In this document: one piece after another, positions 1 to 64,000 of the stretch
How the letters are laid out: every line of letters starts with the position of its first letter
Position numbering within the stretch: position 1 is the stretch's first letter
Origin: Candidatus Aminicenantes bacterium
GTDB taxonomy: Bacteria; Acidobacteriota; Aminicenantia; Aminicenantales; Aminicenantaceae
Direction of reading: 5' to 3'
Assembly: GCA_030669305.1 (NCBI GenBank)
Contig: DAOVDU010000001.1
Span: 14,812-78,811 of the forward strand
Length of the DNA stretch: 64,000 nt
Translations under genes and position numbers: made by a program
The notes under the pieces: model-generated
The model's database searches: none
Seen by the model: the letters and a program-made list of their open reading frames with translations, nothing else
Told to the model about the DNA's origin: nothing

Positions 1-768
1 AACCCTGATGCCCGGCTAATAGGATTTGACATCGATGAAAAATCTTTGCTGAAGGCAAAAGAGAAACTCGAACCCTATGCAGACAGGGTAGAGCTATATC
101 ACTCAGACTTCAAGTATCTCCCTGACCTTAATATAGATTTTTCCTCTATAATAGGGATCTTGCTGGATCTGGGAATCTCATCTTTTCAGCTAGATTCTCC
201 AGAAAGAGGGTTCAGCTTCAACCAGGAGGGTCCTCTAGACATGAGGATGGACTTCCGTAATAAATTCACTGCCTCTAAGATAGTCAATAAATACTCTGAA
301 TATAGACTCGCTCAAATATTCAAAGAATACGGCGAACTCAAGCAGGCAAAAAGGCTTGCCCGAGAAATCGTCTCCAGAAGAAAAACAAAAAAAATCGAAA
401 CTACGACTCAGCTTCGCCGACTTGTTGAAGAAATCTGCCGATGGAGACCTCAAAAAGGGAAAATTCATCCCGCAGCAAAACTCTTTCAAGCCATACGCAT
501 CGAACTGAATCAGGAATTAAAAAGCCTTTCCAGTTTTCTGGAGAGAATCTCAAAAAAAATCCCAAAAAAAGCCCATATCATCGCTATTTCTTTTCATTCG
601 TTGGAGGACAGGATAATAAAACATACTTTTGCCCATCTAGCCGCCTCAAATGATTCCCCTCCTTCCCTTAAAATTCTGACAAAAAAGCCTGTCATTCCCT
701 CTGATAAGGAGGTTGCCATAAACTTCAGAGCAAGGTCAGCTAAATTACGAGCCGTTGAGAAAATTTAG
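1..768 (+). CDS. rsmH: 16S rRNA (cytosine1402-N4)-methyltransferase RsmH/MraW, 5'-truncated at window edge
   Basis: Frame 1 is open from nt 1. Residues such as NPDARLIGFDIDE and LGISSFQLDSPERGFSF are typical of RsmH. It sits immediately upstream of ftsL-ftsI at the head of the dcw cluster. Confidence 0.85.
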   Translation, partial: NPDARLIGFDIDEKSLLKAKEKLEPYADRVELYHSDFKYLPDLNIDFSSIIGILLDLGISSFQLDSPERGFSFNQEGPLDMRMDFRNKFTASKIVNKYSEYRLAQIFKEYGELKQAKRLAREIVSRRKTKKIETTTQLRRLVEEICRWRPQKGKIHPAAKLFQAIRIELNQELKSLSSFLERISKKIPKKAHIIAISFHSLEDRIIKHTFAHLAASNDSPPSLKILTKKPVIPSDKEVAINFRARSAKLRAVEKI

Positions 769-1068
769 ATGGTAAGAAAAAAATATAACAAAAAAGAAAT
801 TGCCATCGGGATATCCTGCATAATAACTGTCATTTTGATTCTAAGCTTTTACATCTGGCACCAGACAGAATCTATCAATTTAGGGTATAGAACGGGAGAA
901 CTGGAGGAAGAAGTTCTTAATCTAAAGAAAGAAGTTGAAAAACTGGAAACAATAAAATCGTCCCTTCTTTCTCTTGATAAAGTTGAAAAAATCGCCAAAG
1001 ATGAGCTGAAAATGGATCCTGCAAAAGATGAACAGATTATTTACGAAAATTTCAATAATAATCCTTAA
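769..1068 (+). CDS. ftsL: cell division protein FtsL-like (single TM plus coiled coil)
   Basis: 99 aa with an N-terminal TM (IAIGISCIITVILILSFYIW) followed by a heptad-rich coiled coil. Positioned between rsmH and ftsI, with its ATG directly after the rsmH stop. Confidence 0.7.
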   Translation: MVRKKYNKKEIAIGISCIITVILILSFYIWHQTESINLGYRTGELEEEVLNLKKEVEKLETIKSSLLSLDKVEKIAKDELKMDPAKDEQIIYENFNNNP

Positions 1069-1079
1069 AAATAGATCCA

Positions 1080-2834
1080 ATGAGAAGTTTGTATCAGAAA
1101 AAAGTCAAGAAAAGAACCATCATACTGGTCTTTTTTTTCATGCTTTGGATTTGCCTACTTATCTTCCGCCTCACTCAACTTCAAGTGATAAACCATTCTC
1201 GCTTGAAAGCTGAAGTTGTCGAGCAAAACCAGAATAGGTACGTGATCCATCCGAAAAGAGGAACTATTTATGACCGGACAGGTAACATTCTAGCCAGGAG
1301 CATCCCGAGAAAATCAGTTTTTTTTACTCCTTTTAAAGGCGAACCTCACAAACTCCAGCTTGAAACAATCTTGATGCTAAAAAAAGTATTAAATTTATCC
1401 AGTGGAGATCTTCAAAGAATAAAAGCAAGAATTGCTAAAAATGATCCATTCATCTGGGTAAAACGAAAAATCGATTCTGAAAAAGCAGATAAAGTAAAAA
1501 AACTCCACTTGAATGGAATTCATTTTATGGAAGAGAACAAAAGATTCTATCCGCAAGGCAAACTCGCTGCCCATATTCTGGGAAGAGTAAACATAGATGA
1601 CATTGGAGCAAGCGGGATTGAATACAAATACAATTCAGTACTAGAAGGGAAAAAAGGGGAACGTCTCATCTTAAGAGACGCGAAAAGAAGAGAATACCGC
1701 TTTGAGACAATAAAAGAACCAATAGATGGCAAAGACATAATCCTTACAATCGATGAGACAATCCAGTACATTGCTGAAAAGGAACTGGAAAAAGGCGTCC
1801 TCAAAAGTAAGGCTGATTGGGGAACAGTAATCATCTCTCATCCTTCAACTGGAGAAATCCTCGCCATGGCCAACTACCCCTTTTTCAATCTCAACAACAT
1901 CCCCCCCTCTCTACTCTTAAAACTGGACAGGAACAAAGCTATTCATCATTTATTTGACCCTGGCTCCACCTTTAAAATCATTACAGCTTCAGCAGCGTTA
2001 GAATCTGAAAGTGTTAGCTTTAACGACTCTTTTGACTGCAGTGAAGGCGCCATTAAAGTAGCCGGAAAGGCAATCAGAGACCACGACAGATTTGAAACTC
2101 TCTCATTTCCTGAGGTCATCATTCATTCTTCCAACGTGGGAACAGTTCAAATCGGCCAACGCATCGGTGAAGAAATTCTCTTCAACATGATAAAAACTTT
2201 TGGATTTGGAAAAAAAACAAAGATTGACCTTCCCGCTGAAGAAAACGGAATCTTCAGATCTTTAGACGAATGGACCGACATTTCTGTTGCTTCACATTCA
2301 ATAGGCTACGAAATATCAGTTACTCCAATTCAAATGCTTCAGGCAATAAACATCATTGCGAACAAAGGTATTATCATCCATCCCAAAATTGTAAAAAAAA
2401 GCCCAATTTCCTCTGATGAAGTAAAAGAGAGACTGCCACAATATCCAAGAGTCATTTCAGAGGAAACAGCATCTAAACTAGCTTTAATTCTACAAGGAGT
2501 AGTCCAGGAAGGCACGGGAAAAGCTGCCCACATCGAGGGTTATTCGGTTGTTGGAAAGACGGGAACAGCCCAGAAATATGACCCTTCCACAGGAGGCTAT
2601 TCTTCATCTGCACACATAGCCTCATTTATCGGGTGTGTCTTAGGAGACGAACCCGTTTTTTCCATGATTGTGGTTATCGATGACCCCAAAGGTCAATTTT
2701 ATGGTGGGCAAGTTGCGGCTCCTATATTCCGAGAGACCGCCTCAAAGGTTCTTCGATATCTTCACATTCCCCGCCAAAAAAACCCTGTGGAAACTTTAAT
2801 CACAGCGAAATACTGGAGGCAAACTGGAGAATGA
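1080..2834 (+). CDS. ftsI: peptidoglycan D,D-transpeptidase FtsI (PBP3-type penicillin-binding protein)
   Basis: N-terminal TM. Transpeptidase motifs SxxK (GSTFK), SxN (HSSN) and KTG (GKTGTA). dcw position. Confidence 0.9.
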   Translation: MRSLYQKKVKKRTIILVFFFMLWICLLIFRLTQLQVINHSRLKAEVVEQNQNRYVIHPKRGTIYDRTGNILARSIPRKSVFFTPFKGEPHKLQLETILMLKKVLNLSSGDLQRIKARIAKNDPFIWVKRKIDSEKADKVKKLHLNGIHFMEENKRFYPQGKLAAHILGRVNIDDIGASGIEYKYNSVLEGKKGERLILRDAKRREYRFETIKEPIDGKDIILTIDETIQYIAEKELEKGVLKSKADWGTVIISHPSTGEILAMANYPFFNLNNIPPSLLLKLDRNKAIHHLFDPGSTFKIITASAALESESVSFNDSFDCSEGAIKVAGKAIRDHDRFETLSFPEVIIHSSNVGTVQIGQRIGEEILFNMIKTFGFGKKTKIDLPAEENGIFRSLDEWTDISVASHSIGYEISVTPIQMLQAINIIANKGIIIHPKIVKKSPISSDEVKERLPQYPRVISEETASKLALILQGVVQEGTGKAAHIEGYSVVGKTGTAQKYDPSTGGYSSSAHIASFIGCVLGDEPVFSMIVVIDDPKGQFYGGQVAAPIFRETASKVLRYLHIPRQKNPVETLITAKYWRQTGE

Positions 2835-4312
2835 AGCTCAAGGATTTACTAGCCGGAGTTCCTTTTTTGCATCTCAGCGGAAAAGAAGACAATGAAATTC
2901 AGGGAATCTCTTATTCCTCGAAGACGATCAAGCTTGATTACTTATTCGCAGCATTAAAAGGGGAAAAAGCGGATGGACTTGACTTTATCGATGAAGCTCT
3001 AGAAAAAGGGGCAGGAGCTGTTCTCTCAGAAAAGCCTGCTCCACTAAATTTCAAAAAAAGCTGGATACAGGTCTCAGATGCGCGAGAGGCACTGGCCTTA
3101 TGCTCAGCAAATTTTTATTCTCACCCGTCCAAAGAATTGAAAGTTATTGGCATCACAGGAACAAAAGGAAAAACAACAATTACCTATTTGCTCGAAGAAA
3201 TATTAAAAGAATCTCATCTCTCCCCTGGAGTTATCGGCACAATATCCTACCGGGGCCCAAACATGAAAATATCTGCTAAAAGGACTACTCCTGAAGCGCC
3301 TGACTTACAAAGAATGATGCGAGAAATGCTTGACCATGGAGCGACTCACTGCCTGATGGAAGTTTCTTCTCATTCTTTAGAACTTAAGAGAGTCGTAGGA
3401 ATAGGGTTTGATGTAGTGGTCTTTACAAATTTAAGCGGTGAACATTTGGACTATCATCATACAATGGAACGTTATTTTGATGCCAAAAAAAAACTTTTCT
3501 ATCTTAAACCAGACAAGAGAATCGCTAGAATCGCTGTGATCAACTCGGATGACTTCTGGGGGAAAAAATTGATATCCGAGCTTCGTATGGGTATCATCAC
3601 CTATGGTCTCAAGCCACCTGCGATGATCCATGTCGAAAAATTCACGCTCTCAGAAAAAGGAATAGAACTGCAGGCTAAATTTCCGACAGGCGGGATGACA
3701 GTCTCCTCTCCACTTCTAGGCAAGCCGAACCTGTACAACATCCTGGCTTCAATAGCCACAACTTTGACATTGAATCTGCCTGTTCGAGCGATAATTAAAG
3801 GGATATTCACTCTTCAGGGCGTACCCGGAAGGTTTGAAAAAATAGAAAATTCCATAGGACTCAATATCTTCGTGGATTACGCCCACACTGATGACGCTTT
3901 GAAAAATCTGCTTGAAACTGTTCGAGAGCTAAATCCCAGGAAAATTCTCTTGGTTTTTGGCGCAGGAGGAGATCGGGATAAAACAAAAAGAGCGAGGATG
4001 GGAGAGATCGCCGGGACTCTTGCCGACTGGAGCATTCTCACTTCCGATAATCCGCGTTCCGAAGATCCCTTAGCTATCCTCTCAGATATTGAAAAAGGTA
4101 TCAGAAAAACAGGAATTAAAAAATACGAAGTTCTTTCCGACAGGAAAAAGGCTATTAAACATGCGCTCTCTCTCGCACAAAAAGGGGATTACGTCCTTGT
4201 TGCCGGAAAAGGCCACGAAGATTATCAAATAATCAAAGACAAAGTTATACACTTTGACGATGCAGAAGTCATCAGAGAAATCCTCAAAGAGATGGAGGCT
4301 ATCAAAAATTGA
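2831..4312 (+). CDS. murE: UDP-MurNAc-L-Ala-D-Glu:meso-diaminopimelate ligase MurE
   Basis: Mur ligase P-loop GITGTKGKTT. The DNPR motif (SDNPRSEDP) is diagnostic of meso-DAP specificity. ATGA overlap with ftsI. Confidence 0.9.
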   Translation: MKLKDLLAGVPFLHLSGKEDNEIQGISYSSKTIKLDYLFAALKGEKADGLDFIDEALEKGAGAVLSEKPAPLNFKKSWIQVSDAREALALCSANFYSHPSKELKVIGITGTKGKTTITYLLEEILKESHLSPGVIGTISYRGPNMKISAKRTTPEAPDLQRMMREMLDHGATHCLMEVSSHSLELKRVVGIGFDVVVFTNLSGEHLDYHHTMERYFDAKKKLFYLKPDKRIARIAVINSDDFWGKKLISELRMGIITYGLKPPAMIHVEKFTLSEKGIELQAKFPTGGMTVSSPLLGKPNLYNILASIATTLTLNLPVRAIIKGIFTLQGVPGRFEKIENSIGLNIFVDYAHTDDALKNLLETVRELNPRKILLVFGAGGDRDKTKRARMGEIAGTLADWSILTSDNPRSEDPLAILSDIEKGIRKTGIKKYEVLSDRKKAIKHALSLAQKGDYVLVAGKGHEDYQIIKDKVIHFDDAEVIREILKEMEAIKN

Positions 4313-5691
4313 CTAAACTCAGGTTGAGGCAGGTTGCAGAGAAAACTCATGGGAAAATACTGCAAGGCTCTTCTTCTCTTACATTTCATAAATTCAACAT
4401 CGACTCCCGATTTACAGAACCAGGGGAACTCTTCTTTGCTCTAATCGCCAAAAGAAACGGCCATGATTTTGTCCCCCATGCCATAGAAAAAGGAGCCGCG
4501 GGAGCAGTCATTTCCCAATCAATTTTTTCCCCTGATAAAAATTTTGCCATAATCCAGGTCAATGATACTCTTAAAGCTCTTCAGGAGCTCGCAAAAAAAG
4601 TTCTTTTGGAACACAAAGTTCATGTTGTCGGGATAACCGGAAGCATTGGTAAAACAACCACAAAAGAGTTCACCTCAAGCTTGCTTTCCCGCAACTTCAA
4701 GGTTCTCAAATCAGAGGGTAACTTTAATAATCATATAGGACTTCCTCTTTCTCTCCTTAAACTGACAAAAAAGCATGAGGTTGCCGTTCTTGAAATGGGA
4801 TTGAGCGCTCCTGGCGAAATATCAACACTGACTCAAATCGCTCCTCCAGATATCGCTGTAATAACTAATGTTTACCCGGTTCATCTTCAGTTTTTTTGCA
4901 ACATTGAAGAGATTGCTTCAGCTAAAAAAGAAATTCTCGAAGGAATAAAAAAACAAGGAACTGCGGTTCTCAACGGTGACGATCCCCTTGTTAAAAAAAT
5001 TGCAAAAGACTGGAAAGGGAAGAAACTTTTTTTTGGTCTATCAAAAGAAAACCATATTCGTGCTCAAAATATTCAAAAGACAGGGATGAAAGGAATTTCT
5101 TTTGAACTTGTCTACGGAAAAAAGCAGAAAAAGATAAATATTCCGTTCCTTTATTTAAGCCACCTCTATAATTTCCTCGCGGCTGCAGCTGTAGCTTCAG
5201 CTTTTTCTGTTTCTATTGAAGATATCCATTCGCTAACAAAAACTCTAAAACCTTTTTCCATGCGTGGAACCCTCTCTAGGTTGAAAAACAAAATTATCCT
5301 CATAGATGACACTTATAACTCGAATCCCGCTGCATTAGAATTAGCTTTAAAGGAATTAGCAGGTCTTCCGAGCAAAAGAAAAGTGGCTGTCTTAGGGGAC
5401 ATGTTGGAACTTGGAGAAAAAGAGATTGATTATCATACTCAGGCTGGAAAACAAGTAAGCACTTGGGGATGGGACATTTTAGTAACAATAGGCCCACTCA
5501 GCCAGCATATGGCCGAAGGGGCAATTTCCTCTGGAAAAAAAAGGGATCAAATTTTTTCATTCGAAGATTCCGAGGAAGCTGCAGAGAATATATGGTCTCT
5601 TCTTGAAGAAGGTGATCTTGTTCTCGTCAAAGGGTCAAGGGGAATGAAAACTGAAAAAATCATCGAGAGGTTAAAACAGAAAGGATCATAA
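4309..5691 (+). CDS. murF: UDP-MurNAc-tripeptide:D-Ala-D-Ala ligase MurF
   Basis: P-loop GITGSIGKTTTKE. Mur ligase domain order, dcw synteny, and 4-nt overlap with murE. Confidence 0.9.
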   Translation: MTKLRLRQVAEKTHGKILQGSSSLTFHKFNIDSRFTEPGELFFALIAKRNGHDFVPHAIEKGAAGAVISQSIFSPDKNFAIIQVNDTLKALQELAKKVLLEHKVHVVGITGSIGKTTTKEFTSSLLSRNFKVLKSEGNFNNHIGLPLSLLKLTKKHEVAVLEMGLSAPGEISTLTQIAPPDIAVITNVYPVHLQFFCNIEEIASAKKEILEGIKKQGTAVLNGDDPLVKKIAKDWKGKKLFFGLSKENHIRAQNIQKTGMKGISFELVYGKKQKKINIPFLYLSHLYNFLAAAAVASAFSVSIEDIHSLTKTLKPFSMRGTLSRLKNKIILIDDTYNSNPAALELALKELAGLPSKRKVAVLGDMLELGEKEIDYHTQAGKQVSTWGWDILVTIGPLSQHMAEGAISSGKKRDQIFSFEDSEEAAENIWSLLEEGDLVLVKGSRGMKTEKIIERLKQKGS

Positions 5692-5692
5692 C

Positions 5693-6781
5693 ATGCTTTA
5701 TTGGCTTTTGGTGCCCTTAAAAAAATACTCTATATTCTTCAATGTATTCGGTTATATCACGGTCAGAACAGCTCTTTCAGGAATAACTGCCTTGCTTATA
5801 TGCCTTATTTTGGGCCCATGGGTCATCAAACTGCTTAAAAAATACCAGATCAGAGAAGAGATCAGGCCTGAAGGTCCGGAATCTCATTTCGAAAAGAAAG
5901 GAACTCCATCTATGGGTGGAATTCTCATTATTGGAGCTACATTAATCCCAACTCTCCTCTGGGGAAACCTGAGCAACACCTATATTTGGCTTGCAATGAT
6001 CACCATGTTTTCCTTCGGGATCCTTGGCTTTTGGGATGATTTTTTGAAAATTAAAAAACGAAAATCTTTGGGGCTCATCATCCGCCATAAGCTAATTTTT
6101 CAGATTCTCCTTTCGGCAGCTATCGGGATTACCCTGGTTTATTTAGGCTTTAGAGGACAGTTTGATCTTCATCTGAGTCTGCCTTTTATTAAGAAATGGA
6201 TCCCCTATTTGGGCTGGTTCTATCTACCATGGATAATGTTTATCATCATCGGTTCTTCAAACTCCGTCAATCTCGCTGACGGCCTGGATGGACTAGCCAT
6301 TGGTCTCACGCTCATCAGTGTTAGCGCTTTTACTGCTCTCTCCTATTTCGCCGGACGCACTGACTGGTCTGGGTATTTAAACATTCCAAGGGTTCCTCAA
6401 GCTGCGGAGCTCACAATATTTGCTGGAGCCATGGCTGGAGCATGTTTGGGCTTTCTCTGGTATAACTGCCATCCAGCTCAACTCTTTATGGGAGATGTAG
6501 GAGCCTTATCTTTAGGCGGAACCATTGGGGCGATTTCCATAATGATAAAACAAGAATTTCTCCTTTTTATGGTAGCTGGAGTTTTTATCCTGGAAGCACT
6601 CTCTGTTCTGCTTCAAGTTTCCTACTTTAGACTGACAGGAGGAAAAAGAATTTTTAAGATGGCTCCTCTCCATCATCACTTCGAACTTATGGGATGGTCT
6701 GAGCAAAAAATTGTGGTTAGGTTCTGGATCGCCAGCATCATATTTGCCCTTTTCAGCCTCACCACCTTAAAACTGAGATAG
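5693..6781 (+). CDS. mraY: phospho-N-acetylmuramoyl-pentapeptide transferase MraY
   Basis: About 10 TM segments. Conserved MraY stretches (NSVNLADGLDGLA, HHHFEL). Synteny. Confidence 0.92.
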   Translation: MLYWLLVPLKKYSIFFNVFGYITVRTALSGITALLICLILGPWVIKLLKKYQIREEIRPEGPESHFEKKGTPSMGGILIIGATLIPTLLWGNLSNTYIWLAMITMFSFGILGFWDDFLKIKKRKSLGLIIRHKLIFQILLSAAIGITLVYLGFRGQFDLHLSLPFIKKWIPYLGWFYLPWIMFIIIGSSNSVNLADGLDGLAIGLTLISVSAFTALSYFAGRTDWSGYLNIPRVPQAAELTIFAGAMAGACLGFLWYNCHPAQLFMGDVGALSLGGTIGAISIMIKQEFLLFMVAGVFILEALSVLLQVSYFRLTGGKRIFKMAPLHHHFELMGWSEQKIVVRFWIASIIFALFSLTTLKLR

Positions 6782-6782
6782 A

Positions 6783-8150
6783 ATGAATTTAGAAGGAAAA
6801 AAAGTCCTTGTCGTTGGCCTGGGAAAAACTGGAGAAGCCCTCTGCAATTTTCTGCTCAGTCGAGGAGCTCGAGTGAAAGTCAGTGAAAAGAAAACCACTG
6901 AAGATTTGGGTCGAAAAATCCATTTCTGGTCCCAAAAAGGAGTTTTGGTTGAGGCAGGGAGACATGATAAAAAATCATTCCTCGAAGCAGATCTGATCAT
7001 ACCAAGCCCAGGAGTTCCTCCTCTCCCTGAACTCAAAGAGGCAAAAAAGCACGGAGTAAAAATTCTTTCAGAAGTCGAACTTGCATATAGATTCTTAAAA
7101 GGGGAAATCGTGGGCATAACAGGGTCTAACGGAAAATCCACTACAGCCGCACTAACCCATAAAATCCTTAAAGAAGGGGGGTTGGATAGTTATTTAGCAG
7201 GAAATATAGGGATACCTTTGATCAATTTTGTCGCTGGCAGCAGGGAGGATCATATCTATGTGACAGAGCTTTCAAGTTTTCAGCTTGAGTATATTGAACA
7301 ATTCCGAGCATCAGTATCAGTTTTTCTAAATATTTCTCCAGATCATCTCGACTGGCATAAGAGTTTTGATGATTATTATGAGGCGAAAAAGAAGCTTATA
7401 ACTTTTCAAAAAGAAAGCGACATAGCTATTCTTAATCAAGATGACCCTCTCGTCTGGGCATCTATAAAAGGAGTACAGTCTCAAATCTATTCATTTAGCC
7501 AAAAAAGTGAAATCTCCAGGGGATGTTATCTTCAAGGAGGCTGGATTTTTCTTTCGGAAAAAAAGGACGAAAGGCTGATGCACGTCTCTGAAATTCCTCT
7601 TCTTGGAGTACACAACCAGGAAAATGTTATGGCTGCTTCCCTGGTTGGGTCTATTTTTGGCATTCCCTTAACACGCATCAAAAAGTCAATCAAAAGCTTT
7701 AAAGGGCTTGAACATCGCCTGGAAAAAGTCTTAACACTGAAAGGAGTGGATTTTTATAATGATTCCAAAGCCACAAACATAGATTCAACTTTAAAATCAA
7801 TCCAGAGTTTTGACAAGAAAATCGTTCTTATCCTGGGAGGAAGAGACAAGCAAGGTGACTTTACAAAACTGAGGACGCCCATTAAAAAGAAGGTAAAAAA
7901 GATCATTCTTATTGGCGAAGCTAAAGAAAAAATTGAGCATGTTTTAAAGGGTTCTGTTCCGATGGAGAAAGGTTCATCTCTAGGAGATGCTGTGAGGATC
8001 AGCTATTCTACAGCTAAGCCTGGAGAAGTTGTGCTTCTTGCACCAGCCTGTACAAGCTTTGATATGTTTCGAAATTTTGAAGAAAGGGGTGAAGTCTTTA
8101 AGAAGGAAGTTTTTGCACTCAAAAAAAATATGGATAAAAAAAAGGCATAA
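6783..8150 (+). CDS. murD: UDP-MurNAc-L-Ala:D-Glu ligase MurD
   Basis: N-terminal Rossmann GLGKTG and Mur ligase P-loop GITGSNGKSTT. Synteny. Confidence 0.9.
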   Translation: MNLEGKKVLVVGLGKTGEALCNFLLSRGARVKVSEKKTTEDLGRKIHFWSQKGVLVEAGRHDKKSFLEADLIIPSPGVPPLPELKEAKKHGVKILSEVELAYRFLKGEIVGITGSNGKSTTAALTHKILKEGGLDSYLAGNIGIPLINFVAGSREDHIYVTELSSFQLEYIEQFRASVSVFLNISPDHLDWHKSFDDYYEAKKKLITFQKESDIAILNQDDPLVWASIKGVQSQIYSFSQKSEISRGCYLQGGWIFLSEKKDERLMHVSEIPLLGVHNQENVMAASLVGSIFGIPLTRIKKSIKSFKGLEHRLEKVLTLKGVDFYNDSKATNIDSTLKSIQSFDKKIVLILGGRDKQGDFTKLRTPIKKKVKKIILIGEAKEKIEHVLKGSVPMEKGSSLGDAVRISYSTAKPGEVVLLAPACTSFDMFRNFEERGEVFKKEVFALKKNMDKKKA

Positions 8151-8154
8151 AGAT

Positions 8155-9267
8155 ATGGAAGCTTTCAGACCTTACCGCTTTGATAAAACTCTTTTTCTTA
8201 CAACTCTTATCTTGATCTCCTTTGGACTAATCATGGTCTTTAGTTCATCAGCCATATTGTCAAGCGAAAAACATCATCAGCCCTTTCATTTTTTCATCAA
8301 TCAGATCATAGGAGTAGGAATTGGCATTATCTTCATTCTTTTAATACTTCCTTTGAGGACTCCGTTTTACCAAAACACTTCAGTAATCTATGGATTGCTT
8401 CTCCTGACACTCGTGCTGTTAACCTTGTGCCTTATCATGCCCTCTTATGGGAAAACAGGTCGTTGGGTTCATTTCCTTGGATTGCGCTTCCAGCCGACGG
8501 AACTAGCCAAAATCAGTTTAATTCTCTTTTTTTCCTCTTTTCTCGATCGTAAAAAAGATAAAATAAATGAAATTCAAAGCTTATTTTTCCCCTTAGCCAT
8601 CCTCTTTATTTTCATCATGTTGATTATCAAAGAGCCTGACTACGGCACTGCACTACTAATCTTATTCATCTGTACATTCATGCTTTTCATTGGCGGAGTA
8701 AAGCTTAGATACTTTTTCTATCTTGGAATCATTTCTATAGGTTTTTTCGCTTTTTATCTTTTTCAGGCAAGTTACAGGTTAGATAGAATTTTCGCATTTC
8801 TATCTCCTGCAAAAGATCCCTTAGGACGGGGGTTCCAGGTTATCCAGTCAAAATTAGCCGTGGGTTCAGGAGGTCTTCTGGGAGTCAGCATAGGAGAAAG
8901 CACACAGAAACTTTTCTTTCTTCCCTGTGCTCATACCGATTACATATACGCGATTGTAGGAGAAGAACTTGGCCTCATCGGCACTCTAGCCGTTCTCTTT
9001 CTCTTTATCATCTTCCTCTGGAGAGGATTGCTTATTTCCTGGAGAGCACCCAACCTTTTCAGCCAAATTGCAGCCGCAGGAATCACTTTAGCAATCTTTT
9101 CTCAAGCGATGCTGAACATAAGCGTAGTACTCGGATTGGGCCCCCCGACTGGCCTCCCACTTCCTTTATTTAGTTTCGGAAGATCTTCTCTTACCTGTAC
9201 TCTTTTCAGCATAGGCATTCTTCTCCATATTTCACAACGAAGAGGTTCTACAAGAAGTAAAAAATGA
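8155..9267 (+). CDS. ftsW: peptidoglycan glycosyltransferase FtsW (SEDS family)
   Basis: Polytopic membrane protein in the FtsW/RodA family (QPTELAKISLILFFSSFL..., PTGLPLPLFSFG). I chose the start at the ATG 4 nt after the murD stop (MEAFRPYRF...). The track ORF from 8029 would overlap murD by 120 nt. Confidence 0.85.
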   Translation: MEAFRPYRFDKTLFLTTLILISFGLIMVFSSSAILSSEKHHQPFHFFINQIIGVGIGIIFILLILPLRTPFYQNTSVIYGLLLLTLVLLTLCLIMPSYGKTGRWVHFLGLRFQPTELAKISLILFFSSFLDRKKDKINEIQSLFFPLAILFIFIMLIIKEPDYGTALLILFICTFMLFIGGVKLRYFFYLGIISIGFFAFYLFQASYRLDRIFAFLSPAKDPLGRGFQVIQSKLAVGSGGLLGVSIGESTQKLFFLPCAHTDYIYAIVGEELGLIGTLAVLFLFIIFLWRGLLISWRAPNLFSQIAAAGITLAIFSQAMLNISVVLGLGPPTGLPLPLFSFGRSSLTCTLFSIGILLHISQRRGSTRSKK

Positions 9268-10364
9268 ATCGCAAAAAAATAATCATAAGTGGAGGTGGTA
9301 CTGCAGGCCATCTCTACCCTGCTCTAGTTGTAGGACAGAAATTGAAGGAAAAAGATCCTGATATTTCTCTCACTTTTGTGGGGAGCAGTCGTGGTTTAGA
9401 AAAAAAACTAATGAAACATTATAAGGCAAATTTCATTACCTTAAAAATTGAAGGAATAAAAGGAAAAGGTTTAAAAATCTTCAAATCTCTTTTTATTCTT
9501 CCCTATTCTTTCGTCAAATCACTGGCAATCTTGCTGAGAACAAAACCTCAACTTGTTATCGGGGTGGGAGGGTACAGTTCAGGTCCAATCGTCCTCCTTG
9601 CCTCCTGGATGAAAACACCTACTTTGATTATGGAACAAAACATCTGTCCCGGATTCACGAACAGGCTTCTTCTGCCATGGGTGCAGAAAGCTGCTGTCTC
9701 TTTTGAAGGTTCCCTTTCTTATTTCAGAGGAAAAGGAATATTCACAGGAAATCCTGTGAGAGAGGAATTTTATTCCCTCCCTCCCAAAGAAAAAAATAGC
9801 AAGCTGACTCTCTTTATTTTTGGTGGAAGCCAAGGATCACATTTTTTAAACAAAGGAATTGTTCTCTCTCTTCCAGTTTTAAAAAAAGAAAGGGGAACTT
9901 TAAGAATCTTTCATCAGACAGGCAAAAAGGATTTTGAATGGGTTAAAGAGAGTTACATGCAAAACGGATTTGAAGATGTGATTGTCAGCCCTTTCTTTTT
10001 CGATATGGCAGAATATTTCAAAAGATCAGATCTAATCATCAGCCGGGCCGGAGCAACAACCATAGCAGAGCTGATCGCTGCGCAAAAAGCCTCGTTACTG
10101 GTTCCTTTTGCAAAGGCAACAGACAATCACCAGGTCTTGAATGCCCGAGAATTAGAAAAAATGAATGCAACTGAAGTTATCACAGAAGAAAAGTTTACAC
10201 CCGAGCTTTTCACCGGCAAAATATTCCGTTATATGAAAGACAAGGAAAAGATAAACCAAATGGAAAAAAACTTGGCCCCCCTCAAGAAAGAAAAGATTTC
10301 AGAAAATATCGCGGACCTCTGTTTCGAACTCATGAAAACAAAACGTCAGGAGAAAATAATTTGA
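9264..10364 (+). CDS. murG: UDP-GlcNAc:lipid I GlcNAc transferase MurG
   Basis: N-terminal GGGTAGHLYPAL motif and GT28 architecture. Synteny. Confidence 0.9.
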   Translation: MNRKKIIISGGGTAGHLYPALVVGQKLKEKDPDISLTFVGSSRGLEKKLMKHYKANFITLKIEGIKGKGLKIFKSLFILPYSFVKSLAILLRTKPQLVIGVGGYSSGPIVLLASWMKTPTLIMEQNICPGFTNRLLLPWVQKAAVSFEGSLSYFRGKGIFTGNPVREEFYSLPPKEKNSKLTLFIFGGSQGSHFLNKGIVLSLPVLKKERGTLRIFHQTGKKDFEWVKESYMQNGFEDVIVSPFFFDMAEYFKRSDLIISRAGATTIAELIAAQKASLLVPFAKATDNHQVLNARELEKMNATEVITEEKFTPELFTGKIFRYMKDKEKINQMEKNLAPLKKEKISENIADLCFELMKTKRQEKII

Positions 10365-11749
10365 GGAAACAAGCTTCCAAGAAGCTCAAACACATCCACA
10401 TGATAGGAATCGGTGGCACTGGCATGAATGGAATCGCAGAGGTTCTGTTCAATCTCGGTTACAAAGTCTCAGGGACAGATATCAACGAAAACGAAGCCAC
10501 GCAACGACTTGTCAGCCTTGGGGTAGAAATATCAATCGGTCACAAGGCCGAAAAAGTAGAGGGAGCAGATGTTGTCGTCATCTCCTCTGCTATCAAAGAA
10601 GATAATGTAGAAGTAGGAGAAGCAAGGCGGCAGAAAATACCAGTTATACCGAGGGCAGAAATGCTGGCAGAATTGATGAGAATGAAATACGGAATCGCCG
10701 TAGCAGGTTCTCACGGAAAGACATCTACTACTTCAATGATTGCACAAGTCCTTGAGGTAGCCGGGTTTGATCCAACAATCATCGTCGGCGGTCGATTAAA
10801 TACAATCGGTGCTCATGCAAAATTGGGCGAAGGAGATTTCATCGTAGCTGAAGCCGATGAAAGCGACCGATCCTTTCTATATCTATCTCCTTTTATTGCA
10901 GTGCTTACTAACCTTGATGAAGAGCATCTGGACCAGTATAAATCTTTGGATGAAATCAAAAAAACATTTGTCAATTTTGCAAATAAAGTTCCTTTTTACT
11001 GTCCAATCGTCCTGTGTCTCGACGACTCCAACCTCCAAAGTCTGGTTCCATCGCTAGAGAGAAGGATTATCACTTATGGATTTTCTGCTCAAGCCGACAT
11101 ATTTGCCAGAGGTCAGCAGTTTGAAAAATTCTCAAGCATTTCAACCCTTTATTGGAAGGGAAAAAAATTGGGAAATTTAAACCTAAACGTCCCCGGCATT
11201 CACAGCATATATAATGCCATGGCAGCAGTAGCTGTGGGCATGGACTTGGACATTCCTGTATCGAATATTTTCCAGGCTCTGGAAAATTACAGGGGGATCG
11301 GTCGCCGCTTTGAACTAAAGAAAAAAATAAACAACATTATGGTTATAGAAGACTATGCCCATCATCCAACAGAAATTAAAACTACTCTTGATGCAGCAAA
11401 GAAAGGATGGCCTCGAAGGATTATAGCAATTTTCCAACCCCATCGATACTCACGTCTTTCTCTTCTCATGAAAAAATTCGGCACAGCATTCAACGAGGCA
11501 GATATTCTCATCATCACAGAAGTTTACCCTGCAGGGGAGAACCCGATAGCAGGTGTATCAGGAAAAGCTCTCTATAAGGAAATTCTGCAATTCGGACATA
11601 AAAATATCTATTTTGAACAGGATCTAAAAAAAATACCTTCAATAGTAGGAAAACTTGCTTTGCAAAAAGATATGATCATTGTCATGGGAGCAGGAAATAT
11701 CTCCAGGGTAATTCCTGGTATCATCGAAAGACTGGGAAGGAAAAAATAA
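10361..11749 (+). CDS. murC: UDP-MurNAc:L-alanine ligase MurC
   Basis: GIGGTGMNGIA and GSHGKTSTTSM motifs. Synteny. Confidence 0.9.
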   Translation: MRKQASKKLKHIHMIGIGGTGMNGIAEVLFNLGYKVSGTDINENEATQRLVSLGVEISIGHKAEKVEGADVVVISSAIKEDNVEVGEARRQKIPVIPRAEMLAELMRMKYGIAVAGSHGKTSTTSMIAQVLEVAGFDPTIIVGGRLNTIGAHAKLGEGDFIVAEADESDRSFLYLSPFIAVLTNLDEEHLDQYKSLDEIKKTFVNFANKVPFYCPIVLCLDDSNLQSLVPSLERRIITYGFSAQADIFARGQQFEKFSSISTLYWKGKKLGNLNLNVPGIHSIYNAMAAVAVGMDLDIPVSNIFQALENYRGIGRRFELKKKINNIMVIEDYAHHPTEIKTTLDAAKKGWPRRIIAIFQPHRYSRLSLLMKKFGTAFNEADILIITEVYPAGENPIAGVSGKALYKEILQFGHKNIYFEQDLKKIPSIVGKLALQKDMIIVMGAGNISRVIPGIIERLGRKK

Positions 11750-11751
11750 GT

Positions 11752-12612
11752 ATGGCCACTAATCTTAATCCAGCTTTCAAATACAGATCTAACATTCTCC
11801 TCTCCCGGCCCACGCATTTCAGACGAGGAAACGGAAAAATAAAAACTAAAAAAATCCAGAGGAAAATGAGGCTGAAACTTAAACATATTCTTTTCGCCTT
11901 TTTTCTTCTGGGCGGAATATTTTATTCTATCCAGCAATTCTATCTCTTCTTAATCTCATGGGACAAACTGAACGTCAAAGAGATAGAAGTCGTCTGCCGC
12001 AGACAAGAAATCAAAGAAGAAATTCAACAAATTCTAAAAGGAGAAAAACTAGGAAATATTCTTCTTCTGAATATCGGGCATCTCCAAGAAGGGTTGACTA
12101 AGCATAGATGGATCAAAGAGGTCCTGGTAAGGAAAAACTTTCCTTCTTCCTTAAGGATTGAACTCATTGAAAGAACTCCTTATGCACTCCTGAAAAAGGA
12201 AAAATTATTCCTTATCGATGCAGATGGAGTTCAACTTGAACAAATTTATCCAAATGAAAAAATGAACCTCCCTCTTCTTGTAGATTCAAACAATTTCGAG
12301 AAAGATTATGAAGAAAAACTAAAATTAGCATGGGAATGCCTTGAGGGTTTAAAATCCTCAGAGAAAAAACAGATCGATCTTTTAGATTTATCTGATTACG
12401 AAAATGTATCAATAAGGCTGAAAGAATCACAAACATGGCTTATCCTCGGCAATGATCAATATGCAGAGAAACTTCGATTATTCCGACAGATCAGTGCCAA
12501 GTTAGAGAAACAAGGAGCTTTAGAATATGTCGATCTTCGCTTCGAAGACCGTTTATACATCAAACCTATTAAAAATTTAAACGGAAATACCTTCAAGAAG
12601 GAGGCTAACTGA
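11752..12612 (+). CDS. ftsQ: cell division protein FtsQ/DivIB (POTRA domain)
   Basis: Single N-terminal TM then a POTRA-like region. Located between murC and ftsA. Confidence 0.75.
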   Translation: MATNLNPAFKYRSNILLSRPTHFRRGNGKIKTKKIQRKMRLKLKHILFAFFLLGGIFYSIQQFYLFLISWDKLNVKEIEVVCRRQEIKEEIQQILKGEKLGNILLLNIGHLQEGLTKHRWIKEVLVRKNFPSSLRIELIERTPYALLKKEKLFLIDADGVQLEQIYPNEKMNLPLLVDSNNFEKDYEEKLKLAWECLEGLKSSEKKQIDLLDLSDYENVSIRLKESQTWLILGNDQYAEKLRLFRQISAKLEKQGALEYVDLRFEDRLYIKPIKNLNGNTFKKEAN

Positions 12613-13835
12613 TGCCTAAAAACGATTATATTGTAGGATTTGACATCGGGACAAAAAAAGTGGCCGCAATTATCGGCGAAATCACTGAAGAGAAAAAAAT
12701 TGAGATTATTGGCATAGGTACAGCCGACTCCAGAGGCCTGAGAAAAGGAGTCGTTGTCAATTTAGACGCTACTGTAGATGCCATTAAAAAGGCTCAAGAA
12801 GAAGCTGAGCTTATGGCTGGAGTAGAAATTGATTCAGCCTATATTGGCATTTCCGGTGCTCATATAAAAAGCTTCAACAGTAGAGGAGTTATTGCTGTTT
12901 CTGGCAGAAATAAGGAGGTTAACCGCGAAGACATCAAACGCGTAATAGACCAGTCTAAAGCTGTATCTATCCCCCCTGATAGAGAAATCATTCATATAAT
13001 TCCTCAGGAATTTGTTGTTGATGATCAAGACGGCATCAAAGATCCTCTCGGTATGAGCGGGATAAAGCTTGAAGTGAATGTTCACATTGTCACGGGCGCT
13101 ATAACCTCTGTCCAAAATTTAAGAACTTGTGTCTCTCGGGCAGGCATTGAGATCGAACAAATAGTTCTCAACCAGATCGCAACAAGCGCATCTATCCTTA
13201 CCCACGACGAAATGGAGCTCGGAGTTGGATTAATTGATATCGGAGGGGGGACAACTGAAGTAGCCATTTTCGAACGAGGAAGTCTATGGTACACATCCGT
13301 GATCCCGATAGGAGGAGATAATTTTACAAATGATATAGCTGTCGGCCTCCGGACTCCTATCCCGGATGCAGAAAAAATAAAGAAAAAATACGGCTGTGTG
13401 TCCGGCCCCCTCACAAATGAACAGGAAACCATAGAAGTCCCTACAGTCGGACGTGGGAAAAAGCCGCGTGTTCTCTCCAGACAGTTATTAGCTGATATTA
13501 TCCAGCCAAGAGCAGAAGAAATCTTTCGCTTGGTCGATAATGACATCAAAAGGATGGGATATGAAAAATCCCTCAATTCAGGGATAGTTCTTACTGGAGG
13601 GACAGCATTACTGGAAGGCCTGGAAGAAGTGGCTGAGGAAACTTTTGATTTGCCTGTAAGGCGTGGCGATCCCAGCGGCATCGGTGGCTTAGTGGATAGA
13701 GTCAGCACTCCTGACTACGCCGCTGGAGTCGGCCTCATCTTATATGGATTTATTCAGTGTAAAGGAAAGGGTATATCTAAAGACAGAAAACAGGGCTTCT
13801 TGTCAAAACTAAAAGATTGGATTAAAGAGACATAG
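12612..13835 (+). CDS. ftsA: cell division protein FtsA (actin-like ATPase)
   Basis: VGFDIGTKKV phosphate-1 and DIGGGTTEV phosphate-2 actin-fold motifs. Immediately upstream of ftsZ. Confidence 0.92.
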   Translation: MPKNDYIVGFDIGTKKVAAIIGEITEEKKIEIIGIGTADSRGLRKGVVVNLDATVDAIKKAQEEAELMAGVEIDSAYIGISGAHIKSFNSRGVIAVSGRNKEVNREDIKRVIDQSKAVSIPPDREIIHIIPQEFVVDDQDGIKDPLGMSGIKLEVNVHIVTGAITSVQNLRTCVSRAGIEIEQIVLNQIATSASILTHDEMELGVGLIDIGGGTTEVAIFERGSLWYTSVIPIGGDNFTNDIAVGLRTPIPDAEKIKKKYGCVSGPLTNEQETIEVPTVGRGKKPRVLSRQLLADIIQPRAEEIFRLVDNDIKRMGYEKSLNSGIVLTGGTALLEGLEEVAEETFDLPVRRGDPSGIGGLVDRVSTPDYAAGVGLILYGFIQCKGKGISKDRKQGFLSKLKDWIKET

Positions 13836-13844
13836 GAGGGAAAA

Positions 13845-15056
13845 ATGACTGAGCAAATAAAAAGCAACTTAAAATTTCATTTAGTCGAAGAGCACATTGG
13901 CGCTAAAATCAAGGTTATCGGCATTGGCGGCGGGGGGGGAAACGCTACTAACAGGATGATAGAGACACAAATTGGAGGAGTAGAATTTATCGCCGTCAAT
14001 ACAGACCTCCAAGCGCTCAATGCCAACAAATCTGGAACAAAAATCCAGATCGGCAGCCAATTGACAAAAGGATTGGGGTCAGGAGGTAGACCTGACATTG
14101 GGAAAGAAGCTGCCATGGAAGATACGGAAAAATTGATCAAGGTCCTTGAAGGAGCGGATATGGTCTTTCTGACTACTGGACTCGGAGGCGGCACAGGTAC
14201 AGGAGCAATACCGATTCTAGCGAATCTTGCCTCAGAAATGGATATTTTGGCCATTGCCATCGTTACTCTTCCCTTTGAATTCGAAGGAAAAATTAGAGCA
14301 AAGCAAGCTGAAGAAGGCCTGAGCGAATTGAAATCTGCTGTTGACACAGTTATTTCCATTCCAAATGAACGGCTGCTAGAGACAGTAAATCTGGACACTT
14401 CAATTCAAGATGCTTTCAAAATGGCTGACGATATTTTGCGTCAGGCAGTCCAGGGAATATCCGATCTCATCACCAGACCAGGACTGATCAATCTAGACTT
14501 TGCTGACGTCAAATCTATTATGAAAGGTATGGGCATGGCTTTCATGGGGACAGGAATTGCCTCAGGAGAAAACAGGGCAGTCGATGCCGCCCATAAAGCT
14601 ATCTCCAGTCCGCTCCTTATAGACACCTCAATAGAGGGAGCACACGGAGTTCTCATCAACATAACAGGAGGCAAAGACATCACTCTTCACGAAGTTTCAA
14701 AGGCTTCCGAGCTTATCCACAGTATGGCACATCCAGAGGCCAACATCATTTTTGGCACAGTCATCGACGAAAGCATGAAAGAAATGGTTAAAGTCACTGT
14801 CATCGCTACAGGTTTTGACTTATCGTCAGAAAGGGAATCAGCCACTCCTGAAGAATTTGGGCCCCCTCGTCGAGAAAGCCCCCCCCCATTCCTGGCTCCA
14901 CAAGAGACACCTCCTTATATATTCGAACCAAAAGGAAGAGAAACTCTCTGGCAAAGGCCTGCGTGGGAAAAACAATGGGAACCCTATGAAACACCCTCTT
15001 TTATAAGAAGAAACAAACACACATCACTGAGGAAGTTTCCTCATGAAGCCAGCTGA
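13845..15056 (+). CDS. ftsZ: cell division GTPase FtsZ
   Basis: Tubulin signature GGGTGTG. NAT and NTD stretches. Pro-rich linker and C-terminal IPSFIRRNK peptide resembling the FtsA/ZipA-binding tail. Confidence 0.95.
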
Positions 15057-16338
15057 TCTTGCTATAATCAATTGCAGTCATCTTGTTACTTGCCAAGGTC
15101 CGATACCTAAAAGAAAAGATTCCCTCCTGGATATCGGACTTGTAGATAAAGGCTGCATTGCTTCCTATAGAGGAAAAATTGTATTCATAGGCGAAGAAAA
15201 AAAGTTCAATAAAGAAATTCTTTTAGAAAAAAAAGGCGTTCATATCGATGGAAGCGGCCTAGTTGGACTTCCAGGTTTTGTAGACTCCCACACACACCTT
15301 CCTTTCGCCGGAAACAGAGAGGAAGAATTTATCCTCCGTCTTAAAGGCTACACATATCAACAGCTTGCAGAAAGAGGTTTAGGTATTCAAACAACCGTGA
15401 ATGCAACCCGTCAGGCATCAATGGATGAACTCACCTCTTTATGTTTAGCCCGCCTTGACAATATGCTTCTTCACGGGACAACAACAGCAGAGGCAAAAAG
15501 TGGCTATGGATTAAATCTTAAGGACGAAATAAAGCAATTGAGAACTCTGCAGGAACTCAATAAGATTCATCCAATAGATATCGTCCCCACTTTCATGGGC
15601 GCCCACGAAGTCCCAAAAGAATACAAAGCCCGAAAAGACGACTACATAAACCTCCTCATTCATAAAATCCTCCCGGAAGTAAAAGAAAACAACCTGGCTG
15701 AATTTTTCGATGTCTATTGTGAAGAAGGAGTTTATTCTGTCGAGGAATCGAGGAAATTAATCAGAGCAGCAAGAGAAGCAGGATTAAAAATCAAAATCCA
15801 CGCCGATGAATTCGCTCCTCTTGGAGGAGCACAGCTTGCTGCAGAGGAAGGAGCTATTTCTGCAGACCATTTAATCGCAATCACTGATGAAGGCATAAAG
15901 AAACTTGCAGAAAGTTCGACGACAGCGACACTTCTCCCCGGAGTATCCTTTTTCCTCATGCAAGAGAAGAAAGCACCTGCCCGCAAACTCATCGAACAAG
16001 GAGCAATTGTTGCTCTTGCTACGGATTTTAACCCAGGAAGCTCAATGACAGAGTCTATGTTTTTCATCATGCAGCTGGCTGTCTTTTCTTTGAAAATGGG
16101 CATCGAAGAGGCCATCAACGCCACAACCTCTAACGCCGCCTATGCTTTGGGAAAGCATAAAGAAGTGGGGAGTCTGGAAGTTGGAAAGAAAATGGACCTC
16201 ATCCTCTGTGATGCACCCAATTATCCCCATCTTATCTATCACTTCGGCATTAATCCCATAAAATATGTCATAAAAGGCGGACATGTCGTCGTCAAGAATG
16301 GGAAAGTCTTGCAAAAATCCAAATACCAAACGGATTAG
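15043..16338 (+). CDS. hutI: imidazolonepropionase (amidohydrolase superfamily)
   Basis: [23 protein letters not shown] and DFNPGSS align closely with HutI over most of the length from memory. 14-nt overlap with the ftsZ 3' end. Confidence 0.8.
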
Positions 16339-16600
16339 TTTAAGGTTAAAAGTTTAAGGTTTAAGGTATTTATATTTTTAATTTAGTATTATTCCTTAAA
16401 CATTCAACCTTAAACCAATTCCTGCTCTTGCCTTAAACATTAAACATTCAACCTTAAACCAATTCCTGCTCTTGCCTTAAACATTAAACATTCAACCTTA
16501 AACCAGTTTCTGCTCTTGCCTTAAACATTAAACATTTAACCTTAAACCAGTATATGTTTCGAATTTCGGATTTGGTGCTTGGTATTTGGTGCTTTTTACT
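16339..16600. mobile_element. MITE-like intergenic element, copy 1 (TTAAAC-rich family), with an internal 44-bp tandem repeat of about 3.3 copies
   Basis: Left end CCAAATACCAAAC and right end GGATTTGGTGCTTGGTATTTGGTGCTTTTT are inverted (AGCACCAAAT core). The inverted core GGAATAATACTAAA..AAAAATATAAATACCTTAAAC is shared with copies at 29970, 31619 and 42405. Unit CCTTAAACATTAAACATTCAACCTTAAACCAATTCCTGCTCTTG repeats from about 16396 to 16550. Confidence 0.55.
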
Positions 16601-16602
16601 TT

Positions 16603-17175
16603 CTATGCTATAGCAGCCTTTATCAGCTCTTCTATCTTAGCTGCGGATAGCTGCCCAAGTCGGCGACAAACTTTTGAACTCGTCCCCTTCTTTCTGATCT
16701 CAGAGCAGTGCAAAGGCGCTTGAGATATCCACCACTTCCAGTATTGTTTAACCAATCGGCTGCTATACTCTTTTGCTTCTTTTCGCTCTTTCTTCAACAT
16801 GCTAGCCGAGAAACCAATCCCCATGATTCCAGCAGTGAGGAATCCGCAGAGATCTTTATGGTATAATCCTCCCCCGAAGCCTGCGGCTGCCCAAACCAAA
16901 TCCTCTGATTTCCCAAGAAATCTCAGTGATACCATCAGGAGAGATTCTGCACAGCTGTAACCTTTGCCAAAATAGTTCATCAAATCCTCAGCCATTATTG
17001 ACTTCTCAATCAGTTTAAGTTCTTCAGGAGTCAATTCTTCCCTGAGCTCTTGGGGTACTTGGCTTAAATTTGCAGAAAACGGAAACATGGCAGATAATCG
17101 GCTCCCCACTAACAGGCTTGATGCAGATGCAATAAAGACTCTTCTGGATAGTTTTAAACTCTCAGCTTTTTTCAT
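16603..17175 (-). CDS. C_GCAxxG_C_C family protein with Tat signal peptide
   Basis: SRRVFIASASSLLVGS twin-arginine signal. YSCAESLL and HCSEIRKKG cysteine motifs. I chose the internal start MKKAESL, preceded by AAGGAGG at 5-nt spacing, over the first ATG at 17202. Confidence 0.6.
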   Translation of the reverse strand: MKKAESLKLSRRVFIASASSLLVGSRLSAMFPFSANLSQVPQELREELTPEELKLIEKSIMAEDLMNYFGKGYSCAESLLMVSLRFLGKSEDLVWAAAGFGGGLYHKDLCGFLTAGIMGIGFSASMLKKERKEAKEYSSRLVKQYWKWWISQAPLHCSEIRKKGTSSKVCRRLGQLSAAKIEELIKAAIA

Positions 17176-17205
17176 GATTCCTCCTTTACAAAGAGCATCC
17201 ATAAT

Positions 17206-18174
17206 CTATGAACGAAGCTTAAATAAGGGCTCCAGGTTCGAAGCAAGAAGGCGCAGACGGCGTTCTTCTCTGTCGTTAAGAGGCGTAAAACTGTGAGCAA
17301 TATCTAAGGCTCTTCTAAAGAGCCGCACATCCCCTGGAGGAATGGCAGATGTTATAGGCTGGGAAAGAGCAAAACAAAGGGCAAGATTAGTTTCTTCAGG
17401 GTTTAAAATAGGCTGATACCAATTCTTCGGCCAGTATTTTTGTAATTCTTCATTCGGCCATGGCTGCCTGGCCATAGCCTTGATAGCAAGAATTCCCATC
17501 TTTTTTTCTTTTGCTTTTTTGATTACCTCTGGTCCAAAATCCGCCTTGAAATAGCACACATAATTGACAGGAAAAAGAATTGTATCAAAATCAAACCTTT
17601 CCATGGCTCTCAAGGCCGCCTCAGAAGAATGGGCAGAAAACCCAATATATTTTACCTTTCCTCCATCCTTAGCCTTGAGAATAGCCCTCATTGCTCCATC
17701 CCATCTCAAGGCCCGATTCACATCTGCAATTTCCGTTAAAGCATGAAGCTGGTAGAGATCAAAATAGTCGGTTTGAAGTTTTTCCAGGGATTGATTAAGC
17801 TCCTCTTCAGCTCCTCTTCTATCTCTTTTTTCTGTTTTACAGGCGAGAAACACCTTCTCCCTGAAAGGTTTAAGGGCCGAGCCAAGAAGCTCCTCAGCAT
17901 TATCGTAGGTAGGAGCAACGTCAAAATAATTAATACCGTGTTCCACAGCTTCCCGTACAATCTCATTCACTCTTTCCTGCCCCTCATTCATAAGTACTAC
18001 TCCACCCAAGCCTAATATTGAAATTTTTTCCCCAGTTCGGCCTAAGATTCGCTTTGGCAGAGGCTTATATCCGATTTCTCCAAATTTATCTTTAGCCAAT
18101 CCGTCTAAACTTTTTAAGCCGGAGATCCCAGATAATCCAATTAAGCTCATCTGAAGAAAATTTCTTCGTTTCAT
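17206..18174 (-). CDS. aldo/keto reductase, Tat-exported
   Basis: KRRNFLQMSLIGLSG Tat signal. AKR core (GINYFDVAPTYDNAEELLG, YIGFSAHS). Start chosen at the Met preceded by AAGAGG rather than the first ATG at 18240. Confidence 0.7.
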   Translation of the reverse strand: MKRRNFLQMSLIGLSGISGLKSLDGLAKDKFGEIGYKPLPKRILGRTGEKISILGLGGVVLMNEGQERVNEIVREAVEHGINYFDVAPTYDNAEELLGSALKPFREKVFLACKTEKRDRRGAEEELNQSLEKLQTDYFDLYQLHALTEIADVNRALRWDGAMRAILKAKDGGKVKYIGFSAHSSEAALRAMERFDFDTILFPVNYVCYFKADFGPEVIKKAKEKKMGILAIKAMARQPWPNEELQKYWPKNWYQPILNPEETNLALCFALSQPITSAIPPGDVRLFRRALDIAHSFTPLNDREERRLRLLASNLEPLFKLRS

Positions 18175-18236
18175 GCATTTTCCTCTTACATTATTTTTCC
18201 AAATTCTACCAAATCCTAAAGAAAAAGGAAAATCTA

Positions 18237-19757
18237 TCAAAAATACTTATCCATCATTCGGTACTGGATAGCTTCGGAAATATGAACAGGGCTGATATTC
18301 TCTTCTCCATTTAAATCTGCAATCGTCCTGGCGACTTTTAAAACTCGAGTATAAGCTCTGGCACTGAACCCCAGCTTGTCGACAGCCATTTCTAAAAGTT
18401 CTTTTCCTTCGTCATCAACCTGACAGTACTTTTTAACCTCTTTTGTTCCCATTTGGGCATTACTGTATATTTTTCTCCCCTTGAACCTTTGAAGCTGCCT
18501 TTCCCGGGCATTGATAACTCTCTTTCTTATCTCAATTGAGCTCTCCCCTTCAAATTTGGAAATAATGTCCTTGAATTCTACCCTAGGCACGTCAACTTGA
18601 ATATCAATACGGTCGAGCAAAGGACCGGATACCTTCGAGTAATAACGGCCTCTCTGGGCGTCGGTACATTCAAAATCCGCTGAAGAAAGCCCGTAATAGG
18701 CATCTTCGCAGGGATTCATGGCAGCAACAAGCATAATGGAGGTAGGAAAAGTCACGGCCATAGAAGCGCGAGAAATAGTAACTTTTCTATCTTCCAAAGG
18801 CTGCCTTAAATCCTCAAGAACATGTTTTCGGAATTCAGGAAGTTCATCCAGAAACAATACTCCATTGTTAGCCAAGGAAACTTCTCCGGGTTTTGGAATA
18901 GTTCCTCCTCCTATTAAACCGGCATATGAAATTGTGTGATGAGGAGCTCGAAACGGTCTCTCACTGATAGCTCCTTTATCCTTTAATAATCCCGAAACGC
19001 TGTATATTTGGGTCGCTTCAATGATTTCCTCAAAAGTCATAGGCGGCAATATCGTAGGTAATCTTCTGGCCAGCATGGTTTTTCCTGCTCCAGGGGGACC
19101 GATTAAAAGGACATTATGGAAGCCTGCCGCTGCAACTTCCAGGGCTCGTTTGACATGCTGCTGCCCCTTAATTTCCTGAAAATCCAAATCACAGTCAGGC
19201 TGAGGCAGAAGTTCCTGTAAAGTACATATGCTAGGAGCTACAGATTCAGGGCAGTTAAGCAATTGTATAACCTGCACTAAATTTTCCAAGGCATAGATAT
19301 CCATATCCTGCACCAGTGCTGCTTCTTTTAAATTCTCCTTAGGAACAACAATTCCCTGAAAGCCCTTTTTTTTAGCAAGAACAGTGGAGGAAAGGATACC
19401 TTTTCCTGGCTTTAATTTCCCGTCCAAAGCCAATTCACCTAAAAATAAAAACTCGCGGAGTCTTTCTTCAGGAAACAAGTCTAAATGAGCTAGGAAACCT
19501 AGAGAGATAGGAAGATCAAAAGCTGAGCCTTCCTTTTTCCTATCTGCAGGAGCTAAATTGATGATGATTTTCCGTGAAGGAAATTTATATCCACAATTCT
19601 TCAGCGCCGCTCTCACTCTTTCTCTGCTTTCCCGCACTGAAGCATCAGGAAGTCCTACAATGACAAAACCAGGGAATCCAAAAGATATATCAACTTCAAC
19701 ATCAACAATATAGGCCTCGATTCCTATCAAAGAGGCACTGGCGATTTTAAAAAGCAT
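18237..19757 (-). CDS. comM: YifB/ComM family Mg-chelatase-like AAA+ ATPase
   Basis: N-terminal Lon-like domain (GIEAYIVDVEVDIS). Walker A GPPGAGKTM. C-terminal ComM helix-turn-helix region. Full-length homology to YifB. Confidence 0.85.
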   Translation of the reverse strand: MLFKIASASLIGIEAYIVDVEVDISFGFPGFVIVGLPDASVRESRERVRAALKNCGYKFPSRKIIINLAPADRKKEGSAFDLPISLGFLAHLDLFPEERLREFLFLGELALDGKLKPGKGILSSTVLAKKKGFQGIVVPKENLKEAALVQDMDIYALENLVQVIQLLNCPESVAPSICTLQELLPQPDCDLDFQEIKGQQHVKRALEVAAAGFHNVLLIGPPGAGKTMLARRLPTILPPMTFEEIIEATQIYSVSGLLKDKGAISERPFRAPHHTISYAGLIGGGTIPKPGEVSLANNGVLFLDELPEFRKHVLEDLRQPLEDRKVTISRASMAVTFPTSIMLVAAMNPCEDAYYGLSSADFECTDAQRGRYYSKVSGPLLDRIDIQVDVPRVEFKDIISKFEGESSIEIRKRVINARERQLQRFKGRKIYSNAQMGTKEVKKYCQVDDEGKELLEMAVDKLGFSARAYTRVLKVARTIADLNGEENISPVHISEAIQYRMMDKYF

Positions 19758-19851
19758 CTTCTTTCAGATATAAAGACGAATAGATTCATGCAGTTATATC
19801 AAAGAATATGAAGAAAAAGGGGGGAAATGGGAAAAGGGGATAAAAAGGAGC

Positions 19852-20655
19852 CTATTTTTTCGGGGATCCTGTAAAATCTTGAGCTAAACTATCTATCTCA
19901 TTCTCAATATCCCTCTGGGATTTGAATTTTACTTTTGTAATTTTAATAGGAGCAATTTTCTCTTTATATGCAAACTCTATTTCTTCTTTCTTTTCTTTTT
20001 TTTCTTCTTTTTTTATTTCTGGTTTTTCTCTTTCTTCCGGCTTTTCTTCCGGCTTTCTCTTTTCTCCAAAGATTTTTTCTCTCACTATAGGGACAGTTAA
20101 CTTTGCAATCTCTCTTAAAGACTCAAAAACTCCTACTCCATTAATGGCACTGGACTCAATATGGGGAAGCCCTCGTGGGTTTAGCAGATTATTAAAGGTT
20201 TCTACTGGAATGAGATTCTCTAAATCACGCTTGTTGTATTGGAAAACAAGAGGAACAAAATTTAAATCCACGTTTTGTTCAAGAAAATTTTTCCTCAAGC
20301 CATCAAAGTTCTCCAAATTTGCATCGACAAGAGGAATCTGAGAATCAGCAACAAAAATAACACCATCTGCTCCTTTAAGCACACTTTTTCTAGAGGCTTC
20401 ATAAAAAACCTGGCCTGGGACAGTCATGAGTTGAAAATGAATCTTGAAGTCTCGGATCATACCTGCTTTTATGGGTAACAAATCAAAAAAAATAGTCCTT
20501 TCTATATCCGTCTCAAGACAGATTAAATCACCCCGCGAATCCTCGTCCATTTTGCTGTAGATAAAGCGTAGGTTTGTTGTTTTGCCGCTTAGACCAGGCC
20601 CGTAATAAATAATTTTTATGGCCAAGTTTTTGGTCGTATAATTTATATATGCCAT
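19852..20655 (-). CDS. mglA: MglA-family Ras-like small GTPase with a ~70-aa Lys/Glu-rich C-terminal extension
   Basis: KIIYYGPGLSGKTTNLRFIY, TVPGQVFYEASRK and QYNKRDL align near-colinearly with Myxococcus MglA as I recall it. Tail EEKPEEREKPEIKKEEKKEKKEE. Confidence 0.8.
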   Translation of the reverse strand: MAYINYTTKNLAIKIIYYGPGLSGKTTNLRFIYSKMDEDSRGDLICLETDIERTIFFDLLPIKAGMIRDFKIHFQLMTVPGQVFYEASRKSVLKGADGVIFVADSQIPLVDANLENFDGLRKNFLEQNVDLNFVPLVFQYNKRDLENLIPVETFNNLLNPRGLPHIESSAINGVGVFESLREIAKLTVPIVREKIFGEKRKPEEKPEEREKPEIKKEEKKEKKEEIEFAYKEKIAPIKITKVKFKSQRDIENEIDSLAQDFTGSPKK

Positions 20656-20805
20656 CTGCCTCTAAATTCTCACATCACCTGAGACAATTCTTAACATAAT
20701 CCTTGAACAGAGTCAAATCTTTTCCTTTTTCCTTACTTTTGCTTTCTCTCATCTCCCATTTATGTGGAAGAATACAATTGAGTCCGTTTAGTCCATTTCA
20801 ATAAT

Positions 20806-21984
20806 TTAGTCGGTTTCGTCCATTAAATATCCAAAGAGGTGGGAATACTTTTCAACAACCCTGGACCAGGAATAATTTTCCTGGACATATTTCAGGCCAT
20901 TCTCTCCCATGATTCTTCTTAACTTTGAATCAGACAGGAAAAGATCCAAAACACTTTCAAACTCTTTATAATCGGAGTAGCACAAACCGCTTTTTCCCTC
21001 AAGACAATGCTGTTTGAGAGGGTCGGTTTTTTCTTGGACTAAAACAGGCGTCTGGGCTGCCATCGACTCTAAAGCTGCCATGCATAAGCTTTCAAGATGA
21101 GAAGGATGGACAGTCACACAGGCAGAAGCCATGGCACTATTTTTTTCCTCAGGAGGAAGAAAACCAAGATATTTTATTCTAGGATAAGAAGGTAAATCCA
21201 TTAAAAGCTTTCCGATCAGGATAAGTGTCAAATCAGGACTTTTTCTGCTGTATCTAAGGAAATAATCGACGAGTTCTTGACAGCCTTTTCCTGGTTCTAT
21301 ACGGCCTGCATAAAGGATAAAAGGAAGCATAATCCCATGTTTTTTACAAAAATCAGGACTCCCTAGGTTTTTTGGAATCTCTACTCCAACACCTACAATA
21401 TCCTGGTATTTGTGTTCAAAAGAAAACAGACGGCTGAGCATTTGCTTTTCTGATGCTGTATTAAACATGAAAGCTTTAGGAGTAGAAAATACCTCTTTCA
21501 TGATATCTAGGTGTAAAGCGGGCTCATCATGAGCTGTGGGAACAAGGGCTTTTTTTTCTTTAATTCTTTGGAGCCCCCAGTAAGTATTGTAATACAGGTA
21601 GGTAAAAAAGATGAAAATGTCGTGGTCTTTCTCTTCTCTCTCTAATGTTTCAACAAGAGCGGGACAACAAGGCCCTTGCCTTTCCATCCATTCTATCTCA
21701 TCTTCACGCGTATGTTCATGAAAGAAAATCCAATCAGAATACTTGTTAAACGAATCAATGTCTCTCTCTTTTTCCACTCTAAAGCGTTTAATAACAACTC
21801 CATTAAGAATAGACTCACCAGGAGAATACTCATTTTTCCATGTGATGTAATCTTTAGCTGCTGTTGTATAGACCGTACAGTCATATCCTGCGTCGACTAA
21901 TTTTTCTGCAATCTGGCGGCAGTGAAGCTCAGAACCTCCCATGACTTCGCTGCCATACCGCTGGACTACAAAGGCTATTCGCAT
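20806..21984 (-). CDS. GT4-family glycosyltransferase (type A; paralog of 24186..25361)
   Basis: N-terminal [23 protein letters not shown] Glyco_trans_4-like domain and C-terminal GT1 domain. About 45% identity by eye to the ORF at 24186. Confidence 0.75.
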
Positions 21985-22060
21985 ACTATCTCCAAATCTA
22001 AAGAATTCAAGAGTCAGAATCCAGAATCCTAAAAAATTTTTTAATTCTGTATTCTGAATT

Positions 22061-23122
22061 CTATATTCTATTAATCATTTGAAGCAAAAATTTCTCTCTT
22101 TCCATCTCCTTAAACTTCTTCAACCTTCGGCGCTGTCCTTCAATTATCCCTTCCCTCAACTTCATATCATTAGCCACAATATTGACCAGTTCTCCGACAT
22201 AATCCTTTCTCTTATTCTTGATCAACACACCTGCTCCTCCTAATGTATAGGGAACAGCTGTACAATCATAGGCAATAATGGGTAGGTCAAAAATCATACT
22301 CTCGATAAAAGGGAGCCCAAATCCCTCATGTTCACTTAACGAAAGAAACAAGTTTGAAGCTTTGTAAATGGCAAACATTTCCTCATCAGAAATATGTCCT
22401 GTAAAACAAATTTCCTCTGGCTTTAAATAAAACTCATCTGCGAGGGTAACTAAACTCTTGTAATATTTGGGAAGGGATGCGATTTTACCGACTATAATCA
22501 GCCTTACTAGGGGAGAGATATATTTTTTGTAGTAAAAAATAACCTTGATAAGATCATCAATCCTCTTATTGGGCGCAACCCTCCCCACAAAAAGAATATT
22601 GGTTCTATCATCTTTAAAGAGATTGTACATAAGACGACTCATTGGTTTTTTGTACTTTTTAAAATCAACAAAAAGAGGAAAAATTTTAGCTTTTTTAAAG
22701 CCAATATTAAGAAGTTCCTGGCGATTAAACTCGGAATCAGCTAAAGCTAATGCAACTTTAGGGGCCAGCGATACGAGTTCCTCCCTGCCAATTCGGGAAA
22801 TTCTGACCATTTCCTGGCTAAAATCCTTAAAAAATCCATGTGGTGTGAGGTTATGATATATCATCGTTTTTCCGCTGGGGAGGCTGGCAAAAGCATGGGT
22901 TAAAGGAGAGGGCAGAGCAAAATGTAAAATAGTAACATCCGAAGGAGAAGGCTTCGGGAAAGAAGAAAAAATTTTCGACTCTTCCTCCAGGCCTCTATCT
23001 CGTGTTAAACAGTATATCTCAGATTGAAAACCCTGAGATAAAAAAAATCTTTTCATATGAAAGGCTGTATCTCCTATGGCATCACCCCAATGAAACGCAG
23101 GAACAAGCTGGTCTACTCTCAT
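22061..23122 (-). CDS. GT4-family glycosyltransferase (type B; paralog of 23119..24186)
   Basis: EX7E-type motif [24 protein letters not shown] donor-binding region. Confidence 0.75.
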
Positions 23123-24186
23123 CCTATGCTCACCCGTTCTATATGATTGAGCAGGGTCCGGCCTACATTTTCCCTCTTGTATTTCTCCAGAGCCTTGAGC
23201 TGAGATGAAATCACATCTTTTCTGAAGGCTTCATCTCTGTTCAGTATATCCAATAGAACCGCTGTCTTGAAAAAATCTTTTTCACGAAGGAGGATTCCTC
23301 CGCTATTCATAGTCTCCTCCACCGCGCCAGCCGCATAGGCAACAACAGGAATTTTCATATAAAAAGACTCTAAAAGAGGAACTCCAAATCCTTCATGCTC
23401 ACTCATGCTCAAATAGACATGAGCAAGCCTGAAATATGCGATAAGTTCAGAAAATTCAACATGCCCTGTAAAATGAACATCATTCAATTCCAATCTTTCC
23501 ACTAAATCCCGGAGAACAGCAAAATACCGTTCCATCCCTCTAAAATCTCCGGCCAAAATGAGCTGAGAATTTGGATTGAAATATTTTTTATAGAAATAAA
23601 AGGTCTTAATAACATCCTCAAACTTTTTGTTAGGAATCATGCGTCCCACGAAAAGAATGGTCCATTTTCCATTGGAAAAAAGTTTCTGAACGACAGGGTC
23701 TCCTTCCTGGTCAAATTTTGAAAAATTCAAAAGAAGAGGCTGCACACCTGTATTGGTATATCCAAACACCTCAAGTTCTTTTCGGTTAAATTCTGAATCT
23801 CCGAGGGCCAAATCAACTTTATCTATAAAAAGCTTGATCTCCAGACGTCCTTTATAGCACTCCCTGGCCAGAATCCTGTGATAGTCCAAGAAAAACTCAT
23901 AGGGTGTGATATTGTGATAAATCATGATTCTCCTGTCTGGAATGCGAAAAAACATCTTGGATACAGGCGATCCGATGGAAAAATGAAATATGACCACATT
24001 TTGGGGAGAGCTAATTTTTTTATACTCCCTGTAATCTCTCATGTATTTGGCCATCTTTGGCTCATAGAACCGGATGAATATCTCAGATTTATATCCTTTT
24101 TCTTTGAGAACTTTTTGTATTTCAAGCATTTCATCGGAGATTGCATCCCCATAAGTCAAGGAAGTCGCAAATTGATGAATTTCCAC
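23119..24186 (-). CDS. GT4-family glycosyltransferase (type B')
   Basis: SEHEGFGVPLLESF and FVGRMIPNKK. 4-nt overlap with the downstream GT. Confidence 0.75.
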   Translation of the reverse strand: MEIHQFATSLTYGDAISDEMLEIQKVLKEKGYKSEIFIRFYEPKMAKYMRDYREYKKISSPQNVVIFHFSIGSPVSKMFFRIPDRRIMIYHNITPYEFFLDYHRILARECYKGRLEIKLFIDKVDLALGDSEFNRKELEVFGYTNTGVQPLLLNFSKFDQEGDPVVQKLFSNGKWTILFVGRMIPNKKFEDVIKTFYFYKKYFNPNSQLILAGDFRGMERYFAVLRDLVERLELNDVHFTGHVEFSELIAYFRLAHVYLSMSEHEGFGVPLLESFYMKIPVVAYAAGAVEETMNSGGILLREKDFFKTAVLLDILNRDEAFRKDVISSQLKALEKYKRENVGRTLLNHIERVSIG

Positions 24187-25361
24187 TATTTTTCCTTTTC
24201 AAGCTGGTCAAGGATTGAAAGATACTTATTCTCGATAACTTCCCATGTATAATTCTGTCTGAAGTACTCCTGGCCGTTTTTCCCCATCGCCTCACAAAGT
24301 CCAGGCGATGAGATGAGAAGCCCCAAGGCTTCTCTAAACTCTTCATAATTTTCATAGAAGAGACCAGCGTTGCTCCGCATACACTGTCCTTTTAGCACTT
24401 CGCATCGGGCATTAGCCAAGACTGGGATCCGCAAGGCCCAGGCTTCGAGAGTAACCATGGAAAGGCTTTCATAGAATGAGGGCATCATTAAAAGCAACGC
24501 CCCTTCAAGAGCAGAAAACTTATCTTCCTCTGATAAAAATCCAAGATAGGCTATATCAGAATGGGAAGGAATCTTCAATTTGTTGCTACCGACCAAGACC
24601 AGTTTTATATCAGAGCCAATTTCATCTTTAAACCTGAGAAAACAATCAAAAAGCTTATGGCATCCTTTGTTCTTATCAATCCTTCCTATATAGATAATGT
24701 AATCTCCTCCAATCTGGTATTTTCGGCGAAATCCTTCCGAGGAAAACTGTGAAGGGATCTCTGTTCCCACTCCAATAATATCCCCTAGTACATCCATATT
24801 CTGGGAGAGAGAATTTATCATATTCTTTTCTTCTACAGAATTGTAGATTATAGCGCGCGGCTTTCTGAATAAATCTTTGAAGATTTTAAGGTAAATTACA
24901 GGGTCATGCTCCGCTGTAGGTACCAGGATGCTCTTTTGGGGCAAAGAGTTTATTCCGCAGTACGAATGGTAATAGCGGTAGCTGAAAAAAATAAAATAAT
25001 CATAATCATTCTGGTGTTCATTTATGTACTTAATTAACGAAGGAGAGTAAGGGCCTTCTTCCTCCAGCCACTTCAGTTCGTCCTCGAGTCTATGCTCATT
25101 TTCCAGGATGTAATTCTGGATGCGGCCAAACCTCTTCGGGTCCCTTGTTCGAGTCACTGAAAACCTTTTTACAGGAATGCCGTTAATAACCTCTTCTCCC
25201 CTAGGATAATGATCTTTCCATGTGATATAGTCAAAAGCCTTTGTTGTTAACACCTCGACTTCAAAGTATTTCTTCATATGTTCGGCTACCCAGCGGCAGT
25301 GTAACTCTGCACCTCCGCTTATTTCTAAACCATATCTTTGGACGACAAAAGCTAATTTCAT
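24186..25361 (-). CDS. GT4-family glycosyltransferase (type A')
   Basis: [23 protein letters not shown]. Colinear with the ORF at 20806. Confidence 0.75.
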   Translation of the reverse strand: MKLAFVVQRYGLEISGGAELHCRWVAEHMKKYFEVEVLTTKAFDYITWKDHYPRGEEVINGIPVKRFSVTRTRDPKRFGRIQNYILENEHRLEDELKWLEEEGPYSPSLIKYINEHQNDYDYFIFFSYRYYHSYCGINSLPQKSILVPTAEHDPVIYLKIFKDLFRKPRAIIYNSVEEKNMINSLSQNMDVLGDIIGVGTEIPSQFSSEGFRRKYQIGGDYIIYIGRIDKNKGCHKLFDCFLRFKDEIGSDIKLVLVGSNKLKIPSHSDIAYLGFLSEEDKFSALEGALLLMMPSFYESLSMVTLEAWALRIPVLANARCEVLKGQCMRSNAGLFYENYEEFREALGLLISSPGLCEAMGKNGQEYFRQNYTWEVIENKYLSILDQLEKEK

Positions 25362-26041
25362 TTGAAAATCTCTTTCTCTATTGCTTTTTCTTTTCTTCCC
25401 AAAAACTCAAAATCTTTTTCCATGATTCGAATCTTAACCTTCAGGTTCTCCTGTTCGATCTTTAATTTGGTGAGTTCAACCACAATATTGTGAGAAAGAC
25501 TATGAAGAAGTTTAGTGTACTCCAAAGCTTTATTCAGGCCTTCGAAAGCAAGGTCTACTCTCTTGTTTGTTGCCTGATTGAGATGATCCAGTTTTTCATG
25601 AATTTTACCAAGCTCACCCTCCAGTTTTTCATTCAATAAATCCAATCTTCTGTTTGTCTGATCAAAATTGTTTTGTGTTTCCTGATGGACAGGGAATATC
25701 ATAACCTTAATAAGAGGGGAAAATGGCTTCATGACTCTCAGCAACAACTTCTTTACTTTTGCTTTTGTTCCAGAGGGTTCCTCGGGTCCAGCAGGAGACG
25801 GACCAAAAGAAGAGTAGAATGCCTCATTTTTTAGATCGCCTTCTGCCGCCTTTATTGGCTGTGTAGCAATTTTTCTTTTGATCTGATCCATAATATCAGC
25901 GACATCGATATTGTCGTAGTCTATGTTTATTTCTTCTTTTTTTATGAATTTCTTTTGTTCTTTTTTGTCTGTCATAAAATACTCCTCTATTTCTTTATTC
26001 TTCCTTTTTAAACAGAAAGTCTTCATAAACACTCTGGACAT
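25358..26041 (-). CDS. coiled-coil protein of unknown function (first genes of the GT operon)
   Basis: Open reading frame with a long heptad-rich C-terminal half (LDLLNEKLEGELGKIHEKLDHLN...). No enzymatic motifs. The start is uncertain, with alternative Mets at residues 6 and 23. Confidence 0.45.
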   Translation of the reverse strand: MSRVFMKTFCLKRKNKEIEEYFMTDKKEQKKFIKKEEINIDYDNIDVADIMDQIKRKIATQPIKAAEGDLKNEAFYSSFGPSPAGPEEPSGTKAKVKKLLLRVMKPFSPLIKVMIFPVHQETQNNFDQTNRRLDLLNEKLEGELGKIHEKLDHLNQATNKRVDLAFEGLNKALEYTKLLHSLSHNIVVELTKLKIEQENLKVKIRIMEKDFEFLGRKEKAIEKEIFK

Positions 26042-26243
26042 CCTGGATATCAGGAAGAGGATGAAGCTTCATCTCCTCGATTTCTTGTATCTCTTTTTCA
26101 GTAAAGATTCCTTCTTTCTTTTTCTTTGCGATTAATTCTTTAATCTCTTCCATAATCCTATCTTGATCTTCTTTCTTAATGCTCTTTATCTCTAAAAAAT
26201 CAGCCATTTTGTTCACCCTCTTGTTAGATTCGCGTACATTCAC
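25995..26243 (-). CDS. small acidic Lys/Glu-rich protein (82 aa), hypothetical
   Basis: ORF only. It overlaps the next gene by about 47 nt. Low-complexity charged sequence. Confidence 0.3.
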   Translation of the reverse strand: MNVRESNKRVNKMADFLEIKSIKKEDQDRIMEEIKELIAKKKKEGIFTEKEIQEIEEMKLHPLPDIQDVQSVYEDFLFKKEE

Positions 26244-26306
26244 TTTTCAGTTATTTATTTTAAAAAAAACAACAAAATAAAAGCAAACCACCATTCAATC
26301 TTTAAA

Positions 26307-26420
26307 GTTAATCTGTTAGTCGGTTAGTCTGTTAGTCGGTTATTTTAATTAAAATATTCAACTGACTAACTGATCAACAGTCTAACTGTCTAACTGACAA
26401 ACTGTCTAACTGACTAACAG
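26307..26420. repeat. octamer-array hairpin element (CNGTTARW arrays in inverted orientation around palindromic AT core TATTTTAATTAAAATA)
   Basis: CTGTTAGTCGGTTAGTCTGTTAGTCGGTTA, then the AT core, then ACTGACTAACTGATCAACAGTCTAACTGTCTAACTGAC... read directly. Confidence 0.8.
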
Positions 26421-26426
26421 AAATTT

Positions 26427-28433
26427 TTAACGAATATATCCTAAGGCTTTCAACTGTTCTAATAATTCCTCATCGATCTCAGGCCTGGATATTTTTCTCT
26501 TCTTTGCCTTGCTGTAGATTTCATTAATTTGCTGGATTATCTGGTTGACAAGCACGGATTTTTTATCAGCTATGTTCTTTCTTTCTATCGAATCTTGTTT
26601 TAAATCATAAAGTTCTATAGGTTTTAAAGCAGGAGGGGCATAGAGAAAAAAATCCAGATCTTTCATACTGAATTTTTTATTGAGAATGAGTTTGTCTTTT
26701 CCCATATTCATGGAGATTTTCCGTGGAATGCGGGAATTCAAAATATTACTTCCTATGTCCGCTAAAAATTTTCTATCTCCTTTCTCTTTTCCTTCTATCA
26801 CAGGAAATAAACTCCTGCCGTCAATGTTCAAATCAGAAAAATCTATCCCCATCTCCTCCAAGATGGTCGGCATGACATCTACAAGAGAGACAATATTTCC
26901 GATCTCTTTCCCTTTAAATTTTGATCCTGGGAATTTAATGACAAGTGGAACTTTCAGAGATTCATCATAAAGACTATGCCCATGTCCCCAGCCCTTATGA
27001 TCATAAAACTCCTCGCCATGGTCACTGGTAAATATGATCATCGTCTGGTCATAAAGCTCCATCTCTTTAAGCTTCCCTATAAGAGGCCCTATAAGTTTTT
27101 CATCTGTATAGCGGATTTCTCCATCATATAGGTCGATGATATTCTGGCGTTCTTCCTCAGGAAGTCTCTTAAACAAACCTGGCTTCCCACCCAGGTAACT
27201 GACTAAATCTATGTGTCTCCATTTAGCTCCTTCCTTAGTAAACATCGTTTTATAGGGATAAGGACAGGCATAAGGGTTATGAGTCTGATAAGTATGGAGA
27301 AAAAGAAAAAAATTCTTATTTTTCTCTCTGTCAAGCCATTCTGAAACAACACGAAATAAAAGTTCAGCTGAATCCTGCTGAAAAACTCCCCCTACTCCAT
27401 CACGATATGTATCAAAGCCTTTGGAGAATCCATAAACAGAGCTGACAAATCCTCCTCCCGTAAAAGAAGAACAAAATAAATGATTCTGCCGTAAAATATC
27501 AGCCAGGGTGAGGACAGCAGGGTCCATTTTCTCTCTGTCATAATAGACTTGATGATGAACTCCATGCAATGAGGTTAAAAGCGAGACATGAGAAGGGAGG
27601 GTCCATGGCGAAGAAGCATATGTATTAAGGAACAAAGCACTGTCTGAAGCTAGGGAATCAATGTTAGGGCTCGTGTCTCTATTATATCCATAACAACCTA
27701 AGTGATCAGCCCTGAGAGTATCAATAGAAATAAGGATAATATTACGAAGGCTTCTTTCTTTCCTGTACAGGACTGGATTATACCAAAAGGAAAAATTATG
27801 TTCTCCACCTTCTGTAACAAGCGACAACTCTACTTCTTCCTGAGTATAAGGAACGTCGATACAATGCCTGGAAAAAGAATGTTTTTCATCCTTGTCAGGA
27901 AATGGAAGGTGTTTTTGGAAAATTGTCTTTTTTCTTCCTTTTGTTTCAAAGGAGATTAAAAAAGTAGCGCCTCTTTCTTTGTTCCCAGTAGATTTGATAA
28001 GTTCTTCTGAATTTTCATCCCTGACATTGCCAATACCAAATTCTAATAAGGAATTCTCTGGAATATTAAGGCTGAAAGTGAATTTACTCTTTGGAGGAGA
28101 AAAAAGCACATTTATCTCTGCTCCACCAAGTTTTAATTTCCTCTTTATTCCAAAAGGATTATCTCCAGAACCTAAGTCCAGGATCTGGTGAGACTTTAAA
28201 GGGAAATACCTATTCGATTCTCCCGATTCTTTGGAAATTTGAATCAGCGGTGAATGAATAATATTTTCTTTATCAAGATTATCAATTAATCTATAGAGTT
28301 TAAATTCGGACAAAGGAGATTTTGCGCAATTACTTAGAAAAAACAAGGGAAATAGGAAAATAAGAGCCTTTTTTTTCATAAACATCGAGTTACTGCCAAT
28401 TGGCATTTTAATTGATTTAATCTCTGTGTTCAA
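26427..28433 (-). CDS. alkaline-phosphatase-superfamily (sulfatase-fold) lipoprotein with Thr/His in place of the FGly Cys/Arg
   Basis: DTLRADHLGCYGY metal-binding motif. The nucleophile region is TLPSHVSLLTS instead of C-x-P-x-R-x-S-L-L-T-G. Signal peptide MKKKALIFLFPLFFLSNC, with the likely true start about 18 codons inside the ORF. Confidence 0.7.
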   Translation of the reverse strand: MNTEIKSIKMPIGSNSMFMKKKALIFLFPLFFLSNCAKSPLSEFKLYRLIDNLDKENIIHSPLIQISKESGESNRYFPLKSHQILDLGSGDNPFGIKRKLKLGGAEINVLFSPPKSKFTFSLNIPENSLLEFGIGNVRDENSEELIKSTGNKERGATFLISFETKGRKKTIFQKHLPFPDKDEKHSFSRHCIDVPYTQEEVELSLVTEGGEHNFSFWYNPVLYRKERSLRNIILISIDTLRADHLGCYGYNRDTSPNIDSLASDSALFLNTYASSPWTLPSHVSLLTSLHGVHHQVYYDREKMDPAVLTLADILRQNHLFCSSFTGGGFVSSVYGFSKGFDTYRDGVGGVFQQDSAELLFRVVSEWLDREKNKNFFLFLHTYQTHNPYACPYPYKTMFTKEGAKWRHIDLVSYLGGKPGLFKRLPEEERQNIIDLYDGEIRYTDEKLIGPLIGKLKEMELYDQTMIIFTSDHGEEFYDHKGWGHGHSLYDESLKVPLVIKFPGSKFKGKEIGNIVSLVDVMPTILEEMGIDFSDLNIDGRSLFPVIEGKEKGDRKFLADIGSNILNSRIPRKISMNMGKDKLILNKKFSMKDLDFFLYAPPALKPIELYDLKQDSIERKNIADKKSVLVNQIIQQINEIYSKAKKRKISRPEIDEELLEQLKALGYIR

Positions 28434-28436
28434 TGT

Positions 28437-28613
28437 TTTAATCTGTTAGTCTGTTAATCTGTTAGTCTGTTAATCGGTTAGACTGTTAATCTGTTAGTCA
28501 GTTAGTCTGTTAGTCAGTTAGTCTGTTAATCAGTTAATATTTTATTTATCTTAAATGGGATGTTAGGAGTTAACAGACTAAACGGGCCTGACGGACTCAA
28601 CAGACATAACTGA
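28437..28613. repeat. octamer array (about 12 direct CTGTTAGT/CTGTTAAT units) plus a degenerate inverted partial array
   Basis: Read directly. It sits immediately upstream of the sulfatase-like gene start. Confidence 0.8.
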
Positions 28614-28721
28614 GAGAAAATTTGAACTTCCTTTTTTATTATTATATTATCTTTTTATCCGGACAGGTGAGAAAAATTCAATTAAACTAAAATCTTTTTT
28701 TAAAGGAAGGAATACATTTTT

Positions 28722-29195
28722 ATGGAAATTAAAAAAAAATTAAGAATTGGAGTTATCGGAGGAGCAAAACCGGATACTGAATCCCGCCAGACTGCCTTCA
28801 AGCTCGGACAATTAATCGCAGAAAAAAAGGCAATCCTTGTCTGTGGAGGGCTCAGTGGAGTGATGGAAGCTGCTGCCCGAGGGGCAAAGCAATCTGGGGG
28901 ATTGACTGTGGGCATCCTCCCAGGAATTTCCCCTAAGGACGCAAACCCATACATAGATATTGCGATTGCAACAGGATTAGGATACAGCCGTAATTCTCTT
29001 GTGGCCTTGAACTCTGATATCTTAATCGCTGTAGACGGGCAATACGGAACTCTCACTGAAATCGCTTATGGCTGCATCTACAGGAAAAAAATCATTGGAA
29101 TTGGGACATGGGACATTGAGAGTGTAATCAAGGCTGACACAGCTGAGGAAGCCATAGACTTAGCGCTAAAAGATTATTTTCCGCTGGTCAGATAA
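28722..29195 (+). CDS. TIGR00725/LOG-like (SLOG Rossmann) family protein
   Basis: RIGVIGGAKPDTE...ILVCGGLSGVMEAAARGA...GILPG pattern typical of LOG/TIGR00725 proteins. Confidence 0.6.
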   Translation: MEIKKKLRIGVIGGAKPDTESRQTAFKLGQLIAEKKAILVCGGLSGVMEAAARGAKQSGGLTVGILPGISPKDANPYIDIAIATGLGYSRNSLVALNSDILIAVDGQYGTLTEIAYGCIYRKKIIGIGTWDIESVIKADTAEEAIDLALKDYFPLVR

Positions 29196-29225
29196 GATAG
29201 TGATATAATAGGGACGTTCCCCATT

Positions 29226-29966
29226 ATGGTCCCCATTATGCAAAATTATAAGATAAAAATCAGCTACGACGGCACGGATTACCATGGCTGGCAGCGTCAG
29301 CCTGATAGAAAAACAATTCAAGGCCTGCTTGAAAATGCACTTTTCAAACTCTGCTCAAAGAAAATCAATGTTATCGGAGCAGGAAGAACAGACTCAGGAG
29401 TGCATGCACATGGACAGGTAGCCCATTTCAAAGCCGCTCTAAACCTCAGCGACGAAGAGTTCTTCCAGGCCTTGAACGGGCAACTCCCCAAAGATATAAG
29501 GATAATCTCGCTCAAAAGTGTAGACACAAATTTTCACGCCCGCAAAATGGCCAAATCAAAAATATACCAATACAGAATATATAACTCACCTGACATCAGT
29601 CCATTTCTTTTCAGGTATGTTCTTCAATGGTCATCGCCGCTTGATGTGGAATCGATGGAAGAAGCAGCTAAACATTTCGTTAGAGATGCAGACTTTACTC
29701 CATTCTCTTCCAATCGCTTTCTACATCCGATAAGGAAAGTATTTCGCTCGGAGATCATAAGAAAAGGCAAGGAAATTATCTACACGGTCGAAGCGAACGG
29801 ATTTTTAAGATATATGGTTCGGACCATGGTGGGAACTCTCCTTGAAATCGGCAGAGGAAGGATTCCACCTGACAGTATACGCGAACTCTTCAAACAAGGA
29901 AAACGTTCTCTCGAAAGCCCCACGGCTCCAGCACGTGGACTGTGCCTTATGAAAGTCAAATATTAG
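29226..29966 (+). CDS. truA: tRNA pseudouridine(38-40) synthase TruA
   Basis: IKISYDGTDYHGWQRQP and GAGRTDSGVHAHGQV, with the catalytic Asp in RTDSGVHA. Confidence 0.85.
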   Translation: MVPIMQNYKIKISYDGTDYHGWQRQPDRKTIQGLLENALFKLCSKKINVIGAGRTDSGVHAHGQVAHFKAALNLSDEEFFQALNGQLPKDIRIISLKSVDTNFHARKMAKSKIYQYRIYNSPDISPFLFRYVLQWSSPLDVESMEEAAKHFVRDADFTPFSSNRFLHPIRKVFRSEIIRKGKEIIYTVEANGFLRYMVRTMVGTLLEIGRGRIPPDSIRELFKQGKRSLESPTAPARGLCLMKVKY

Positions 29967-29969
29967 AAT

Positions 29970-30075
29970 GCCAAAACCTATATTGGTTTAAGGTTGAATG
30001 TTTAATGTTAAAGGAATAATAATAAATGAAAAATATAAATACCTTAAACCTTAAACTTTAAACCTTAAACTAATC
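29970..30075. mobile_element. MITE-like element, copy 2 (truncated, lacks the right TIR)
   Basis: GGTTTAAGGTTGAATGTTTAATGTTAAAGGAATAATAATAAATGAAAAATATAAATACCTTAAACCTTAAACTTTAAACCTTAAACTAATC matches the cores at 31685 and 42430. Confidence 0.5.
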
Positions 30076-30158
30076 CGTTGAGTCCGTTAAATAAAAAGGC
30101 GAGACGAACAAAAGGCATGTCATTGCGAGCTTTCGAAGAAAGCGTGGCAATCCCATAA

Positions 30159-30276
30159 GTTCAGTTGGTCAGTTAGTCGGTTAATCAGTTGGTCAGTTAA
30201 ATATTTTAATTAAAATAACAGACTAACCGATTAACAGACTATCCGATTAACAGACTAACAGACTAACCGAAATCAG
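30159..30276. repeat. octamer-array hairpin element with TATTTTAATTAAAATA core, followed by a T-rich tract
   Basis: Inverted arrays flank the AT core. TTTTGAGTTTTGAGTTTTTT follows, so it probably acts as a terminator between the convergent truA and rimI genes. Confidence 0.75.
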
Positions 30277-30312
30277 TTTTGAGTTTTGAGTTTTTTCTCC
30301 TCACTCCTTACT

Positions 30313-30798
30313 TTAAGCGAAGCTCTTTCCCATAAGCATGGCATCTTCCCTGGGATCACTGTAGTAGTTCCTTCTTATCCCCAAAACCTTGAACCCTAAC
30401 TTGTTGTATAAAGAGAGCGCAGCATAATTGGACGGCCTAACTTCCAGCAACACAAACTCTGCTCCTTCTCTCTTGATCTGAACGATAACCTGCCGAATAA
30501 CAGCTTCAGCAATTCCCATCATTCTAAAATCAGGGCTGACAGCAATATTGCTGATTTGGATCTCTTTTTCTACATGCCAATAAATAATGTACCCAATGAC
30601 CTTGTTTAGAGGCCTATAAACAATCACATAAGCGTTCGATATCGGGTAATTATCTATTTCTCCCTTAAAGGAAGAAACATGCCAAGGTTTGGAATAAGAA
30701 AGATTCTCAATTTTTAAAACATCAGGAAGGTCATCCTCCTCCATTCTTCTCAAATAAAAAAAATCCTGGGGGAGTTTAGCTTTCTTAATGACGTTCAT
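30313..30798 (-). CDS. rimI: ribosomal-protein-alanine N-acetyltransferase RimI (GNAT)
   Basis: GNAT motif A region (RMMGIAEAVIRQ). Conserved pairing with tsaB and a 14-nt overlap with it. Confidence 0.75.
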   Translation of the reverse strand: MNVIKKAKLPQDFFYLRRMEEDDLPDVLKIENLSYSKPWHVSSFKGEIDNYPISNAYVIVYRPLNKVIGYIIYWHVEKEIQISNIAVSPDFRMMGIAEAVIRQVIVQIKREGAEFVLLEVRPSNYAALSLYNKLGFKVLGIRRNYYSDPREDAMLMGKSFA

Positions 30799-31465
30799 CC
30801 GCCTGAGACTTCCGAAAGTATAGTGGTTCGACTTTGCAAAAATCCATTCCTTTATTCTCCTTTAATATTTCATAGCCAAGCAGCCCAACCTCGTTGGCTA
30901 TAAAGAGCGAACGTGATGGAAATCTGACCTTATCTTTAAAATACTGAAAAATTTTGTTCTTGTAAACATAAACTCCGGTGCCGATAAAGAAAATTATCCT
31001 GTGGGAAGGAAGAAGTGAGAAGAAGCGATCAGGAGAATAAGCGCCCTGACGAACAATTTCCTTAAGCTCGCTTCCCCTTGAATCGAAAAGAGCAGCATAG
31101 ATCTCGCCTTTTTTGGCATCCAATAAAGGACAGAGAAGGCGGCTCTGCGGGTGCTGTAGCTTTAACGCAAGTGCTTTTAAGGTTGAAACTGGCGCGATTG
31201 GCTTTCCGGAAGCATACGCAAAAGACTTAACCGTACTCAGCCCGATCCTGATTCCTGTAAAAGATCCCGGGCCTACAGCCAATGCAAAACCATCGATGTT
31301 TCTAATCTTCAAACCTCTGTTTTTTAGCAGAAATTGGACAGCCGGAAGAAGCCTTTCGGAATATGTCGTGGAAGAATCTATATTTACCTCGGATAGAAGC
31401 TTAGTATTCTTTAAAATCGCTATTGATCCAGCAGAAGTAGTTGTGTCCACTGAAAGAATTAACAT
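30785..31465 (-). CDS. tsaB: tRNA t6A37 threonylcarbamoyladenosine biosynthesis protein TsaB
   Basis: MLILSVDTTTSAGSIAIL N-terminus and an inactive Kae1/YgjD-like fold. Gene pair with rimI. Confidence 0.8.
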   Translation of the reverse strand: MLILSVDTTTSAGSIAILKNTKLLSEVNIDSSTTYSERLLPAVQFLLKNRGLKIRNIDGFALAVGPGSFTGIRIGLSTVKSFAYASGKPIAPVSTLKALALKLQHPQSRLLCPLLDAKKGEIYAALFDSRGSELKEIVRQGAYSPDRFFSLLPSHRIIFFIGTGVYVYKNKIFQYFKDKVRFPSRSLFIANEVGLLGYEILKENKGMDFCKVEPLYFRKSQADERH

Positions 31466-31618
31466 AGCAGTCCTATCTCCAGTTTAGCGTTTTACTGTAG
31501 TAGAAAAATCCATCGGTTCTTTGTATTTAATATATCATTTAAACCATCGCTCATGGGCTCAATAAATTCTTATTTAATATTATTCAAAGAGTAAAATATT
31601 TTGTCAATGCATATAAAA

Positions 31619-31822
31619 TTCCAAATTACAATTTCCAAATACCAAACAAGCACCAAAATCCCAATGCCCGAAACCTTTTTGGTTTAAGGTTAAATGTTTA
31701 AGGCAAGAGTGGAAATTGGATTAAGGTTGAATGTTTAATGTTTAAGGATTAATACTAAAAGAAAAATATAAATACCTTAAACTTTAAACTTTAAACTAAT
31801 CATTTGGAATTTGGTGCTTTTT
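31619..31822. mobile_element. MITE-like element, copy 3 (most complete, about 205 bp, imperfect ~20-bp TIRs)
   Basis: Left ...AAGCACCAAAATCCCAATG. Right CATTTGGAATTTGGTGCTTTTT, which is the reverse complement ...AGCACCAAATTCCAAATG. Internal core as in the other copies. Confidence 0.55.
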
Positions 31823-32026
31823 ATTTTTAAAGCAAATCTTTAATAGTCGCTGCAACTATTCCGCAAAACCTTCTAGGCGCTCCGAAAATAGGATAATCGC
31901 TATGAAAATAAAATAGCAGGTAGGCTTATTAAATATATATATGCTGGCTGTTGGGGGAAATAAGCAAAAGGGGGTTATGAAGTGTTTACAGCCAGCATAA
32001 ACAATTGTTTTAAATATACATATAAT

Positions 32027-32062
32027 AAAGAAAAAAGTCAATCACCTTTAAAGGTGATTTTT
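32027..32062. terminator. bidirectional intrinsic-terminator-like hairpin (TCACCTTTAAAGGTGA flanked by T/A runs)
   Basis: Perfect 16-bp palindrome with TTTTT on the + side and AAAAAAG on the other. Lies about 110 bp past the last gene of the minus-strand ECF operon. Confidence 0.5.
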
Positions 32063-32166
32063 AAGGGATGATATTTATTAGGAGAAAACCAGAAATACAA
32101 AGAAAAAAGGGAAATGGAAGGATTTTTCCATTTTTCTCAAATGTCTTTCCGGTTGGCGTTAAATTT

Positions 32167-32553
32167 CTATTCCAGCCAAACCTTCACTACTTCGTCGTCT
32201 TCGTAGACTTCAACCAGCACCATCGGACCGAGTTTTTTAAGCTCCGCAAAAATCTCCTTGAGGTCAATATCATAGTCATCACAATCGATTCTCAGATTCT
32301 TATCAGGGCTACATTTGATAAAAATATCAACTAATGAAATTGGAAGTGTAATCCGGACTTTATCTTTTTTCGTGCGGGTATCTGTAACAAGGACCTTGAA
32401 CCACTTCACTTCTGTCCCAGCCTTATACTCGGGATTATTCTTGACAGCCTTCTTGATCGCCTGAATGTTATCCTTGCGCTCGGCCAAGAGAAAGCTCATC
32501 AGAAAAAGGGTCAAAGTGAACACGACTAACACAATAATTGCAGCTTTTTTCAT
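32167..32553 (-). CDS. small secreted protein (128 aa) sharing a C-terminal module with the upstream TPR/HEAT protein
   Basis: Signal/TM MKKAAIIVLVVFTLTLFLMSFLLA. Its C-terminus DLKEIFAELKKLGPMVLVEVYEDDEVVKVWLE parallels DLDKIVKELMEFRGKIIEIKTEKSIIKIWID of the ORF at 32566. Confidence 0.5.
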   Translation of the reverse strand: MKKAAIIVLVVFTLTLFLMSFLLAERKDNIQAIKKAVKNNPEYKAGTEVKWFKVLVTDTRTKKDKVRITLPISLVDIFIKCSPDKNLRIDCDDYDIDLKEIFAELKKLGPMVLVEVYEDDEVVKVWLE

Positions 32554-32565
32554 TGTTGCCTCCTT

Positions 32566-33432
32566 TTAATCTATCCAAATTTTAATAATTGATTTCTCTG
32601 TTTTAATTTCGATGATTTTCCCTCTAAATTCCATGAGCTCTTTGACGATTTTATCCAGATCATAGCCTTCTTTTCTCATTTCAGCCTTCTCCTTTTCAGG
32701 AATAGCGCTTAAAGCAAGATCGGCAAGGGCCCAGGGAATATTTAGAGAAAACTCAGGTTCCTTTTTCCATCTATTAATAATTTTTAAATGGAAAATTCTT
32801 GCCCTTCTCCCGTATCCTTTCTCATCGAAATCTCTCAAGGCATCCGGATCAATACGAAGCAAGTCAATCTTTGCCCGGTCTCTAAGTTCAGCATCCTGTT
32901 CATTCTTTAATATTTCTTTTAAGATTGGAATTCCTTTGCTTGCAATCCTTTTGTCCTTTACATAACTCAGCCTATGGGCGGCATAGTATCTAACAACCTT
33001 GTGTGGACGGGAAAGCCTTGTTTCAATTTCTCTCAAATAGGACTTTTTTCCTTTTTCATAGAGCCTGAAGGCTAAATCTATAATCGAACCTTCAGAATCA
33101 TCGGTTAAACTTACGTTGCGGTCTTTAAGCAGGATGTACTTTTTATACACATTGAGGGCCTCGACCTCGTTTCCTCTCTGTTCTTCCAGACATTTCCCTT
33201 TGTAAAAAAGAGCATGGGAAAACCAGGGACTGTCAGGATATTTCTCCAGAAGCTCTTCCAGCTTTTCCTGAGCTTGCTCCCATTTTTTATCAAAAATGAG
33301 AATCTTAGCTTCCTGGAAAAGTTTCTCATCTGGCAGCGTCTGAGCATTTACTTGAAAGAAAAAGGAAGCTAAAAAAATTATTCCAAAACTTATCGTTATT
33401 TTTCTCAATTTATATATCATTTTATACCTCAC
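32566..33432 (-). CDS. secreted TPR / HEAT(PBS-lyase)-like repeat protein
   Basis: Signal peptide. TPR-like FQEAKILIFDKKWEQAQEKLEELLEKYPDSPW. HEAT-like AAHRLSYVKDKRIASKGIPILKEILKNEQDAELRDRA. Confidence 0.55.
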   Translation of the reverse strand: MRYKMIYKLRKITISFGIIFLASFFFQVNAQTLPDEKLFQEAKILIFDKKWEQAQEKLEELLEKYPDSPWFSHALFYKGKCLEEQRGNEVEALNVYKKYILLKDRNVSLTDDSEGSIIDLAFRLYEKGKKSYLREIETRLSRPHKVVRYYAAHRLSYVKDKRIASKGIPILKEILKNEQDAELRDRAKIDLLRIDPDALRDFDEKGYGRRARIFHLKIINRWKKEPEFSLNIPWALADLALSAIPEKEKAEMRKEGYDLDKIVKELMEFRGKIIEIKTEKSIIKIWID

Positions 33433-34228
33433 TCTTTTCCAATTCCTTTTTCACTATTTTTATCTTCAGCAAAACCTGCCTCTCTACTATTAGATCTTGA
33501 ATTCTCTTAAGCTCTGCCATAGAAATCTGTTCGCTTATCTGAATCAGCTCAAAGAAGAGGAGTTCGATCTGATCGCAGATTGCCTTAGCCTTTGCCATGT
33601 GGAACTTGTCCAACTGCTGATTGATGTATTTTTTCTTCGACAGCAAATCTCTTGCTTTCTGGGAAGCATAATTGCTCTGCCAGAATCCAGCTGACTCATC
33701 TAGAGAAGATTGGACAAAATCTAAAAGTAAGTATTGACTTCTCTCGAGATAATCTATTGTATTTCTCCTGGCCATTTCAAGTTCTGCCCATTCCAAAAAA
33801 CTCTGGGGCACAATAATCTCTCCATTTTTTACCACCTGGAGATGAGGGGTGCGAAAAATCATGAAAGCGACTGCTGCTCCTATTAAAATCCCTAAAAAGA
33901 GTCCTGCATAAACTGGCCTGAGTTTGGGTTGGAATATTGATTGTAAAAAACTTCTGAGCCATGATTGGCGAATCATAGAAGTTCCTTCCTCAAAAGCAGC
34001 CTCTGAAATCTTCTCTTGGAGGGCTTCCCAATCTATAGAGGCCATAACATTTTCTATTTCTGGATTTAAAGAATCCGCTCCATTTTTGACTTCTTTTAAT
34101 CTATCAAGTTCACTCCTGCATAGAGAACATGTATCAAGGTGGGACTCCAAACTTTTCTTTTCATCCCCCTGAAGCTCTCCGTAAAGGAAAGCCACCAAAT
34201 TCTTTTGATATTTCTTGCATTCCTTCAT
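33422..34228 (-). CDS. zf-HC2 anti-sigma factor (single TM)
   Basis: HLDTCSLCRSELDRL zinc-finger motif and TM VYAGLFLGILIGAAVAFMIF. Overlaps the sigma factor gene by 4 nt. Confidence 0.7.
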   Translation of the reverse strand: MKECKKYQKNLVAFLYGELQGDEKKSLESHLDTCSLCRSELDRLKEVKNGADSLNPEIENVMASIDWEALQEKISEAAFEEGTSMIRQSWLRSFLQSIFQPKLRPVYAGLFLGILIGAAVAFMIFRTPHLQVVKNGEIIVPQSFLEWAELEMARRNTIDYLERSQYLLLDFVQSSLDESAGFWQSNYASQKARDLLSKKKYINQQLDKFHMAKAKAICDQIELLFFELIQISEQISMAELKRIQDLIVERQVLLKIKIVKKELEKSEV

Positions 34229-34806
34229 GTTTGTCTCCCCAAATAAGGACTCATTAGAGCCCTAAGATTTTGAACCGCTTTAAAATGGAGAGATTTTACG
34301 GTTCCCAAAGCTATATTTAAAATCTGTGCAATCTCTCTGTATTCAAGCTGGTTGTAATGCTTCATCACAAAAATCATCCGCTGCTTTTCAGATAACTTCT
34401 CCAAACAACTGGAAAATGGCTCTTTTAAATCCGACGAGCCATGGCTCTCATTTGAGTCTGTGGCTGGTAAATTCATCTCATCGATATTTCTTTCTCTATT
34501 AAATGTACTTTCTCTACTGTAATTCTTCCGGTAATAATCTATGCAGATGTTCCTTGCAACCTGGAGAAGCCAACTCTGAAAATTTCTTCCTTTGTGAAAC
34601 ATGTCAGCTTTCTGGTAAAACCTTAAAAAGGTCTCCTGGACAATATCCAGAGCATCCTCTTTGTTACGAAAATAAGAGAAAGCAAGCAAAAAAACCTTTT
34701 TTTGGTAAAGGCGAGTCACAGTCATAAAAGCTTCCCTATCTCCTTCCTTGATTTTTTCAACCAGGGTATATACATTTTCATTCTCTACGACTCTCTCCGG
34801 TTTCAT
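34225..34806 (-). CDS. ECF-type RNA polymerase sigma-70 factor
   Basis: Region 2 (DIVQETFLRFYQKADMF) and region 4 helix-turn-helix (YREIAQILNIALGTVKSLHFKAVQNL). Confidence 0.85.
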   Translation of the reverse strand: MKPERVVENENVYTLVEKIKEGDREAFMTVTRLYQKKVFLLAFSYFRNKEDALDIVQETFLRFYQKADMFHKGRNFQSWLLQVARNICIDYYRKNYSRESTFNRERNIDEMNLPATDSNESHGSSDLKEPFSSCLEKLSEKQRMIFVMKHYNQLEYREIAQILNIALGTVKSLHFKAVQNLRALMSPYLGRQT

Positions 34807-34960
34807 TATTTTTAAATATTAAAAAAAAAATTGGCTTTTTCATTCAAGCCAAATCAGTATTTTGTTCTCCTCATCTTTTCCATTCTTCACCTCATTTGAG
34901 TATCTTCAAAGTGTATTACGGATATACTTTTAAAAAGGTTCATGCTTAGTAAAAGTTTTT

Positions 34961-35201
34961 CTGTTAGTCAGTTAATCCGTTAGTCTGTTTATCTGTTAAT
35001 AAGTTTAATTCATATAATTGATAAAAAAGAAATTATATTAAAATGACGATATCAATAATTACCTATTATCCCCACAAATGGAAGAAGAACCAAATAAGAT
35101 AACTGATTAACTGACTAACCGACTAACAGTCTAACTGATTAACTGACTAACAGTCTAACCGTCTAACCGATTAACCGACTAACAGTCTAACCGATTAACT
35201 G
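34961..35201. repeat. octamer-array element: left array 34961-35000, right inverted array 35101-35201, separated by about 100 bp of AT-rich sequence
   Basis: Read directly. The right array holds about 12 units of TAACTGAC/TAACCGAC type. Confidence 0.8.
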
Positions 35202-35205
35202 AAGC

Positions 35206-36492
35206 TTAGCCGTATTTCATCCACTTCACAATTTCTTTAAAATTCGGGCGTTTTCCGTACATCAAGATTCCCACCCTGTAGATTTTTGCAGTAATCCAGA
35301 TCATCAGAAGTGTGGTCAGGACGAGTAGCACGATTGAACCCGCGATTTGAGTGAAAGGAGGGAGCAGGACACAAATGCGCAGGAGCATTAAAATCGGAGC
35401 GAAAAAGGGAATCATGGATAAAACTACAGAGAAAGAGCTGTTTGGGCTTTTCATCACAAACAACATAAGCAGTATTGGGACAATTAGAAACATTGTCACT
35501 GGCATAACTAAACTCTGAGCTTCTTTTTCCGAGTTCACCATCGACCCGATGGCAGCATAAAGGGTTGCATAAAGAAAATATCCGAGAATAAAGAATATGA
35601 CAAAATAGATGAAAATATAAGACGGAATGGTCGGCACCTCAAACGCAGCAGCCGCAGGGAAAAACCTTAAAATCAAGTCTTTGCTGTACTGCGAAACAGC
35701 AAGTCCAAAGAGGGCCCAGATTGCATACTGTGTAAATCCCACAGCAGCAATTCCCACAATTTTTCCGGTCATGAGCTGAAAAGGCTTTAGAGAAGAAAGG
35801 ACAATCTCGACGACCCTCGAACTTTTCTCTTCAATAACACCTCTCAAGATTATCTGGCCATAAAATATAAGCGTCATGTAGAGGATAAGCACTAATAAAT
35901 AAGAAATGATAAAGGTTCCTCCTGTGTCCTTTTCTACTCCTCTCTTTGTCACTTTTTTGGTCGTTAATTTCACAGGACGCATATATTCGCCTATTTTTTG
36001 GGGATCTAATCCTTCTCCCCTTAACCTTTTCCCGATGATAATGCTGCTTAAAGCCTGGTTGATGTTTCCCCTCTTGTCAAAATCAGATACATGCTCCGAG
36101 ACATATTCAGCCTCTCCTCCTTCTGAGATATCTTTGGGAATAAAAATATAGGCAGAAAGTTCTTTATTGAGGACTTTTTTGTTTAACTCCTGGAGAAGCT
36201 CCTCAATATTGGCAGAAGGCCTAAACTCTTCCAGGAGATATCTACGGGTCCCATCCTTAAGTTTTTGATCCAGTTTATTATCAAGTTCCATAAAAACTTC
36301 TCGAGTTTTATCTATAACACCAATACGTTCCTGTTGGTCAACAGAAATAAACTGGATAGCAACAGGGACTACGATAAAGGCCGCCATGACTACAGGGCCT
36401 AAAATTGTCCCAATTATAAAGCCTTTAGTCCGGATAATCTGAATATATTCTCTTTTAATGACTGACAGTATCTTGTGCATTTTTTTCTCCAA
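35206..36492 (-). CDS. ABC-2 family transporter permease (NatB-like)
   Basis: N-terminal TM, a large extracytoplasmic loop, then 5 C-terminal TMs. Coupled to the upstream ATPase. Confidence 0.75.
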   Translation of the reverse strand: MEKKMHKILSVIKREYIQIIRTKGFIIGTILGPVVMAAFIVVPVAIQFISVDQQERIGVIDKTREVFMELDNKLDQKLKDGTRRYLLEEFRPSANIEELLQELNKKVLNKELSAYIFIPKDISEGGEAEYVSEHVSDFDKRGNINQALSSIIIGKRLRGEGLDPQKIGEYMRPVKLTTKKVTKRGVEKDTGGTFIISYLLVLILYMTLIFYGQIILRGVIEEKSSRVVEIVLSSLKPFQLMTGKIVGIAAVGFTQYAIWALFGLAVSQYSKDLILRFFPAAAAFEVPTIPSYIFIYFVIFFILGYFLYATLYAAIGSMVNSEKEAQSLVMPVTMFLIVPILLMLFVMKSPNSSFSVVLSMIPFFAPILMLLRICVLLPPFTQIAGSIVLLVLTTLLMIWITAKIYRVGILMYGKRPNFKEIVKWMKYG

Positions 36493-37375
36493 CTATATCG
36501 ATGAAAATAGCATTCAATGAAGGTTCTCTGACCTCAAATTTATTGATCTTGATTCTTCCGACCAATTTATTCAATAAATCCTGAGGATCGGTCTGCTCTT
36601 TTATTTTTATTTCCATAAATTTTCCGTAGTCATCAATTTTATCGGTCCCGGGAAAGTTTTTTATAAAACCTGCGTCTCCCTCATAATCCAGAACAACTGT
36701 GTTCTTTCCATACTGCTTTTTTATTTGATTTAAGTTTCCCTCCAATACCCTTTCAGCTTTGTTAATAAGGCAGATATTATTACAAATCATCTCTATCTGT
36801 TCCATACGGTGAGTGGAAAAAATGATTGTTCCCCCCTTCCCTCTCATTTCCAGCATGATATCTTTTAACAATTTTGTGTTTATTGGATCCAGTCCGCCAA
36901 ATGGTTCATCAAGAATTATGATTTCAGGCTGATGGATGACAGTGGCAATAAACTGAAGTTTTTGCTGCATTCCCCGAGAAAGTTCTTCTACTTTTTTTTG
37001 TTTCCAATCTGCGAGGTCAAACCTCTCAAGCCAGAAGTCAATTCTCTTTCGCGCTTCCTGTCTTTTCAGGCCCTTCAAATCTGCCAGAAAAAGAAGAATC
37101 TCCCCTACTTTCATCTTGGGATAAAACCCCCTGTCTTCAGGAAGATATCCTACTCTTTGTTTCATCCCTTCATCCATTTTCCCGTCTAGAACCTTGATCG
37201 CACCTTCATCTGGAATGATAATGTCCATAACCATGCGGATTGTAGTTGTCTTTCCTGCTCCGTTGGGCCCTAAAAGGCCATAAATACTTGCTTTTGGGAT
37301 GTTGAATGAAAGGTTTTTCACTGCATAGAAATCACCAAACCTTTTGGAAATGTTTTCAATCTCAAGAGCGTTCAT
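36455..37375 (-). CDS. ABC transporter ATP-binding protein (ABC-2 type)
   Basis: Walker A GPNGAGKTTT, signature LSRGMQQKL and Walker B IIILDEPFGGLD. Confidence 0.9.
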   Translation of the reverse strand: MNALEIENISKRFGDFYAVKNLSFNIPKASIYGLLGPNGAGKTTTIRMVMDIIIPDEGAIKVLDGKMDEGMKQRVGYLPEDRGFYPKMKVGEILLFLADLKGLKRQEARKRIDFWLERFDLADWKQKKVEELSRGMQQKLQFIATVIHQPEIIILDEPFGGLDPINTKLLKDIMLEMRGKGGTIIFSTHRMEQIEMICNNICLINKAERVLEGNLNQIKKQYGKNTVVLDYEGDAGFIKNFPGTDKIDDYGKFMEIKIKEQTDPQDLLNKLVGRIKINKFEVREPSLNAIFIDIVGEKNAQDTVSH

Positions 37376-37470
37376 GTTATTATCCTTTTTTTTTAAATCA
37401 GTTAACCAGTTTGTCGATTATCTATTTTAGAATAAACATAAAAAAAAGCAAATTTCTATTTTGTGGATTA

Positions 37471-37553
37471 TTGATTAACAGATTAACTGACTAACTGATT
37501 AACTGACTAACTGACTAACTGACTAACTGACTAACAGATTAACAGATTAACAG
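37471..37553. repeat. octamer array (about 10 units TAACTGAC/TAACAGAT) in the divergent spacer between the ABC operon and sppA
   Basis: Read directly. Confidence 0.8.
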
Positions 37554-37651
37554 AACAAAAAATTCTATAGTTCCATGATGTCATATTTTCTGTTATATTT
37601 AATCCTAAAAACTCTGACAAGAATATTTCGACAATTTGAGTAGGAGGAAAA

Positions 37652-39367
37652 ATGAAAAAAGGAACATACGTCCTGATCATATTTTTAATTTTTTTCTTTA
37701 TAATCCTCGCAACAATCGTTTCTTTCATTTATTTCGAGTTTGGGAGGCCTCCGGCAATAAAAGCTCGCTCTTATCTTGAAGTCAAGCTTTCAGGAGGGCT
37801 GCAAGAGAAAGCAGCTCCTGATTTTCTGATGAGTATGTTTATGGGAAGAAAACCTCTTTCGATGTATGATATCTGGATGAATGTACAAAAAGCTAAAGTT
37901 GACAGACGTATTAAAGGCCTTATTTTGCGCCTTGGTTATATTCAGTGCGACTGGGCAAAAATAAACGAACTTAGGGAAATCATCCTGGATTTTAGAAAAT
38001 CAGGGAAAAAGGTATATGCTGTCATCGATGAGGCCATTGATTTTGACAAAGAATATTATCTGGCTACTGCCTGCGACAAAATTATCCTTCATCCTCAGGG
38101 TTTGATGGTTATAAACGGAATCGGTGGCTACATTCCATTCATTAAAAAAACTCTGGATAAGCTCGGTGTCGAAGCTGAAGTAGAACACGTGGAAGAATAC
38201 AAGACAGCCTCTAGCATGTTTACAGAAGAAGGGTTTACTCCAGCACACAAAGAGATGATGGAATCAATCTATGAAAATATTTTTTCTCAATATATCAAAG
38301 TCATTGCAGAGACTAGAGGAAAAAGCGAGACAGAAATAAAAAAACTTATCGACCATGGTTATTTCCAGGCTAATAAAGCAAAGGAATCGGGTTTAGTCGA
38401 TGAACTCCTCTATGAAGACGAATTCGAAAGTTTTCTTCAGGAGGAAGGAGAAAAAATACACAAAATCACATATGAGCAGTATTCAAAGATTAAACCTTCC
38501 TCTCTTGGTTTAAACAAAGGAAAAAAAATTGCATTGATTTACGGAATAGGACTTATCCACACCGGCGAAGGCCTTCTCGGTCAAACCATGGGCAGTTCAA
38601 CAGTAGCACGGTTGATAAGAAGAGCTCGGAAGGATAAATCTATTGCAGCAGTAGTGTTTCGAGTAGACAGCCCCGGAGGTTCATCCGTGGCATCAGACAT
38701 CATAGGAAGGGAAGTAGCCTTAACCAAAAAGGAAAAACCTGTAATTGTTTCCATGTCTGATGTTGCTGGATCAGGCGGATACTGGGTTTCCATGGCTGCC
38801 CATAAAATCGTTGCACAACCTCAAACACTTACAGGATCTATTGGAGTTGTTTTCACTAAATTCAACCTGGTAAAACTATATGAAAAAATTGGAATAACAG
38901 GAGAAAAACTCACCTACGGAAAAAGGGCAGACATATTTTCTACATTCAGAAGACTCACACCTGAAGAAAGAGACTTCATCAAGCAAGAAATTCTGTGGAC
39001 CTATGAGCAATTCCTGATCAAAGTCGCAGATGGCAGGAATATGAAAAGAGAGGAAGTTGACAAGATCGGAAAAGGCCGTGTCTGGACCGGAAGCCAGGCA
39101 AAAGAGCAGGGCCTGGTAGATGAAATCGGAGGGCTGTCAAAAGCAATAGAGCTAGCAAAAGAATTAGCAGGTATTCCCGCCGATGAAGAAGTTAAGCTTG
39201 TAGTCTGGCCCAAAAAAGTCTCATTCTTTAATGCCCTTATCAGAAAAAGATTGTCATATACAAACCTTGGCCTTAATCCCAGATTGGAAAAAATGTTTTC
39301 TACGTTTAAGGTGCTTGAGAGAGAAAGAACCTTGGTATTAATGCCCTTCTGGATTGCACCTGAATAA
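37652..39367 (+). CDS. sppA: signal peptide peptidase SppA (protease IV, 67K two-domain type)
   Basis: N-terminal TM and two ClpP/crotonase-like domains. The S49 active-site region is DSPGGSSVASD. Confidence 0.85.
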   Translation: MKKGTYVLIIFLIFFFIILATIVSFIYFEFGRPPAIKARSYLEVKLSGGLQEKAAPDFLMSMFMGRKPLSMYDIWMNVQKAKVDRRIKGLILRLGYIQCDWAKINELREIILDFRKSGKKVYAVIDEAIDFDKEYYLATACDKIILHPQGLMVINGIGGYIPFIKKTLDKLGVEAEVEHVEEYKTASSMFTEEGFTPAHKEMMESIYENIFSQYIKVIAETRGKSETEIKKLIDHGYFQANKAKESGLVDELLYEDEFESFLQEEGEKIHKITYEQYSKIKPSSLGLNKGKKIALIYGIGLIHTGEGLLGQTMGSSTVARLIRRARKDKSIAAVVFRVDSPGGSSVASDIIGREVALTKKEKPVIVSMSDVAGSGGYWVSMAAHKIVAQPQTLTGSIGVVFTKFNLVKLYEKIGITGEKLTYGKRADIFSTFRRLTPEERDFIKQEILWTYEQFLIKVADGRNMKREEVDKIGKGRVWTGSQAKEQGLVDEIGGLSKAIELAKELAGIPADEEVKLVVWPKKVSFFNALIRKRLSYTNLGLNPRLEKMFSTFKVLERERTLVLMPFWIAPE

Positions 39368-39368
39368 A

Positions 39369-39500
39369 ATCTGTTTATCTGTTAATCGGTTAGTCTGTTT
39401 TGTCTGTTCTGAAATAAATAACTGACTAAATTGTCTAAGCTAATTCCTTGTCTTGCCTGTCTTGCCAGCGAAGCGTTGTCTTGCCTGTCTTGCCCTTTCT
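39369..39500. repeat. degenerate octamer hairpin (39369-39440) plus a third repeat family (TTGTCTTGCCTGTCTTGCC x2 around AGCGAAGCG, 39447-39500)
   Basis: Read directly. Related sequence recurs at 47941-48035. Confidence 0.6.
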
Positions 39501-42393
39501 AATATGCATACGACGATGGACATATCGTCTTAAAATCGCAGAAGCTGCAGTTGTGCCAATCAGGCTTGGCTCTATAATCTTGGCTGCGAATCCCTGCCTC
39601 AGCCTTCATAATATTTTCCATGGCTTTTTCCAGATTTTTTCCCCCCTTTTGTGCATGGCCGATAATATCCGATTCCAAGAAATGAAGCTGTGTCTCGATC
39701 AGAGGGACCTCAAAGGTCTTAATAAAAGAGAGGGCATACAAATCCATTTGTAGGCTATCTCTCGTTTTTTTATCAGCTTCCTTTTGTTCTTTAACCTCTG
39801 TTGCTTTAAAATCAATGACAACCGCCCCTTTATCCCTATAATCAATCCTATCCCACCTGCCGATGAATTTTGCTCCATCAAACTGCCACTTGAAATTTTT
39901 TTCAAGGAAATGGGGAAGAATACCTGAAGATTCTTGCCTGTTGTAAAAGAGAGAAAGAGCCTTCTCCCCAGCCTTTTTTCTCATTTCTTCATGTTCACGA
40001 CTCAGAAACCCTTCATTAACCCAGCAGCTCTCATACTTTTTTAAAAATTCTTCCTTTGATACCCTTTCACCTGAAATCCTTTTTCTCAAGTAATAATGGA
40101 TTGCGTTATGGAGAATTCGACCAAAAACAATGTTGTGATGGGGAAGAACAGGAATCCGCATAATATGTCTGAATTTATATTTGAGAGGACATGTTAGATA
40201 ATCATTCACCTGGAAATAGCTAAGAGTCAAAATTTTTTTCTCTTCTATTTTAGGAGAAACTAAAGGTTGAGAACTGCGAGGAGCATATCTTTTAATTTCT
40301 TCTAAAGCCGAAGTCCGAAGTACATCATCGGGCATTACAGGAAGATCCAAAGCTTCTAGCACAAAAGGACTAACTTTTTTCAACCTTTTTAGACCGAAAT
40401 CCCTTGCACATGTCAAATATAGGTGTTTTTTAGCTCTCGTCATTCCAACATAAAAAAGACGCCTTTCCTCCTGGAGATAATTATCTCTTTCTGGTAGGCT
40501 CTCCTTTAAAATCTCATCAGGGACAGGAATTTTCTCTTTCCTCCATCGCCCTGGGAACCTATCTGCTATAAGACTCACCATGAATACAACGGGAAACTCC
40601 AGCCCTTTTGCCTTATGGACTGTGAGCACATTAACCGCATCTTCCTCCAATTCTGCCTCTGCAGTGGCAGGATTATCCCCTACTTGTTGAAGAAGATCCA
40701 GATGCTGGGCAAAGGAATAAACAGAGTCATCATCGGTCAATTCAGAAAAATTTTTTACCTTATCAAAGAAAATGCGGATGTTTTTTATCTTTAGCTCAGC
40801 TTGAAGGCTCCTCTGTTCAACAAGGGATTTTAAATAACCCGTCCTTTCAAGGAAAGAATACATAACACTGCCTGCATTCTGGGAGCTTGCCAGTTTGACA
40901 AAATAGAGCAAATCCTGAAAAATCTTCTTAACATTTGCCTCTGAAGGAGCAGAAATCTCTACAGGGGTGTGTCCCTCATTAATATTCTTGAATACTTTAT
41001 GTAAAGTAAGGTTTTTTTTATGCGAATAATTGGAGATGGCAGTCAAGTCATAAGGATCCGCTCTATAAATTTCAGAAAGAGCCAGGTAAAAGAGGCTTTT
41101 ACTATCTTCAAAATCAGTCAGAGCTTTTATAAAAGAGACAAGGGCTTTTACTTCTTCTTGAGAATACAGGCCCCGGCTTCCTGAGAATCTGAATGGGATC
41201 CCTTTCATATTCAAGGTTCTGAGGAAAGGGTCTGCATCTGCGTTACGCCTGACCAGAATAGCGATGTCTCTATAATGATATTCTTCTCGAAGCTTTTCCA
41301 AAATGATTTCAGCGACTTTATCAGCTTCATGGGAAAGAGTATCAAACGGAAGCATATGGATACTTTTTCCTTCGCTTTCTACCGAGGATTTAAGTGTTTT
41401 ATTTATTTCTTCTTGGACTTCTAAACGGTTGGGGTTATTTTGCTGGATCAGTAAATAAGCAGAATCGAGAATTGCTTGAGTAGATCGATAATTTTTGTTT
41501 AAAATGACTTTTTTATAATTAGGGTAAACTTTCCGAAAATTTTGGATATTGGTTAAGGAGGCACCTCTAAAACGAAAAATGCTCTGGTCGTCGTCCCCAA
41601 CAACCGTTAAATTATTATGTTTCGCAGCCAGAAGTTTAAGCAACTCGAACTGGATATAGTTTGTATCTTGGAATTCATCCACAAGAATGAATTTATATTT
41701 TTCCTGAAATGTATTAAGAACAGAAGACCTTTTCCTAAAAAGATCAACTACCAACACAACCTGGTCTTCAAAATCAATTTTCCCTTCTTTTCTCAGCTGC
41801 TCCTGATATTTTAAATAAACTTGAGCAATTTCCAGATGTTTGAGAGCCCATTCCTTTTCTACTTCATCCGAAGCCTTCTTATCAAGATTCCGAGAAAACT
41901 TTAGATATTCCTCTGGCTTTATATCTTCCTGTTTTAATCTTTTAATAACAGCCAGGAAATCCTGGATGTATCTTGTTGGCGAACTCAAGGGACGATAAAA
42001 TTTCAAAGGAAACTGGAAGAGATTCTCTCTGAAAAAAATTGCCTGCTCTACATCATCCAGAAGCTTAAAATCCGCAGAATAACCCAGTTCGAGTCCATAG
42101 TTCCTTAACACTCTTTCTCCAAATGAATTAAAGGTGCTGATTTCGACAAATGAGTAGCTGTAAGGGATTAAGAGATCAACCCTTTCCTCCATTTCATTTG
42201 CTGCTTTTTCAGTAAAGGTAACAGCAAGAATCTCTTCAGGTTTGGCTAATTTTGAGGCAATAAGATAGGCTATGCGATGAGTGATGACTTTTGTCTTTCC
42301 GGTTCCTGATCCAGCAATGATGATAAGAGGGCCCTCTCTATGAATAACAGCTTTCTTCTGTTCATCATTGAGGTCTCTTAATAAATGATGCAT
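39499..42393 (-). CDS. UvrD/PcrA-family SF1 helicase fused to a C-terminal Cas4/AddB-like PD-(D/E)xK Fe-S nuclease domain
   Basis: N-terminal AGSGTGKTKVITHRIAYLI Walker A and the usual helicase motifs. C-terminal YLTCPLKYKF...GRWDRIDY...VIDFKATE...DLYALSF...CSFCDFKTICP nuclease motifs. Confidence 0.8.
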   Translation of the reverse strand: MHHLLRDLNDEQKKAVIHREGPLIIIAGSGTGKTKVITHRIAYLIASKLAKPEEILAVTFTEKAANEMEERVDLLIPYSYSFVEISTFNSFGERVLRNYGLELGYSADFKLLDDVEQAIFFRENLFQFPLKFYRPLSSPTRYIQDFLAVIKRLKQEDIKPEEYLKFSRNLDKKASDEVEKEWALKHLEIAQVYLKYQEQLRKEGKIDFEDQVVLVVDLFRKRSSVLNTFQEKYKFILVDEFQDTNYIQFELLKLLAAKHNNLTVVGDDDQSIFRFRGASLTNIQNFRKVYPNYKKVILNKNYRSTQAILDSAYLLIQQNNPNRLEVQEEINKTLKSSVESEGKSIHMLPFDTLSHEADKVAEIILEKLREEYHYRDIAILVRRNADADPFLRTLNMKGIPFRFSGSRGLYSQEEVKALVSFIKALTDFEDSKSLFYLALSEIYRADPYDLTAISNYSHKKNLTLHKVFKNINEGHTPVEISAPSEANVKKIFQDLLYFVKLASSQNAGSVMYSFLERTGYLKSLVEQRSLQAELKIKNIRIFFDKVKNFSELTDDDSVYSFAQHLDLLQQVGDNPATAEAELEEDAVNVLTVHKAKGLEFPVVFMVSLIADRFPGRWRKEKIPVPDEILKESLPERDNYLQEERRLFYVGMTRAKKHLYLTCARDFGLKRLKKVSPFVLEALDLPVMPDDVLRTSALEEIKRYAPRSSQPLVSPKIEEKKILTLSYFQVNDYLTCPLKYKFRHIMRIPVLPHHNIVFGRILHNAIHYYLRKRISGERVSKEEFLKKYESCWVNEGFLSREHEEMRKKAGEKALSLFYNRQESSGILPHFLEKNFKWQFDGAKFIGRWDRIDYRDKGAVVIDFKATEVKEQKEADKKTRDSLQMDLYALSFIKTFEVPLIETQLHFLESDIIGHAQKGGKNLEKAMENIMKAEAGIRSQDYRAKPDWHNCSFCDFKTICPSSYAY

Positions 42394-42404
42394 ATCTTCC
42401 TGTA

Positions 42405-42532
42405 CGAAACAAATCCAAATGACCGAAACTTATATTAGTTTAATGTTAAAGGTTTAATGTTTAAAGAATAATACTAAATGAAAAATATAAATACTTTAAA
42501 CTTTAAACCTTAAACTGATCCATTTGGAATTT
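42405..42532. mobile_element. MITE-like element, copy 4
   Basis: ACAAATCCAAATGACCGAAAC...GTTTAATGTTAAAGGTTTAATGTTTAAAGAATAATACTAAATGAAAAATATAAATACTTTAAACTTTAAACCTTAAACTGATCCATTTGGAATTTTC. Confidence 0.5.
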
Positions 42533-42606
42533 TCTTAACATCTTGTGGAACTGAGATTTAATTATTGCTGTTAATTTAAATTTAACGACACAATCAGTAT
42601 ATAGCT

Positions 42607-42909
42607 TTATTTTTTGATTATAACTTTCTCATCTGGCTTCATCAGCCAGAGCTTTTCCCGGGCTTTCTTTTCGACCGCCTTAGGATTCTTCTCTAGTTCC
42701 TCTATGTCTCTCCTCAGTTTCATTTCCTTATGCTTAAGTCTTTCTATTTCTTGAATCAAGGCTTCCTTCTTTCTCTCAGTTCTGTATATTTCAATCAATC
42801 CCCGTTTTCCAAAGAGAGAAGCTATTAGCAAAACAAAAAACAGAAATACTATACTTGCCATTAAAATTTTTTTCCTGAAGGACAAATTGTTTTTCTCTTT
42901 TTTTGCCAT
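42607..42909 (-). CDS. ftsB: septum formation initiator FtsB/DivIC-like
   Basis: 100 aa. N-terminal TM then a coiled coil (EALIQEIERLKHKEMKLRRDIEELEKNP). Confidence 0.6.
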   Translation of the reverse strand: MAKKEKNNLSFRKKILMASIVFLFFVLLIASLFGKRGLIEIYRTERKKEALIQEIERLKHKEMKLRRDIEELEKNPKAVEKKAREKLWLMKPDEKVIIKK

Positions 42910-44309
42910 TAAGAAACCAACTCCAATCCAGATCTCATGAGCCTTTCCAGTTCTTTCTTGGAACCAGCTTCAGCATAGCAGCGGATGATAGGTTCTGTTC
43001 CTGAAAATCTGAGGAGAAACCAGTCGTCATCAGAAAAATCAAATTTGATTCCGTCTATGGTTTCAATATTAATGATTTTTCTGCCGTCAAGCTTAGACGG
43101 AGGGTTTTTTATCAATTTTCGCAGTTTTTTCTCTCTTTCAGGTTTAAAAGGGATGCTCTTCTGTTTTCCAACTCTTTTTCCGTATTTGCTAAACATATCA
43201 TCTATCTGCTCTGAAAGGCCTTTCGCCAAAGCAGCCACCATCTCTGCAACCAGTAACCCAGCCATAATGCCATCCTTTTCTGGAAGATGATCTTTTATGG
43301 CTAAACAAGCACTTTCTTCCCCCCCAAATATTATTTTTTTCTTTAAGAATAGATCAGCTAAATATTTAAATCCCACTGGAGTTTTAAACAATGGAAGGTC
43401 ATATCTGCGGGCGATTCGGTCTATTAAGTGAGTTGTGGCGACTGAGCGTGCAACTCCTCCTCTCCAATTTTTCTTTGAGACAAGATAGTCTAATAACAAA
43501 GACAGGATTAAATTCTGAATAATAAAATTCCCTTTATCATCGACAATTCCAAAACGATCCCCATCAGCATCTGTAGCGATCCCAAGGTGGCATTTCTTCT
43601 CTTTAACCAGCGTCTTTAGCTCCCCTAGATTCTCTTCAGTGCAAGAAGGCGTAATCCCGCCAAAATATGGATCGATGTAGCCATGAATCTCTTCTACAGG
43701 AATATGATTTTCTTCCAGAATTTCATCCAGATATTCCCGGCTTGTACCGTACAGAAGGTCGACTGCAATTTTAATCTTTGATTTCCGGATGAGATCAAAA
43801 TCTATTTTGTCCTGGATATAGGAAAGATAATCGTGCTGAAGATCAATTTTTTCAATAAATTCAACCTTTGGATAATAGGAACAAAAAGAATAATCTTTCA
43901 TCAATAACTTTATTTCTTCTTCTATTTTATCTGTCTCTTCTGGAAGTGCAGGAGCGCCGGTCTCTGTATTGAATTTTAGCCCGTTATATTCAGGGGGATT
44001 GAAAGAAGCAGTAAAATTAATGCCTGCCTGAGCGTTTCTCCTTATCACCTGGTAAGCCTGAGCCTGAGATGGAGCATCTCTATCTGACAGAAAGACGTGA
44101 ATCTGATTGTGGGAGAAAATCTTCGCACCTTCAAGAGCAAACCTCTCTGAAAGAAAACGGGTATCATAATTCATAATGACTGAAATCCGGTCCCCGGGAA
44201 ATCTTTTCTTGAGATAATTTGCTACTGCTTGAATTACTATTCTAACATTCTGAAAAGTGAATTCTTCCCCCATTACGGCTCGCCATCCCGAAGTGCCAAA
44301 TTTAATCAT
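42909..44309 (-). CDS. alpha-D-phosphohexomutase (phosphoglucomutase/phosphomannomutase family)
   Basis: KFGTSGWR, Mg-binding DADGDRFG and Ser loop FTASFNPPEYNG. Note F where the consensus TASHNP has H. Confidence 0.8.
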   Translation of the reverse strand: MIKFGTSGWRAVMGEEFTFQNVRIVIQAVANYLKKRFPGDRISVIMNYDTRFLSERFALEGAKIFSHNQIHVFLSDRDAPSQAQAYQVIRRNAQAGINFTASFNPPEYNGLKFNTETGAPALPEETDKIEEEIKLLMKDYSFCSYYPKVEFIEKIDLQHDYLSYIQDKIDFDLIRKSKIKIAVDLLYGTSREYLDEILEENHIPVEEIHGYIDPYFGGITPSCTEENLGELKTLVKEKKCHLGIATDADGDRFGIVDDKGNFIIQNLILSLLLDYLVSKKNWRGGVARSVATTHLIDRIARRYDLPLFKTPVGFKYLADLFLKKKIIFGGEESACLAIKDHLPEKDGIMAGLLVAEMVAALAKGLSEQIDDMFSKYGKRVGKQKSIPFKPEREKKLRKLIKNPPSKLDGRKIINIETIDGIKFDFSDDDWFLLRFSGTEPIIRCYAEAGSKKELERLMRSGLELVS

Positions 44310-44466
44310 ATCTATTTTATTTAATAATTAACATAACACTCAGGGAAAAGCAATAAATTTCGGTCTGTTCCGTCTGTTCCGATCCCGAGTATTTTCTGAT
44401 TATGACCCACACAAAATAGATAAGAACCTTTAAATTTAACTATTATTTGCAAATGAAGTAATATAG

Positions 44467-46905
44467 ATGGCAGTGGAAAAACTAAGAGTCCGCTCTCTTG
44501 TGGGAATATTCTTAATCTCATCAGCAACCCTTTGTCTGGAAATATCTCTTACAAGATATTTCTCGATTTCTCAACAGTACCACTTTGCATTCTTAGTGGT
44601 CAGTATAGCTTTCCTGGGATTTGGAGCCAGTGGATCTTTTTTATCTTTCTTTAAAAAACTTCACCAAATGGACCGAGACAAATTCCTGTCTTTTACTTCC
44701 TTTCTCTTTTCTATTACTATTCTTCTGAGTTTTCTTCTCTGTAATTCTATTCCTTTCGATTTCATCAAGCTTTCCTGGGATAAAAATCAAGTTTTTTTTA
44801 TCATCCTCTATTATTTCCTCCTCAGCATGCCTTTCTTCTTTGCTGGTATGACAATTTCTTTTGCTATAACCAGGGCTTCAAGCCTTGTTAACAAGATTTA
44901 TTTCTCTGATCTTCTGGGAGCAGGAACTGGCACTCTGCTTGCCATTTTTATATTCTTGCCCAAGGGAGACAAGGGCGTTATCCTCATTATTTCCTTTTTG
45001 GCTCTTGTTTCTTCTTTCCTCTTCTATACCAGGAGGTCATTCATTTTTAAATCTCTCCTGGCTTGTTTCATGGCAGCAGAAATAATTCTCTTTTTTGCCT
45101 CGCCCTCCTGGTTAAGCTTCAGGATATCTCCCTTCAAAGCCCTTCCTTTAGCCTTAAAATATCCACAGGCAAAACATCATCTCACAAAATGGAATGCTGT
45201 ATCACGAATAGATATTCTCGAGTCTCCTGCAGTAAGATATGCACCGGGTTTAAGCCTGCTGTATAACAAAAATCTCCCTCCCCAGCTCGGCTTATCCATT
45301 GATGGAAGTGAACTTACTGCTGTTACCGCCTTTAAAGATTCAAAGGACCCATCCCTGGAATTTTTCTCCTTCCTTCCCTCTTCCCTTTCCTATGCTTTCA
45401 AGGAAGAACCGCATGTGCTTATCATCGAACCCAAAGGGGGATTGGACGTTCTTGCGGCCCTTGCTTTCAAAGCCTCTCAAATCAAGGTCATTGAGAGCAA
45501 CCCCGGCATCGTTAAAATTCTTAGCGAGGAACTCTCTTCCTTTTCTGGCAAACTCTACAATAAAGAAAACATAGATATTGTATCTTCATACAGCCGGGCG
45601 GCTTTAAAAAGAGAAAAAGAATACTTTGATCTCATTGTATTTTCCCTGGCAGATATCTTTGGCTCATCCGGAACAGGCATGTATGGATTCGGGGAAAATT
45701 ATCTTTATACACTCGAGTCTTTTGTCAACATTTTAAACAGATTAACTCCTGAAGGAGTGGTCAGCATGAGTTTATACTTGCTCCCCCCTCCCCGTCAGGA
45801 AATAAGAATCCTGGCAACATGGATCGAAGCCTTAGAAAGGAGCGAAAAAGATCCCGCTTCCCATCTCATGGCTATCAGAAGCTGGGGGACAATAAGTTAT
45901 TTTGTTAAAAATAGCCCTTTCTCCAAAAAGGAAATCCAAAAGCTCAAAGATTTTGCTGACAAATGCCTCTTTGATCTTGTTTTCTATCCTGGCATAAAAG
46001 CCGATGAAGTAAACATCCACAATGAATTTGACAAGCCTCTATATTATAATTATGCAATTCAGCTTCTTTCGTCTTCAAAGAGAAAAGAGTTCTACAAAGA
46101 TTATCTATTCCAGGTAAAGCCTGTATCAGACAACCGGCCGTTTTTCTTCAACTTCTTCAAGCTTAATAAAATTAAAGATACTTACACAGCTCTCAGTCAA
46201 AAGTGGCTGCCATTTCTTCAAGGAGAATTTCTAGTGCCGGTTCTTTTCATCCAAGCCATCATCATAGCTTTTATACTGATACTGCTGCCGCTTTTTGTTT
46301 TTCGAAGGAGCAAAAGAAGCAGGAAAGATGTTTCTCTGAAAGTCTTTTTCTATTTCAGCCTGATCGGAATGGCATTTATGTTTGTGGAAATAACTTTTAT
46401 ACAAAAATTCATACTTTTTTTGGGCCATCCTTTATACTCCACCTCTGTCATCATTTTTTCTCTTCTCTTTTCCTCAGGATGGGGAAGTCTTTTCTCTAAG
46501 AAAATTCTAGGCCATAATTTAAAAAAGAATCTTAGGGTAAGCCTTGTTTTTTGCGTGGGGCTTATTGCTGCTTATCTTCTTATTTTCCCAGTCTTTTATG
46601 AAAAGTTTATAGGCCTCAATCTCTCTTTAAAAATTTTCCTGACTTTTTTGTTTATTTTTCCCCTCGGGTTCATGATGGGATTTCCTTTTCCTTCTGGAAT
46701 TCGAATGCTGGAGAAAAAAGAAAAGAGGCTTATTCCTTGGGCATGGGCAACCAATGCCTTTTCATCTGTAATTAACTCGATACTCGCGCTTATGATTGCA
46801 TTTTGGGGAGGATACAATATTGTCCTGATCCTGGCCGCCGGAGGCTATTTGCTTACGATTCCTTTTCTCGGCTTCTCCTGTCATAGGAACAAAACGGACA
46901 CCTGA
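44467..46905 (+). CDS. polytopic membrane protein with central spermidine-synthase-like (class I MTase-fold) domain
   Basis: About 7 N-terminal TMs. Central [34 protein letters not shown] resembles aminopropyltransferase folds. About 8 C-terminal TMs. Confidence 0.55.
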
Positions 46906-47586
46906 GATGTGTTTAACCTTTGGTTTCCCTTTAGTTTTGGTTATAAGAGTTAGAGTTTGAAAATAAAGCGTGCTCCCGAGAGGAATGATAAGCCTTCCTC
47001 CCTCCTTTAACTGATCTAAAAGAGGTGAAGGAACATGATTTGCTGCACAGGTGACAATAATGGCATCAAAAGGGGCAAATTCCTCCCAACCAAAATAGCC
47101 ATCTTCCCATTTCACACACACCTGATTGTAACTCAATCTTTCCAGCGTCTCTGATGCTTTCTTTGCCAAATTCTCTCTTATCTCAATCGAATAAACTTTA
47201 TCTGTCAGATGAGCAAGCACTGCAGCCTGGTAACCTGAACCAGTCCCGATCTCTAAAACTTTCTCTCCCTTTTTCAACTTAAGATATTGGGTCATAAGAG
47301 CTACTATATAGGGCTGGGAAATTGTCTGCCCCTCTTCAATTGGCAGAGGATAATCCTCGTAAGCTTGGCTGCGGTGTCGTTTGCTGACAAAAAGATGACG
47401 GGGAACTTTCCCCATCGTATCAAGCACGTTTCTGTCAGTTATATCTCGAGCAGCAAGCTGCCTCTGGACCATTTCTTTCCTCAGCCGTGTGTAAACTTCA
47501 TCCTCTCCTCCAAAGCACAAAAGATAAACAAACGCTAAAACTCCTGAAAGAGCAAAAATGATTACAAAAAATTTCCCTTTTTTCAT
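46762..47586 (-). CDS. pcm: protein-L-isoaspartate O-methyltransferase with N-terminal TM anchor
   Basis: [21 protein letters not shown] motif and PCMT-like flanks. The 3' end overlaps the convergent 812-aa gene by about 143 nt, so the exact stop is uncertain. Confidence 0.75.
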
Positions 47587-47631
47587 TTTCCTTATTCTCG
47601 CCCAAAAGAGAACTTAAATCAATCCCCTTCA

Positions 47632-47930
47632 TCGGTTAATCGGTTAATCTGTTAGTCTGTTAGTCAGTTGATCTGTTAAATATTCTAATTAGGCTCATCT
47701 CCAAAAGATTTGGTAGGATCATAAGGGGTCAAGGGGTCAGGGGTTCGAGTGACGTGCTGAAAAGTTACAAAGAGCAGAACGTTTGGCAAAAGTCCTATGA
47801 TTTTTGAAAGGTTCGAACCCTTTGCATCAACTAATCAGGAGAAAAATCTTTAATTAAAATAACTGACTAACTGATTAACTGACTAACAGACTAACAGACT
47901 AACAGATTAACTGATTAACTGATTAACTGA
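47632..47930. repeat. octamer-array hairpin element split by a ~180-bp insert (left array 47632-47680, right inverted array 47861-47930)
   Basis: Left array ends ...AAATATTCTAATTA. The right array begins after ...TTAATTAAAATA. So the palindromic AT core is interrupted by 47681-47860. Confidence 0.6.
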
Positions 47931-48280
47931 ATTGATGAGATTGTCACGCTTCGCTCGCAACAGAGGATTGCCACTCTTTCTTCGAAAGCTTGCAATGACA
48001 CCCCTTTTGCCTATCTTGCCTGTCTTGCTGTCTACTCTTTAGGGGTGAATAGAATATTGTGAAACTTCCCCCCTAAAATCCTCCTCCCCGGTGATTGACA
48101 ACCAAATTGGGATAGATATATAAAAGAAAAGAAGATAATAGAAAGATGGTAAAATATTTTTCTTTCTTGAGGAGGTCAATTACCATAATATTGGAGCAAA
48201 AAAAAATTTTTTAGTTTGACAAAACATTTTTTATTTGATATTTAATTACCAACCCAGGTGAATAAACTAATAACATATAC

Positions 48281-48766
48281 ATGAAGAATAAAGCTGTTTA
48301 TCCTGGCTCATTTGATCCTATAACTAACGGACATGTTGATATAATTCAAAGAGGGTTGGAAATTTTCGATAAAATATTGATTTCGGTTTTAAAAAATCCC
48401 AAAAAGGAACTACTTTTTTCGACTAAAGAAAGAGTAGATATGATTCAGACCATTTTTTCTAGTCAAGAGAAGGTCGAAGTAAAGGCTTTCGATGGTCTCC
48501 TTGTTGATTTCGCAAAAAAAAACAATGCCAAAATAATCATAAGAGGCCTAAGAGCCATCTCCGATTTTGAGTATGAATTTCAGATGACTTTAATGAACAG
48601 AAAACTTGATCCTGAAATTGAAACATTTTTTTTGATGCCCAATGTCAATTATTCTTTCCTCAGCTCAAAGTTGGTTAAGGAAGTCTCCATGTTGGGAGGT
48701 TGTCTCCAAGGCTTGGTTCCCATGGAAGTAGAAAAAAAACTGAAGAAAAAATTTAAAATAAATTGA
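48281..48766 (+). CDS. coaD: phosphopantetheine adenylyltransferase
   Basis: KAVYPGSFDPITNGHVDII nucleotidyltransferase motif. 161 aa. Confidence 0.9.
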   Translation: MKNKAVYPGSFDPITNGHVDIIQRGLEIFDKILISVLKNPKKELLFSTKERVDMIQTIFSSQEKVEVKAFDGLLVDFAKKNNAKIIIRGLRAISDFEYEFQMTLMNRKLDPEIETFFLMPNVNYSFLSSKLVKEVSMLGGCLQGLVPMEVEKKLKKKFKIN

Positions 48767-48804
48767 AAATTAACTTTATCTTATTATAATAAAAGAGGAA
48801 AAGA

Positions 48805-49884
48805 ATGTTCGGATTCAACAGAGAAAAAGAATTGCTTGGGTTAGACATTGGTTCTTACTCTATTAAGGCTGTCGAACTTAAGTCAAAAAAAAAGGAAATA
48901 GAAGAGCTCTACGAAGTCAAAAAAATTGGATATGAACTGCTTCCCCATGATGCAATAGTAGAGGGAACAATTATCGATTCTGCTGCTGTAGTTGAAACAA
49001 TAAAAATGATTTTTGATGAAAATAAGATTTCAAATAAGAATATTACCATTGGTATTTCAGGAAATGCAGTGATTATCAAAAAAATATCACTTCCCTCTAT
49101 GGAAACAGAAGAATTGGCCGAATCCATTATTTGGGAAGCCAAGCATAACATTCCCTATCCCTATGAAGAAACAAATGTTGATTATGCCATTCTAAAACCA
49201 TCTCAATATCCAGAGGAAACAAACCTTGATATTCTTCTTGTGGCAGCAAAAAAGGACAAGATTGCAAACTATAGTAGCGCAATCAATCAGGCCCGCAAGA
49301 ATTTGGAAGTAATTGACGTGGATGTTTTCGCCCTCCAAAATGCTCTGGAAGTAAACTATCCAGAGATCTTTAATGAAAAAACAATTGCTATAATTAATCT
49401 TGGAGCAAACATAACAAATGTCATCATAATCGAAAAGGGAATTCCTCAACTCTTCCGAGATTTATCCCTCGGAGGCTCCTTTTTTACAGAAAACATGAGC
49501 AAGGATTTAGGCATCAGCTTCGACGATGCTGAAAAGTTGCTTAAGGGCCTTCCGGTCAAAGATATTGAACCAGAACGGTTTCAGACAATCCTGAATATGA
49601 ATGTACAAAATATCATCGAAGAACTTGAAAAGACTTTTTCTTTCTACGAAGCTGGAGAAAAAAAAGAGAGGAAAATCGAACTCATTTTCCTTAGCGGTGG
49701 ACTTTCCAAATTGAAAGACTTATCAAGCAATTTTGAACAAAAGTTCAAAATTAAGACAGATATTTTTAACCCGTTCCGGAGAATTTATTTTGATGAAAGG
49801 AAATTCGATAGCATTTATTTGGAAGAAATGGCTGCTCTTTTCGGAGTGGCCACAGGGCTAGCGATAAGAAAAGTGGAAAAATAG
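48805..49884 (+). CDS. pilM: type IV pilus assembly protein PilM
   Basis: Actin-like ATPase fold beginning LGLDIGSYSIKAVEL. First gene of a pilMNOPQ-like operon. Confidence 0.8.
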   Translation: MFGFNREKELLGLDIGSYSIKAVELKSKKKEIEELYEVKKIGYELLPHDAIVEGTIIDSAAVVETIKMIFDENKISNKNITIGISGNAVIIKKISLPSMETEELAESIIWEAKHNIPYPYEETNVDYAILKPSQYPEETNLDILLVAAKKDKIANYSSAINQARKNLEVIDVDVFALQNALEVNYPEIFNEKTIAIINLGANITNVIIIEKGIPQLFRDLSLGGSFFTENMSKDLGISFDDAEKLLKGLPVKDIEPERFQTILNMNVQNIIEELEKTFSFYEAGEKKERKIELIFLSGGLSKLKDLSSNFEQKFKIKTDIFNPFRRIYFDERKFDSIYLEEMAALFGVATGLAIRKVEK

Positions 49885-49887
49885 ACA

Positions 49888-50505
49888 ATGATAAAAATAA
49901 ACTTATTAAAACCGGGAAAAAAAGAGATTAAAGAGGGGCCAACCCCTTTGGCCCCGGAATTTAAAGAAAAGAAAAAACAACCCCTATACAGCCTGATCAT
50001 CCTCGTTGTAATTATTGCTATTGCAGCTCTTTTCTTTTTTCAGAAATCATCTTTCAATAAAGAACAAAACCTTTTAAGAACTGCCCAGGAAGAAAAAAAG
50101 GAGCTGGAGTATGTTGAAGTTAAGTTAGCCCAATTGGAACAGCAAAGGGATCTTATTAACAGAAAAATCAGCCTCATCAGACGGCTACAATCGCATCAAG
50201 AAATTGCCGTTAGAATAATCGATGAACTAAGCAAGAATATTCCAGGCTGGGTCTGGCTAACCGAAACAACTTATGAGAACTATCTTTTGAAGATAAATGG
50301 TCAAGCACTATCCAATAATCTCATCGCAGACTACATCTTCAACTTGAACAAAAGTCCCTACTTCCGCAACGTTAGCCTTATTTCCTCAACTCAAAGTTCC
50401 TCAAGAACTAATAAGTATTTAGAATTTTCCCTAACAGCAAAATATGTTCTTCCTCCTGCGATTATGTCCCCAACAGGAGAAGCTGAAAAAAGGGAGGAAA
50501 AATGA
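49888..50505 (+). CDS. pilN: type IV pilus assembly protein PilN
   Basis: N-terminal KINLLKP motif, single TM and coiled coil. Confidence 0.75.
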   Translation: MIKINLLKPGKKEIKEGPTPLAPEFKEKKKQPLYSLIILVVIIAIAALFFFQKSSFNKEQNLLRTAQEEKKELEYVEVKLAQLEQQRDLINRKISLIRRLQSHQEIAVRIIDELSKNIPGWVWLTETTYENYLLKINGQALSNNLIADYIFNLNKSPYFRNVSLISSTQSSSRTNKYLEFSLTAKYVLPPAIMSPTGEAEKREEK

Positions 50506-51086
50506 GAGATTGGCCTTGGTATGGTTATGTTCTAATAGCAATTATTATTTTTGGGATTTTCTTTCTATTTTACTTCAGACCCAAAAATGAAGAACTTAAA
50601 GAGCTCAGAGAAGAAAGAATAATAGTTGAAAAAGATGTAGTAAGGCTGCAAGCAAAAAAAGATCAGCTGGATATAATAGAAGAAGAACTAAAACTCATGA
50701 GCGCAACCCTTAATGAATTAGAGGCCATCATGCCTCAAAAGGAAGAAATTGACGTTATTTTAAGACAAATCCAACAGCTCGCAAATGACACCCGACTAAA
50801 TATTACAAAATTCGTCCCAAAAGGGGAAATTGCCAAAGATTTTTATGCAGAAAAACCAATTTCAATAGAAATAACCGGAAATTATCATAACTTAGGAATA
50901 TTCTTTGATCGACTGAGCAATTTTTCGCGTCTTTTCAATATTGAGGATTTTTCAATAAAATCCCTTCGCTTACAATCTGAAGCCTCCACCATTTCAGCTA
51001 AATTGACAGCCAAAACTTATATTTCTCCTGAAGCACAGCCAGATCAAGAAGAAAGTGGAAAAAACATAGGAGAGGAGAAAAAATGA
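50502..51086 (+). CDS. pilO: type IV pilus assembly protein PilO
   Basis: Single TM, coiled coil and C-terminal PilO-like domain. Operon position, with a 4-nt overlap. Confidence 0.7.
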   Translation: MRDWPWYGYVLIAIIIFGIFFLFYFRPKNEELKELREERIIVEKDVVRLQAKKDQLDIIEEELKLMSATLNELEAIMPQKEEIDVILRQIQQLANDTRLNITKFVPKGEIAKDFYAEKPISIEITGNYHNLGIFFDRLSNFSRLFNIEDFSIKSLRLQSEASTISAKLTAKTYISPEAQPDQEESGKNIGEEKK

Positions 51087-51544
51087 GGAAAATAATCACG
51101 GTTTTTCTTTTTGTAAGCCTTCTCTGCTTAAGTTTTCACCCTCTTTCTGCTCAGGAAGTGAAAAAGAAAGCAGAAATGCAAAAAGGCACTGATGTATTAA
51201 AAAAGGAATCCTTTTCCTACAACCCGGCTGGAAGAAGAGATCCCTTTAAAAATCTACTCGTGGGGCAAGAAGTTAAGGATAAAACTTTGGCTGGAGGGAT
51301 TTCGCAAATCTCAATCAACGATGTCATTCTTATCGGTATTGCTAAGGCAAAAGGAAAATTGACTGCCATCATAAATGGTCCACAGGGATTCCCTTTCTAT
51401 CTTAAAATAGGAGATAGACTTCTTGATGGTTTCGTTCTTTCTATAAAAGATTCTAAAGTTATTTTCCGTAAGACAAAAGAAAGAGGCACGCCCCTATATA
51501 AATCGAAAGACATTGTCAAAGAAATAAATCCAGAGGAGCGATAA
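51083..51544 (+). CDS. pilP: type IV pilus assembly protein PilP-like
   Basis: Signal peptide and about 150 aa. Position between pilO and the secretin, with a 4-nt overlap. Confidence 0.55.
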   Translation: MRKIITVFLFVSLLCLSFHPLSAQEVKKKAEMQKGTDVLKKESFSYNPAGRRDPFKNLLVGQEVKDKTLAGGISQISINDVILIGIAKAKGKLTAIINGPQGFPFYLKIGDRLLDGFVLSIKDSKVIFRKTKERGTPLYKSKDIVKEINPEER

Positions 51545-51545
51545 T

Positions 51546-53906
51546 ATGAAAACGAAAAAATATTTGCAAGCACTCTCTCTATTATGCATCCTTCTTCTCA
51601 CGAGTGGATTTGCAAGCAACAATGAATCCTCAACTAACATAAATAATATATCTATCGAGCCTGGGAAACTCAATACAAAGATAATTCTAGAAGCAAGCTC
51701 TTCTCTTTCTATCTTTAATTCACACTACTCCAAGAAATTTCCTTCAACAATTGTCATTGATCTAGACAATGTAAAAACGATTCAGGAACCACAATTCATA
51801 CCAAATGAATCTACACTGATTAATAGAATAAAGATAGAAAAAATAGATATGGACAAGGCTCGCCTCCTCATCGACCTTAAGGAAAGAGTGCCTTATCGAA
51901 TCATTTCAGACAAAGAAAGCACAATAATTGAGTTAAATGAAATCCAGAAATCTCCAGGAGATTACACTCTTAATCCTGAAATAAAAAAAGAGCTAGAAAA
52001 AAGCACAAAGACCAACATTCATTTAAAAGGAATTAATGTCTCAGAGAATAAAGATAGGATTGATATCACTGCCAGGCTTAGCGATGAGGCTATCTCTCAA
52101 ATATTTGTTCTTGACAATCCGCTACGTCTTGTAGTCGATCTTTTCGATACATTATATTCCAAGCCAATATCAGTCTATCCAGTAAATAAGCTGGGAATAA
52201 AAAAAGTGAGAATAGCTCAGTTCCAAGTTTCAAACCCTTACACTATTACACGAATAGTCTTTGACATCACAGAACCCAAATTCTATACCATAGACTCAAG
52301 CATGGAAAAGATGGTCTTTTCTTTCTATAAGGAAACAGCTGCTCAATCAGTCCCTGTAATAGGCACTTCTGTTCCAACGGACGTCAAACCGAATTTTAAT
52401 GAGCAATATATCCCTCAAAAGCTGGAACAACCTGTAATAAAAAAAGTTAAACCTAATATAAAAGAAAAACCAGCACAAGAGAAAAAGAATCAAACTACAC
52501 AAGAAAAAATCGAGCCTGAAAAAACAACAGAAAACAAAAACATTGATCCTCCAAAACCCATTCAGTCAAACAAAAATGTGGTTTCTCCAAACGGAAACAG
52601 AACCCAGGAGGATCAGTTCAAGCCAAAAACCATAGCTGAGGCTGAAGAAAAATATTCAGGTGATTTAATCAGTCTAAGATTTAAAGATGCTGATTTGAGG
52701 GATGTTATTCTTTATATAGGAGACCATGCCGGATTAAATGTTGTTTTTGACCCTGATGTAAGAGGAGTTGTAACCTGTAACCTCGAGGATGTGCCTTGGG
52801 ATCAAGCTCTTGATGTTCTTATCAAAAATAACAAGATGGGTAAAACCATAGAAGGAAACATACTCCGGATTGCACCTATCAATGTTCTTATGAGGGAGCA
52901 GGATGATCAGCGAAGATTAGAGGAGAGTAAAGAATTAGCAGGGCCTATCCTGGTAAAAACTTTTACTCTATCCTATTCTAAAGCTGGAGACGTTCACGGG
53001 CTTTTGCGTTCTAAAATATCAGAAAGAGGTGAAATCATCGTTGACGGGCGAACTAACACATTAATAATATCTGATGTAAAAGATAGAATTGACCTTTTAG
53101 AGAAACTCATAGTTGTATTTGACACTCCAACTCCTCAAGTTTCTATAGAAGCCCGGATTGTGGAAGCAACATCCACATTTATCCGCAATCTCGGAGTCCA
53201 ATGGGGATTTAGAGGTATATCAGATCCTTTTTACGGCAACCAGACCTCCCTTCAATTCCCGCATACAGCAATAATTGACGGAGCACTCATTCCTCAAGGA
53301 ATCATAACAAAGGGTATCGGAGGGCCTTTAGGCGGTTATGCTGTCAATCTTCCTGCCCCTGCATTTACCACGGCCCTGGGTATCTCCTTCAGTAATGTAT
53401 TAGATACCTTCAGGATAGACATGGCTATTTCTGCTCTTGAGACTTCAGGAGACGGTCGAATCATCTCTAGTCCCACTGTTACTACTCAGAACAACCAAGA
53501 GGCAGAAATCATACAGGGCAGGCAAATTCCTGTTCAGACCGTAGCAAATTTTACCGTAACCACAAGATATGTTAATGCCGCCTTAGAACTCAGAGCTACC
53601 CCTCAGATTACTGCCGAGGGGACAATTATCATGCATATTGAAATACAGAACAATGCAGCCGACTTCGCCAACCTTGTCAACGGCATTCCTCCTATAACTA
53701 CTCAGAGCGCCACGACTACAGTCATGATTCCTGATGGAGGAACTACCGTAATCGGAGGAATATATAGAACCGAAGATTCTATAACTCGAGAAGGAGTTCC
53801 ATTTCTCCATAAAATACCTATTCTGGGAAACCTTTTCAAATCCTTCGCTCGAACAAAGCAGACTCGAGAACTGCTAATATTTATTACTCCCAGAATAATC
53901 AAATAA
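51546..53906 (+). CDS. pilQ: type IV pilus secretin PilQ (two AMIN domains, low-complexity linker, N0 and secretin domains)
   Basis: C-terminal secretin block GGIYRTEDSITREGVPFLHKIPILGNLFKSFARTKQTRELLIFITPRII. Two AMIN-like repeats in the N-terminal third. Confidence 0.85.
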   Translation: MKTKKYLQALSLLCILLLTSGFASNNESSTNINNISIEPGKLNTKIILEASSSLSIFNSHYSKKFPSTIVIDLDNVKTIQEPQFIPNESTLINRIKIEKIDMDKARLLIDLKERVPYRIISDKESTIIELNEIQKSPGDYTLNPEIKKELEKSTKTNIHLKGINVSENKDRIDITARLSDEAISQIFVLDNPLRLVVDLFDTLYSKPISVYPVNKLGIKKVRIAQFQVSNPYTITRIVFDITEPKFYTIDSSMEKMVFSFYKETAAQSVPVIGTSVPTDVKPNFNEQYIPQKLEQPVIKKVKPNIKEKPAQEKKNQTTQEKIEPEKTTENKNIDPPKPIQSNKNVVSPNGNRTQEDQFKPKTIAEAEEKYSGDLISLRFKDADLRDVILYIGDHAGLNVVFDPDVRGVVTCNLEDVPWDQALDVLIKNNKMGKTIEGNILRIAPINVLMREQDDQRRLEESKELAGPILVKTFTLSYSKAGDVHGLLRSKISERGEIIVDGRTNTLIISDVKDRIDLLEKLIVVFDTPTPQVSIEARIVEATSTFIRNLGVQWGFRGISDPFYGNQTSLQFPHTAIIDGALIPQGIITKGIGGPLGGYAVNLPAPAFTTALGISFSNVLDTFRIDMAISALETSGDGRIISSPTVTTQNNQEAEIIQGRQIPVQTVANFTVTTRYVNAALELRATPQITAEGTIIMHIEIQNNAADFANLVNGIPPITTQSATTTVMIPDGGTTVIGGIYRTEDSITREGVPFLHKIPILGNLFKSFARTKQTRELLIFITPRIIK

Positions 53907-53918
53907 GAGGATGAAAAA

Positions 53919-54521
53919 ATGAGAAAAAGGAAAAGTGTAAAAATTATGGCAATCATTCCGGTAATTCTCTTCCTTATCTCCTGTAACCCTATAGTAAACG
54001 ATTCTACATCAGACAGTAGGCTTATTATCACAAGCATGACCGGCTTTGATATGGAAGAGAATGAAGTGAATTTTATTCAATCAGACGTTCTTTATGAGAA
54101 TCCTGATACTGGAGAGACATCTATCAGCAGTGACCCAGGCAAGGCTACTTTTTCAGCAGAGCTTTTGAATCCAGCACCCATATTTGACCCATCGCACTAT
54201 AACAGCATAACCGTGACCAAGTATACTGTGTCTTTTTCTCGATCTGATGGAAAAAACACCGAAGGAGTAGATGTTCCCTATTCTTTTTCAGGCTCTCTTT
54301 CAGCTTTAGTAGAAATTGGTTCCACGACTGAAGTTGTATTTGTCGTAGTGAGAGAAGTAGCGAAGATGGAGCCTCCTTTGTTTAGTCTGAGAGAATGCCG
54401 AGGAGATGGGGTCATTCAGGCAACAGCCAAAATTGAATTTTACGGACATGATATAACTAACCATAATGTCAAATCCACAGGCTATCTGACTGTTTTCTTT
54501 GCCAACTATGTCAATGAATGA
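53919..54521 (+). CDS. lipoprotein of unknown function (lipobox LISC)
   Basis: Signal peptide plus lipobox. No recognised domain. Translationally adjacent to pilQ. Confidence 0.45.
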   Translation: MRKRKSVKIMAIIPVILFLISCNPIVNDSTSDSRLIITSMTGFDMEENEVNFIQSDVLYENPDTGETSISSDPGKATFSAELLNPAPIFDPSHYNSITVTKYTVSFSRSDGKNTEGVDVPYSFSGSLSALVEIGSTTEVVFVVVREVAKMEPPLFSLRECRGDGVIQATAKIEFYGHDITNHNVKSTGYLTVFFANYVNE

Positions 54522-55361
54522 GTGAGGATTGGAAAAATGAAAAATAAAAGAAATATTATCATAGTCTTTTCCCTGGCTTTAATTCTATCGTTCCTCCCTT
54601 CATGCAGAAACGCAGTAGAAGAACCTGCGCCTTTCGGACCTTCCAGCCTTTCGATTCTTCTTCATACCTCCGCCAATCCCAATGTGTTATTTGCCGGCTC
54701 TACACCCGAAGTAACAACCATAACGGCCAGTTTGAAGAAATTTGACGGAACCCCTTTATCCAACATAAGCATCCATTTTGAAGTCACACCTAACCTTGGC
54801 CATTTCGAAGGCAACCTATCGGTCAAAACAAAAACAACAGACTCAAGCGGCCTTGCCTCACTAAGTTACTACGGCCCTACTGCTCAAGATTTAACTGCTA
54901 ACCAAACTCTCTACATTTATGCTTATGCCGGCTGGGAAGGCAAGGAAATTATCGCGGAATTGACTCCTGTTTATATTGTTCGAGATAAATACGATCTCGA
55001 TCTTGTCTTCGAACTGATGGCCGATCCGAATGTGTTATGGTGCACTTCAGAAAGACCTGAATCTGTAATATTAGGAATTTTCACATTTGAGGACGGAATC
55101 CCTGTTGTAGGAAGAAAGGTCTTCTTTACAATTCTATCAGGACCAGGTGAATTTTCTGACGGCAAAACAAAAACCTATGTTGTGACTGATGAAGAAGGAG
55201 TAGCCACTATAACCTACATCGGACCCACAAATGACGAAATAGACTACGACCAGTTTGTCACAATCCGAGGGCAGCCAGAAACGTATTGGGCTGACCCTGA
55301 CAATAACAAATACTACTTGCACAAAGAAATGGAAATCCGCCTCATAAAAGGAACTGATTAA
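54522..55361 (+). CDS. lipoprotein with two tandem bacterial Ig-like (Big_1-like) repeats
   Basis: Lipobox LPSC. Internal repeat NVLFAGSTPEVTTITASL...DSSGLASLSYYGPT and NVLWCTSERPESVILGIF...DEEGVATITYIGPT. Confidence 0.5.
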   Translation: MRIGKMKNKRNIIIVFSLALILSFLPSCRNAVEEPAPFGPSSLSILLHTSANPNVLFAGSTPEVTTITASLKKFDGTPLSNISIHFEVTPNLGHFEGNLSVKTKTTDSSGLASLSYYGPTAQDLTANQTLYIYAYAGWEGKEIIAELTPVYIVRDKYDLDLVFELMADPNVLWCTSERPESVILGIFTFEDGIPVVGRKVFFTILSGPGEFSDGKTKTYVVTDEEGVATITYIGPTNDEIDYDQFVTIRGQPETYWADPDNNKYYLHKEMEIRLIKGTD

Positions 55362-55494
55362 CAGACAAACTGACTAACTGTCTAACTGACTAACTGATTA
55401 AACTGACTAACTAATTAACTGACTAACTGATTAAACTGACTAACTGATTAACAGACTAACCGTCTAACTGATTAACAGACAAACTGACTAACAG
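55354..55494. repeat. octamer array (about 17 units, single orientation) between the convergent pil-lipoprotein operon and priA
   Basis: Read directly. Confidence 0.8.
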
Positions 55495-55496
55495 AA

Positions 55497-57647
55497 TTAT
55501 TCATAAATAACAATCGATTTTCTTCCCTTGATTTGCTTGAGGGATTTTTTCAGGACCTCATCGAGGCTCCTCTTCCTCCTGGATTTCATTATAACCTGAA
55601 TCCTGTATTTTCCTCTAACCCTTGTCACCGATGCCAAAGCAGGACCCAATATCTCAACATTATCAGCCTGGCTCTTCACCTGTAAAGAAAATGCTCTGGA
55701 TTCCTTAGCTAAAGTTCTTAAATTATTTCCCAGGAACAGCACTTCAGCCATATGCGAAAATGGGGGATAGTTCATGATGCGGCGGTATTTAATTTCTTTA
55801 TTAAAAAAGCAGATGTATTCCCCAAAGGCAGCCTGCTGAATACTGAAGTGGTGAGGAAGAGCCGTCTGGACAAGGAATTCAGACTCTTCATCATCCCGGA
55901 CAAATTTCCTCATCTGGTGCAGGCTTTGAAAAGTTTTTTGGCTTGCTCTAAAATCAGAGAGAGTAAGAATTGTTTCTGGACAAAGAACAACAACCAAAGA
56001 TACAGGAGTTAAACCAGCTTGATGAACTAATAGCCGGGTCCCAAGAAGAAGATCAATTTTCCCTTTCTTAAAATGCAAAAGGATTCTTTCCCTCTCTTTT
56101 TTGCTCTTTATAACATCTGTATCAAAACACACAATCTTGCTTTGAGGAAATTTCTTTTTCAATTCCTCCTCAACGGCTTCGATACCGAAGCCTTTTTTTC
56201 TGATAATCCTGCTCCCACACTCAGGGCATTCATTCTTCTTAGGCAGAGAATAATTACAATAATGACAAACTAATCTTTCTTCTCTTTTATGATAGGTCAA
56301 GGCAATATCGCAATGAATGCAGCGAGGGATGTAGCTGCATCTCGAGCAGATGAGAAAAGGGGCATATCCGCGCCTGTTAATAAAAACTAGAATAGGCTGT
56401 TTCTTTTTTAATCTTTCTCCAATTTTTTTCTCAAGTATTTCGGAGATCACACCTCTTTCCCGCTTATCATCAACGATTTTGACTTTCCTTCCTTTTATCC
56501 CCTCGTCTAAACTCAACAAATAGCCATTCTTTTTAGCTTTGTAAAAAGCCTCAACAGAGGGAACAGCAGAACCATAGACCAAAACTGAAGCTTCTTGTTT
56601 TGCTCTTATCCACGCTCCTTTTCTGGCATCATAGGAAGGGCTCTCCCGTTGATAATAAGAGTCATCCTGTTCTTCATCCACAATAACCAACCCCAAATTC
56701 TCAAGCGGTGAAAAGAGACAAGAACGGGGCCCTACAACCACATCTACTTTCCCATCTTTTATCTTTTGCCATTCAAGTTCCTTCTTTCTTTCTGATAATT
56801 GGCTGTGGAGAAGAACGGCGTTCCCTCCCAATTTCTTCTCAAACTTTTCTAAAAGAGTTTTGGTCAAGGAAATTTCAGGGACAAGAAATAATACCCTCCT
56901 CCGCAGAGATAAAGCTTTTCTAATCAAACTGAAGTAAACCGCCTCTCTCTTCTCTTGGGAACCATAAAGAAAATAGGGCGAAAAAATCTTCTTGCCTGCC
57001 TTTCCAGCGATAAGGTGAACAGCCTGGAAAGATTTCTCATCCAAGGAAAAATCTATTTCAAGCTGAGTTGGCCCAGCAGGAACCGCCATCTCCTTTTTTC
57101 GATTTGCCTTTTTAACTTCTCTCTTGATCTGTATCAACCCTTTATTCTCCAGTCGAGAAAGCATATAAGACAAATTTTTTTCTTTGAATCTTCTTCTCAG
57201 GAAAATGTCACTGTATGGCCTTTTTTGCAGGAATTCCAAAATACTTCTCTCCCCTTGTGACATAGCTCCATTCTGGATGGCAACTTTCCCTTTCTCAGAG
57301 AGAGATATCCTCGCTTTGCTCTTAAGAACAAAAGAAGAGGGAAGCGAGGCCTGGAGAAGCTCCCCCCAGGCTGAATAATAAAACCTGCTAAGATTTCGGG
57401 TGAAAGCGAGAAAACTCGAGGAAAAAACTGGCTCTTTTTCCAGCACTTCCAAAATCTCCTTGAGTTTAAAGTCCTGAGCTAACCTCCTTTTTTTTAGACC
57501 AATAATAAAGCCAGTAAGTTTCCTTTGACGGAAGGGAACAAGTACTCTCGACCCGATTTTTGCTTCTTCAGAATATGCTTCTGGGATTATATAAAAAAAA
57601 GATAAATCAATAGGAAGAGAAAGGATGATTTCAGCATATAAGGTCAT
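55497..57647 (-). CDS. priA: primosomal protein N' (PriA helicase)
   Basis: 3'-DNA-binding N-terminus. Helicase core. Cys-rich zinc-binding region CSRCSYIPRCIHCD...CHYCNY...CPECGS. Confidence 0.9.
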   Translation of the reverse strand: MTLYAEIILSLPIDLSFFYIIPEAYSEEAKIGSRVLVPFRQRKLTGFIIGLKKRRLAQDFKLKEILEVLEKEPVFSSSFLAFTRNLSRFYYSAWGELLQASLPSSFVLKSKARISLSEKGKVAIQNGAMSQGERSILEFLQKRPYSDIFLRRRFKEKNLSYMLSRLENKGLIQIKREVKKANRKKEMAVPAGPTQLEIDFSLDEKSFQAVHLIAGKAGKKIFSPYFLYGSQEKREAVYFSLIRKALSLRRRVLFLVPEISLTKTLLEKFEKKLGGNAVLLHSQLSERKKELEWQKIKDGKVDVVVGPRSCLFSPLENLGLVIVDEEQDDSYYQRESPSYDARKGAWIRAKQEASVLVYGSAVPSVEAFYKAKKNGYLLSLDEGIKGRKVKIVDDKRERGVISEILEKKIGERLKKKQPILVFINRRGYAPFLICSRCSYIPRCIHCDIALTYHKREERLVCHYCNYSLPKKNECPECGSRIIRKKGFGIEAVEEELKKKFPQSKIVCFDTDVIKSKKERERILLHFKKGKIDLLLGTRLLVHQAGLTPVSLVVVLCPETILTLSDFRASQKTFQSLHQMRKFVRDDEESEFLVQTALPHHFSIQQAAFGEYICFFNKEIKYRRIMNYPPFSHMAEVLFLGNNLRTLAKESRAFSLQVKSQADNVEILGPALASVTRVRGKYRIQVIMKSRRKRSLDEVLKKSLKQIKGRKSIVIYE

Positions 57648-58291
57648 TTTTTGCCCAGGAAGGCCATCACTTTTTTCATGTCCTCCCAGACCATTCTTCG
57701 AATTTTCTTGTTGCCCTCATTTCTAATAAGATAAGAAGGATGAAAGGTCGGCATCACATTAATCTGATCAAATTTATAAAAGTCCCCCCGTAAAGCAGTC
57801 ATTCCCAGCTTGTTTGGAATAAAAAAATCAGCAGCCACTTTCCCCAAGGTAACAATGACTCTGGGGTTAATCATCTTGATTTGCTCAAAGAGATATCCTT
57901 TACACTTTTCAATTTCCTCCCTATTAGGAGTTCGGTTATTAGGCGGCCTGCACTTGATAATATTAGTGATATAAACTTCTTCTCTTTGAAAGTGCATGGC
58001 ATTTATTATTTTTGTAAGAAGCTGCCCTGCTTTCCCTATAAAAGGTCTCCCTTGTATATCTTCATCATGGCCAGGGGCTTCCCCGACAAATAGAAGTTCT
58101 GTTTTCTGATTCCCCTCTCCCGGCACAGCATTCTTTCTGCTCTGCGCCAGGGGGCACTTTTCACAGTGAAGGATACGTTCTTGAAGAGAAACAAAATGAG
58201 ACTTTTTTATTATGAACTCAGCCCCAATCAGTGAAAAAAATTTTAATTCCTCCTCAAGATCAAAAAGGAGTTTTTCAGCCGCTTTTCCCAA
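57644..58291 (-). CDS. udg: uracil-DNA glycosylase, family 4 (Fe-S)
   Basis: GEAPGHDEDIQGRPFIGKAGQLL motif and the HCEKCPLAQ Cys cluster. Confidence 0.85.
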   Translation of the reverse strand: MGKAAEKLLFDLEEELKFFSLIGAEFIIKKSHFVSLQERILHCEKCPLAQSRKNAVPGEGNQKTELLFVGEAPGHDEDIQGRPFIGKAGQLLTKIINAMHFQREEVYITNIIKCRPPNNRTPNREEIEKCKGYLFEQIKMINPRVIVTLGKVAADFFIPNKLGMTALRGDFYKFDQINVMPTFHPSYLIRNEGNKKIRRMVWEDMKKVMAFLGKK

Positions 58292-59483
58292 TTATCTCCT
58301 CCACTTCATCTAGTATTATCTTGCTTATCTCAAGTTTGCTTTTCTTCCCCGTTTTAATCATCCTTCCATCAGGGTGAATTATGCTTACCTGATTAAAATC
58401 TGATTCAAATCCCACGCCTTCTACAGATACATCATTGGCTACGATTAGATCAAGATTCTTCTCTTTTAATTTTTTGAGAGCATTGTGTATAACATTTTCT
58501 GTCTCGGCTGCAAACCCGACCAGGATCTTTTTGCCTTTTTTGTGGCTGATTTTATCCAAAACATCTTGAGTCCGAATAAGATCTACTTTTCCCGACGACT
58601 CTCGCTTTTTAATTTTCTGGAATGATACCTCGGCAAACTTGAAATCAGAGACAGCAGCAGCCATAATGACAATATCAGCCTTCTCAAAGTGTTTCAAAAT
58701 CTCCTCTTCCATTTCCTGGGCAGTCTGAATCTCTCTGAACTTGGTTTCTCTTGGTGGCTGAATATTAGTAGGGCCAGAAATTAGGATGACATCCGCCTCA
58801 CGTCTCTGAGCCTCCTCTGCAAGCTCATAGCCCATCTTGCCTGAAGATCGGTTAGTTAGAAAGCGGACAGAATCCATGAATTCCCGGGTCGGACCCGCTG
58901 ATACAAGAATTGTTTTTCCCCTTAAGCTATGGCTCTTATCTATCAACTTCAGCCCTTCTTCAACAATTTTCTCAGGGGCAGCAAGTCTTCCCCATCCTTC
59001 TTCTCGACAAGCCAAATAGCCCTTTTCTGGCTCAATAAACTTCACTCCTAGGGACTTAAGTTTTTTGATATTCTGCTGGGTTTGTCTGTGAAAATACATG
59101 GATTCATTCATGGCAGGAGCTATGATTACTGGACATTTGACAGCCATATAAAAAGTCGATAAAAAATCATCCGCTATGCCAGAGGCAAATTTTCCGATCA
59201 TATTGGCTGTGGCTGGAGCAACAAGAAAGAGAGATATTTCTTTGGCTAGAGCTACATGAGAAATCTCTTCAGAAAATTCATCACTAAAAGGATCTATGAA
59301 AATCTTATGACCAGAAAGAGCACTAAAAAGCAGAGGAGAAACCAATTGGGCAGCATTTTTTGTCATAATAACCTGAATTTGAAACTTTTTCTTCTGGAAG
59401 TTACGGATAATTTCACAAGATTTGTAAATACTGATTGATGAGCATATCCCCAAAGCGATTTTTTCCATTTCAGCCTCTTTCAT
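58275..59483 (-). CDS. coaBC: bifunctional phosphopantothenoylcysteine decarboxylase / phosphopantothenate-cysteine ligase
   Basis: N-terminal flavoprotein domain and C-terminal CoaB domain. 402 aa. Confidence 0.9.
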   Translation of the reverse strand: MKEAEMEKIALGICSSISIYKSCEIIRNFQKKKFQIQVIMTKNAAQLVSPLLFSALSGHKIFIDPFSDEFSEEISHVALAKEISLFLVAPATANMIGKFASGIADDFLSTFYMAVKCPVIIAPAMNESMYFHRQTQQNIKKLKSLGVKFIEPEKGYLACREEGWGRLAAPEKIVEEGLKLIDKSHSLRGKTILVSAGPTREFMDSVRFLTNRSSGKMGYELAEEAQRREADVILISGPTNIQPPRETKFREIQTAQEMEEEILKHFEKADIVIMAAAVSDFKFAEVSFQKIKKRESSGKVDLIRTQDVLDKISHKKGKKILVGFAAETENVIHNALKKLKEKNLDLIVANDVSVEGVGFESDFNQVSIIHPDGRMIKTGKKSKLEISKIILDEVEEIIGKSG

Positions 59484-60085
59484 ACTTCTTCAGAAAAACT
59501 TCGAAGGATAAGCATAATTTCCTTCTTGCAAGGATCGAAGCGGCATCTCGTGCTCAAAATGATTGATTTCAGCTCCTCCACAGCTTTTTCAAGCAGGTCA
59601 TTGATAATAATATAATCAAAATGATGATAATGCCTGATTTCTTTTTTTGCCACATCAAGCCTTTCATTAATCGATTCAGGGCTCTCTTCGCCTCTTTTTT
59701 CCAGTCTTTTTTTCAGCTCCAAATATAATGGAGGCATGATAAAGATGAAGATAGTTTTTTTTAGCTTCTCTTTTATTTGATGCGCGCCCTGGACATCAAT
59801 ATCCAAAAGAATATCTCCTTTTGTTGCCTTCTTCTCTAGCTCTCTTTTGGAAGTACCATAATAGTTACCATGAACAACAGCCCACTCAACCAGCTTCATA
59901 TCTTCAATCATCCTCTTAAATTCGCCTTCTGATACAAAATAATAATCCTTTCCCTCTTCCTCGGAATTTCTCTTTTTTCGGGTTGTATAAGAGACAGAAA
60001 AATCGATATTATCCAGTTCTTCCAGAACCCGACCAGCAAGCGTAGACTTCCCGCATCCTGATGGACCAGTGATAATAAAAAGCAT
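59480..60085 (-). CDS. gmk: guanylate kinase
   Basis: P-loop ITGPSGCGKSTL and a YYFVS-like NMP-binding region. Confidence 0.9.
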   Translation of the reverse strand: MLFIITGPSGCGKSTLAGRVLEELDNIDFSVSYTTRKKRNSEEEGKDYYFVSEGEFKRMIEDMKLVEWAVVHGNYYGTSKRELEKKATKGDILLDIDVQGAHQIKEKLKKTIFIFIMPPLYLELKKRLEKRGEESPESINERLDVAKKEIRHYHHFDYIIINDLLEKAVEELKSIILSTRCRFDPCKKEIMLILRSFSEEV

Positions 60086-60171
60086 CTTTTTTCCTAGTTT
60101 CCTATATTATCATAATATCAATTTTTCCAATTTATGTTAATAAGAGGATAATATAATAGAAGGGTAGAAAG

Positions 60172-60372
60172 TTCAAATTCCAAATAACAAATAAGCACCA
60201 AAATTCCAATTACAGGCGGTTGGTAAATACTGCTAAACTGCCATACTGCAGAAGAATAAGAAAATGGTAAATGGTTAATAGTTTTCTTGCCTTAAACCTT
60301 AAACTTTAAACCTTAAACTAGTTTGTTTGGAATTTGTTTGGAATTTGGATTCTGGAATTTGGGATTTTGAAT
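60172..60372. mobile_element. MITE-like element, copy 5 (variant internal sequence, reiterated right TIR)
   Basis: Left CAAATAACAAATAAGCACCAAAATTCCAATTAC. Internal CCTTAAACCTTAAACTTTAAACCTTAAACTA. Right TTTGGAATTTGTTTGGAATTTGGATTCTGGAATTTGGGATTTTG. Confidence 0.45.
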
Positions 60373-61250
60373 TATTCTAAATTCTGAACTTGTTGGCGGA
60401 TACTCTCTACCTCTCCCTTAATCATTAAGCTCCCTTTGATTATCTCAATATCATGTGCTTTAGAATTTAAGGTATTTGCCTCCCGATAAAGTTCCTGAGC
60501 AACAAAATCCAGTTTCTTCCCTACAGGTTCTTCAATTTTTGGAGAAAGAAGTTCCTGCGAATGATTCAAATGGCTCTTCAGTCTAGCAATTTCTTCTGTC
60601 AAATCGTATCGTTGAGCAAGATAGGCCGTTTCTTCGGCCAGCTTTTCCTGTGAAATCACAGCTTCCTGATCTAACTTTTTTAATCGTTCTGTCAATTTTT
60701 CTCGGATAAGAAAAGGCTGCTTTTTCGCAAGCCCTTCGATCAGGTTCACAGCTTTCCTTATATTCTGGAGATTTCTCCTAATCTCTCTTTTTATTTCCCT
60801 CCCCTCTCTAAGCCTTTCCTTTATAAGCACATCCAGGGCCTTTTCAAAACTTCTCTCTAAAAATTCAACTTCTTCTCCAGTCAAATCTTTTCTCGTCAGA
60901 TCCACAATATGCGGGATGCTAAACAAATTCTCCACTGAAAAACTCGACCTCTGATGCATCCTGGAAGACACCTTTTCCAGAGAAGAAAGGATCTCTCTCA
61001 ACAAATCTTCATTGATCCGAAGCTTCCAGCTCCCTTGATCCAGAAAATTCAAGCTAATGAAGACCTCAATTCTTCCTCTATGCAGCCTTTTCTGACAGGT
61101 AGCTCTAAGTTTGTTCTCTACTGCTCCGATTTGGTTCCCGCGGCAGCTCCAATCTAAGTAGCGGTGGTTTAGAGTTCGGATACTAATCTTTACAGAAATA
61201 GTTTTGGAATCAAACTTCTTTTCTGCATAGCCAGTCATGCTTCGGATCAA
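60372..61250 (-). CDS. yicC: YicC-family stress-induced protein
   Basis: MIRSMTGYA N-terminus and C-terminal DUF1732-like region. Adjacent to gmk as in many bacteria. Confidence 0.85.
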   Translation of the reverse strand: MIRSMTGYAEKKFDSKTISVKISIRTLNHRYLDWSCRGNQIGAVENKLRATCQKRLHRGRIEVFISLNFLDQGSWKLRINEDLLREILSSLEKVSSRMHQRSSFSVENLFSIPHIVDLTRKDLTGEEVEFLERSFEKALDVLIKERLREGREIKREIRRNLQNIRKAVNLIEGLAKKQPFLIREKLTERLKKLDQEAVISQEKLAEETAYLAQRYDLTEEIARLKSHLNHSQELLSPKIEEPVGKKLDFVAQELYREANTLNSKAHDIEIIKGSLMIKGEVESIRQQVQNLE

Positions 61251-63046
61251 AACGTAACCTCTTTTTCCTCAGGAAACTGCAAATCATACAATTTTCTGTA
61301 AATGCCGTTTTTTCTATACAGCTCCCTATGGGTACCAATTTCAGCAATACTGCCCTTATCCACAACAAAAATTTTGTCAGCATTTCGTATCGTAGATAAG
61401 CGATGGGCTATAACGAAAGTGGTCCTATTTTTCATAACATTTTTAAAGGCGATCTGGACTAGTCTTTCTGACTCAGAATCCAATGCTGAAGTGGCCTCAT
61501 CAAGAATAAGAATTGGCGGATCTTTTAGTAACGCTCTTGCAATGGCTAACCTTTGTCTCTCTCCGCTGGATAACAACCCTCCCCTTTCCCCTATCAGGGT
61601 ATCATAACCCTGAGGGAGTCTTTTTATAAAATCATGTGCTTTGGCAGCTTTAGCAGCTTCCTTAATTTTCTCTAAAGAAGTCTCTTCCATGCCATAAGCG
61701 ATGTTGTTACGTACGGTATCATTAAAGAGGATGAGCTCTTGAGTAACCAGTCCGATTTGGGACCTAAGAGAGGAAAGGGTTACTTCCCGGATATCAATTC
61801 CATCGATCATGATTCTCCCAGTGTTTGCCTCGTAAAAACGGGAAAGGAGATTAATTATGGTGGTCTTTCCAGCACCGCTCAATCCAATGAGAGCTACTGT
61901 TTCTGCAGGGAGCACCTCAAAGCTAACATCATGGAGAACATGGCTTGTCTCATTGTAGCTGAAAGAGACATTTTCAAACTTTATCTTTCCTTTCAAAGGA
62001 GGAAGAGGATATGCTTTAGGATGATCAACAATTTGAGGCTTAATTTCCAGGAGCTCTTGAACTCTTTCATAACATGCCACTCCATGCTGGATGACAACGT
62101 TTGCCCGGCTAATCCTCTTGATAGGTGTATACATCATAAAAATGGCTATGATAAAGGAGCCAAAAGCACCAGGGGTTATGTATCCTTCGGCAATCCTTCT
62201 TGTACCCACAAGAAGTATAAAAGCTCCGACGACACCGCCTAAAAATTCCATAAAAGGCGAGGATAAGCTCCCTATCCAGGCCAGCTTTATGCTGTTTTTG
62301 AAATACTTCAGAGTGGATTGAAAGAATTTCTTCATTTCAAATTTTTCCATAGTAAAAGCTTTGACTATCTTGTTGCCAGTAATGGTTTCATGGAGAAGAC
62401 TGTAAATCTGAGCCATCTTAATCTGATTTAACTTTCCCATCTTTTTTAGTTGCCGGCTGAAAATCGCCAAGGGAATAACAGCTAAGGGAGCTATGACAAA
62501 AGCCACTAAAGCCAAATGCCAATCGACGATAAACATCCTCACAAGAAGTGCAAAAAGAATAAAAACTTCCTGAATAAGATTTCCCATGCTTCCTGAGACT
62601 GCTTCCTGGATCTTATCAATATCGTTTGTTAACCTGGACATGAGTTCGCCGGTGGCTTTTCGGTCAAAAAAATTGGAGGATTGGTAAACCAGATGCTCAA
62701 AAAGATTATCTCTCATCCTTTTTACAATTTTATGACCGATGGACTTCATGAGAAAAGAGGAGAGGAAAGTAGACAATCCTTTTCCAAAAATAACAATGAC
62801 AAGGAGCACGGGCAGAAACCATATAAGCTCATCTCTGGTAATATGGAAATATCGATAAACGAACTCCATAGAACTCGCTTTTTCGGGAGATGCTTGAGAT
62901 ACAAAAAACATCTCATCTAAGATAGGCTGAATTAAATTAACAAAAACATAAGTAAAAAAAGCAACAAAGATCGTGAAAACAAAGGCAAGAATGAGTCTCC
63001 TTTTCTCTGTGAGCGTGAGTTTTAAAAGCTGGAATATTTGATTCAT
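61247..63046 (-). CDS. ABC exporter, fused permease/ATPase (MsbA-like)
   Basis: 6-TM domain then Walker A GLSGAGKTT, signature LSSGERQRLAIARA and Walker B ILILDEATSALD. Confidence 0.85.
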   Translation of the reverse strand: MNQIFQLLKLTLTEKRRLILAFVFTIFVAFFTYVFVNLIQPILDEMFFVSQASPEKASSMEFVYRYFHITRDELIWFLPVLLVIVIFGKGLSTFLSSFLMKSIGHKIVKRMRDNLFEHLVYQSSNFFDRKATGELMSRLTNDIDKIQEAVSGSMGNLIQEVFILFALLVRMFIVDWHLALVAFVIAPLAVIPLAIFSRQLKKMGKLNQIKMAQIYSLLHETITGNKIVKAFTMEKFEMKKFFQSTLKYFKNSIKLAWIGSLSSPFMEFLGGVVGAFILLVGTRRIAEGYITPGAFGSFIIAIFMMYTPIKRISRANVVIQHGVACYERVQELLEIKPQIVDHPKAYPLPPLKGKIKFENVSFSYNETSHVLHDVSFEVLPAETVALIGLSGAGKTTIINLLSRFYEANTGRIMIDGIDIREVTLSSLRSQIGLVTQELILFNDTVRNNIAYGMEETSLEKIKEAAKAAKAHDFIKRLPQGYDTLIGERGGLLSSGERQRLAIARALLKDPPILILDEATSALDSESERLVQIAFKNVMKNRTTFVIAHRLSTIRNADKIFVVDKGSIAEIGTHRELYRKNGIYRKLYDLQFPEEKEVTF

Positions 63047-63049
63047 CTC

Positions 63050-64000
63050 TTAAGCCGATGATGTAAAAAAACTCTTCTCCGCAATCTCAAATGCATTCAA
63101 GGCTGACCCGCAAGTCAAATTATCCGCTACGGCCCAGACCCAGAAGCCATTAGGAAATGATTCTTCTTTTTTGATAGGACCAATGAAAATCTTATCTTTT
63201 CCCGCCACTAAAACAGACGAGACAGGACTCGAAAGAGATAAAGGAGAGAGCTTAAAATAGGGAGATTTTTTAAAGAGATTTTCTAGAGCCAGAATGCTTG
63301 CTTTTTTTTCCAATTCTAAATAAGTCATAATTGAATAGGCATGAAATACAGGAGCCTGGACGACTGATAAAGAGATAGGAAAACTGCTGCTTTCAAGGAC
63401 TCTCCTTATTTCTGATATGATTTGTCTTTCAATTGAGGAAACGCCATTTTTATCAATTGCTTCAGTATGAGAAAGAAGATTAAAGGCTATCTGTGCCTTA
63501 AAAACTTTTTTTGAAAATGAAGAGCTGCTTAGTACAGCAACACTCTGACTCGCCAGCTCCTTAATCCCAGTGTCTCCAAATGCAGATACGGGTTGAAGAA
63601 CAAAAGCAATGGCCTTTAAAAGTCCAAATTTCTTGACAGTCGGATGAAAGAGATGGGAAAGGATGATCGTAACAGGATGAGGATTAGCAATAAGGCCAAA
63701 CTTCTCACTCAAAATAATATTGTCATTCACTCCCGCCACAACTATTGGAATCTTTTCTTCATCATTAAATGCTCCGCATAAATCGATTGCCCGAAATTTT
63801 GCCTTAGAGGCAAGAATCCCATATTCCCGGCTAATGCTTTTATCTGCTGCTAAAAAAACCAGGTCTGCCATTGAAATAGAATTCCTGTCTAGAGGGTAGA
63901 TGACTTTAGCCTCGCCCCGAAATTGAGTCAGTTTGCTGTATTCTGATTCGATGTCCGGGTCGAAAAAGTCAATTTTTTCAAGAGGGAATTTTTTCTTGCT
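63050..64000 (-). CDS. aspartate-semialdehyde dehydrogenase family protein lacking the catalytic Cys motif; 5' end lies beyond the window
   Basis: Colinear with Asd: LVFLAADKSISREYG, GLIANPHPVTIIL where Asd has IIANPNCSTI, APVFHAYS and WVWAVADNLTCGSALNAFEIAE. The frame stays open upstream of the first in-window Met to nt 64000. Confidence 0.7.
   Translation of the reverse strand, partial: SKKKFPLEKIDFFDPDIESEYSKLTQFRGEAKVIYPLDRNSISMADLVFLAADKSISREYGILASKAKFRAIDLCGAFNDEEKIPIVVAGVNDNIILSEKFGLIANPHPVTIILSHLFHPTVKKFGLLKAIAFVLQPVSAFGDTGIKELASQSVAVLSSSSFSKKVFKAQIAFNLLSHTEAIDKNGVSSIERQIISEIRRVLESSSFPISLSVVQAPVFHAYSIMTYLELEKKASILALENLFKKSPYFKLSPLSLSSPVSSVLVAGKDKIFIGPIKKEESFPNGFWVWAVADNLTCGSALNAFEIAEKSFFTSSA

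Follow-up and report, generated by a model that had tools for sequence, protein, structure and literature searches.

We analysed a 64,000-nucleotide stretch of a Candidatus Aminicenantes contig (the window) in which eight intergenic loci, A to H, carry tandem arrays of an 8-bp unit. Using the two-unit pattern TAACNGAYTAACNGAY with at most one mismatch, we found 78 matches, all within these eight loci, against 0.03 expected from 100 dinucleotide shuffles; the enrichment is far above chance. The single octamer is not enriched outside the arrays, where it has 19 scattered matches compared with the ~40 expected from base composition. An earlier note on this DNA had listed period-8 arrays at the same eight loci, and Tandem Repeats Finder detects them at each, although the copy at locus F is weak and decayed. 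The arrays adjoin unrelated housekeeping genes, including truA, sppA, pcm, priA and an ABC transporter, and 12 of the 16 window spacers of ≥40 nt contain one of the octamer or heptamer repeat families.

Table 1. Octamer loci and companion repeat features of the window.
Feature	Position	Structure	Context	Period-8 calls (Tandem Repeats Finder)	Predicted fold
Locus A	26311-26422	Intact foldback: left arm 4-5 units 26311-26342, perfect palindrome 26341-26356, right arm ~8 units 26359-26422	Tandem spacer; end 6-8 nt from stop codon of sulfatase-like gene	26307-26342; 26360-26418	RNA (26305-26425) -42.3 kcal/mol, z -7.4; DNA z -7.7
Locus B	28441-28612	Left arm 12 units 28441-28538, degenerate centre, decayed right arm ~28568-28612	Divergent spacer adjoining 5′ end of sulfatase-like gene	28438-28538	z -3.6
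Locus C	30160-30271	Intact foldback: left arm 30160-30203, palindrome 30202-30217, right arm 30216-30271	Within 326-bp mosaic (29988-30312); convergent truA / GNAT-acetyltransferase spacer	30161-30199; 30216-30267	RNA (30155-30275) -37.1 kcal/mol, z -6.7; single-stranded DNA z similar
Locus D	34959-35203	Left arm 4-5 units 34959-35000, ~100 bp interior, right arm 13 units 35100-35203	Right arm ends 3-6 nt from ABC-2 permease gene stop	34960-35000; 35100-35202	
Terminator-like site	34852-34831, minus strand	Canonical; from terminator scan	By locus D, separate from it		
Locus E	37474-37555	Solo right arm, 10 units	Divergent spacer, 100 nt upstream of sppA	37472-37551	Weak
Possible decayed left arm	~37400-37425		Locus E		
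Locus F	39369-39440	Decayed small foldback	Directly after sppA stop codon	39368-39399	Weak, z -1.7
Nonamer array	39449-39494	TGTCTTGCC	After locus F		
Locus G	47631-47931	Left arm 6 units 47631-47680, split centre, right arm 9 units 47860-47931	Divergent pcm / CTP-transferase-like spacer	47631-47679; 47860-47930	
Locus G insert	47690-47850	~165 bp	Between half-centres of locus G		
Locus H	55351-55496	Solo right arm, ~17 units, two 9-nt irregular units	Fills entire convergent spacer, Big_1-domain ORF / priA	55352-55492	Weak
Heptamer foldback	29982-30079	(GTTTAAG/GTTGAAT)n, AT-rich loop, (CCTTAAA/CTTTAAA)n			
Other heptamer foldbacks	16333-16549; 31676-31812; 42434-42531; 60285-60373				
Flank modules	30272-30312	GAAATCAG, then (TTTTGAG)n, then CTCCTCACTCCTTACT	Beside octamer foldback		
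Opposite-side module	30107-30150; inverted copy 47931-48000	GTCATTGCGAG...GGCAATC			

The elements, ~100-300 bp in size, have a common layout consisting of a left arm (RTCNGTTA)n, an AT-rich, near-palindromic but asymmetric centre TTTTAATTAAAATATT, and a right arm (TAACNGAY)m; fixed side modules are often present as well. The GTTA arm precedes the TAAC arm at every element of this lineage with zero exceptions, and the same unit and polarity are found in several phyla, where the count for this order is 13 to 1. Because the arm order is fixed, the arm facing the 5′ end of a gene always has TAACNGAY on the sense strand of the gene. Across 101 units aligned in phase, the unit reads T (86%), A (100%), A (99%), C (100%), N, G (99%), A (90%), Y, with positions 5 and 8 varying freely in every array. 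Two of the eight loci are intact hairpins, two have inserts between the arms, and four have a decayed or missing arm; the solo arms look like decayed remnants of doublets. The earlier note had placed a 16-bp perfect palindrome at several loci, but we find TATTTTAATTAAAATA intact only at A and C, which are reverse complements of each other at 86%; it is split at locus G and degenerate at 28.5 kb and 35.0 kb. The interior measures 16 nt, ~100 nt or ~165 nt in the window and ~75 nt in two Ectothiorhodospiraceae copies. At locus G the half-centres, AATATTcTAATTA and TTTAATTAAAATA, overlap by ~8 nt, which on reading the sequence looks like insertion into the centre, and a second copy of the insert lies at 4464-4578 of related contig L130.

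The hairpin potential proposed in the earlier note is borne out by the RNA and single-stranded DNA folds of the two intact elements. At the variable positions, however, the two arms are Watson-Crick complementary in only 25% of cases at N and in 35% at R/Y, which does not exceed the level of permuted arms, and selection for pairing of the kind seen in REPINs is therefore not evident.

The folds and the position of the elements bear on whether these are transcription terminators, insulators or 3′-end stabilisers that have replaced the ordinary terminators of the clade. In all 10 tandem spacers the element lies nearer the upstream stop codon (median ~7 nt) than the downstream start (median ~140 nt), a (TTTTGAG)n module follows the right arm in one orientation, and the convergent spacers of relatives hold either compact bidirectional terminators (AAAAGGGGAC.GTCCCCTTTT) or REP-like palindromes, none of which occur in the window. 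The stems, however, are A+T-rich rather than G+C-rich, are mismatched every 8 nt and have no T-run starting within 2 nt, and the terminator scan called none of the arrays. Moreover, 10 of the 28 classifiable elements occupy divergent spacers, where there is nothing to terminate, the solo arms of E and H fold poorly, and there is a separate canonical terminator-like site downstream at locus D. A terminator or insulator role, raised in the earlier note, thus appears quite improbable.

The arrays are never found inside a gene, as the earlier note had stated, since nearly every array carries stops in all six reading frames; this is the case for 10 of the 12 window arrays, and the two remaining short arrays close four of six. 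The exclusion is thus forced by the sequence itself, and at locus H the array even provides the stop codon of the upstream Big_1-domain ORF. The bracketing of the sulfatase-like gene and sppA by arrays, also pointed out earlier, is incidental, as both are core genes that keep their synteny in array-free relatives.

Arrays at the same sites in independent assemblies from other samples show that they are not an assembly artefact, the outcome that the earlier note had set as refuting. Over 363 nt, two of these assemblies (L116 and L125) have the same sequence. Short-read contigs break at octamer arrays, L001 and L002 both stopping inside that of locus E, so the number of units in any short-read assembly may be a collapsed one. 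Strains differ by whole 8-bp units at most arrays in a comparison of metagenome assemblies that are 95-98% identical, a kind of assembly that can collapse or misjoin repeats. Compared with the window, L121 has 204 nt vs 137 nt at locus A, 9 units vs 12 at locus B and 8 vs 13 in the right arm of locus D; L116 has 5 units vs 10 at locus E, and both L116 and L125 have 5 vs 9 in the right arm of locus G. The octamer part of locus F differs by one base in L116, while L001 and L002 match it exactly across the compared stretch. Together with one apparent inversion between arms, these gains and losses fit the earlier suggestion of recombination hotspots. Such 8-bp steps, not divisible by 3, could in principle make the arrays contingency (phase-variation) repeats that switch neighbouring genes through unit number; three arrays are in divergent promoter regions, one of them beside the envelope-related sulfatase/LtaS-like gene. 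Variation is, however, equally common at convergent 3′-end spacers without a promoter, the neighbours are housekeeping genes, and the arrays, tens to >100 bp long and hairpin-paired, are unlike known contingency tracts, making phase variation very improbable.

Whole blocks also vary between strains. The 326-bp mosaic around locus C is missing from L121, where the empty site has one TTAAG, compared with a TTAAG on both sides of the filled site. In total, blocks of 326 bp and 356 bp are each missing from one strain and flanked by 5-bp direct repeats (TTAAG and TTATT), which could equally be deletion microhomology; neither block has terminal inverted repeats, and there is no clean target-site duplication at the ends of the arms. 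At 42.4 kb, another strain has a different foldback at the same site. The mosaics are built from several components. A second family of foldbacks with heptamer arms has the same architecture as the octamer family, with DNA folds of z -6.3, -3.8 and -3.8, and the flank modules move together with the octamer foldback. Several distinct short-unit families share the same spacers.

We next consider how the copies arose. If these were local simple-sequence repeats of the LSSR/STRR type, each array would have grown by slippage in place and acquired its inverted arm by snap-back template switching, with no dispersal. The strain differences in steps of 8 bp, the higher-order periods of 16, 24 and 32 bp that Tandem Repeats Finder reports within octamer arrays and that are typical of block duplication, and the coexistence of different short-unit families in the same spacers are all consistent with this, as are the mixed short tandem repeats in intergenic regions of Bacteroidetes and cyanobacteria (PMC4679880). 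A scan of metagenomes for the centre followed by the first two units of the right arm, however, gave 25 stretches, and the strict centre pattern gave 16 distinct copies in related metagenome contigs, at least 16 other sites that are unrelated, intergenic and in both orientations. These 16 copies agree in their asymmetric 16-nt centre and in the sequence of unit variants closest to it (GTCT is the first left-arm unit in 11 of 16), and each side module keeps to a defined side. Such a pattern would not result from independent origins in place, and snap-back would not fix one arm order. We consider purely local growth to be fairly unlikely; the shared centre, variant order and flank modules argue instead that the element spread as one piece and that slippage alters it afterwards.

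The conservation of the unit raises the further question of whether it is read by a protein. Iteron-like binding-site arrays for a sequence-specific DNA or RNA protein, or for a post-transcriptional regulator of the TAACTGA type reading AAC-N-G (e.g. TAACTGAC), could explain why positions 2, 3, 4 and 6 are 99-100% conserved with 5 and 8 free, why the variable positions are not tied to pairing, and why unit and polarity are common to several phyla. The TAACNGAY sense of the gene-5′-facing arm is also the "forward" orientation reported for TAACTGA repeats (PMC4679880). Nevertheless, neither the window nor the related contigs yielded a candidate binding protein, the flanked genes are unrelated, and a near-identical strain may have half or twice as many units. 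Only one array comes to within ~11 nt of a putative start codon; all others lie either 48-350 nt from one or at 3′ ends. Octamer arrays are absent from relatives that have conserved gene order and a 72-76% identical SppA, and the corresponding spacers there hold REP-like palindromes or ordinary compact terminators. A dedicated binding-site array is thus unlikely.

The arrays are neither CRISPR nor a REP consensus, as the earlier note had judged; it did not mention published TAACTGA heptamer repeats, STRR hairpins, the mosaic dispersed nature of the family or the parallel heptamer foldbacks. TAACTGA heptamer direct repeats occur in Beggiatoaceae, cyanobacteria and some Bacteroidetes (MacGregor 2015, PMC4679880). 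The octamer TAACTGAY includes TAACTGA, and both systems are intergenic tandem arrays with stops in all frames, share their spacers with other short tandem repeats and are patchy across phyla. In contrast, the period here is 8 bp rather than 7 bp. Position 5 of the octamer may be T, A or C, while in the BOGUAY genome TAACTGA variants with one base changed seldom form repeats. The octamer arms usually come as inverted pairs about a conserved centre, as opposed to 1 inverted set among 170 in BOGUAY. Most octamer copies are not directly upstream of start codons, and Aminicenantes is not among the host phyla reported for TAACTGA repeats.

Cyanobacterial STRR likewise are short tandem intergenic units able to form stem-loops. 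Their units (CCCCAGT and similar) are 7 bp and G+C-richer than the octamer units, and we know of no description of side modules, a fixed order of arms or a conserved centre of palindromic type for them; Vioque is said to have reported in 1997 that STRR lengthen a helix of cyanobacterial RNase P RNA. STRR stem-loops are found in the hupS-hupL spacer and upstream of hoxW, with a proposed role in transcript stability (PMC2670836). REPINs are REP doublets that form hairpins and are mobilised by RAYT transposases (Bertels & Rainey 2011, PMC3116915). Like REPINs and BIMEs, the octamer elements are lineage-specific, extragenic and made of inverted doublets that can fold when single-stranded, as DNA or RNA, and they lie at many dispersed sites in mosaics with other motifs; they occupy spacers that hold REP-like palindromes in relatives, and their solo arms resemble decayed doublets, as argued for REP singlets. 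They differ in that their arms are tandem arrays and not 20-40 nt palindromes with a GTAG head, the arms show no compensatory changes, many copies are in divergent spacers, and no transposase, RAYT or recurrent neighbour gene was seen in the window and ~200 kb of related contigs. Eukaryotic Foldback transposons also have inverted ends built of short tandem repeats. With these and with MITEs the octamer elements share small size, inverted ends with a variable interior and presence/absence polymorphism between strains, but not clean target-site duplications, a cognate transposase or, in the strain-specific blocks, terminal inverted repeats.

Altogether, we lean, with somewhat better than even confidence, towards a family of foldback repeats that is lineage-specific, non-coding and hairpin-forming. 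It would be a mosaic element of extragenic DNA, similar in kind to REPIN/BIME and STRR, that spread from a master copy. The copies would descend from this master element through copy-and-insert or recombination, after which the arms may lengthen and shorten by replication slippage or unequal exchange. Since a copy closes all six reading frames, only spacers would tolerate it. A single-stranded element, whether in a transcript or at a replication fork, could form a stem of 30-45 bp broken at every eighth position, and at gene ends the foldback probably serves as a 3′ stem-loop plus an all-frame stop cassette. The near-invariant A2, A3, C4 and G6 and the fixed arm order suggest, from sequence, that the units are recognised by a putative sequence-specific protein, which is most plausibly the mobilising factor itself. 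We regard most copies as probably neutral or selfish passengers and not dedicated regulators. The foldback family is a fast-changing one that resembles repeat types known in other bacteria and looks more selfish or structural than like a new regulatory system.

Head-to-tail arrays of an 8-bp unit (for example TAACTGAC) were borne out at every site listed in the earlier note, both by reading the sequence and by Tandem Repeats Finder, which called a period of 8 at all loci and, at a higher order, periods of 16, 24, and 32. The two-unit pattern TAACNGAYTAACNGAY, with ≤1 mismatch, has 78 matches in the window versus 0.03 expected from dinucleotide shuffles. Counted within the window, single octamers outside the arrays amount to 19 scattered copies versus ~40 expected from base composition and are under-represented if anything. 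The logo of 101 in-phase units reads T 86%, A 100%, A 99%, C 100%, N, G 99%, A 90%, and Y, with 45% T, 39% A, and 16% C at position 5. The arrays had also been described as never lying inside a gene; the intergenic placement holds, and the array sequence itself forces it: stop codons close all six reading frames in 10 of 12 arrays, and four of six in the two short ones. Neither Rfam (gathering thresholds) nor a tRNA scan gave a match across the whole window, and our literature searches found no paper containing the octamer double-unit strings and nothing relevant on intergenic octamer tandem repeats in Bacteroidetes or on repeats in Aminicenantes.

The + strand arm order is the same at every locus: (RTCNGTTA)n on the left, an AT-rich centre, and (TAACNGAY)m on the right. 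The eight intergenic loci, A to H, differ in how much of this foldback they retain (see table). The long hairpins suggested for several loci were recovered as strong folds at the intact loci A and C, whereas solo arms are poor folders; the perfect palindrome TATTTTAATTAAAATA is present as described, at 26341 and 30202, but only at those two loci. Loci A and C are reverse complements of one another with 86% identity, and the element therefore has an orientation. Between the arms, Watson-Crick pairing at the free unit positions 5 and 8 reaches 25% (N) and 35% (R/Y), no better than for permuted arms, so the stems consist of 6-7 bp blocks with one mismatch per unit.

Octamer loci and neighbouring repeat features in the window, with sizes in related strain contigs (L121, L116, L125); L130 is a further comparison contig
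Feature	Position	Form	RNA fold (kcal/mol; z)	Size in window	Size in strain
Locus A	26311-26422	Intact foldback; strong single-stranded DNA fold too	-42.3; -7.4	137 nt, whole element	204 nt (L121)
Locus B	near 28.5 kb	One arm decayed or absent		12 units, left arm	9 units (L121)
Locus C	30160-30271	Intact foldback; strong single-stranded DNA fold too	-37.1; -6.7		
Locus D	34959-35203	Arms separated by ~100 bp		13 units, right arm	8 units (L121)
Locus E	37474-37555	One arm decayed or absent		10 units	5 units (L116)
Locus F	39369-39440	One arm decayed or absent			
Locus G	47631-47931	Arms separated by ~165 bp		9 units, right arm	5 units (L116, L125)
Locus H	55351-55496	One arm decayed or absent			
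Second foldback family	16333-16549, 29982-30079, 31676-31812, 42434-42531, 60285-60373	Heptamer arms			
Nonamer arrays TGTCTTGCC (other strand GGCAAGACA)	39449-39494, 48007-48033	Around short AGCGAAGCGT core			
Module GTCATTGCGAG...GGCAATC / GATTGCC...GCAATGACA	30107-30150; inverted 47931-48000	Beside octamer arms			
Locus G insert	47690-47850; second copy L130:4464-4578	In foldback centre; element of ~115-165 nt			

A metagenome scan with the centre and the first two right-arm units returned 25 stretches from a few related samples. The strict centre pattern gives 16 distinct metagenome copies, and a recognisable arm-flanked centre was seen at ~20 sites. These copies have in common an asymmetric centre, TTTTAATTAAAATATT, which shifts the phase of one arm by 4 nt relative to the other, as well as identical unit variants adjoining it and defined sides carrying the modules ...(GTRAGGA)n(CTCAAAR)nCTGATTTC and CAACTGAACTTATGAGATTGCC...GCAATGAC. 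Purely local simple-sequence repeats are thus an unlikely account: slippage acting independently site by site would not yield one centre, one set of unit variants, and one set of side modules at many sites. With only a little more confidence than doubt, we take the octamer foldbacks to be mosaic, hairpin-forming extragenic repeats that have spread in one Aminicenantes lineage and change quickly via slippage and recombination. This reading and its rivals overlap and are only partly exclusive.

Two strain contigs, L121 and L116, share 95-98% identity with the window over 26.2-48.2 kb and differ from it in unit number or element length (see table), although these comparisons rest on metagenome assemblies in which repeats were possibly collapsed or misjoined. 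L125 equals L116 exactly over a 1,006-nt overlap. At locus C a 326-bp mosaic is wholly missing in L121, where the spacer is just 20 nt, and TTAAG occurs on both sides of the filled site and once at the empty site; a 356-bp block of the heptamer family (31575-31930), flanked by TTATT, is also missing from the strain. Both blocks are without terminal inverted repeats, and the 5-bp direct repeats beside them may have arisen as target duplications or may be deletion-associated microhomology. An exact-protein look-up for further strains at the 55-kb locus found none. Between two related contigs with 98% identical flanks (L111:5040-5560 and L123:12755-12990) the inter-arm segment is flipped and there are extra modules, which reflects either a true inversion between inverted arms or misassembly at the repeat. 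Two contigs only 86% identical (L119:2678-2749 and L130:317-388) share an orthologous foldback that has 8 units in each, arranged 5+3 versus 3+5 with the same centre orientation, as though the centre had moved two units. Unit number that differs between strains is what phase variation would produce, but the variability is equal at 3′-end spacers and beside housekeeping genes, whereas contingency repeats switch an adjacent, usually surface-related gene; we consider this explanation highly improbable.

The window, with a G+C content of 39%, is ordinary core chromosome (dcw cell-wall cluster, pilMNOPQ, truA, sppA, AddA-like helicase, pcm, priA). Its SppA homologues, as named by NCBI, assign it to Candidatus Aminicenantes; an origin in Bacteroidota or Beggiatoaceae, initially suggested by the genome-scan matches and the TAACTGA literature, was rejected on that basis. 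Spacers of ≥40 nt number 16, with a short-unit repeat family in 12 and octamers in 8; the first 16 kb are array-free because they have no such spacers. What looks like the standard dcw cell-wall/division cluster (2831-11749) holds four paralogous ORFs (2831-4312, 4309-5691, 6783-8150, and 10361-11749) adjoining a penicillin-binding protein, a glycosyltransferase family 4 (MraY-like) protein, and an FtsQ-type POTRA protein, and lacks repeats because it has almost no intergenic DNA. We also observed an imperfect pyrimidine-rich tandem repeat (TTTCTTCTT and similar) at 19976-20061 within a 267-aa ORF without a Pfam match (19852-20655, minus strand), where it would encode a Lys/Glu-rich low-complexity stretch. 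No recurring gene family adjoins the octamer elements in ~200 kb of related contigs.

Divergent spacers hold 10 of the 28 classifiable elements, convergent spacers 8, and tandem spacers 10. In all ten tandem spacers the element sits beside the upstream stop codon (median ~7 nt) and the downstream start is distant (median ~140 nt), a placement that fits either a 3′-end role or plain promoter avoidance. The arrays could accordingly act as terminators or stabilisers, to which we give a small probability: the stop-side placement suits such a role, but 10 of the 28 elements are divergent, a T-run is absent, and a terminator scan was negative, all of which counts against a dedicated terminator and against the earlier note's suggestion of one. 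The intrinsic terminator, with a short G+C-rich stem and then a T-run, was likewise rejected on the A+T-rich stems with periodic mismatches. Element orientation in tandem spacers shows no bias relative to transcription (3 sense versus 2 antisense).

We compared five syntenic loci from Aminicenantes relatives, one of them from a closed 4.43-Mb genome, with SppA 69-76% identical to that of the window. Gene order is kept in all five, and octamer arrays are absent, which marks the octamer family as recent and lineage-specific. In the equivalent spacers there are compact bidirectional terminators or else REP-like palindromes of the type GTAGGGGCTTGAT.AATCAAGCCCC, and none of the latter occurs in the window. 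The octamer family thus fills the niche held by REPs in sister lineages. In the related Aminicenantes contigs L102, L103, L105, and L148 the REP-like palindromes, of the form GTAGGGGCTTGAT(G/A)AATCAAGCCCC(A/T)C, are clustered, often several per spacer, near sppA, phosphoglucomutase-family, and pcm genes; the bidirectional terminators have the form AAAAGGGGAC.GTCCCCTTTT. The sulfatase-like gene and sppA, which had been singled out as bracketed by arrays, turn out in the relatives to be core genes in conserved synteny, found on both strands, so that the bracketing loses its significance and a gene-cassette reading was rejected.

Other repeat families occur as well. The second foldback family, (GTTTAAG/GTTGAAT)n, an AT-rich loop, and (CCTTAAA/CTTTAAA)n, has the architecture of the octamer foldback, a length of ~98 nt, and significant folding; at 16396-16549 it has been amplified into a higher-order tandem repeat of 44 nt, and some copies carry outer (AAATTCC)n and (GGAATTT)n modules. 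A third family, (GTAAGGA/GTGAGGA)n, loop, (TCCTTAC/TCCTCAC)n, replaces the heptamer foldback of 42434-42531 in L116 (reverse strand, 97% identical strain) and has left a remnant at 30297-30312; the unit of this third family is similar to the GTAGG head carried by REP-like elements in the relatives. Nonamer arrays lie beside many octamer foldbacks in related contigs, with strain-variable array length, and the GGCAATC module has copies in at least 8 related contigs. The locus G insert begins GGCTCATCTCCAAAAG and contains AAGGGGTC octamers (2.9 copies versus 3.9 in L116) and a palindrome, GGTTCGAACC in the window and GGATTCGAATCC in L116, in which the difference is symmetrical; the insert is possibly a small RNA gene or a further small mobile element. 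Under permissive settings, Rfam matched 47500-48350 just once and below threshold, to DUF805b RNA (48029-48074, minus strand, 18.4 bits versus a gathering score of 35.6, E 0.02); close by, every relative examined retains the motif AAAATCCTCC.C.GGTGATTGAC in this spacer.

The closest known kinds are TAACTGA heptamers (PMC4679880), cyanobacterial STRR hairpins (PMC2670836), and REPIN/BIME (PMC3116915). TAACTGA repeats (MacGregor 2015) are likewise intergenic, but they are head-to-tail heptamers, mostly forward and a few nt before a start codon, and only 1 of 170 sets is inverted in the BOGUAY genome; here the period is 8 at every array (TAAC-N-GA-Y), inverted pairing is the rule, and one array lies ~11 nt from a questionable TTG start, the others being 48-350 nt from starts or abutting stop codons. 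STRRs are 7-bp tandem units of filamentous cyanobacteria, a period matched by the co-resident GTTTAAG/CTTAAAC family and not by the 8-bp octamers of this Aminicenantes host. The extragenic inverted doublet folding as a hairpin that characterizes REP/REPIN/BIME is found in the octamer foldbacks; each REP, however, is an imperfect palindrome of 20-40 nt headed by a conserved GT[AG]G, a form the tandem-unit arms lack; the earlier note, too, had seen no known REP/BIME consensus. REPINs keep their arms paired by compensatory changes, whereas pairing here is no better than in permuted arms, and a REPIN's cognate RAYT gene is flanked by repeats, whereas no transposase, RAYT (IS200/IS605-like) included, was found among 29 window ORFs scanned against Pfam, array-flanking ORFs included. 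MITEs have terminal inverted repeats and a fixed-length target-site duplication; the arms here are inverted, and the filled/empty site pairs involve mosaic blocks only. With the wrong period, no GTAG-headed palindromes, no compensatory changes, and no RAYT seen, we therefore class the octamer family as working like the known kinds without being a member of any. CRISPRs (24-48 nt repeats with unique spacers of similar length) were rejected, as had been argued before, because the 8-bp units abut without spacers, and integron attC sites (GTTRRRY / RYYYAAC, co-oriented cassettes) because GTTAGTC and GTTAATC have T at the third R.

A search with four TAACNGAY units through a single genome of each species gave at least 99 stretches; among the matches listed these cluster in a few MAGs (Saprospiraceae, rumen Bacteroidales, one Ectothiorhodospiraceae), with the others scattered, and adjacent arm pairs follow the GTTA-then-TAAC order in 13 cases versus one overlapping artefact. 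The arms-plus-interior form was seen in Aminicenantes, Saprospiraceae, Bacteroidales, Chitinophagales, Hyphomicrobiales, and Ectothiorhodospiraceae, with lineage-specific interiors in the copies from other phyla. In a Saprospiraceae contig with separated arms, the genes in between are ordinary sugar- or envelope-related ones. A motif control covered viral contigs only (real pattern 1 match, permuted octamers 1 and 11) and was uninformative as to whether this octamer outnumbers others. The invariant AAC-N-G core and fixed polarity suggest that the units are read by something, possibly the mobilising enzyme. That the arrays are in themselves protein- or RNA-binding arrays seems to us less likely still than local simple-sequence repeats. 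A class of polar foldbacks spanning phyla, with fixed arm order and AAC-N-G read by a dedicated protein, is a tentative proposal that we think unlikely to hold; the candidate reader could be a novel transposase or recombinase with tandem sub-terminal sites, or a nucleic-acid-binding regulator. If true, it may also lie behind the TAACTGA repeats that giant sulfur bacteria and cyanobacteria carry.

Short-unit repeats make up the bulk of the window's longer intergenic DNA. They break short-read assemblies and vary among strains 95-98% identical, and are therefore both strain markers and a hazard for binning and assembly. The octamer foldbacks extend the TAACTGA/STRR phenomenon to a new phylum, with an 8-bp unit, a defined foldback, and a fixed arm order, and the four invariant and two free positions of the unit, together with a single polarity across phyla, provide a testable handle on a possible protein partner.

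Follow-up and report, generated by a model that had tools for sequence, protein, structure and literature searches.

A probable dead copy of a small mobile cassette of the PF05635 family interrupts an octamer hairpin between pcm and coaD in an Aminicenantes bacterium

MITEs and mobile insertion cassettes (MICs), of which MIC231 of Bacillus cereus is an example, are non-autonomous elements that are bounded by terminal inverted repeats (TIRs) and mobilised in trans. PF05635 ORFs have been reported scattered among the rRNA insertions of CPR bacteria and also between cas genes. Intervening sequences (IVSs) of the 23S rRNA that carry an S23p/PF05635 ORF are described in Leptospira and Coxiella burnetii, and their origin is unclear according to Warrier et al. 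2016 (PMC4990558), where two earlier proposals are cited, namely that IVSs are remnants of transposition (Burgin 1990) and that they are mobile and are helped to move by their ORF (Ralph and McClelland 1993). PF05635 is related to Avd, a protein of diversity-generating retroelements (DGRs) (PMC10053308).

The window analysed here is the whole stretch of 64,000 nucleotides from an Aminicenantes bacterium, with a GC content of about 39% and an FtsZ that is 85-86% identical to proteins named "Candidatus Aminicenantes". It carries the divergent genes pcm and coaD, and the spacer between both harbors an octamer hairpin that is interrupted by a foreign segment of 157 bp. Analyses of this insert and of related copies indicated, with a probability of roughly 0.85, that it is the dead remnant of a small, TIR-bounded mobile cassette that has undergone internal deletion. 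That the insert is a decayed PF05635 cassette is close to certain, and its arrival by a transposition that duplicated 8 bp is quite probable. The features of the locus are as follows.

46762-47586, minus strand: pcm (protein-L-isoaspartate methyltransferase), PF01135
47632-47679, plus strand: left hairpin arm, six TCNGTTAR octamers (motif and repeat scans)
47684-47691, no strand: putative target-site duplication, left copy TCTAATTA, within the AT-rich hairpin centre (flank comparison, hairpin restoration)
47692-47848, plus strand: probable internally deleted PF05635 cassette, a MITE-like remnant (alignment with 11 other complete copies)
47692-47702, plus strand: 5' terminal inverted repeat GGCTCATCTCC, family consensus GGMTCWTCTCC (copy alignment)
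47723-47750, plus strand: G-rich 8-mers of the leader arm, AAGGGGTC AAGGGGTC AGGGGTTCGAG, the first "T-arm-like" string (TRF period 8; units in all copies)
47754-47807, plus strand: PF05635 ORF remnant, 17 codons VLKSYKEQNVWQKSYDF, then a stop (translation; matches P0003 SSDVVKSYKEQNVWQKSYDLCLKIYKITKRFP and the L006 ORF)
47793-47816, plus strand: TCCTATGATTTTTGAAAGGTTCGA, end of the ORF remnant and start of a second leader unit, as in the L010 tandem copy (23/24 identical to L010)
47806-47825, no strand: "T-arm" palindrome GAAAGGTTCGAACCCTTTGC, putative deletion junction at which leader arm ..GGTTCGA/GG.. meets trailer arm ..CCTCGA/ACCCTTTGC at the shared TCGA (copy alignment)
47817-47848, plus strand: trailer ACCCTTTGCATCAACTAATCAGGAGAAAAATC, including the 3' terminal inverted repeat GGAGAAAAATC (47838-47848; consensus GGAGAAGAACC) (copy alignment)
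47849-47856, no strand: putative target-site duplication, right copy TTTAATTA (flank comparison, hairpin restoration)
47859-47930, minus strand: right hairpin arm, nine octamers, reverse complement of the left arm (motif and repeat scans)
48281-48766, plus strand: coaD, PF01467

The interrupted hairpin consists of inverted (TCNGTTAR)n arrays. A search with TCNGTTARTCNGTTAR at no more than one mismatch returned 78 matches in the window against 0.09 expected, and these matches group into eight clusters. Two complete hairpins occur elsewhere in the window, at 30161-30270 and 26307-26421, and in both the arms are joined by the AT palindrome alone (ATATTTTAATTAAAATA-type centre; the centre of the former reads ...GTTAAATATTTTAATTAAAATAACAG...); the remaining arrays have one arm only or different spacers. 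The sequence-only reading had described an octamer hairpin interrupted by an insert of about 180 bp. Both arms were recovered with the insert between them, and the strings GGGGTCAAGGGGTCAGGGGTTCGAGTG and GAAAGGTTCGAACCCTTTGC that it had quoted are present in the sequence; the insert is real, but alignment to homologous copies gave it a length of 157 bp (47692-47848). Self-BLAST of the window returned no second copy of the inter-arm sequence, in agreement with its supposed uniqueness, while the statement that arms elsewhere are joined only by a short centre applied to the two complete hairpins and not to the other arrays.

The array pair 34953-35202 is an octamer hairpin whose arms lie about 100 bp apart, with AT-rich unique sequence at 35001-35098. 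This spacer ends in GAAGAAGAACC (35081-35091), which resembles the 3' end of the cassette at chance level (5 matches against 1.8 expected) and makes the spacer at most a candidate for a second, more strongly decayed insertion; a terminal-repeat motif search of the window gave chance-level matches only, and that at 35081 was not significant. Several octamer arrays start 0-5 nt from the stop codon of a neighbouring ORF (26421/26427, 35202/35206, 39367/39368 and 55492/55497). On either strand, each of the three frames of the octamers contains a stop codon (TAA, TAG or TGA), so that an ORF running into an array terminates almost immediately.

Analysis of the hairpin centre revealed that it reads ...AAATATTCTAATTA to the left of the insert and TTTAATTAAAATAAC... 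to the right, and that these halves overlap by 8 bp, TCTAATTA and TTTAATTA, which match at 7 of 8 positions with one mismatch. The overlap is not due to the palindromy of the centre, because both halves together exceed the intact centre by 8 bp. When the insert and one 8-mer were removed, a 134-bp hairpin was obtained that aligned without gaps through the centre to the hairpin at 30161-30270, with one centre mismatch; the "empty site" in this restoration is a paralogous hairpin and not the orthologous locus. The earlier suggestion of an insertion into the AT palindrome of the hairpin is borne out by the 8-bp duplication and by the restored hairpin. An orthologous empty site at pcm-coaD was not recovered using the exact Pcm and CoaD proteins; the short-read contigs obtained end inside the octamer arrays or, in the case of L001, have a rearranged intergenic region. 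L001 (1-394, compared with 47887-48280 of the window) encodes an identical CoaD protein and differs in the upstream region, which holds degenerate TTACTGAG-type repeats and does not hold the palindromic repeat of window 47939-48005. The repeat-filled pcm-coaD spacer appears from this comparison to be highly plastic among close relatives.

Other repeats were also identified. The repeat family GAGATTGTCACGCTTCGCTCGCAACAGAGGATTGCCAC...GCTTGCAATGACA adjoins hairpins of the window at 47939-48005 and 30109-30153 (91% identical over 45 nt) and resembles the widespread palindromic "...GTCATTGCGAGC...GCAATC" intergenic repeats. Short 9-mer arrays (TTGCCTGTC / GCAAGACAG) lie beside octamer hairpins at window positions 48007-48033 and 39449-39494, in L006 (3360-3415) and in L001 (1-160). 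Heptamer arrays (GTTTAAG / TTAAACA / ACCTTAA), some of them inverted pairs, were found at 16338-16549, 29986-30070, 31616-31797, 42438-42516 and 60290-60373; the array at 16396-16549 is a 44-bp unit repeated 3.5 times.

A 20-mer of the insert, GGTCAGGGGTTCGAGTGACG, was absent from the GTDB genomes and had five matches in the metagenome collection, four of which were chance matches inside coding regions and only one, L006, was real. Alignment of L006 with the window copy revealed the same 5' and 3' ends (103 of 115 nucleotides identical in the 5' part and 32 of 34 in the 3' part) and about 160 more bases between them. The reading frame of L006, VLKSYKEQNVWQRFYQLCLEIYKITKRFP..., matched at its N-terminus PF05635 "23S rRNA-intervening sequence protein" (E 1.1e-4) and TIGR02436 "four helix bundle protein". 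When this fragment was used as a protein query, most of the sequences recovered were broken ORFs of the PF05635 family, among them P0003, which reads SSDVVKSYKEQNVWQKSYDLCL... and is nearly identical to the 17-codon remnant of the window; the contigs of the protein fragments, L010 to L013, all carry the cassette. The leader 23-mer pattern AAAGANTTGGTAGGATCATAAGG, searched over the GTDB genomes, identified 12 loci in five Desulfobacterota MAGs. The metagenomes and these five MAGs contain dispersed copies at more than 17 loci, with up to five copies per MAG and sizes of 157-491 bp, and a scan of viral contigs gave no match. A small mobile element had been one of the origins considered from the sequence alone, and the homologous dispersed copies with shared ends and target duplications agree with it.

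The anatomy of the family was determined from the alignment of 12 complete copies. The conserved ends of the cassette are GGMTCWTCTCCAAAAGAGTTGGTAGGATCATAAGG... and ...CCCTTTGCATCAACTAATCGGGAGAAGAACC, in longer form GGATCATCTCCAAAAGAGTTGG ... CGGGAGAAGAACC, and the 11-bp TIRs of the family, GGATCATCTCC / GGAGAAGAACC, are complementary at 9 of 11 positions. The parts of the cassette, in order, are:

Part 1: 5' end, GG(A/C)TC(A/T)TCTCC
Part 2: conserved leader, AAAAGAGTTGGTAGGATCATAAGG
Part 3: two to five G-rich 8-mers (GATTCAAG / GGGTCAAG / GGTTCGAG)
Part 4: ORF
Part 5: C-rich 8-mers, complementary to the leader units
Part 6: CCCTTTGCATCAACTAATCGG
Part 7: 3' end, GAGAAGAACC

The leader and the trailer, each of about 60 nt, form imperfect inverted repeats of 8-mers (RGGRTTCA / TGAAYCCY). 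L026 (2431-2921, 491 bp) and L029 (485 bp) are intact copies, and in L026 the leader can form about 45 base pairs with the trailer (duplex energy -74 kcal/mol). Intact ORFs code for 123-126 aa and match PF05635 over their full length (P0025: E 2.6e-40, 137 bits against a cutoff of 33.8), and the protein of an intact copy matched PDB 2GSC (XCC0516) with E 3.9e-26. The dN/dS ratio among three intact copies was 0.11-0.15 and the protein is therefore under purifying selection where it is intact. This PF05635 gene is the only ORF of the cassette, which carries no transposase gene. More than 6,500 database proteins matched the reconstructed consensus at E < 1e-20, and many of them are 83-99% identical and located on very short contigs, as a repeat would give.

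Two variants of the cassette were observed. In L027/L028 (2462-2895) the ORF is intact and the outer ends are absent; the unit is bounded by a perfect inner inverted repeat, ATAAGGATTCAAGG...CCTTGAATCCTTAT, with no visible target duplication, and from this variant the cassette may combine two layers, an IVS-like unit inside and a shell around it. In L014 (reverse complement 1557-1760) and L020 (reverse complement 3045-3225), both from one Desulfobacterales MAG, the leader is broken at the same point of the 8-mer block by the same GC-rich palindromic repeat of about 110 bp (GAAGCCTCCCCGCGGCAAGCCACGGGGAGGCTTC...GCGCTCGCTTTCGCGG) and the trailer is absent; a second small element seems to have inserted into the cassette at this point.

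The window copy is the most deleted of the copies found. Direct comparison of both its ends showed that the right TIR is degenerate, being complementary to the left end at 7 of 11 positions. The G-rich 8-mer block of the leader is recognisable as GGGGTCAAGGGGTCAGGGGTTCGAG (47726-47749, TRF period 8), and the sequence switches to the trailer at GGTTCGA/ACCC, where the trailer consensus reads ...CCTCGAACCCTTTGC. The 4-mer TCGA is common to the leader unit (GGTTCGAGG) and the trailer unit (CCTCGAACC), and the T-arm look-alike GGTTCGAACC is best read as a deletion junction that fused two inverted arms at TCGA. L010 (2881-3270) is a tandem partial duplication in which two consecutive leader-plus-N-terminus units are followed by a 3' truncation, and its junction motif is that of the window copy. 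The window copy is probably an inert relic with no function of its own; both ends are kept, and in principle it could still be mobilised.

Comparison of the left and right 8-nt flanks of 12 loci revealed that 70 of 96 positions agree, against 35% for flanks paired across loci, and none of 100,000 permutations was as good; the other flank registers, of 4-7 and 9-12 nt, gave no comparable signal. Perfect 8-bp duplications were found at L016 (ACAAGGAG), L022 (CAAAAACA) and L026 (AAAAGTTT), and the duplication of L029 is TAAAAAAG once the border is shifted by one base; in strict register the duplications are poor at two of the 12 loci, L017 and L021. The targets are A/T-rich intergenic 8-mers, many of which lie a short distance upstream of a gene. 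The view that the element targets the AT palindrome of the hairpin was not upheld, as only the window copy, among 14 insertion sites with both flanks, lies in the centre of an octamer hairpin and the others are just A/T-rich.

Most of the complete copies are internally deleted. One identical internal-deletion junction was found in L017 and L022, which are different loci of one MAG, and another identical internal deletion is common to L016, L019 and L023 from two MAGs. Identical deletions at different loci indicate that gutted, ORF-less copies moved after the deletion, mobilised in trans on their ends. A transposase with matching ends was not found, and there was no second occurrence of the leader end among the loci examined.

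The cassette resembles MITEs and MICs in its TIRs, its fixed 8-bp duplication, the absence of a transposase, its size of 157-491 bp and the presence of several copies per genome; like them it has deletion derivatives that have themselves spread, and like a MIC it carries a passenger gene in its intact form. It differs from them in that no parent insertion sequence or transposase was found, in that the passenger is always the same PF05635 gene under purifying selection, and in that its inverted repeats, about 60 nt of 8-mers, go far beyond a typical transposase-binding end. Judged by structure, the element would be classed as a mobile insertion cassette with MITE-like derivatives.

With the ORF-bearing 23S rRNA IVSs of Leptospira and C. 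burnetii (PMC4990558) the cassette has in common the protein family, the long complementary termini that enclose the ORF and form a stem, the short direct repeats beside the stem (heptamers in Coxiella, octamers in the cassette), the frequent decay of the ORF and the horizontal transfer inferred for both. In contrast to the IVSs, the copies of the cassette are intergenic, between protein-coding genes, and not in helices 9, 25 or 45, and no rRNA was detected in the window by Rfam; the element lacks the defining feature of an IVS, which is its location inside rRNA. The cassette also has outer terminal repeats and 8-bp target duplications, neither of which was found described for IVSs (PMC4990558, literature search). 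To bAvd (PF22296) of DGRs the cassette protein shows a weak but real similarity (E 2.8e-8, 34.6 bits, below the family cutoff of 40), and the cassette differs from the Avd systems in that no reverse transcriptase is called beside the three intact copies examined. In the literature search, whose coverage is incomplete, no paper was found that gives the end sequences of the element or that reports TIRs together with target duplications for PF05635 cassettes, nor were target duplications found described for rRNA intervening sequences. The cassette is apparently a so far undescribed, transposable form of the IVS-protein cassette.

These data are best explained by the following course of events. 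An intact cassette of about 490 bp, made up of TIRs, leader, PF05635 gene and trailer and without a transposase of its own, would have inserted into the TTTAATTA centre of the octamer hairpin between pcm and coaD, and a DDE-type transposase acting in trans would have made staggered cuts and so given rise to the 8-bp duplication. Microhomology deletions would then have reduced the gene to 17 codons and, at TCGA, joined the G-rich to the C-rich arm, so creating the T-arm look-alike.

The cassette may instead have spread by a route that does not involve a DDE transposase, either through an RNA intermediate (IVS-like reverse insertion and reverse transcription) or through recombination aided by an Avd-like protein, with the 8-bp repeats as a by-product; we consider this unlikely. 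PF05635 shares homology with the DGR accessory protein Avd; furthermore, the element encodes no transposase, and relatives are known within rRNA that act at the RNA level. However, a fixed 8-bp duplication beside defined TIRs is what DNA transposition classically leaves behind, deletion derivatives that lack the ORF have spread, and no reverse transcriptase gene was present next to any of the three intact copies examined.

Less probable still is that the remnant was exapted as a small RNA or as an element that regulates pcm or coaD in cis, such as a stem processed by RNase III as in the 23S rRNA IVSs. Intact relatives do have a long IVS-like terminal stem, and the cassette is co-oriented with the downstream gene at 11 of the 15 loci that could be judged, the window copy pointing toward coaD; this orientation bias is weak, suggestive and not significant. 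The leader-trailer pairing is mostly deleted in the window copy, the minimum-free-energy folds of the insert on either strand were no better than those of shuffled sequences (z-scores -0.9 and -1.7), and a promoter and terminator scan identified no such site within the insert. The proposal of an ncRNA gene, raised by the sequence-only reading, found no backing in these fold scores.

The same reading had suggested a tRNA-derived fragment or an att-site remnant, in which GAAAGGTTCGAACCCTTTGC would be the 3' part of a former tRNA, and this is very improbable. The likeness lies in the 5-bp stem and 7-nt loop TTCGAAC (T-psi-C-R-A-N-Y) at 47808-47824, to which the string GGGGTTCGAG at 47740-47749 can be added. 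Against it, ARAGORN found neither tRNA nor tmRNA over the window, Rfam gave no match over the window at gathering thresholds, and a permissive Rfam search of 47580-48290 returned nothing tRNA-like up to E 10 and nothing meaningful within the insert, so that neither a cloverleaf nor a covariance-model match accompanies the motif. Both strings are 8-mer units of the cassette arms that recur in every copy in other contexts, and in the longer copies the two halves of the palindrome flank the ORF at a distance of 150-400 bp from each other. The resemblance to a T-arm is probably incidental, GGGGTTCGAG and CTCGAACCC being the two arms of the cassette inverted repeat fused by the deletion. Outside the insert, upstream of coaD, a weak Rfam match to the DUF805b RNA was seen at 48029-48074 on the minus strand (18.4 bits against a gathering threshold of 35.6, E 0.018), probably by chance. 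With the insert read as transposon debris, neither an ncRNA nor an att site needs to be sought at this locus.

That there was no insertion at all, and that two independent octamer arrays flank an ordinary unique spacer, as the pair at 34953-35202 with about 100 bp of unrelated sequence between its arms might suggest, is hardly tenable, given that both halves of the conserved hairpin centre are present with an overlap of exactly 8 bp and that the "spacer" is homologous from end to end with a dispersed element of other genomes.

The mobile cassette to which the insert is assigned was found in distant hosts. L006 has a GC content of 38.5% and is probably from a relative, because it has other repeat types in common with the window, including a degenerate octamer hairpin. 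The copies in MAGs are located on Syntrophales or Desulfobacterales contigs with 50-55% GC. The 5' part of the window copy is 77-90% identical to five of six copies compared and 73% identical to that of L029, and the 3' end is 85-94% identical. The host of the window is an Aminicenantes bacterium while the MAG copies belong to Desulfobacterota, and the cassette would therefore cross phyla; the similarity suggests that the cassette was transferred between phyla living together in anoxic sediments. There is a small residual chance that single MAG contigs were mis-binned and that the cross-phylum pattern arose in this way, although the GC content of the flanks speaks against it. Being a repeat, the cassette also fragments short-read assemblies of sediment metagenomes.

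The family links the long-unexplained ORF-bearing 23S rRNA IVSs to an element with the hallmarks of a transposon. As a tentative proposal, to which we give somewhat less than an even chance, PF05635 cassettes would be bona fide DNA transposons, with TIRs, 8-bp duplications, cross-phylum spread and MITE-like derivatives, and the IVSs of Leptospira and Coxiella would be explained as cassettes that landed in an rRNA helix, a special case in which the long stem lets RNase III excise them. If true, this would explain by what mechanism IVSs arose, a point still described as unclear (PMC4990558), and would raise the question whether the conserved Avd-like protein takes part in mobility. Since a cassette with transposon hallmarks occurs in Aminicenantes and Desulfobacterota, the old hypothesis that IVSs are transposon remnants becomes testable directly on sequence data.

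What the first reader, a model, noticed from the sequence alone, without database searches (positions are those of the whole stretch)
63050..64000. Asd-family paralog with NPHPVT in place of the catalytic NPNC(S/T)T motif
The protein is colinear with aspartate-semialdehyde dehydrogenase. This includes the NAD-domain strand LVFLAADKSIS, the His-containing PVFHAYS block and the strongly conserved C-terminal WVWAVADNLxxGSALNAFEIAE. I verified on the DNA (rc of 63660-63700) that the active-site cysteine position reads GLIANPHPVTII. Without that Cys the canonical thioester mechanism is impossible. This looks like either a pseudo-enzyme or structural paralog, or a member of an uncharacterised Asd-like clade with different chemistry. 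Its position downstream of an MsbA-like exporter is also atypical for asd.
Basis: partly seen in the sequence, partly recalled or inferred. Interest (0 to 1): 0.5.

Follow-up and report, generated by a model that had tools for sequence, protein, structure and literature searches.

The report
Catalytically dead Asd paralog of Acidobacteriota
This gene encodes a well-conserved copy of the amino-acid-pathway enzyme aspartate-semialdehyde dehydrogenase that has lost every residue needed for that reaction; it belongs to an uncharacterised family found across Acidobacteriota, almost always next to membrane-lipid genes, so it probably does a different, still unknown job.

Summary
Measured against S. 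pneumoniae Asd, the changes are Arg99 to Asn, Asn127 to His, Cys128 to Pro, Glu220 to Ile, Lys223 to Gln, Arg245 to Gln and His252 to Tyr. The His in PVFH is not the catalytic His. GxxGxxG reads GTDSLxG in close homologs.

This is not a sequencing error or a pseudogene. None of the 120 closest homologs has the Cys, and dN/dS is about 0.1-0.3. The gene occurs in at least 565 species genomes.

The family forms its own clade, marked by a His-Pro and a Phe-His signature. It is separate from canonical Asd and from the USG-1 branch, and it carries Acidobacteriota names (Aminicenantes, Terriglobia, Thermoanaerobaculia).

In 9 of 9 non-Aminicenantes loci the order is DUF465, (psd), pssA, Asd-like. In Aminicenantes it is DUF465, Asd-like, MsbA-like exporter, yicC.

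Best reading: a non-ASADH Asd-fold protein, probably non-redox, linked to envelope-lipid biogenesis. The biochemical role is inferred, not shown. A 2025 review already notes such dead Asd relatives exist and are unstudied. Interest is moderate.

The parts
63050..64000 (-). Asd-like CDS, 3' 316 codons plus the TAA stop. About 26 N-terminal codons lie beyond the window end.
   Evidence: ORF and translation. Pfam PF02774 and PF01118. It is 97% identical to the full-length 342-aa P0001. An AF2 model of P0001 has pLDDT 82 and its best PDB fold matches are Asd structures.
63668..63685 (-). NPHPVT loop in place of the catalytic NPNC(S/T)T. His (63677-63679) replaces Asn127 and Pro (63674-63676) replaces the nucleophile Cys128.
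   Evidence: The His is present in 119 of 120 close homologs and Cys in none. The pair is nearly invariant across the wider clade.
63332..63358 (-). QAPVFHAYS block. Gln replaces the substrate-binding Arg245 and Tyr replaces the catalytic His252. The F-H pair is a clade-specific conserved feature.
   Evidence: Alignment to 2gyy, 2yv3 and 2qz9. F245/H246 is nearly invariant in alignments made without reference to that position.
63761..63787 (-). IDLCGAFND block. Asn replaces the phosphate-binding Arg99 of the canonical D-N-S-S-x-F-R.
   Evidence: Arg is 100% conserved in canonical sequences and absent from the clade.
63419..63439 (-). SSIERQI block. Ile replaces Glu220 and Gln replaces Lys223.
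61247..63046 (-). MsbA-like ABC exporter (599 aa). Its ATG lies 3 nt after the Asd-like stop codon, so the two genes are probably co-transcribed.
   Evidence: TIGR02203 MsbA_lipidA scores 557 bits, just below the 602 cutoff. The same adjacency occurs in about 70 of 80 Aminicenantes loci.
55497..61250 (-). Downstream same-strand block of yicC, gmk, coaBC, udg and priA. It is syntenic with the Asd-like gene throughout Aminicenantes. This is context, not necessarily a functional part.

Best explanation
The gene encodes a member of an Acidobacteriota-wide family descended from B-type aspartate-semialdehyde dehydrogenase. The family keeps the two-domain Asd fold but cannot catalyse the Asd reaction.

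SHOWN:
- Every residue used for thioester catalysis and for binding aspartyl phosphate is replaced: Arg99, Asn127, Cys128, Glu220, Lys223, Arg245 and His252. Only Gln155 is kept.
- The 2'-phosphate site for NADP (Ser37, Arg39) is gone.
- The central Gly of GxxGxxG is Ser or Thr throughout the clade.
- Two new residues in the former active-site region are nearly invariant: His at the Asn127 position, followed by Pro, and His two residues before the old catalytic His.
- The protein is under purifying selection.
- It is encoded in a fixed position next to envelope-lipid genes. The order is DUF465, psd, pssA, Asd-like (often followed by lptE) in Terriglobia, Thermoanaerobaculia and related lineages. 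It is DUF465, Asd-like, MsbA-like exporter in Aminicenantes. Start and stop codons usually overlap or lie a few nucleotides apart.

INFERRED (the mechanism I commit to, at low-to-moderate confidence): it is a soluble, non-redox Asd-fold protein. Its remodelled cleft (His134, His246 and the Ser/Thr-Leu loop at the N-terminus of helix A, in P0001 numbering) binds a phosphate-bearing ligand or a partner protein. It acts as an accessory or regulatory factor in phosphatidylserine/phosphatidylethanolamine synthesis and lipid export. The real Asd activity that the organism needs for meso-DAP would be supplied by a canonical asd elsewhere in the genome.
For: - Residue mapping onto S. pneumoniae Asd, using numbering checked by counting in the HMMER alignments.
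- All Asd, USG and ArgC equivalog models score below their cutoffs, for example NF011456 at 163 bits against a cutoff of 223.
- The Asd fold is kept: pLDDT 82, pTM 0.83, and the top Foldseek hits are 2qz9, 8juo, 2hjs and 2gyy at E of about 1e-27.
- None of the 120 close homologs has the Cys.
- In a group comparison of 60 non-redundant clade members against 58 canonical Asd sequences, the canonical set is 95-100% conserved at R99, N127, C128, E220, K223, R245 and H252. All of these are lost in the clade. The clade instead gains L17, Q196 and W313 in addition to the two His that were used to define the group. Those two His are independently near-invariant in alignments built without using them as a criterion.
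- Some subclades have no Gly left in the loop (DATSLTA, NPLTLVG). NAD(P) binding is therefore unlikely to be the shared function.
- Purifying selection: dN/dS is 0.28 against the 97%-identical relative and 0.10-0.31 for low-divergence ortholog pairs. ORFs are intact in the 84 genes extracted from the fetched loci and the window.
- Distribution: at least 565 species genomes. Source names include Aminicenantes, Terriglobia, Acidoferrales, Sulfotelmatobacter and Thermoanaerobaculia.
- Synteny: DUF465 lies directly upstream in nearly all 80 Aminicenantes loci. The ABC exporter is directly downstream in about 70 of 80. pssA is directly upstream in 9 of 9 other Acidobacteriota loci, psd in 8 of 9, DUF465 in 9 of 9 and lptE-holA downstream in 6 of 9. 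pssA and psd identities are supported by TIGR00473 and NF003685 scores above cutoff.
- MurE in the window is the meso-DAP type (NF001126 at 574 bits against a cutoff of 373, with the DNPR motif), so aspartate semialdehyde is still needed.
Against: - No biochemical or structural test of ligand binding was possible.
- Gene order in housekeeping operons can persist without any functional link. The Aminicenantes block (yicC, gmk, coaBC, priA) is plainly heterogeneous in function.
- psd and pssA are absent from the Aminicenantes neighbourhood, and the ABC exporter is absent in about 10 of 80 Aminicenantes loci. No lipid gene is therefore a universal neighbour; only DUF465 is.
- A conserved acidic residue at the end of strand beta-2 (D40, invariant in Aminicenantes; LLD in many others) would fit NAD(H) binding, so a redox role is not excluded for this subfamily.
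- I could not verify that a canonical asd exists in the same genome.
Confidence: 0.55

Rival explanations
1. The protein is a real enzyme with new chemistry. The Asd scaffold has been re-tooled so that His134 and His246 (possibly with a metal, or with NAD(H) bound by the modified loop and the beta-2 Asp) catalyse a non-thioester reaction, for example on a lipid head-group or a precursor made by PssA or Psd.
For: - Two near-invariant His replace catalytic residues at the old active site, rather than the site drifting at random.
- The Ser/Thr-Leu of the loop is conserved across the clade.
- D40 is invariant in Aminicenantes.
- Stop and start codons overlap with pssA.
- Other proteins with a GAPDH-like C-terminal domain carry out hydride transfer without a Cys. 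This point rests on general knowledge and was not tested here.
Against: - Subclades with DATSLTA or NPLTLVG have lost the Gly-rich loop.
- No other conserved polar residue that could complete a catalytic or metal site was found. E166 is common but is Ala in Aminicenantes.
- There is no hit to any characterised family.
Confidence: 0.3
2. The protein is functional but unrelated to lipids. It is a conserved pseudo-dehydrogenase whose position next to pssA, lptE or msbA is inherited gene order only. Its role lies elsewhere, for example as a partner of the DUF465 protein or as a metabolite sensor.
For: - DUF465 is the only neighbour common to all classes.
- Downstream genes vary: lptE-holA, bcp, lolCE, a convergent kinase, or msbA-like/yicC.
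- Housekeeping operons often mix functions.
Against: - pssA sits directly 5' in 9 of 9 loci from lineages that share only about 30-45% identity in this protein. The junctions overlap or are nearly abutting in all nine.
- Independently, the downstream neighbour is a lipid or LPS transport gene in most lineages (lptE, msbA-like, lolCE).
Confidence: 0.3
3. The protein is an ortholog of USG-1 (E. coli Usg, P. aeruginosa PA3116-type), the already named inactive Asd paralog.
For: - 2hjs (USG-1 homolog) is among the best PDB sequence and fold hits.
- It shares several substitutions with this clade: IDLS, S-x-IER and QAPVF.
Against: - The scores to 2hjs are no better than to canonical Asd (110 against 113 bits).
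- The USG-type models NF005957 and NF004224 score far below their cutoffs (129 against 273 and 141 against 284).
- In a neighbour-joining tree the His-Pro/Phe-His clade is monophyletic and separate from the cluster that contains 2hjs.
- 2hjs keeps GATGSVG and a Cys in the loop.
- The genomic context differs: pdxB-usg-truA-dedA in enterobacteria (PMC6358828).
Confidence: 0.1
4. The gene encodes an active ASADH with a shifted or alternative nucleophile, or the motif is an artefact (a sequencing error or a decaying pseudogene).
For: None beyond overall colinearity with Asd.
Against: - Seven functional residues are lost, not one.
- No Cys appears in or next to the loop in any of 120 homologs.
- The same motif appears in independent assemblies from many samples.
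- dN/dS is well below 1 and ORFs are intact.
Confidence: 0.02

Closest known systems
B-type (Asd2) aspartate-semialdehyde dehydrogenase, EC 1.2.1.11 (e.g. T. thermophilus 2yv3, V. cholerae Asd2 2qz9, S. pneumoniae 2gyy)
   Same: It has the same two-domain fold and length and is colinear over the full length at about 25% identity. It shares structural motifs: D in the IDx strand, Q-x-x-S, ELxxQ, AFN, PVF and W-x-x-x-DNL-x-x-G-x-A-x-NA-x-x-IAE.
   Different: All catalytic and substrate-binding residues except Gln155 are replaced, and the NADP 2'-phosphate site and the central loop Gly are lost. It scores below every Asd equivalog cutoff. It sits in a lipid-gene neighbourhood rather than an amino-acid-pathway one.
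USG-1 branch of inactive Asd paralogs (E. coli/Salmonella Usg; P. aeruginosa USG-1 homolog, PDB 2hjs)
   Same: USG-1 proteins are also Asd-fold proteins that have lost catalytic residues and have no known function. A 2025 review states that the USG branch and some Asd2-affiliated sequences have lost all catalytic amino acids and that no further information exists (PMC12041015). Several substitutions are shared.
   Different: It falls in a separate cluster in the neighbour-joining tree. USG-1 (2hjs) keeps an intact GATGSVG loop and an SPCA loop, whereas this clade has G-x-x-S/T-L-x-G, a His-Pro and a Phe-His. The context differs (pdxB-usg-truA-dedA against DUF465-psd-pssA-Asd-like or DUF465-Asd-like-msbA-like). 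The taxon differs (Proteobacteria against Acidobacteriota).
Pseudo-dehydrogenases in general (e.g. vertebrate ALDH16 as described in PMC12041015)
   Same: An enzyme fold is retained under selection after loss of the catalytic residues. A regulatory or protein-interaction role has been proposed for such proteins.
   Different: These belong to an unrelated superfamily. The comparison is an analogy only, and no shared mechanism was tested.

Membership tests
Aspartate-semialdehyde dehydrogenase (Asd, EC 1.2.1.11) | Active-site Cys nucleophile in the N-P-N-C-(S/T)-T loop (Cys128 in S. pneumoniae numbering) | tested here: not met
   The position is Pro (CCT, 63674-63676). None of 120 homologs has Cys there.
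Aspartate-semialdehyde dehydrogenase (Asd, EC 1.2.1.11) | Catalytic His (His252) that activates the Cys | tested here: not met
   It aligns with Tyr in QAPVFHAYS. The canonical set has His at 100%.
Aspartate-semialdehyde dehydrogenase (Asd, EC 1.2.1.11) | Substrate- and phosphate-binding residues Arg99, Glu220, Lys223 and Arg245 | tested here: not met
   They are Asn, Ile, Gln and Gln respectively.
Aspartate-semialdehyde dehydrogenase (Asd, EC 1.2.1.11) | GxxGxxG dinucleotide loop and the NADP 2'-phosphate site (Ser37, Arg39) | tested here: not met
   The loop is GTDSLHG in the 97%-identical full-length homolog. The 2'-phosphate site reads Pro and Glu. The loop itself lies outside the window.
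Aspartate-semialdehyde dehydrogenase (Asd, EC 1.2.1.11) | Score above the curated equivalog cutoff (NCBIfam NF011456, TIGR01296 and others) | tested here: not met
   163 against 223 bits, and 155 against 324 bits. All others are lower.
Aspartate-semialdehyde dehydrogenase (Asd, EC 1.2.1.11) | Asd two-domain fold (Pfam PF01118 plus PF02774) | tested here: met
   Pfam hits are above the gathering score. The AF2 model matches Asd structures with TM of about 0.8.
Aspartate-semialdehyde dehydrogenase (Asd, EC 1.2.1.11) | ASADH activity, or complementation of an asd mutant | not testable with these tools
   This needs an enzyme assay or E. coli asd-mutant complementation.
USG-1 family (E. coli Usg / PA3116 type) | Score above the NCBIfam cutoff for NF005957 (PRK08040) or NF004224 (PRK05671) | tested here: not met
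   129 against 273 bits, and 141 against 284 bits.
USG-1 family (E. coli Usg / PA3116 type) | Phylogenetic placement within the USG branch | tested here: not met
   The neighbour-joining tree places the clade apart from the cluster holding 2hjs. This is a distance tree without support values, so the result is provisional.
[quoted passage not shown] | Score above the TIGR01850 cutoff | tested here: not met
   17.5 against 233.6 bits.
MsbA lipid A flippase (the downstream neighbour gene) | Score above the TIGR02203 equivalog cutoff | tested here: inconclusive
   It is the best-scoring family at 557 bits, but the cutoff is 602.

The most novel reading that the evidence does not exclude
The His-Pro/Phe-His Asd-like protein is an obligate, previously unrecognised component of membrane-lipid biogenesis in Acidobacteriota. 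It would be either a regulatory or adaptor subunit of the type-II phosphatidylserine synthase/decarboxylase pathway that also couples to lipid export (MsbA-like, Lpt), or a new head-group-modifying enzyme built on a dehydrogenase scaffold that no longer uses Cys or NADP.
Probability: 0.2. Interest if true: 0.7.

Novelty: new variant of a known kind. Interest (0 to 1): 0.45.

Why it matters
Automatic pipelines, including JGI's, label these genes 'aspartate-semialdehyde dehydrogenase'. Metabolic reconstructions of Aminicenantes and other Acidobacteriota could therefore count a non-functional copy as the Asd step of the lysine, DAP, methionine and threonine pathways.

The family is large: at least 565 species genomes, and 333 of the 518 full-length sequences collected here. 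It is strongly conserved and consistently embedded beside PS/PE synthesis and lipid or LPS export genes, in a phylum known for unusual membrane lipids. If the linkage is functional, this gene gives a concrete and testable entry point into an unknown step or regulator of envelope biogenesis. It would also be a clean example of an enzyme fold re-used after complete loss of its chemistry.

Tried and rejected
- **Misalignment or indel hiding a Cys.** Rejected. Five independent HMMER alignments place NPNC on NPHP without gaps.
- **Sequencing error or pseudogene.** Rejected.
- **A second Asd homolog in the window or in any fetched locus.** None was found.
- **Whether a canonical asd exists in the same genomes.** This could not be tested. 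Whole genomes are not readable. The cluster-name look-ups for canonical representatives gave no useful taxonomy: only P0198 carried an organism name, Pseudomonadota, which is not informative here. The only evidence is indirect: DAP-type MurE.
- **Locus search with the broad alignment A2.** It failed because no stretch was conserved enough. It was repeated with A1, whose best 80 loci were all Aminicenantes.
- **The afdb50 fold library.** It was unavailable, so presence in cultured species was not checked through UniProt.
- **Literature.** Searches for USG-1 with Asd, Cys-less Asd paralogs, Aminicenantes with Asd, lysine or DAP, and pssA/psd with semialdehyde dehydrogenase found nothing. The DUF465 literature gave no function.
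- **Rfam scan of the window.** No hits.
- **MsbA adjacency as the key functional clue.** Downgraded, because the exporter is missing in about 10 of 80 Aminicenantes loci and in all other classes.
- **Distances between His134 and His246 in the model.** Not computed, because the model coordinates are not exposed.
Full report
**1. What is in the sequence**

On the minus strand, nt 64000 to 63053 is one open frame of 316 codons, followed by TAA at 63052-63050. The 5' end runs off the window.

A 97%-identical full-length homolog, P0001 (342 aa), shows that about 26 N-terminal residues are missing from the window: MKGRKRVKVVLVGTDSLHGKEMKNVL.... In that relative a 74-aa ORF lies 16 nt upstream and an ABC exporter starts 3 nt downstream.

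In the window the next gene on the same strand is a 599-aa ABC exporter (61247-63046). It starts 3 nt after the stop codon, and the junction reads TAA GAG ATG.

**2.

The protein matches Pfam Semialdhyde_dhC (3e-21) and Semialdhyde_dh (3e-6). It aligns over its full length with solved B-type Asd structures and with the USG-1 homolog 2hjs.

I checked the S. pneumoniae numbering by counting residues in the HMMER alignment. The counts reproduce R99, N127, C128, Q155, E220, K223, R245 and H252. The window protein has these changes:

| S. pneumoniae Asd residue | Window protein |
|---|---|
| Arg99 | Asn |
| Asn127 | His |
| Cys128 | Pro |
| Gln155 | kept |
| Glu220 | Ile |
| Lys223 | Gln |
| Arg245 | Gln |
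| His252 | Tyr |

The catalytic His itself is gone.

In the full-length homologs the GxxGxxG loop is G-T-D-S-L-(H/R)-G. The NADP 2'-phosphate residues Ser37 and Arg39 are Pro and Glu.

All NCBIfam Asd, USG-type and ArgC equivalog models score far below their cutoffs.

An AlphaFold2 model of P0001 has pLDDT 82 and pTM 0.83. It matches Asd structures best, with E of about 1e-27 and TM of about 0.8. The fold is therefore retained.

**3. Not an artefact**

None of the 120 closest database homologs (60-97% identity) has a Cys in the loop. ANPHPVT occurs in 90 of them, and the variants have P, S or A at the Cys position.

dN/dS is 0.28 against the 97%-identical relative. It is 0.10-0.31 for the least-diverged ortholog pairs among 84 intact genes.

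A scan of one genome per species found relatives in at least 565 genomes. The 80 best are all Aminicenantes-type.

**4. It belongs to a wide, distinct clade**

An exhaustive search of 1.84 billion cluster representatives returned 138 full-length hits. About half lack the Cys, and many share an x-P-H-P-x-x loop and a G-x-x-S/T-L-x-G loop.

Two profile searches extended this to several hundred sequences. Where source names exist they are Terriglobia, Acidoferrales, Sulfotelmatobacter, Thermoanaerobaculia, 'Acidobacteria bacterium' and Aminicenantes. NCBI names them 'Asd/ArgC dimerization domain-containing protein'. JGI names them 'aspartate-semialdehyde dehydrogenase'.

Of 518 full-length sequences gathered, 333 have His at both new positions and no Cys.

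I compared 60 non-redundant members with 58 canonical Asd sequences:
- The canonical set is 95-100% conserved at R99, N127, C128, E220, K223, R245 and H252. It is also conserved at the SGAG Gly and at two Arg in the GRxR strand. All of these are lost in the clade.
- The clade specifically conserves His134-Pro135, Phe245-His246, Leu17, Gln196 and Trp313 (P0001 numbering).
- The structural motifs shared with Asd remain: ELxxQ, AFN, DNL...NA..IAE.

The two His were used to define the group. They are independently near-invariant in alignments built without that criterion.

Some subclades have lost all three loop glycines (DATSLTA, NPLTLVG). This argues against NAD(P) binding as the function common to the clade.

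A neighbour-joining tree puts the clade in one cluster. It is separate from a cluster of other Cys-less sequences that includes the P. aeruginosa USG-1 homolog 2hjs, and separate from canonical Asd. This is a distance tree without support values.

**5. Genomic context**

In Aminicenantes the order is DUF465 (73-74 aa), Asd-like, ABC exporter, yicC, gmk, coaBC, udg, priA. The window has the same order from the Asd-like gene onward; the DUF465 position lies beyond nt 64000.
- The exporter's best family is MsbA_lipidA, at 557 bits, just under the 602 cutoff.
- The exporter is absent in about 10 of the 80 loci, the most divergent ones, including a Saccharicenans MAG. There the Asd-like gene abuts yicC.

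In nine loci from other Acidobacteriota lineages, which share about 30-45% identity in this protein:
- The gene directly upstream is always a CDP-alcohol phosphatidyltransferase, usually with a 4-nt (once 14-nt) overlap and otherwise 1-10 nt apart. This gene is pssA; TIGR00473 scores above cutoff in two of the three tested.
- pssA is preceded by psd in eight of the nine, and by a DUF465 gene further upstream in all nine.
- The downstream gene is lptE-holA in six loci. In the other three it is a Bcp peroxiredoxin, an unknown gene followed by lolCE/lolD/clpB/bamA, or a convergent histidine kinase.

The persistent neighbours are therefore DUF465 and pssA/psd. The variable downstream neighbours are mostly lipid, LPS or lipoprotein transport genes.

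**6. Is a real Asd needed?**

The MurE encoded in the window (2831-4312) is the meso-DAP type. NF001126 scores 574 bits against a cutoff of 373, and the DNPR motif is present. The organism therefore needs aspartate semialdehyde.

No second Asd homolog is present in the window or in any fetched locus. The rest of the genome could not be read, so a canonical asd elsewhere is inferred, not shown.

**7. Interpretation**

*Shown:* this is a conserved protein with the Asd fold, under selection, that cannot perform the Asd reaction. It has a remodelled former active site with two new conserved His. It occupies a fixed place beside membrane-lipid genes across a phylum.

*Inferred:* it acts without redox chemistry as a ligand-binding or partner-binding accessory factor in PS/PE synthesis and lipid export.

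*Main rival:* a new His-based enzyme activity on the same scaffold. The invariant beta-2 Asp (D40) in the Aminicenantes subfamily leaves NAD(H) binding open for that subfamily.

*Second rival:* the lipid context is only inherited gene order, and the relevant partner is the DUF465 protein or something else.

The USG-1 ortholog, active-Asd and artefact readings are disfavoured or refuted (section 3).

**8. Relation to what is known**

Salmonella usg lies in a pdxB-usg-truA-dedA operon and is annotated only as a putative Asd (PMC6358828).

The existence of dead Asd relatives is therefore already noted. I found no description of this Acidobacteriota clade, its His-Pro/Phe-His signature or its DUF465-psd-pssA linkage in the searchable literature.

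I rate it a new variant of a known kind, of moderate interest. It also has a practical consequence: it is widely mis-annotated as Asd.

Noticed in passing
window 46-15056 (+): A run of same-strand ORFs whose sizes and order fit a division/cell-wall (dcw) cluster. Only MurE (2831-4312) was checked. It is the meso-DAP-adding type (NF001126 above cutoff, DNPR motif).
   Followed up: partly
window 48805-53906 (+): A type IV pilus assembly block. PilM (48805-49884) and the secretin PilQ (51546-53906) score above their NCBIfam cutoffs. The three small ORFs between them have weak or no family hits.
   Followed up: partly
window 44467-46905 (+): An 812-aa ORF with no Pfam family at E of 1e-5 or better.
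   Followed up: no
window 60086-60371: A 286-nt AT-rich spacer between yicC and gmk that contains short tandem repeats (gtttaagg-like and aattccaaa-like units). It has no Rfam hit. The yicC-gmk spacing varies by up to about 450 nt among Aminicenantes genomes, while other genomes have almost no spacer.
   Followed up: partly
L069, L070, L074, L075, L078-L083 (Aminicenantes loci): In the most divergent Aminicenantes genomes, including a Saccharicenans MAG, the MsbA-like exporter is absent. The Asd-like gene is followed directly by yicC. The exporter adjacency is therefore lineage-specific.
   Followed up: yes
L091 112-336; L003 9760-9984; the region directly upstream of the match in L004-L083: A 73-74-aa Lys/Glu-rich DUF465 (PF04325) gene lies 15-40 nt upstream of the Asd-like gene in nearly all Aminicenantes loci. 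It lies upstream of psd-pssA-Asd-like in the other Acidobacteriota. It is duplicated in tandem in L086. No function is known.
   Followed up: partly
Genome contigs titles of L007, L008, L010-L013, L051, L052 and others: Many contigs that carry the Aminicenantes-type gene and the full Aminicenantes synteny are titled 'uncultured Eubacteriales', 'Clostridiales bacterium' or 'Candidatus Desulfaltia'. These are probably mislabelled or mis-binned MAGs.
   Followed up: no
window 26427-28433 (-): A 668-aa protein with a C-terminal Sulfatase domain (PF00884), an architecture like LtaS or phosphoethanolamine transferases. It is another possible envelope-lipid enzyme in the window. The N-terminal region was not examined.
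   Followed up: no
L096 7038-12408: In one Acidobacteriota lineage the Asd-like gene is followed by an unknown 262-aa coiled-coil-like ORF, then lolCE (TIGR02212 at 356 bits, just below the 362 cutoff), an ABC ATPase, clpB and bamA.
   Followed up: partly
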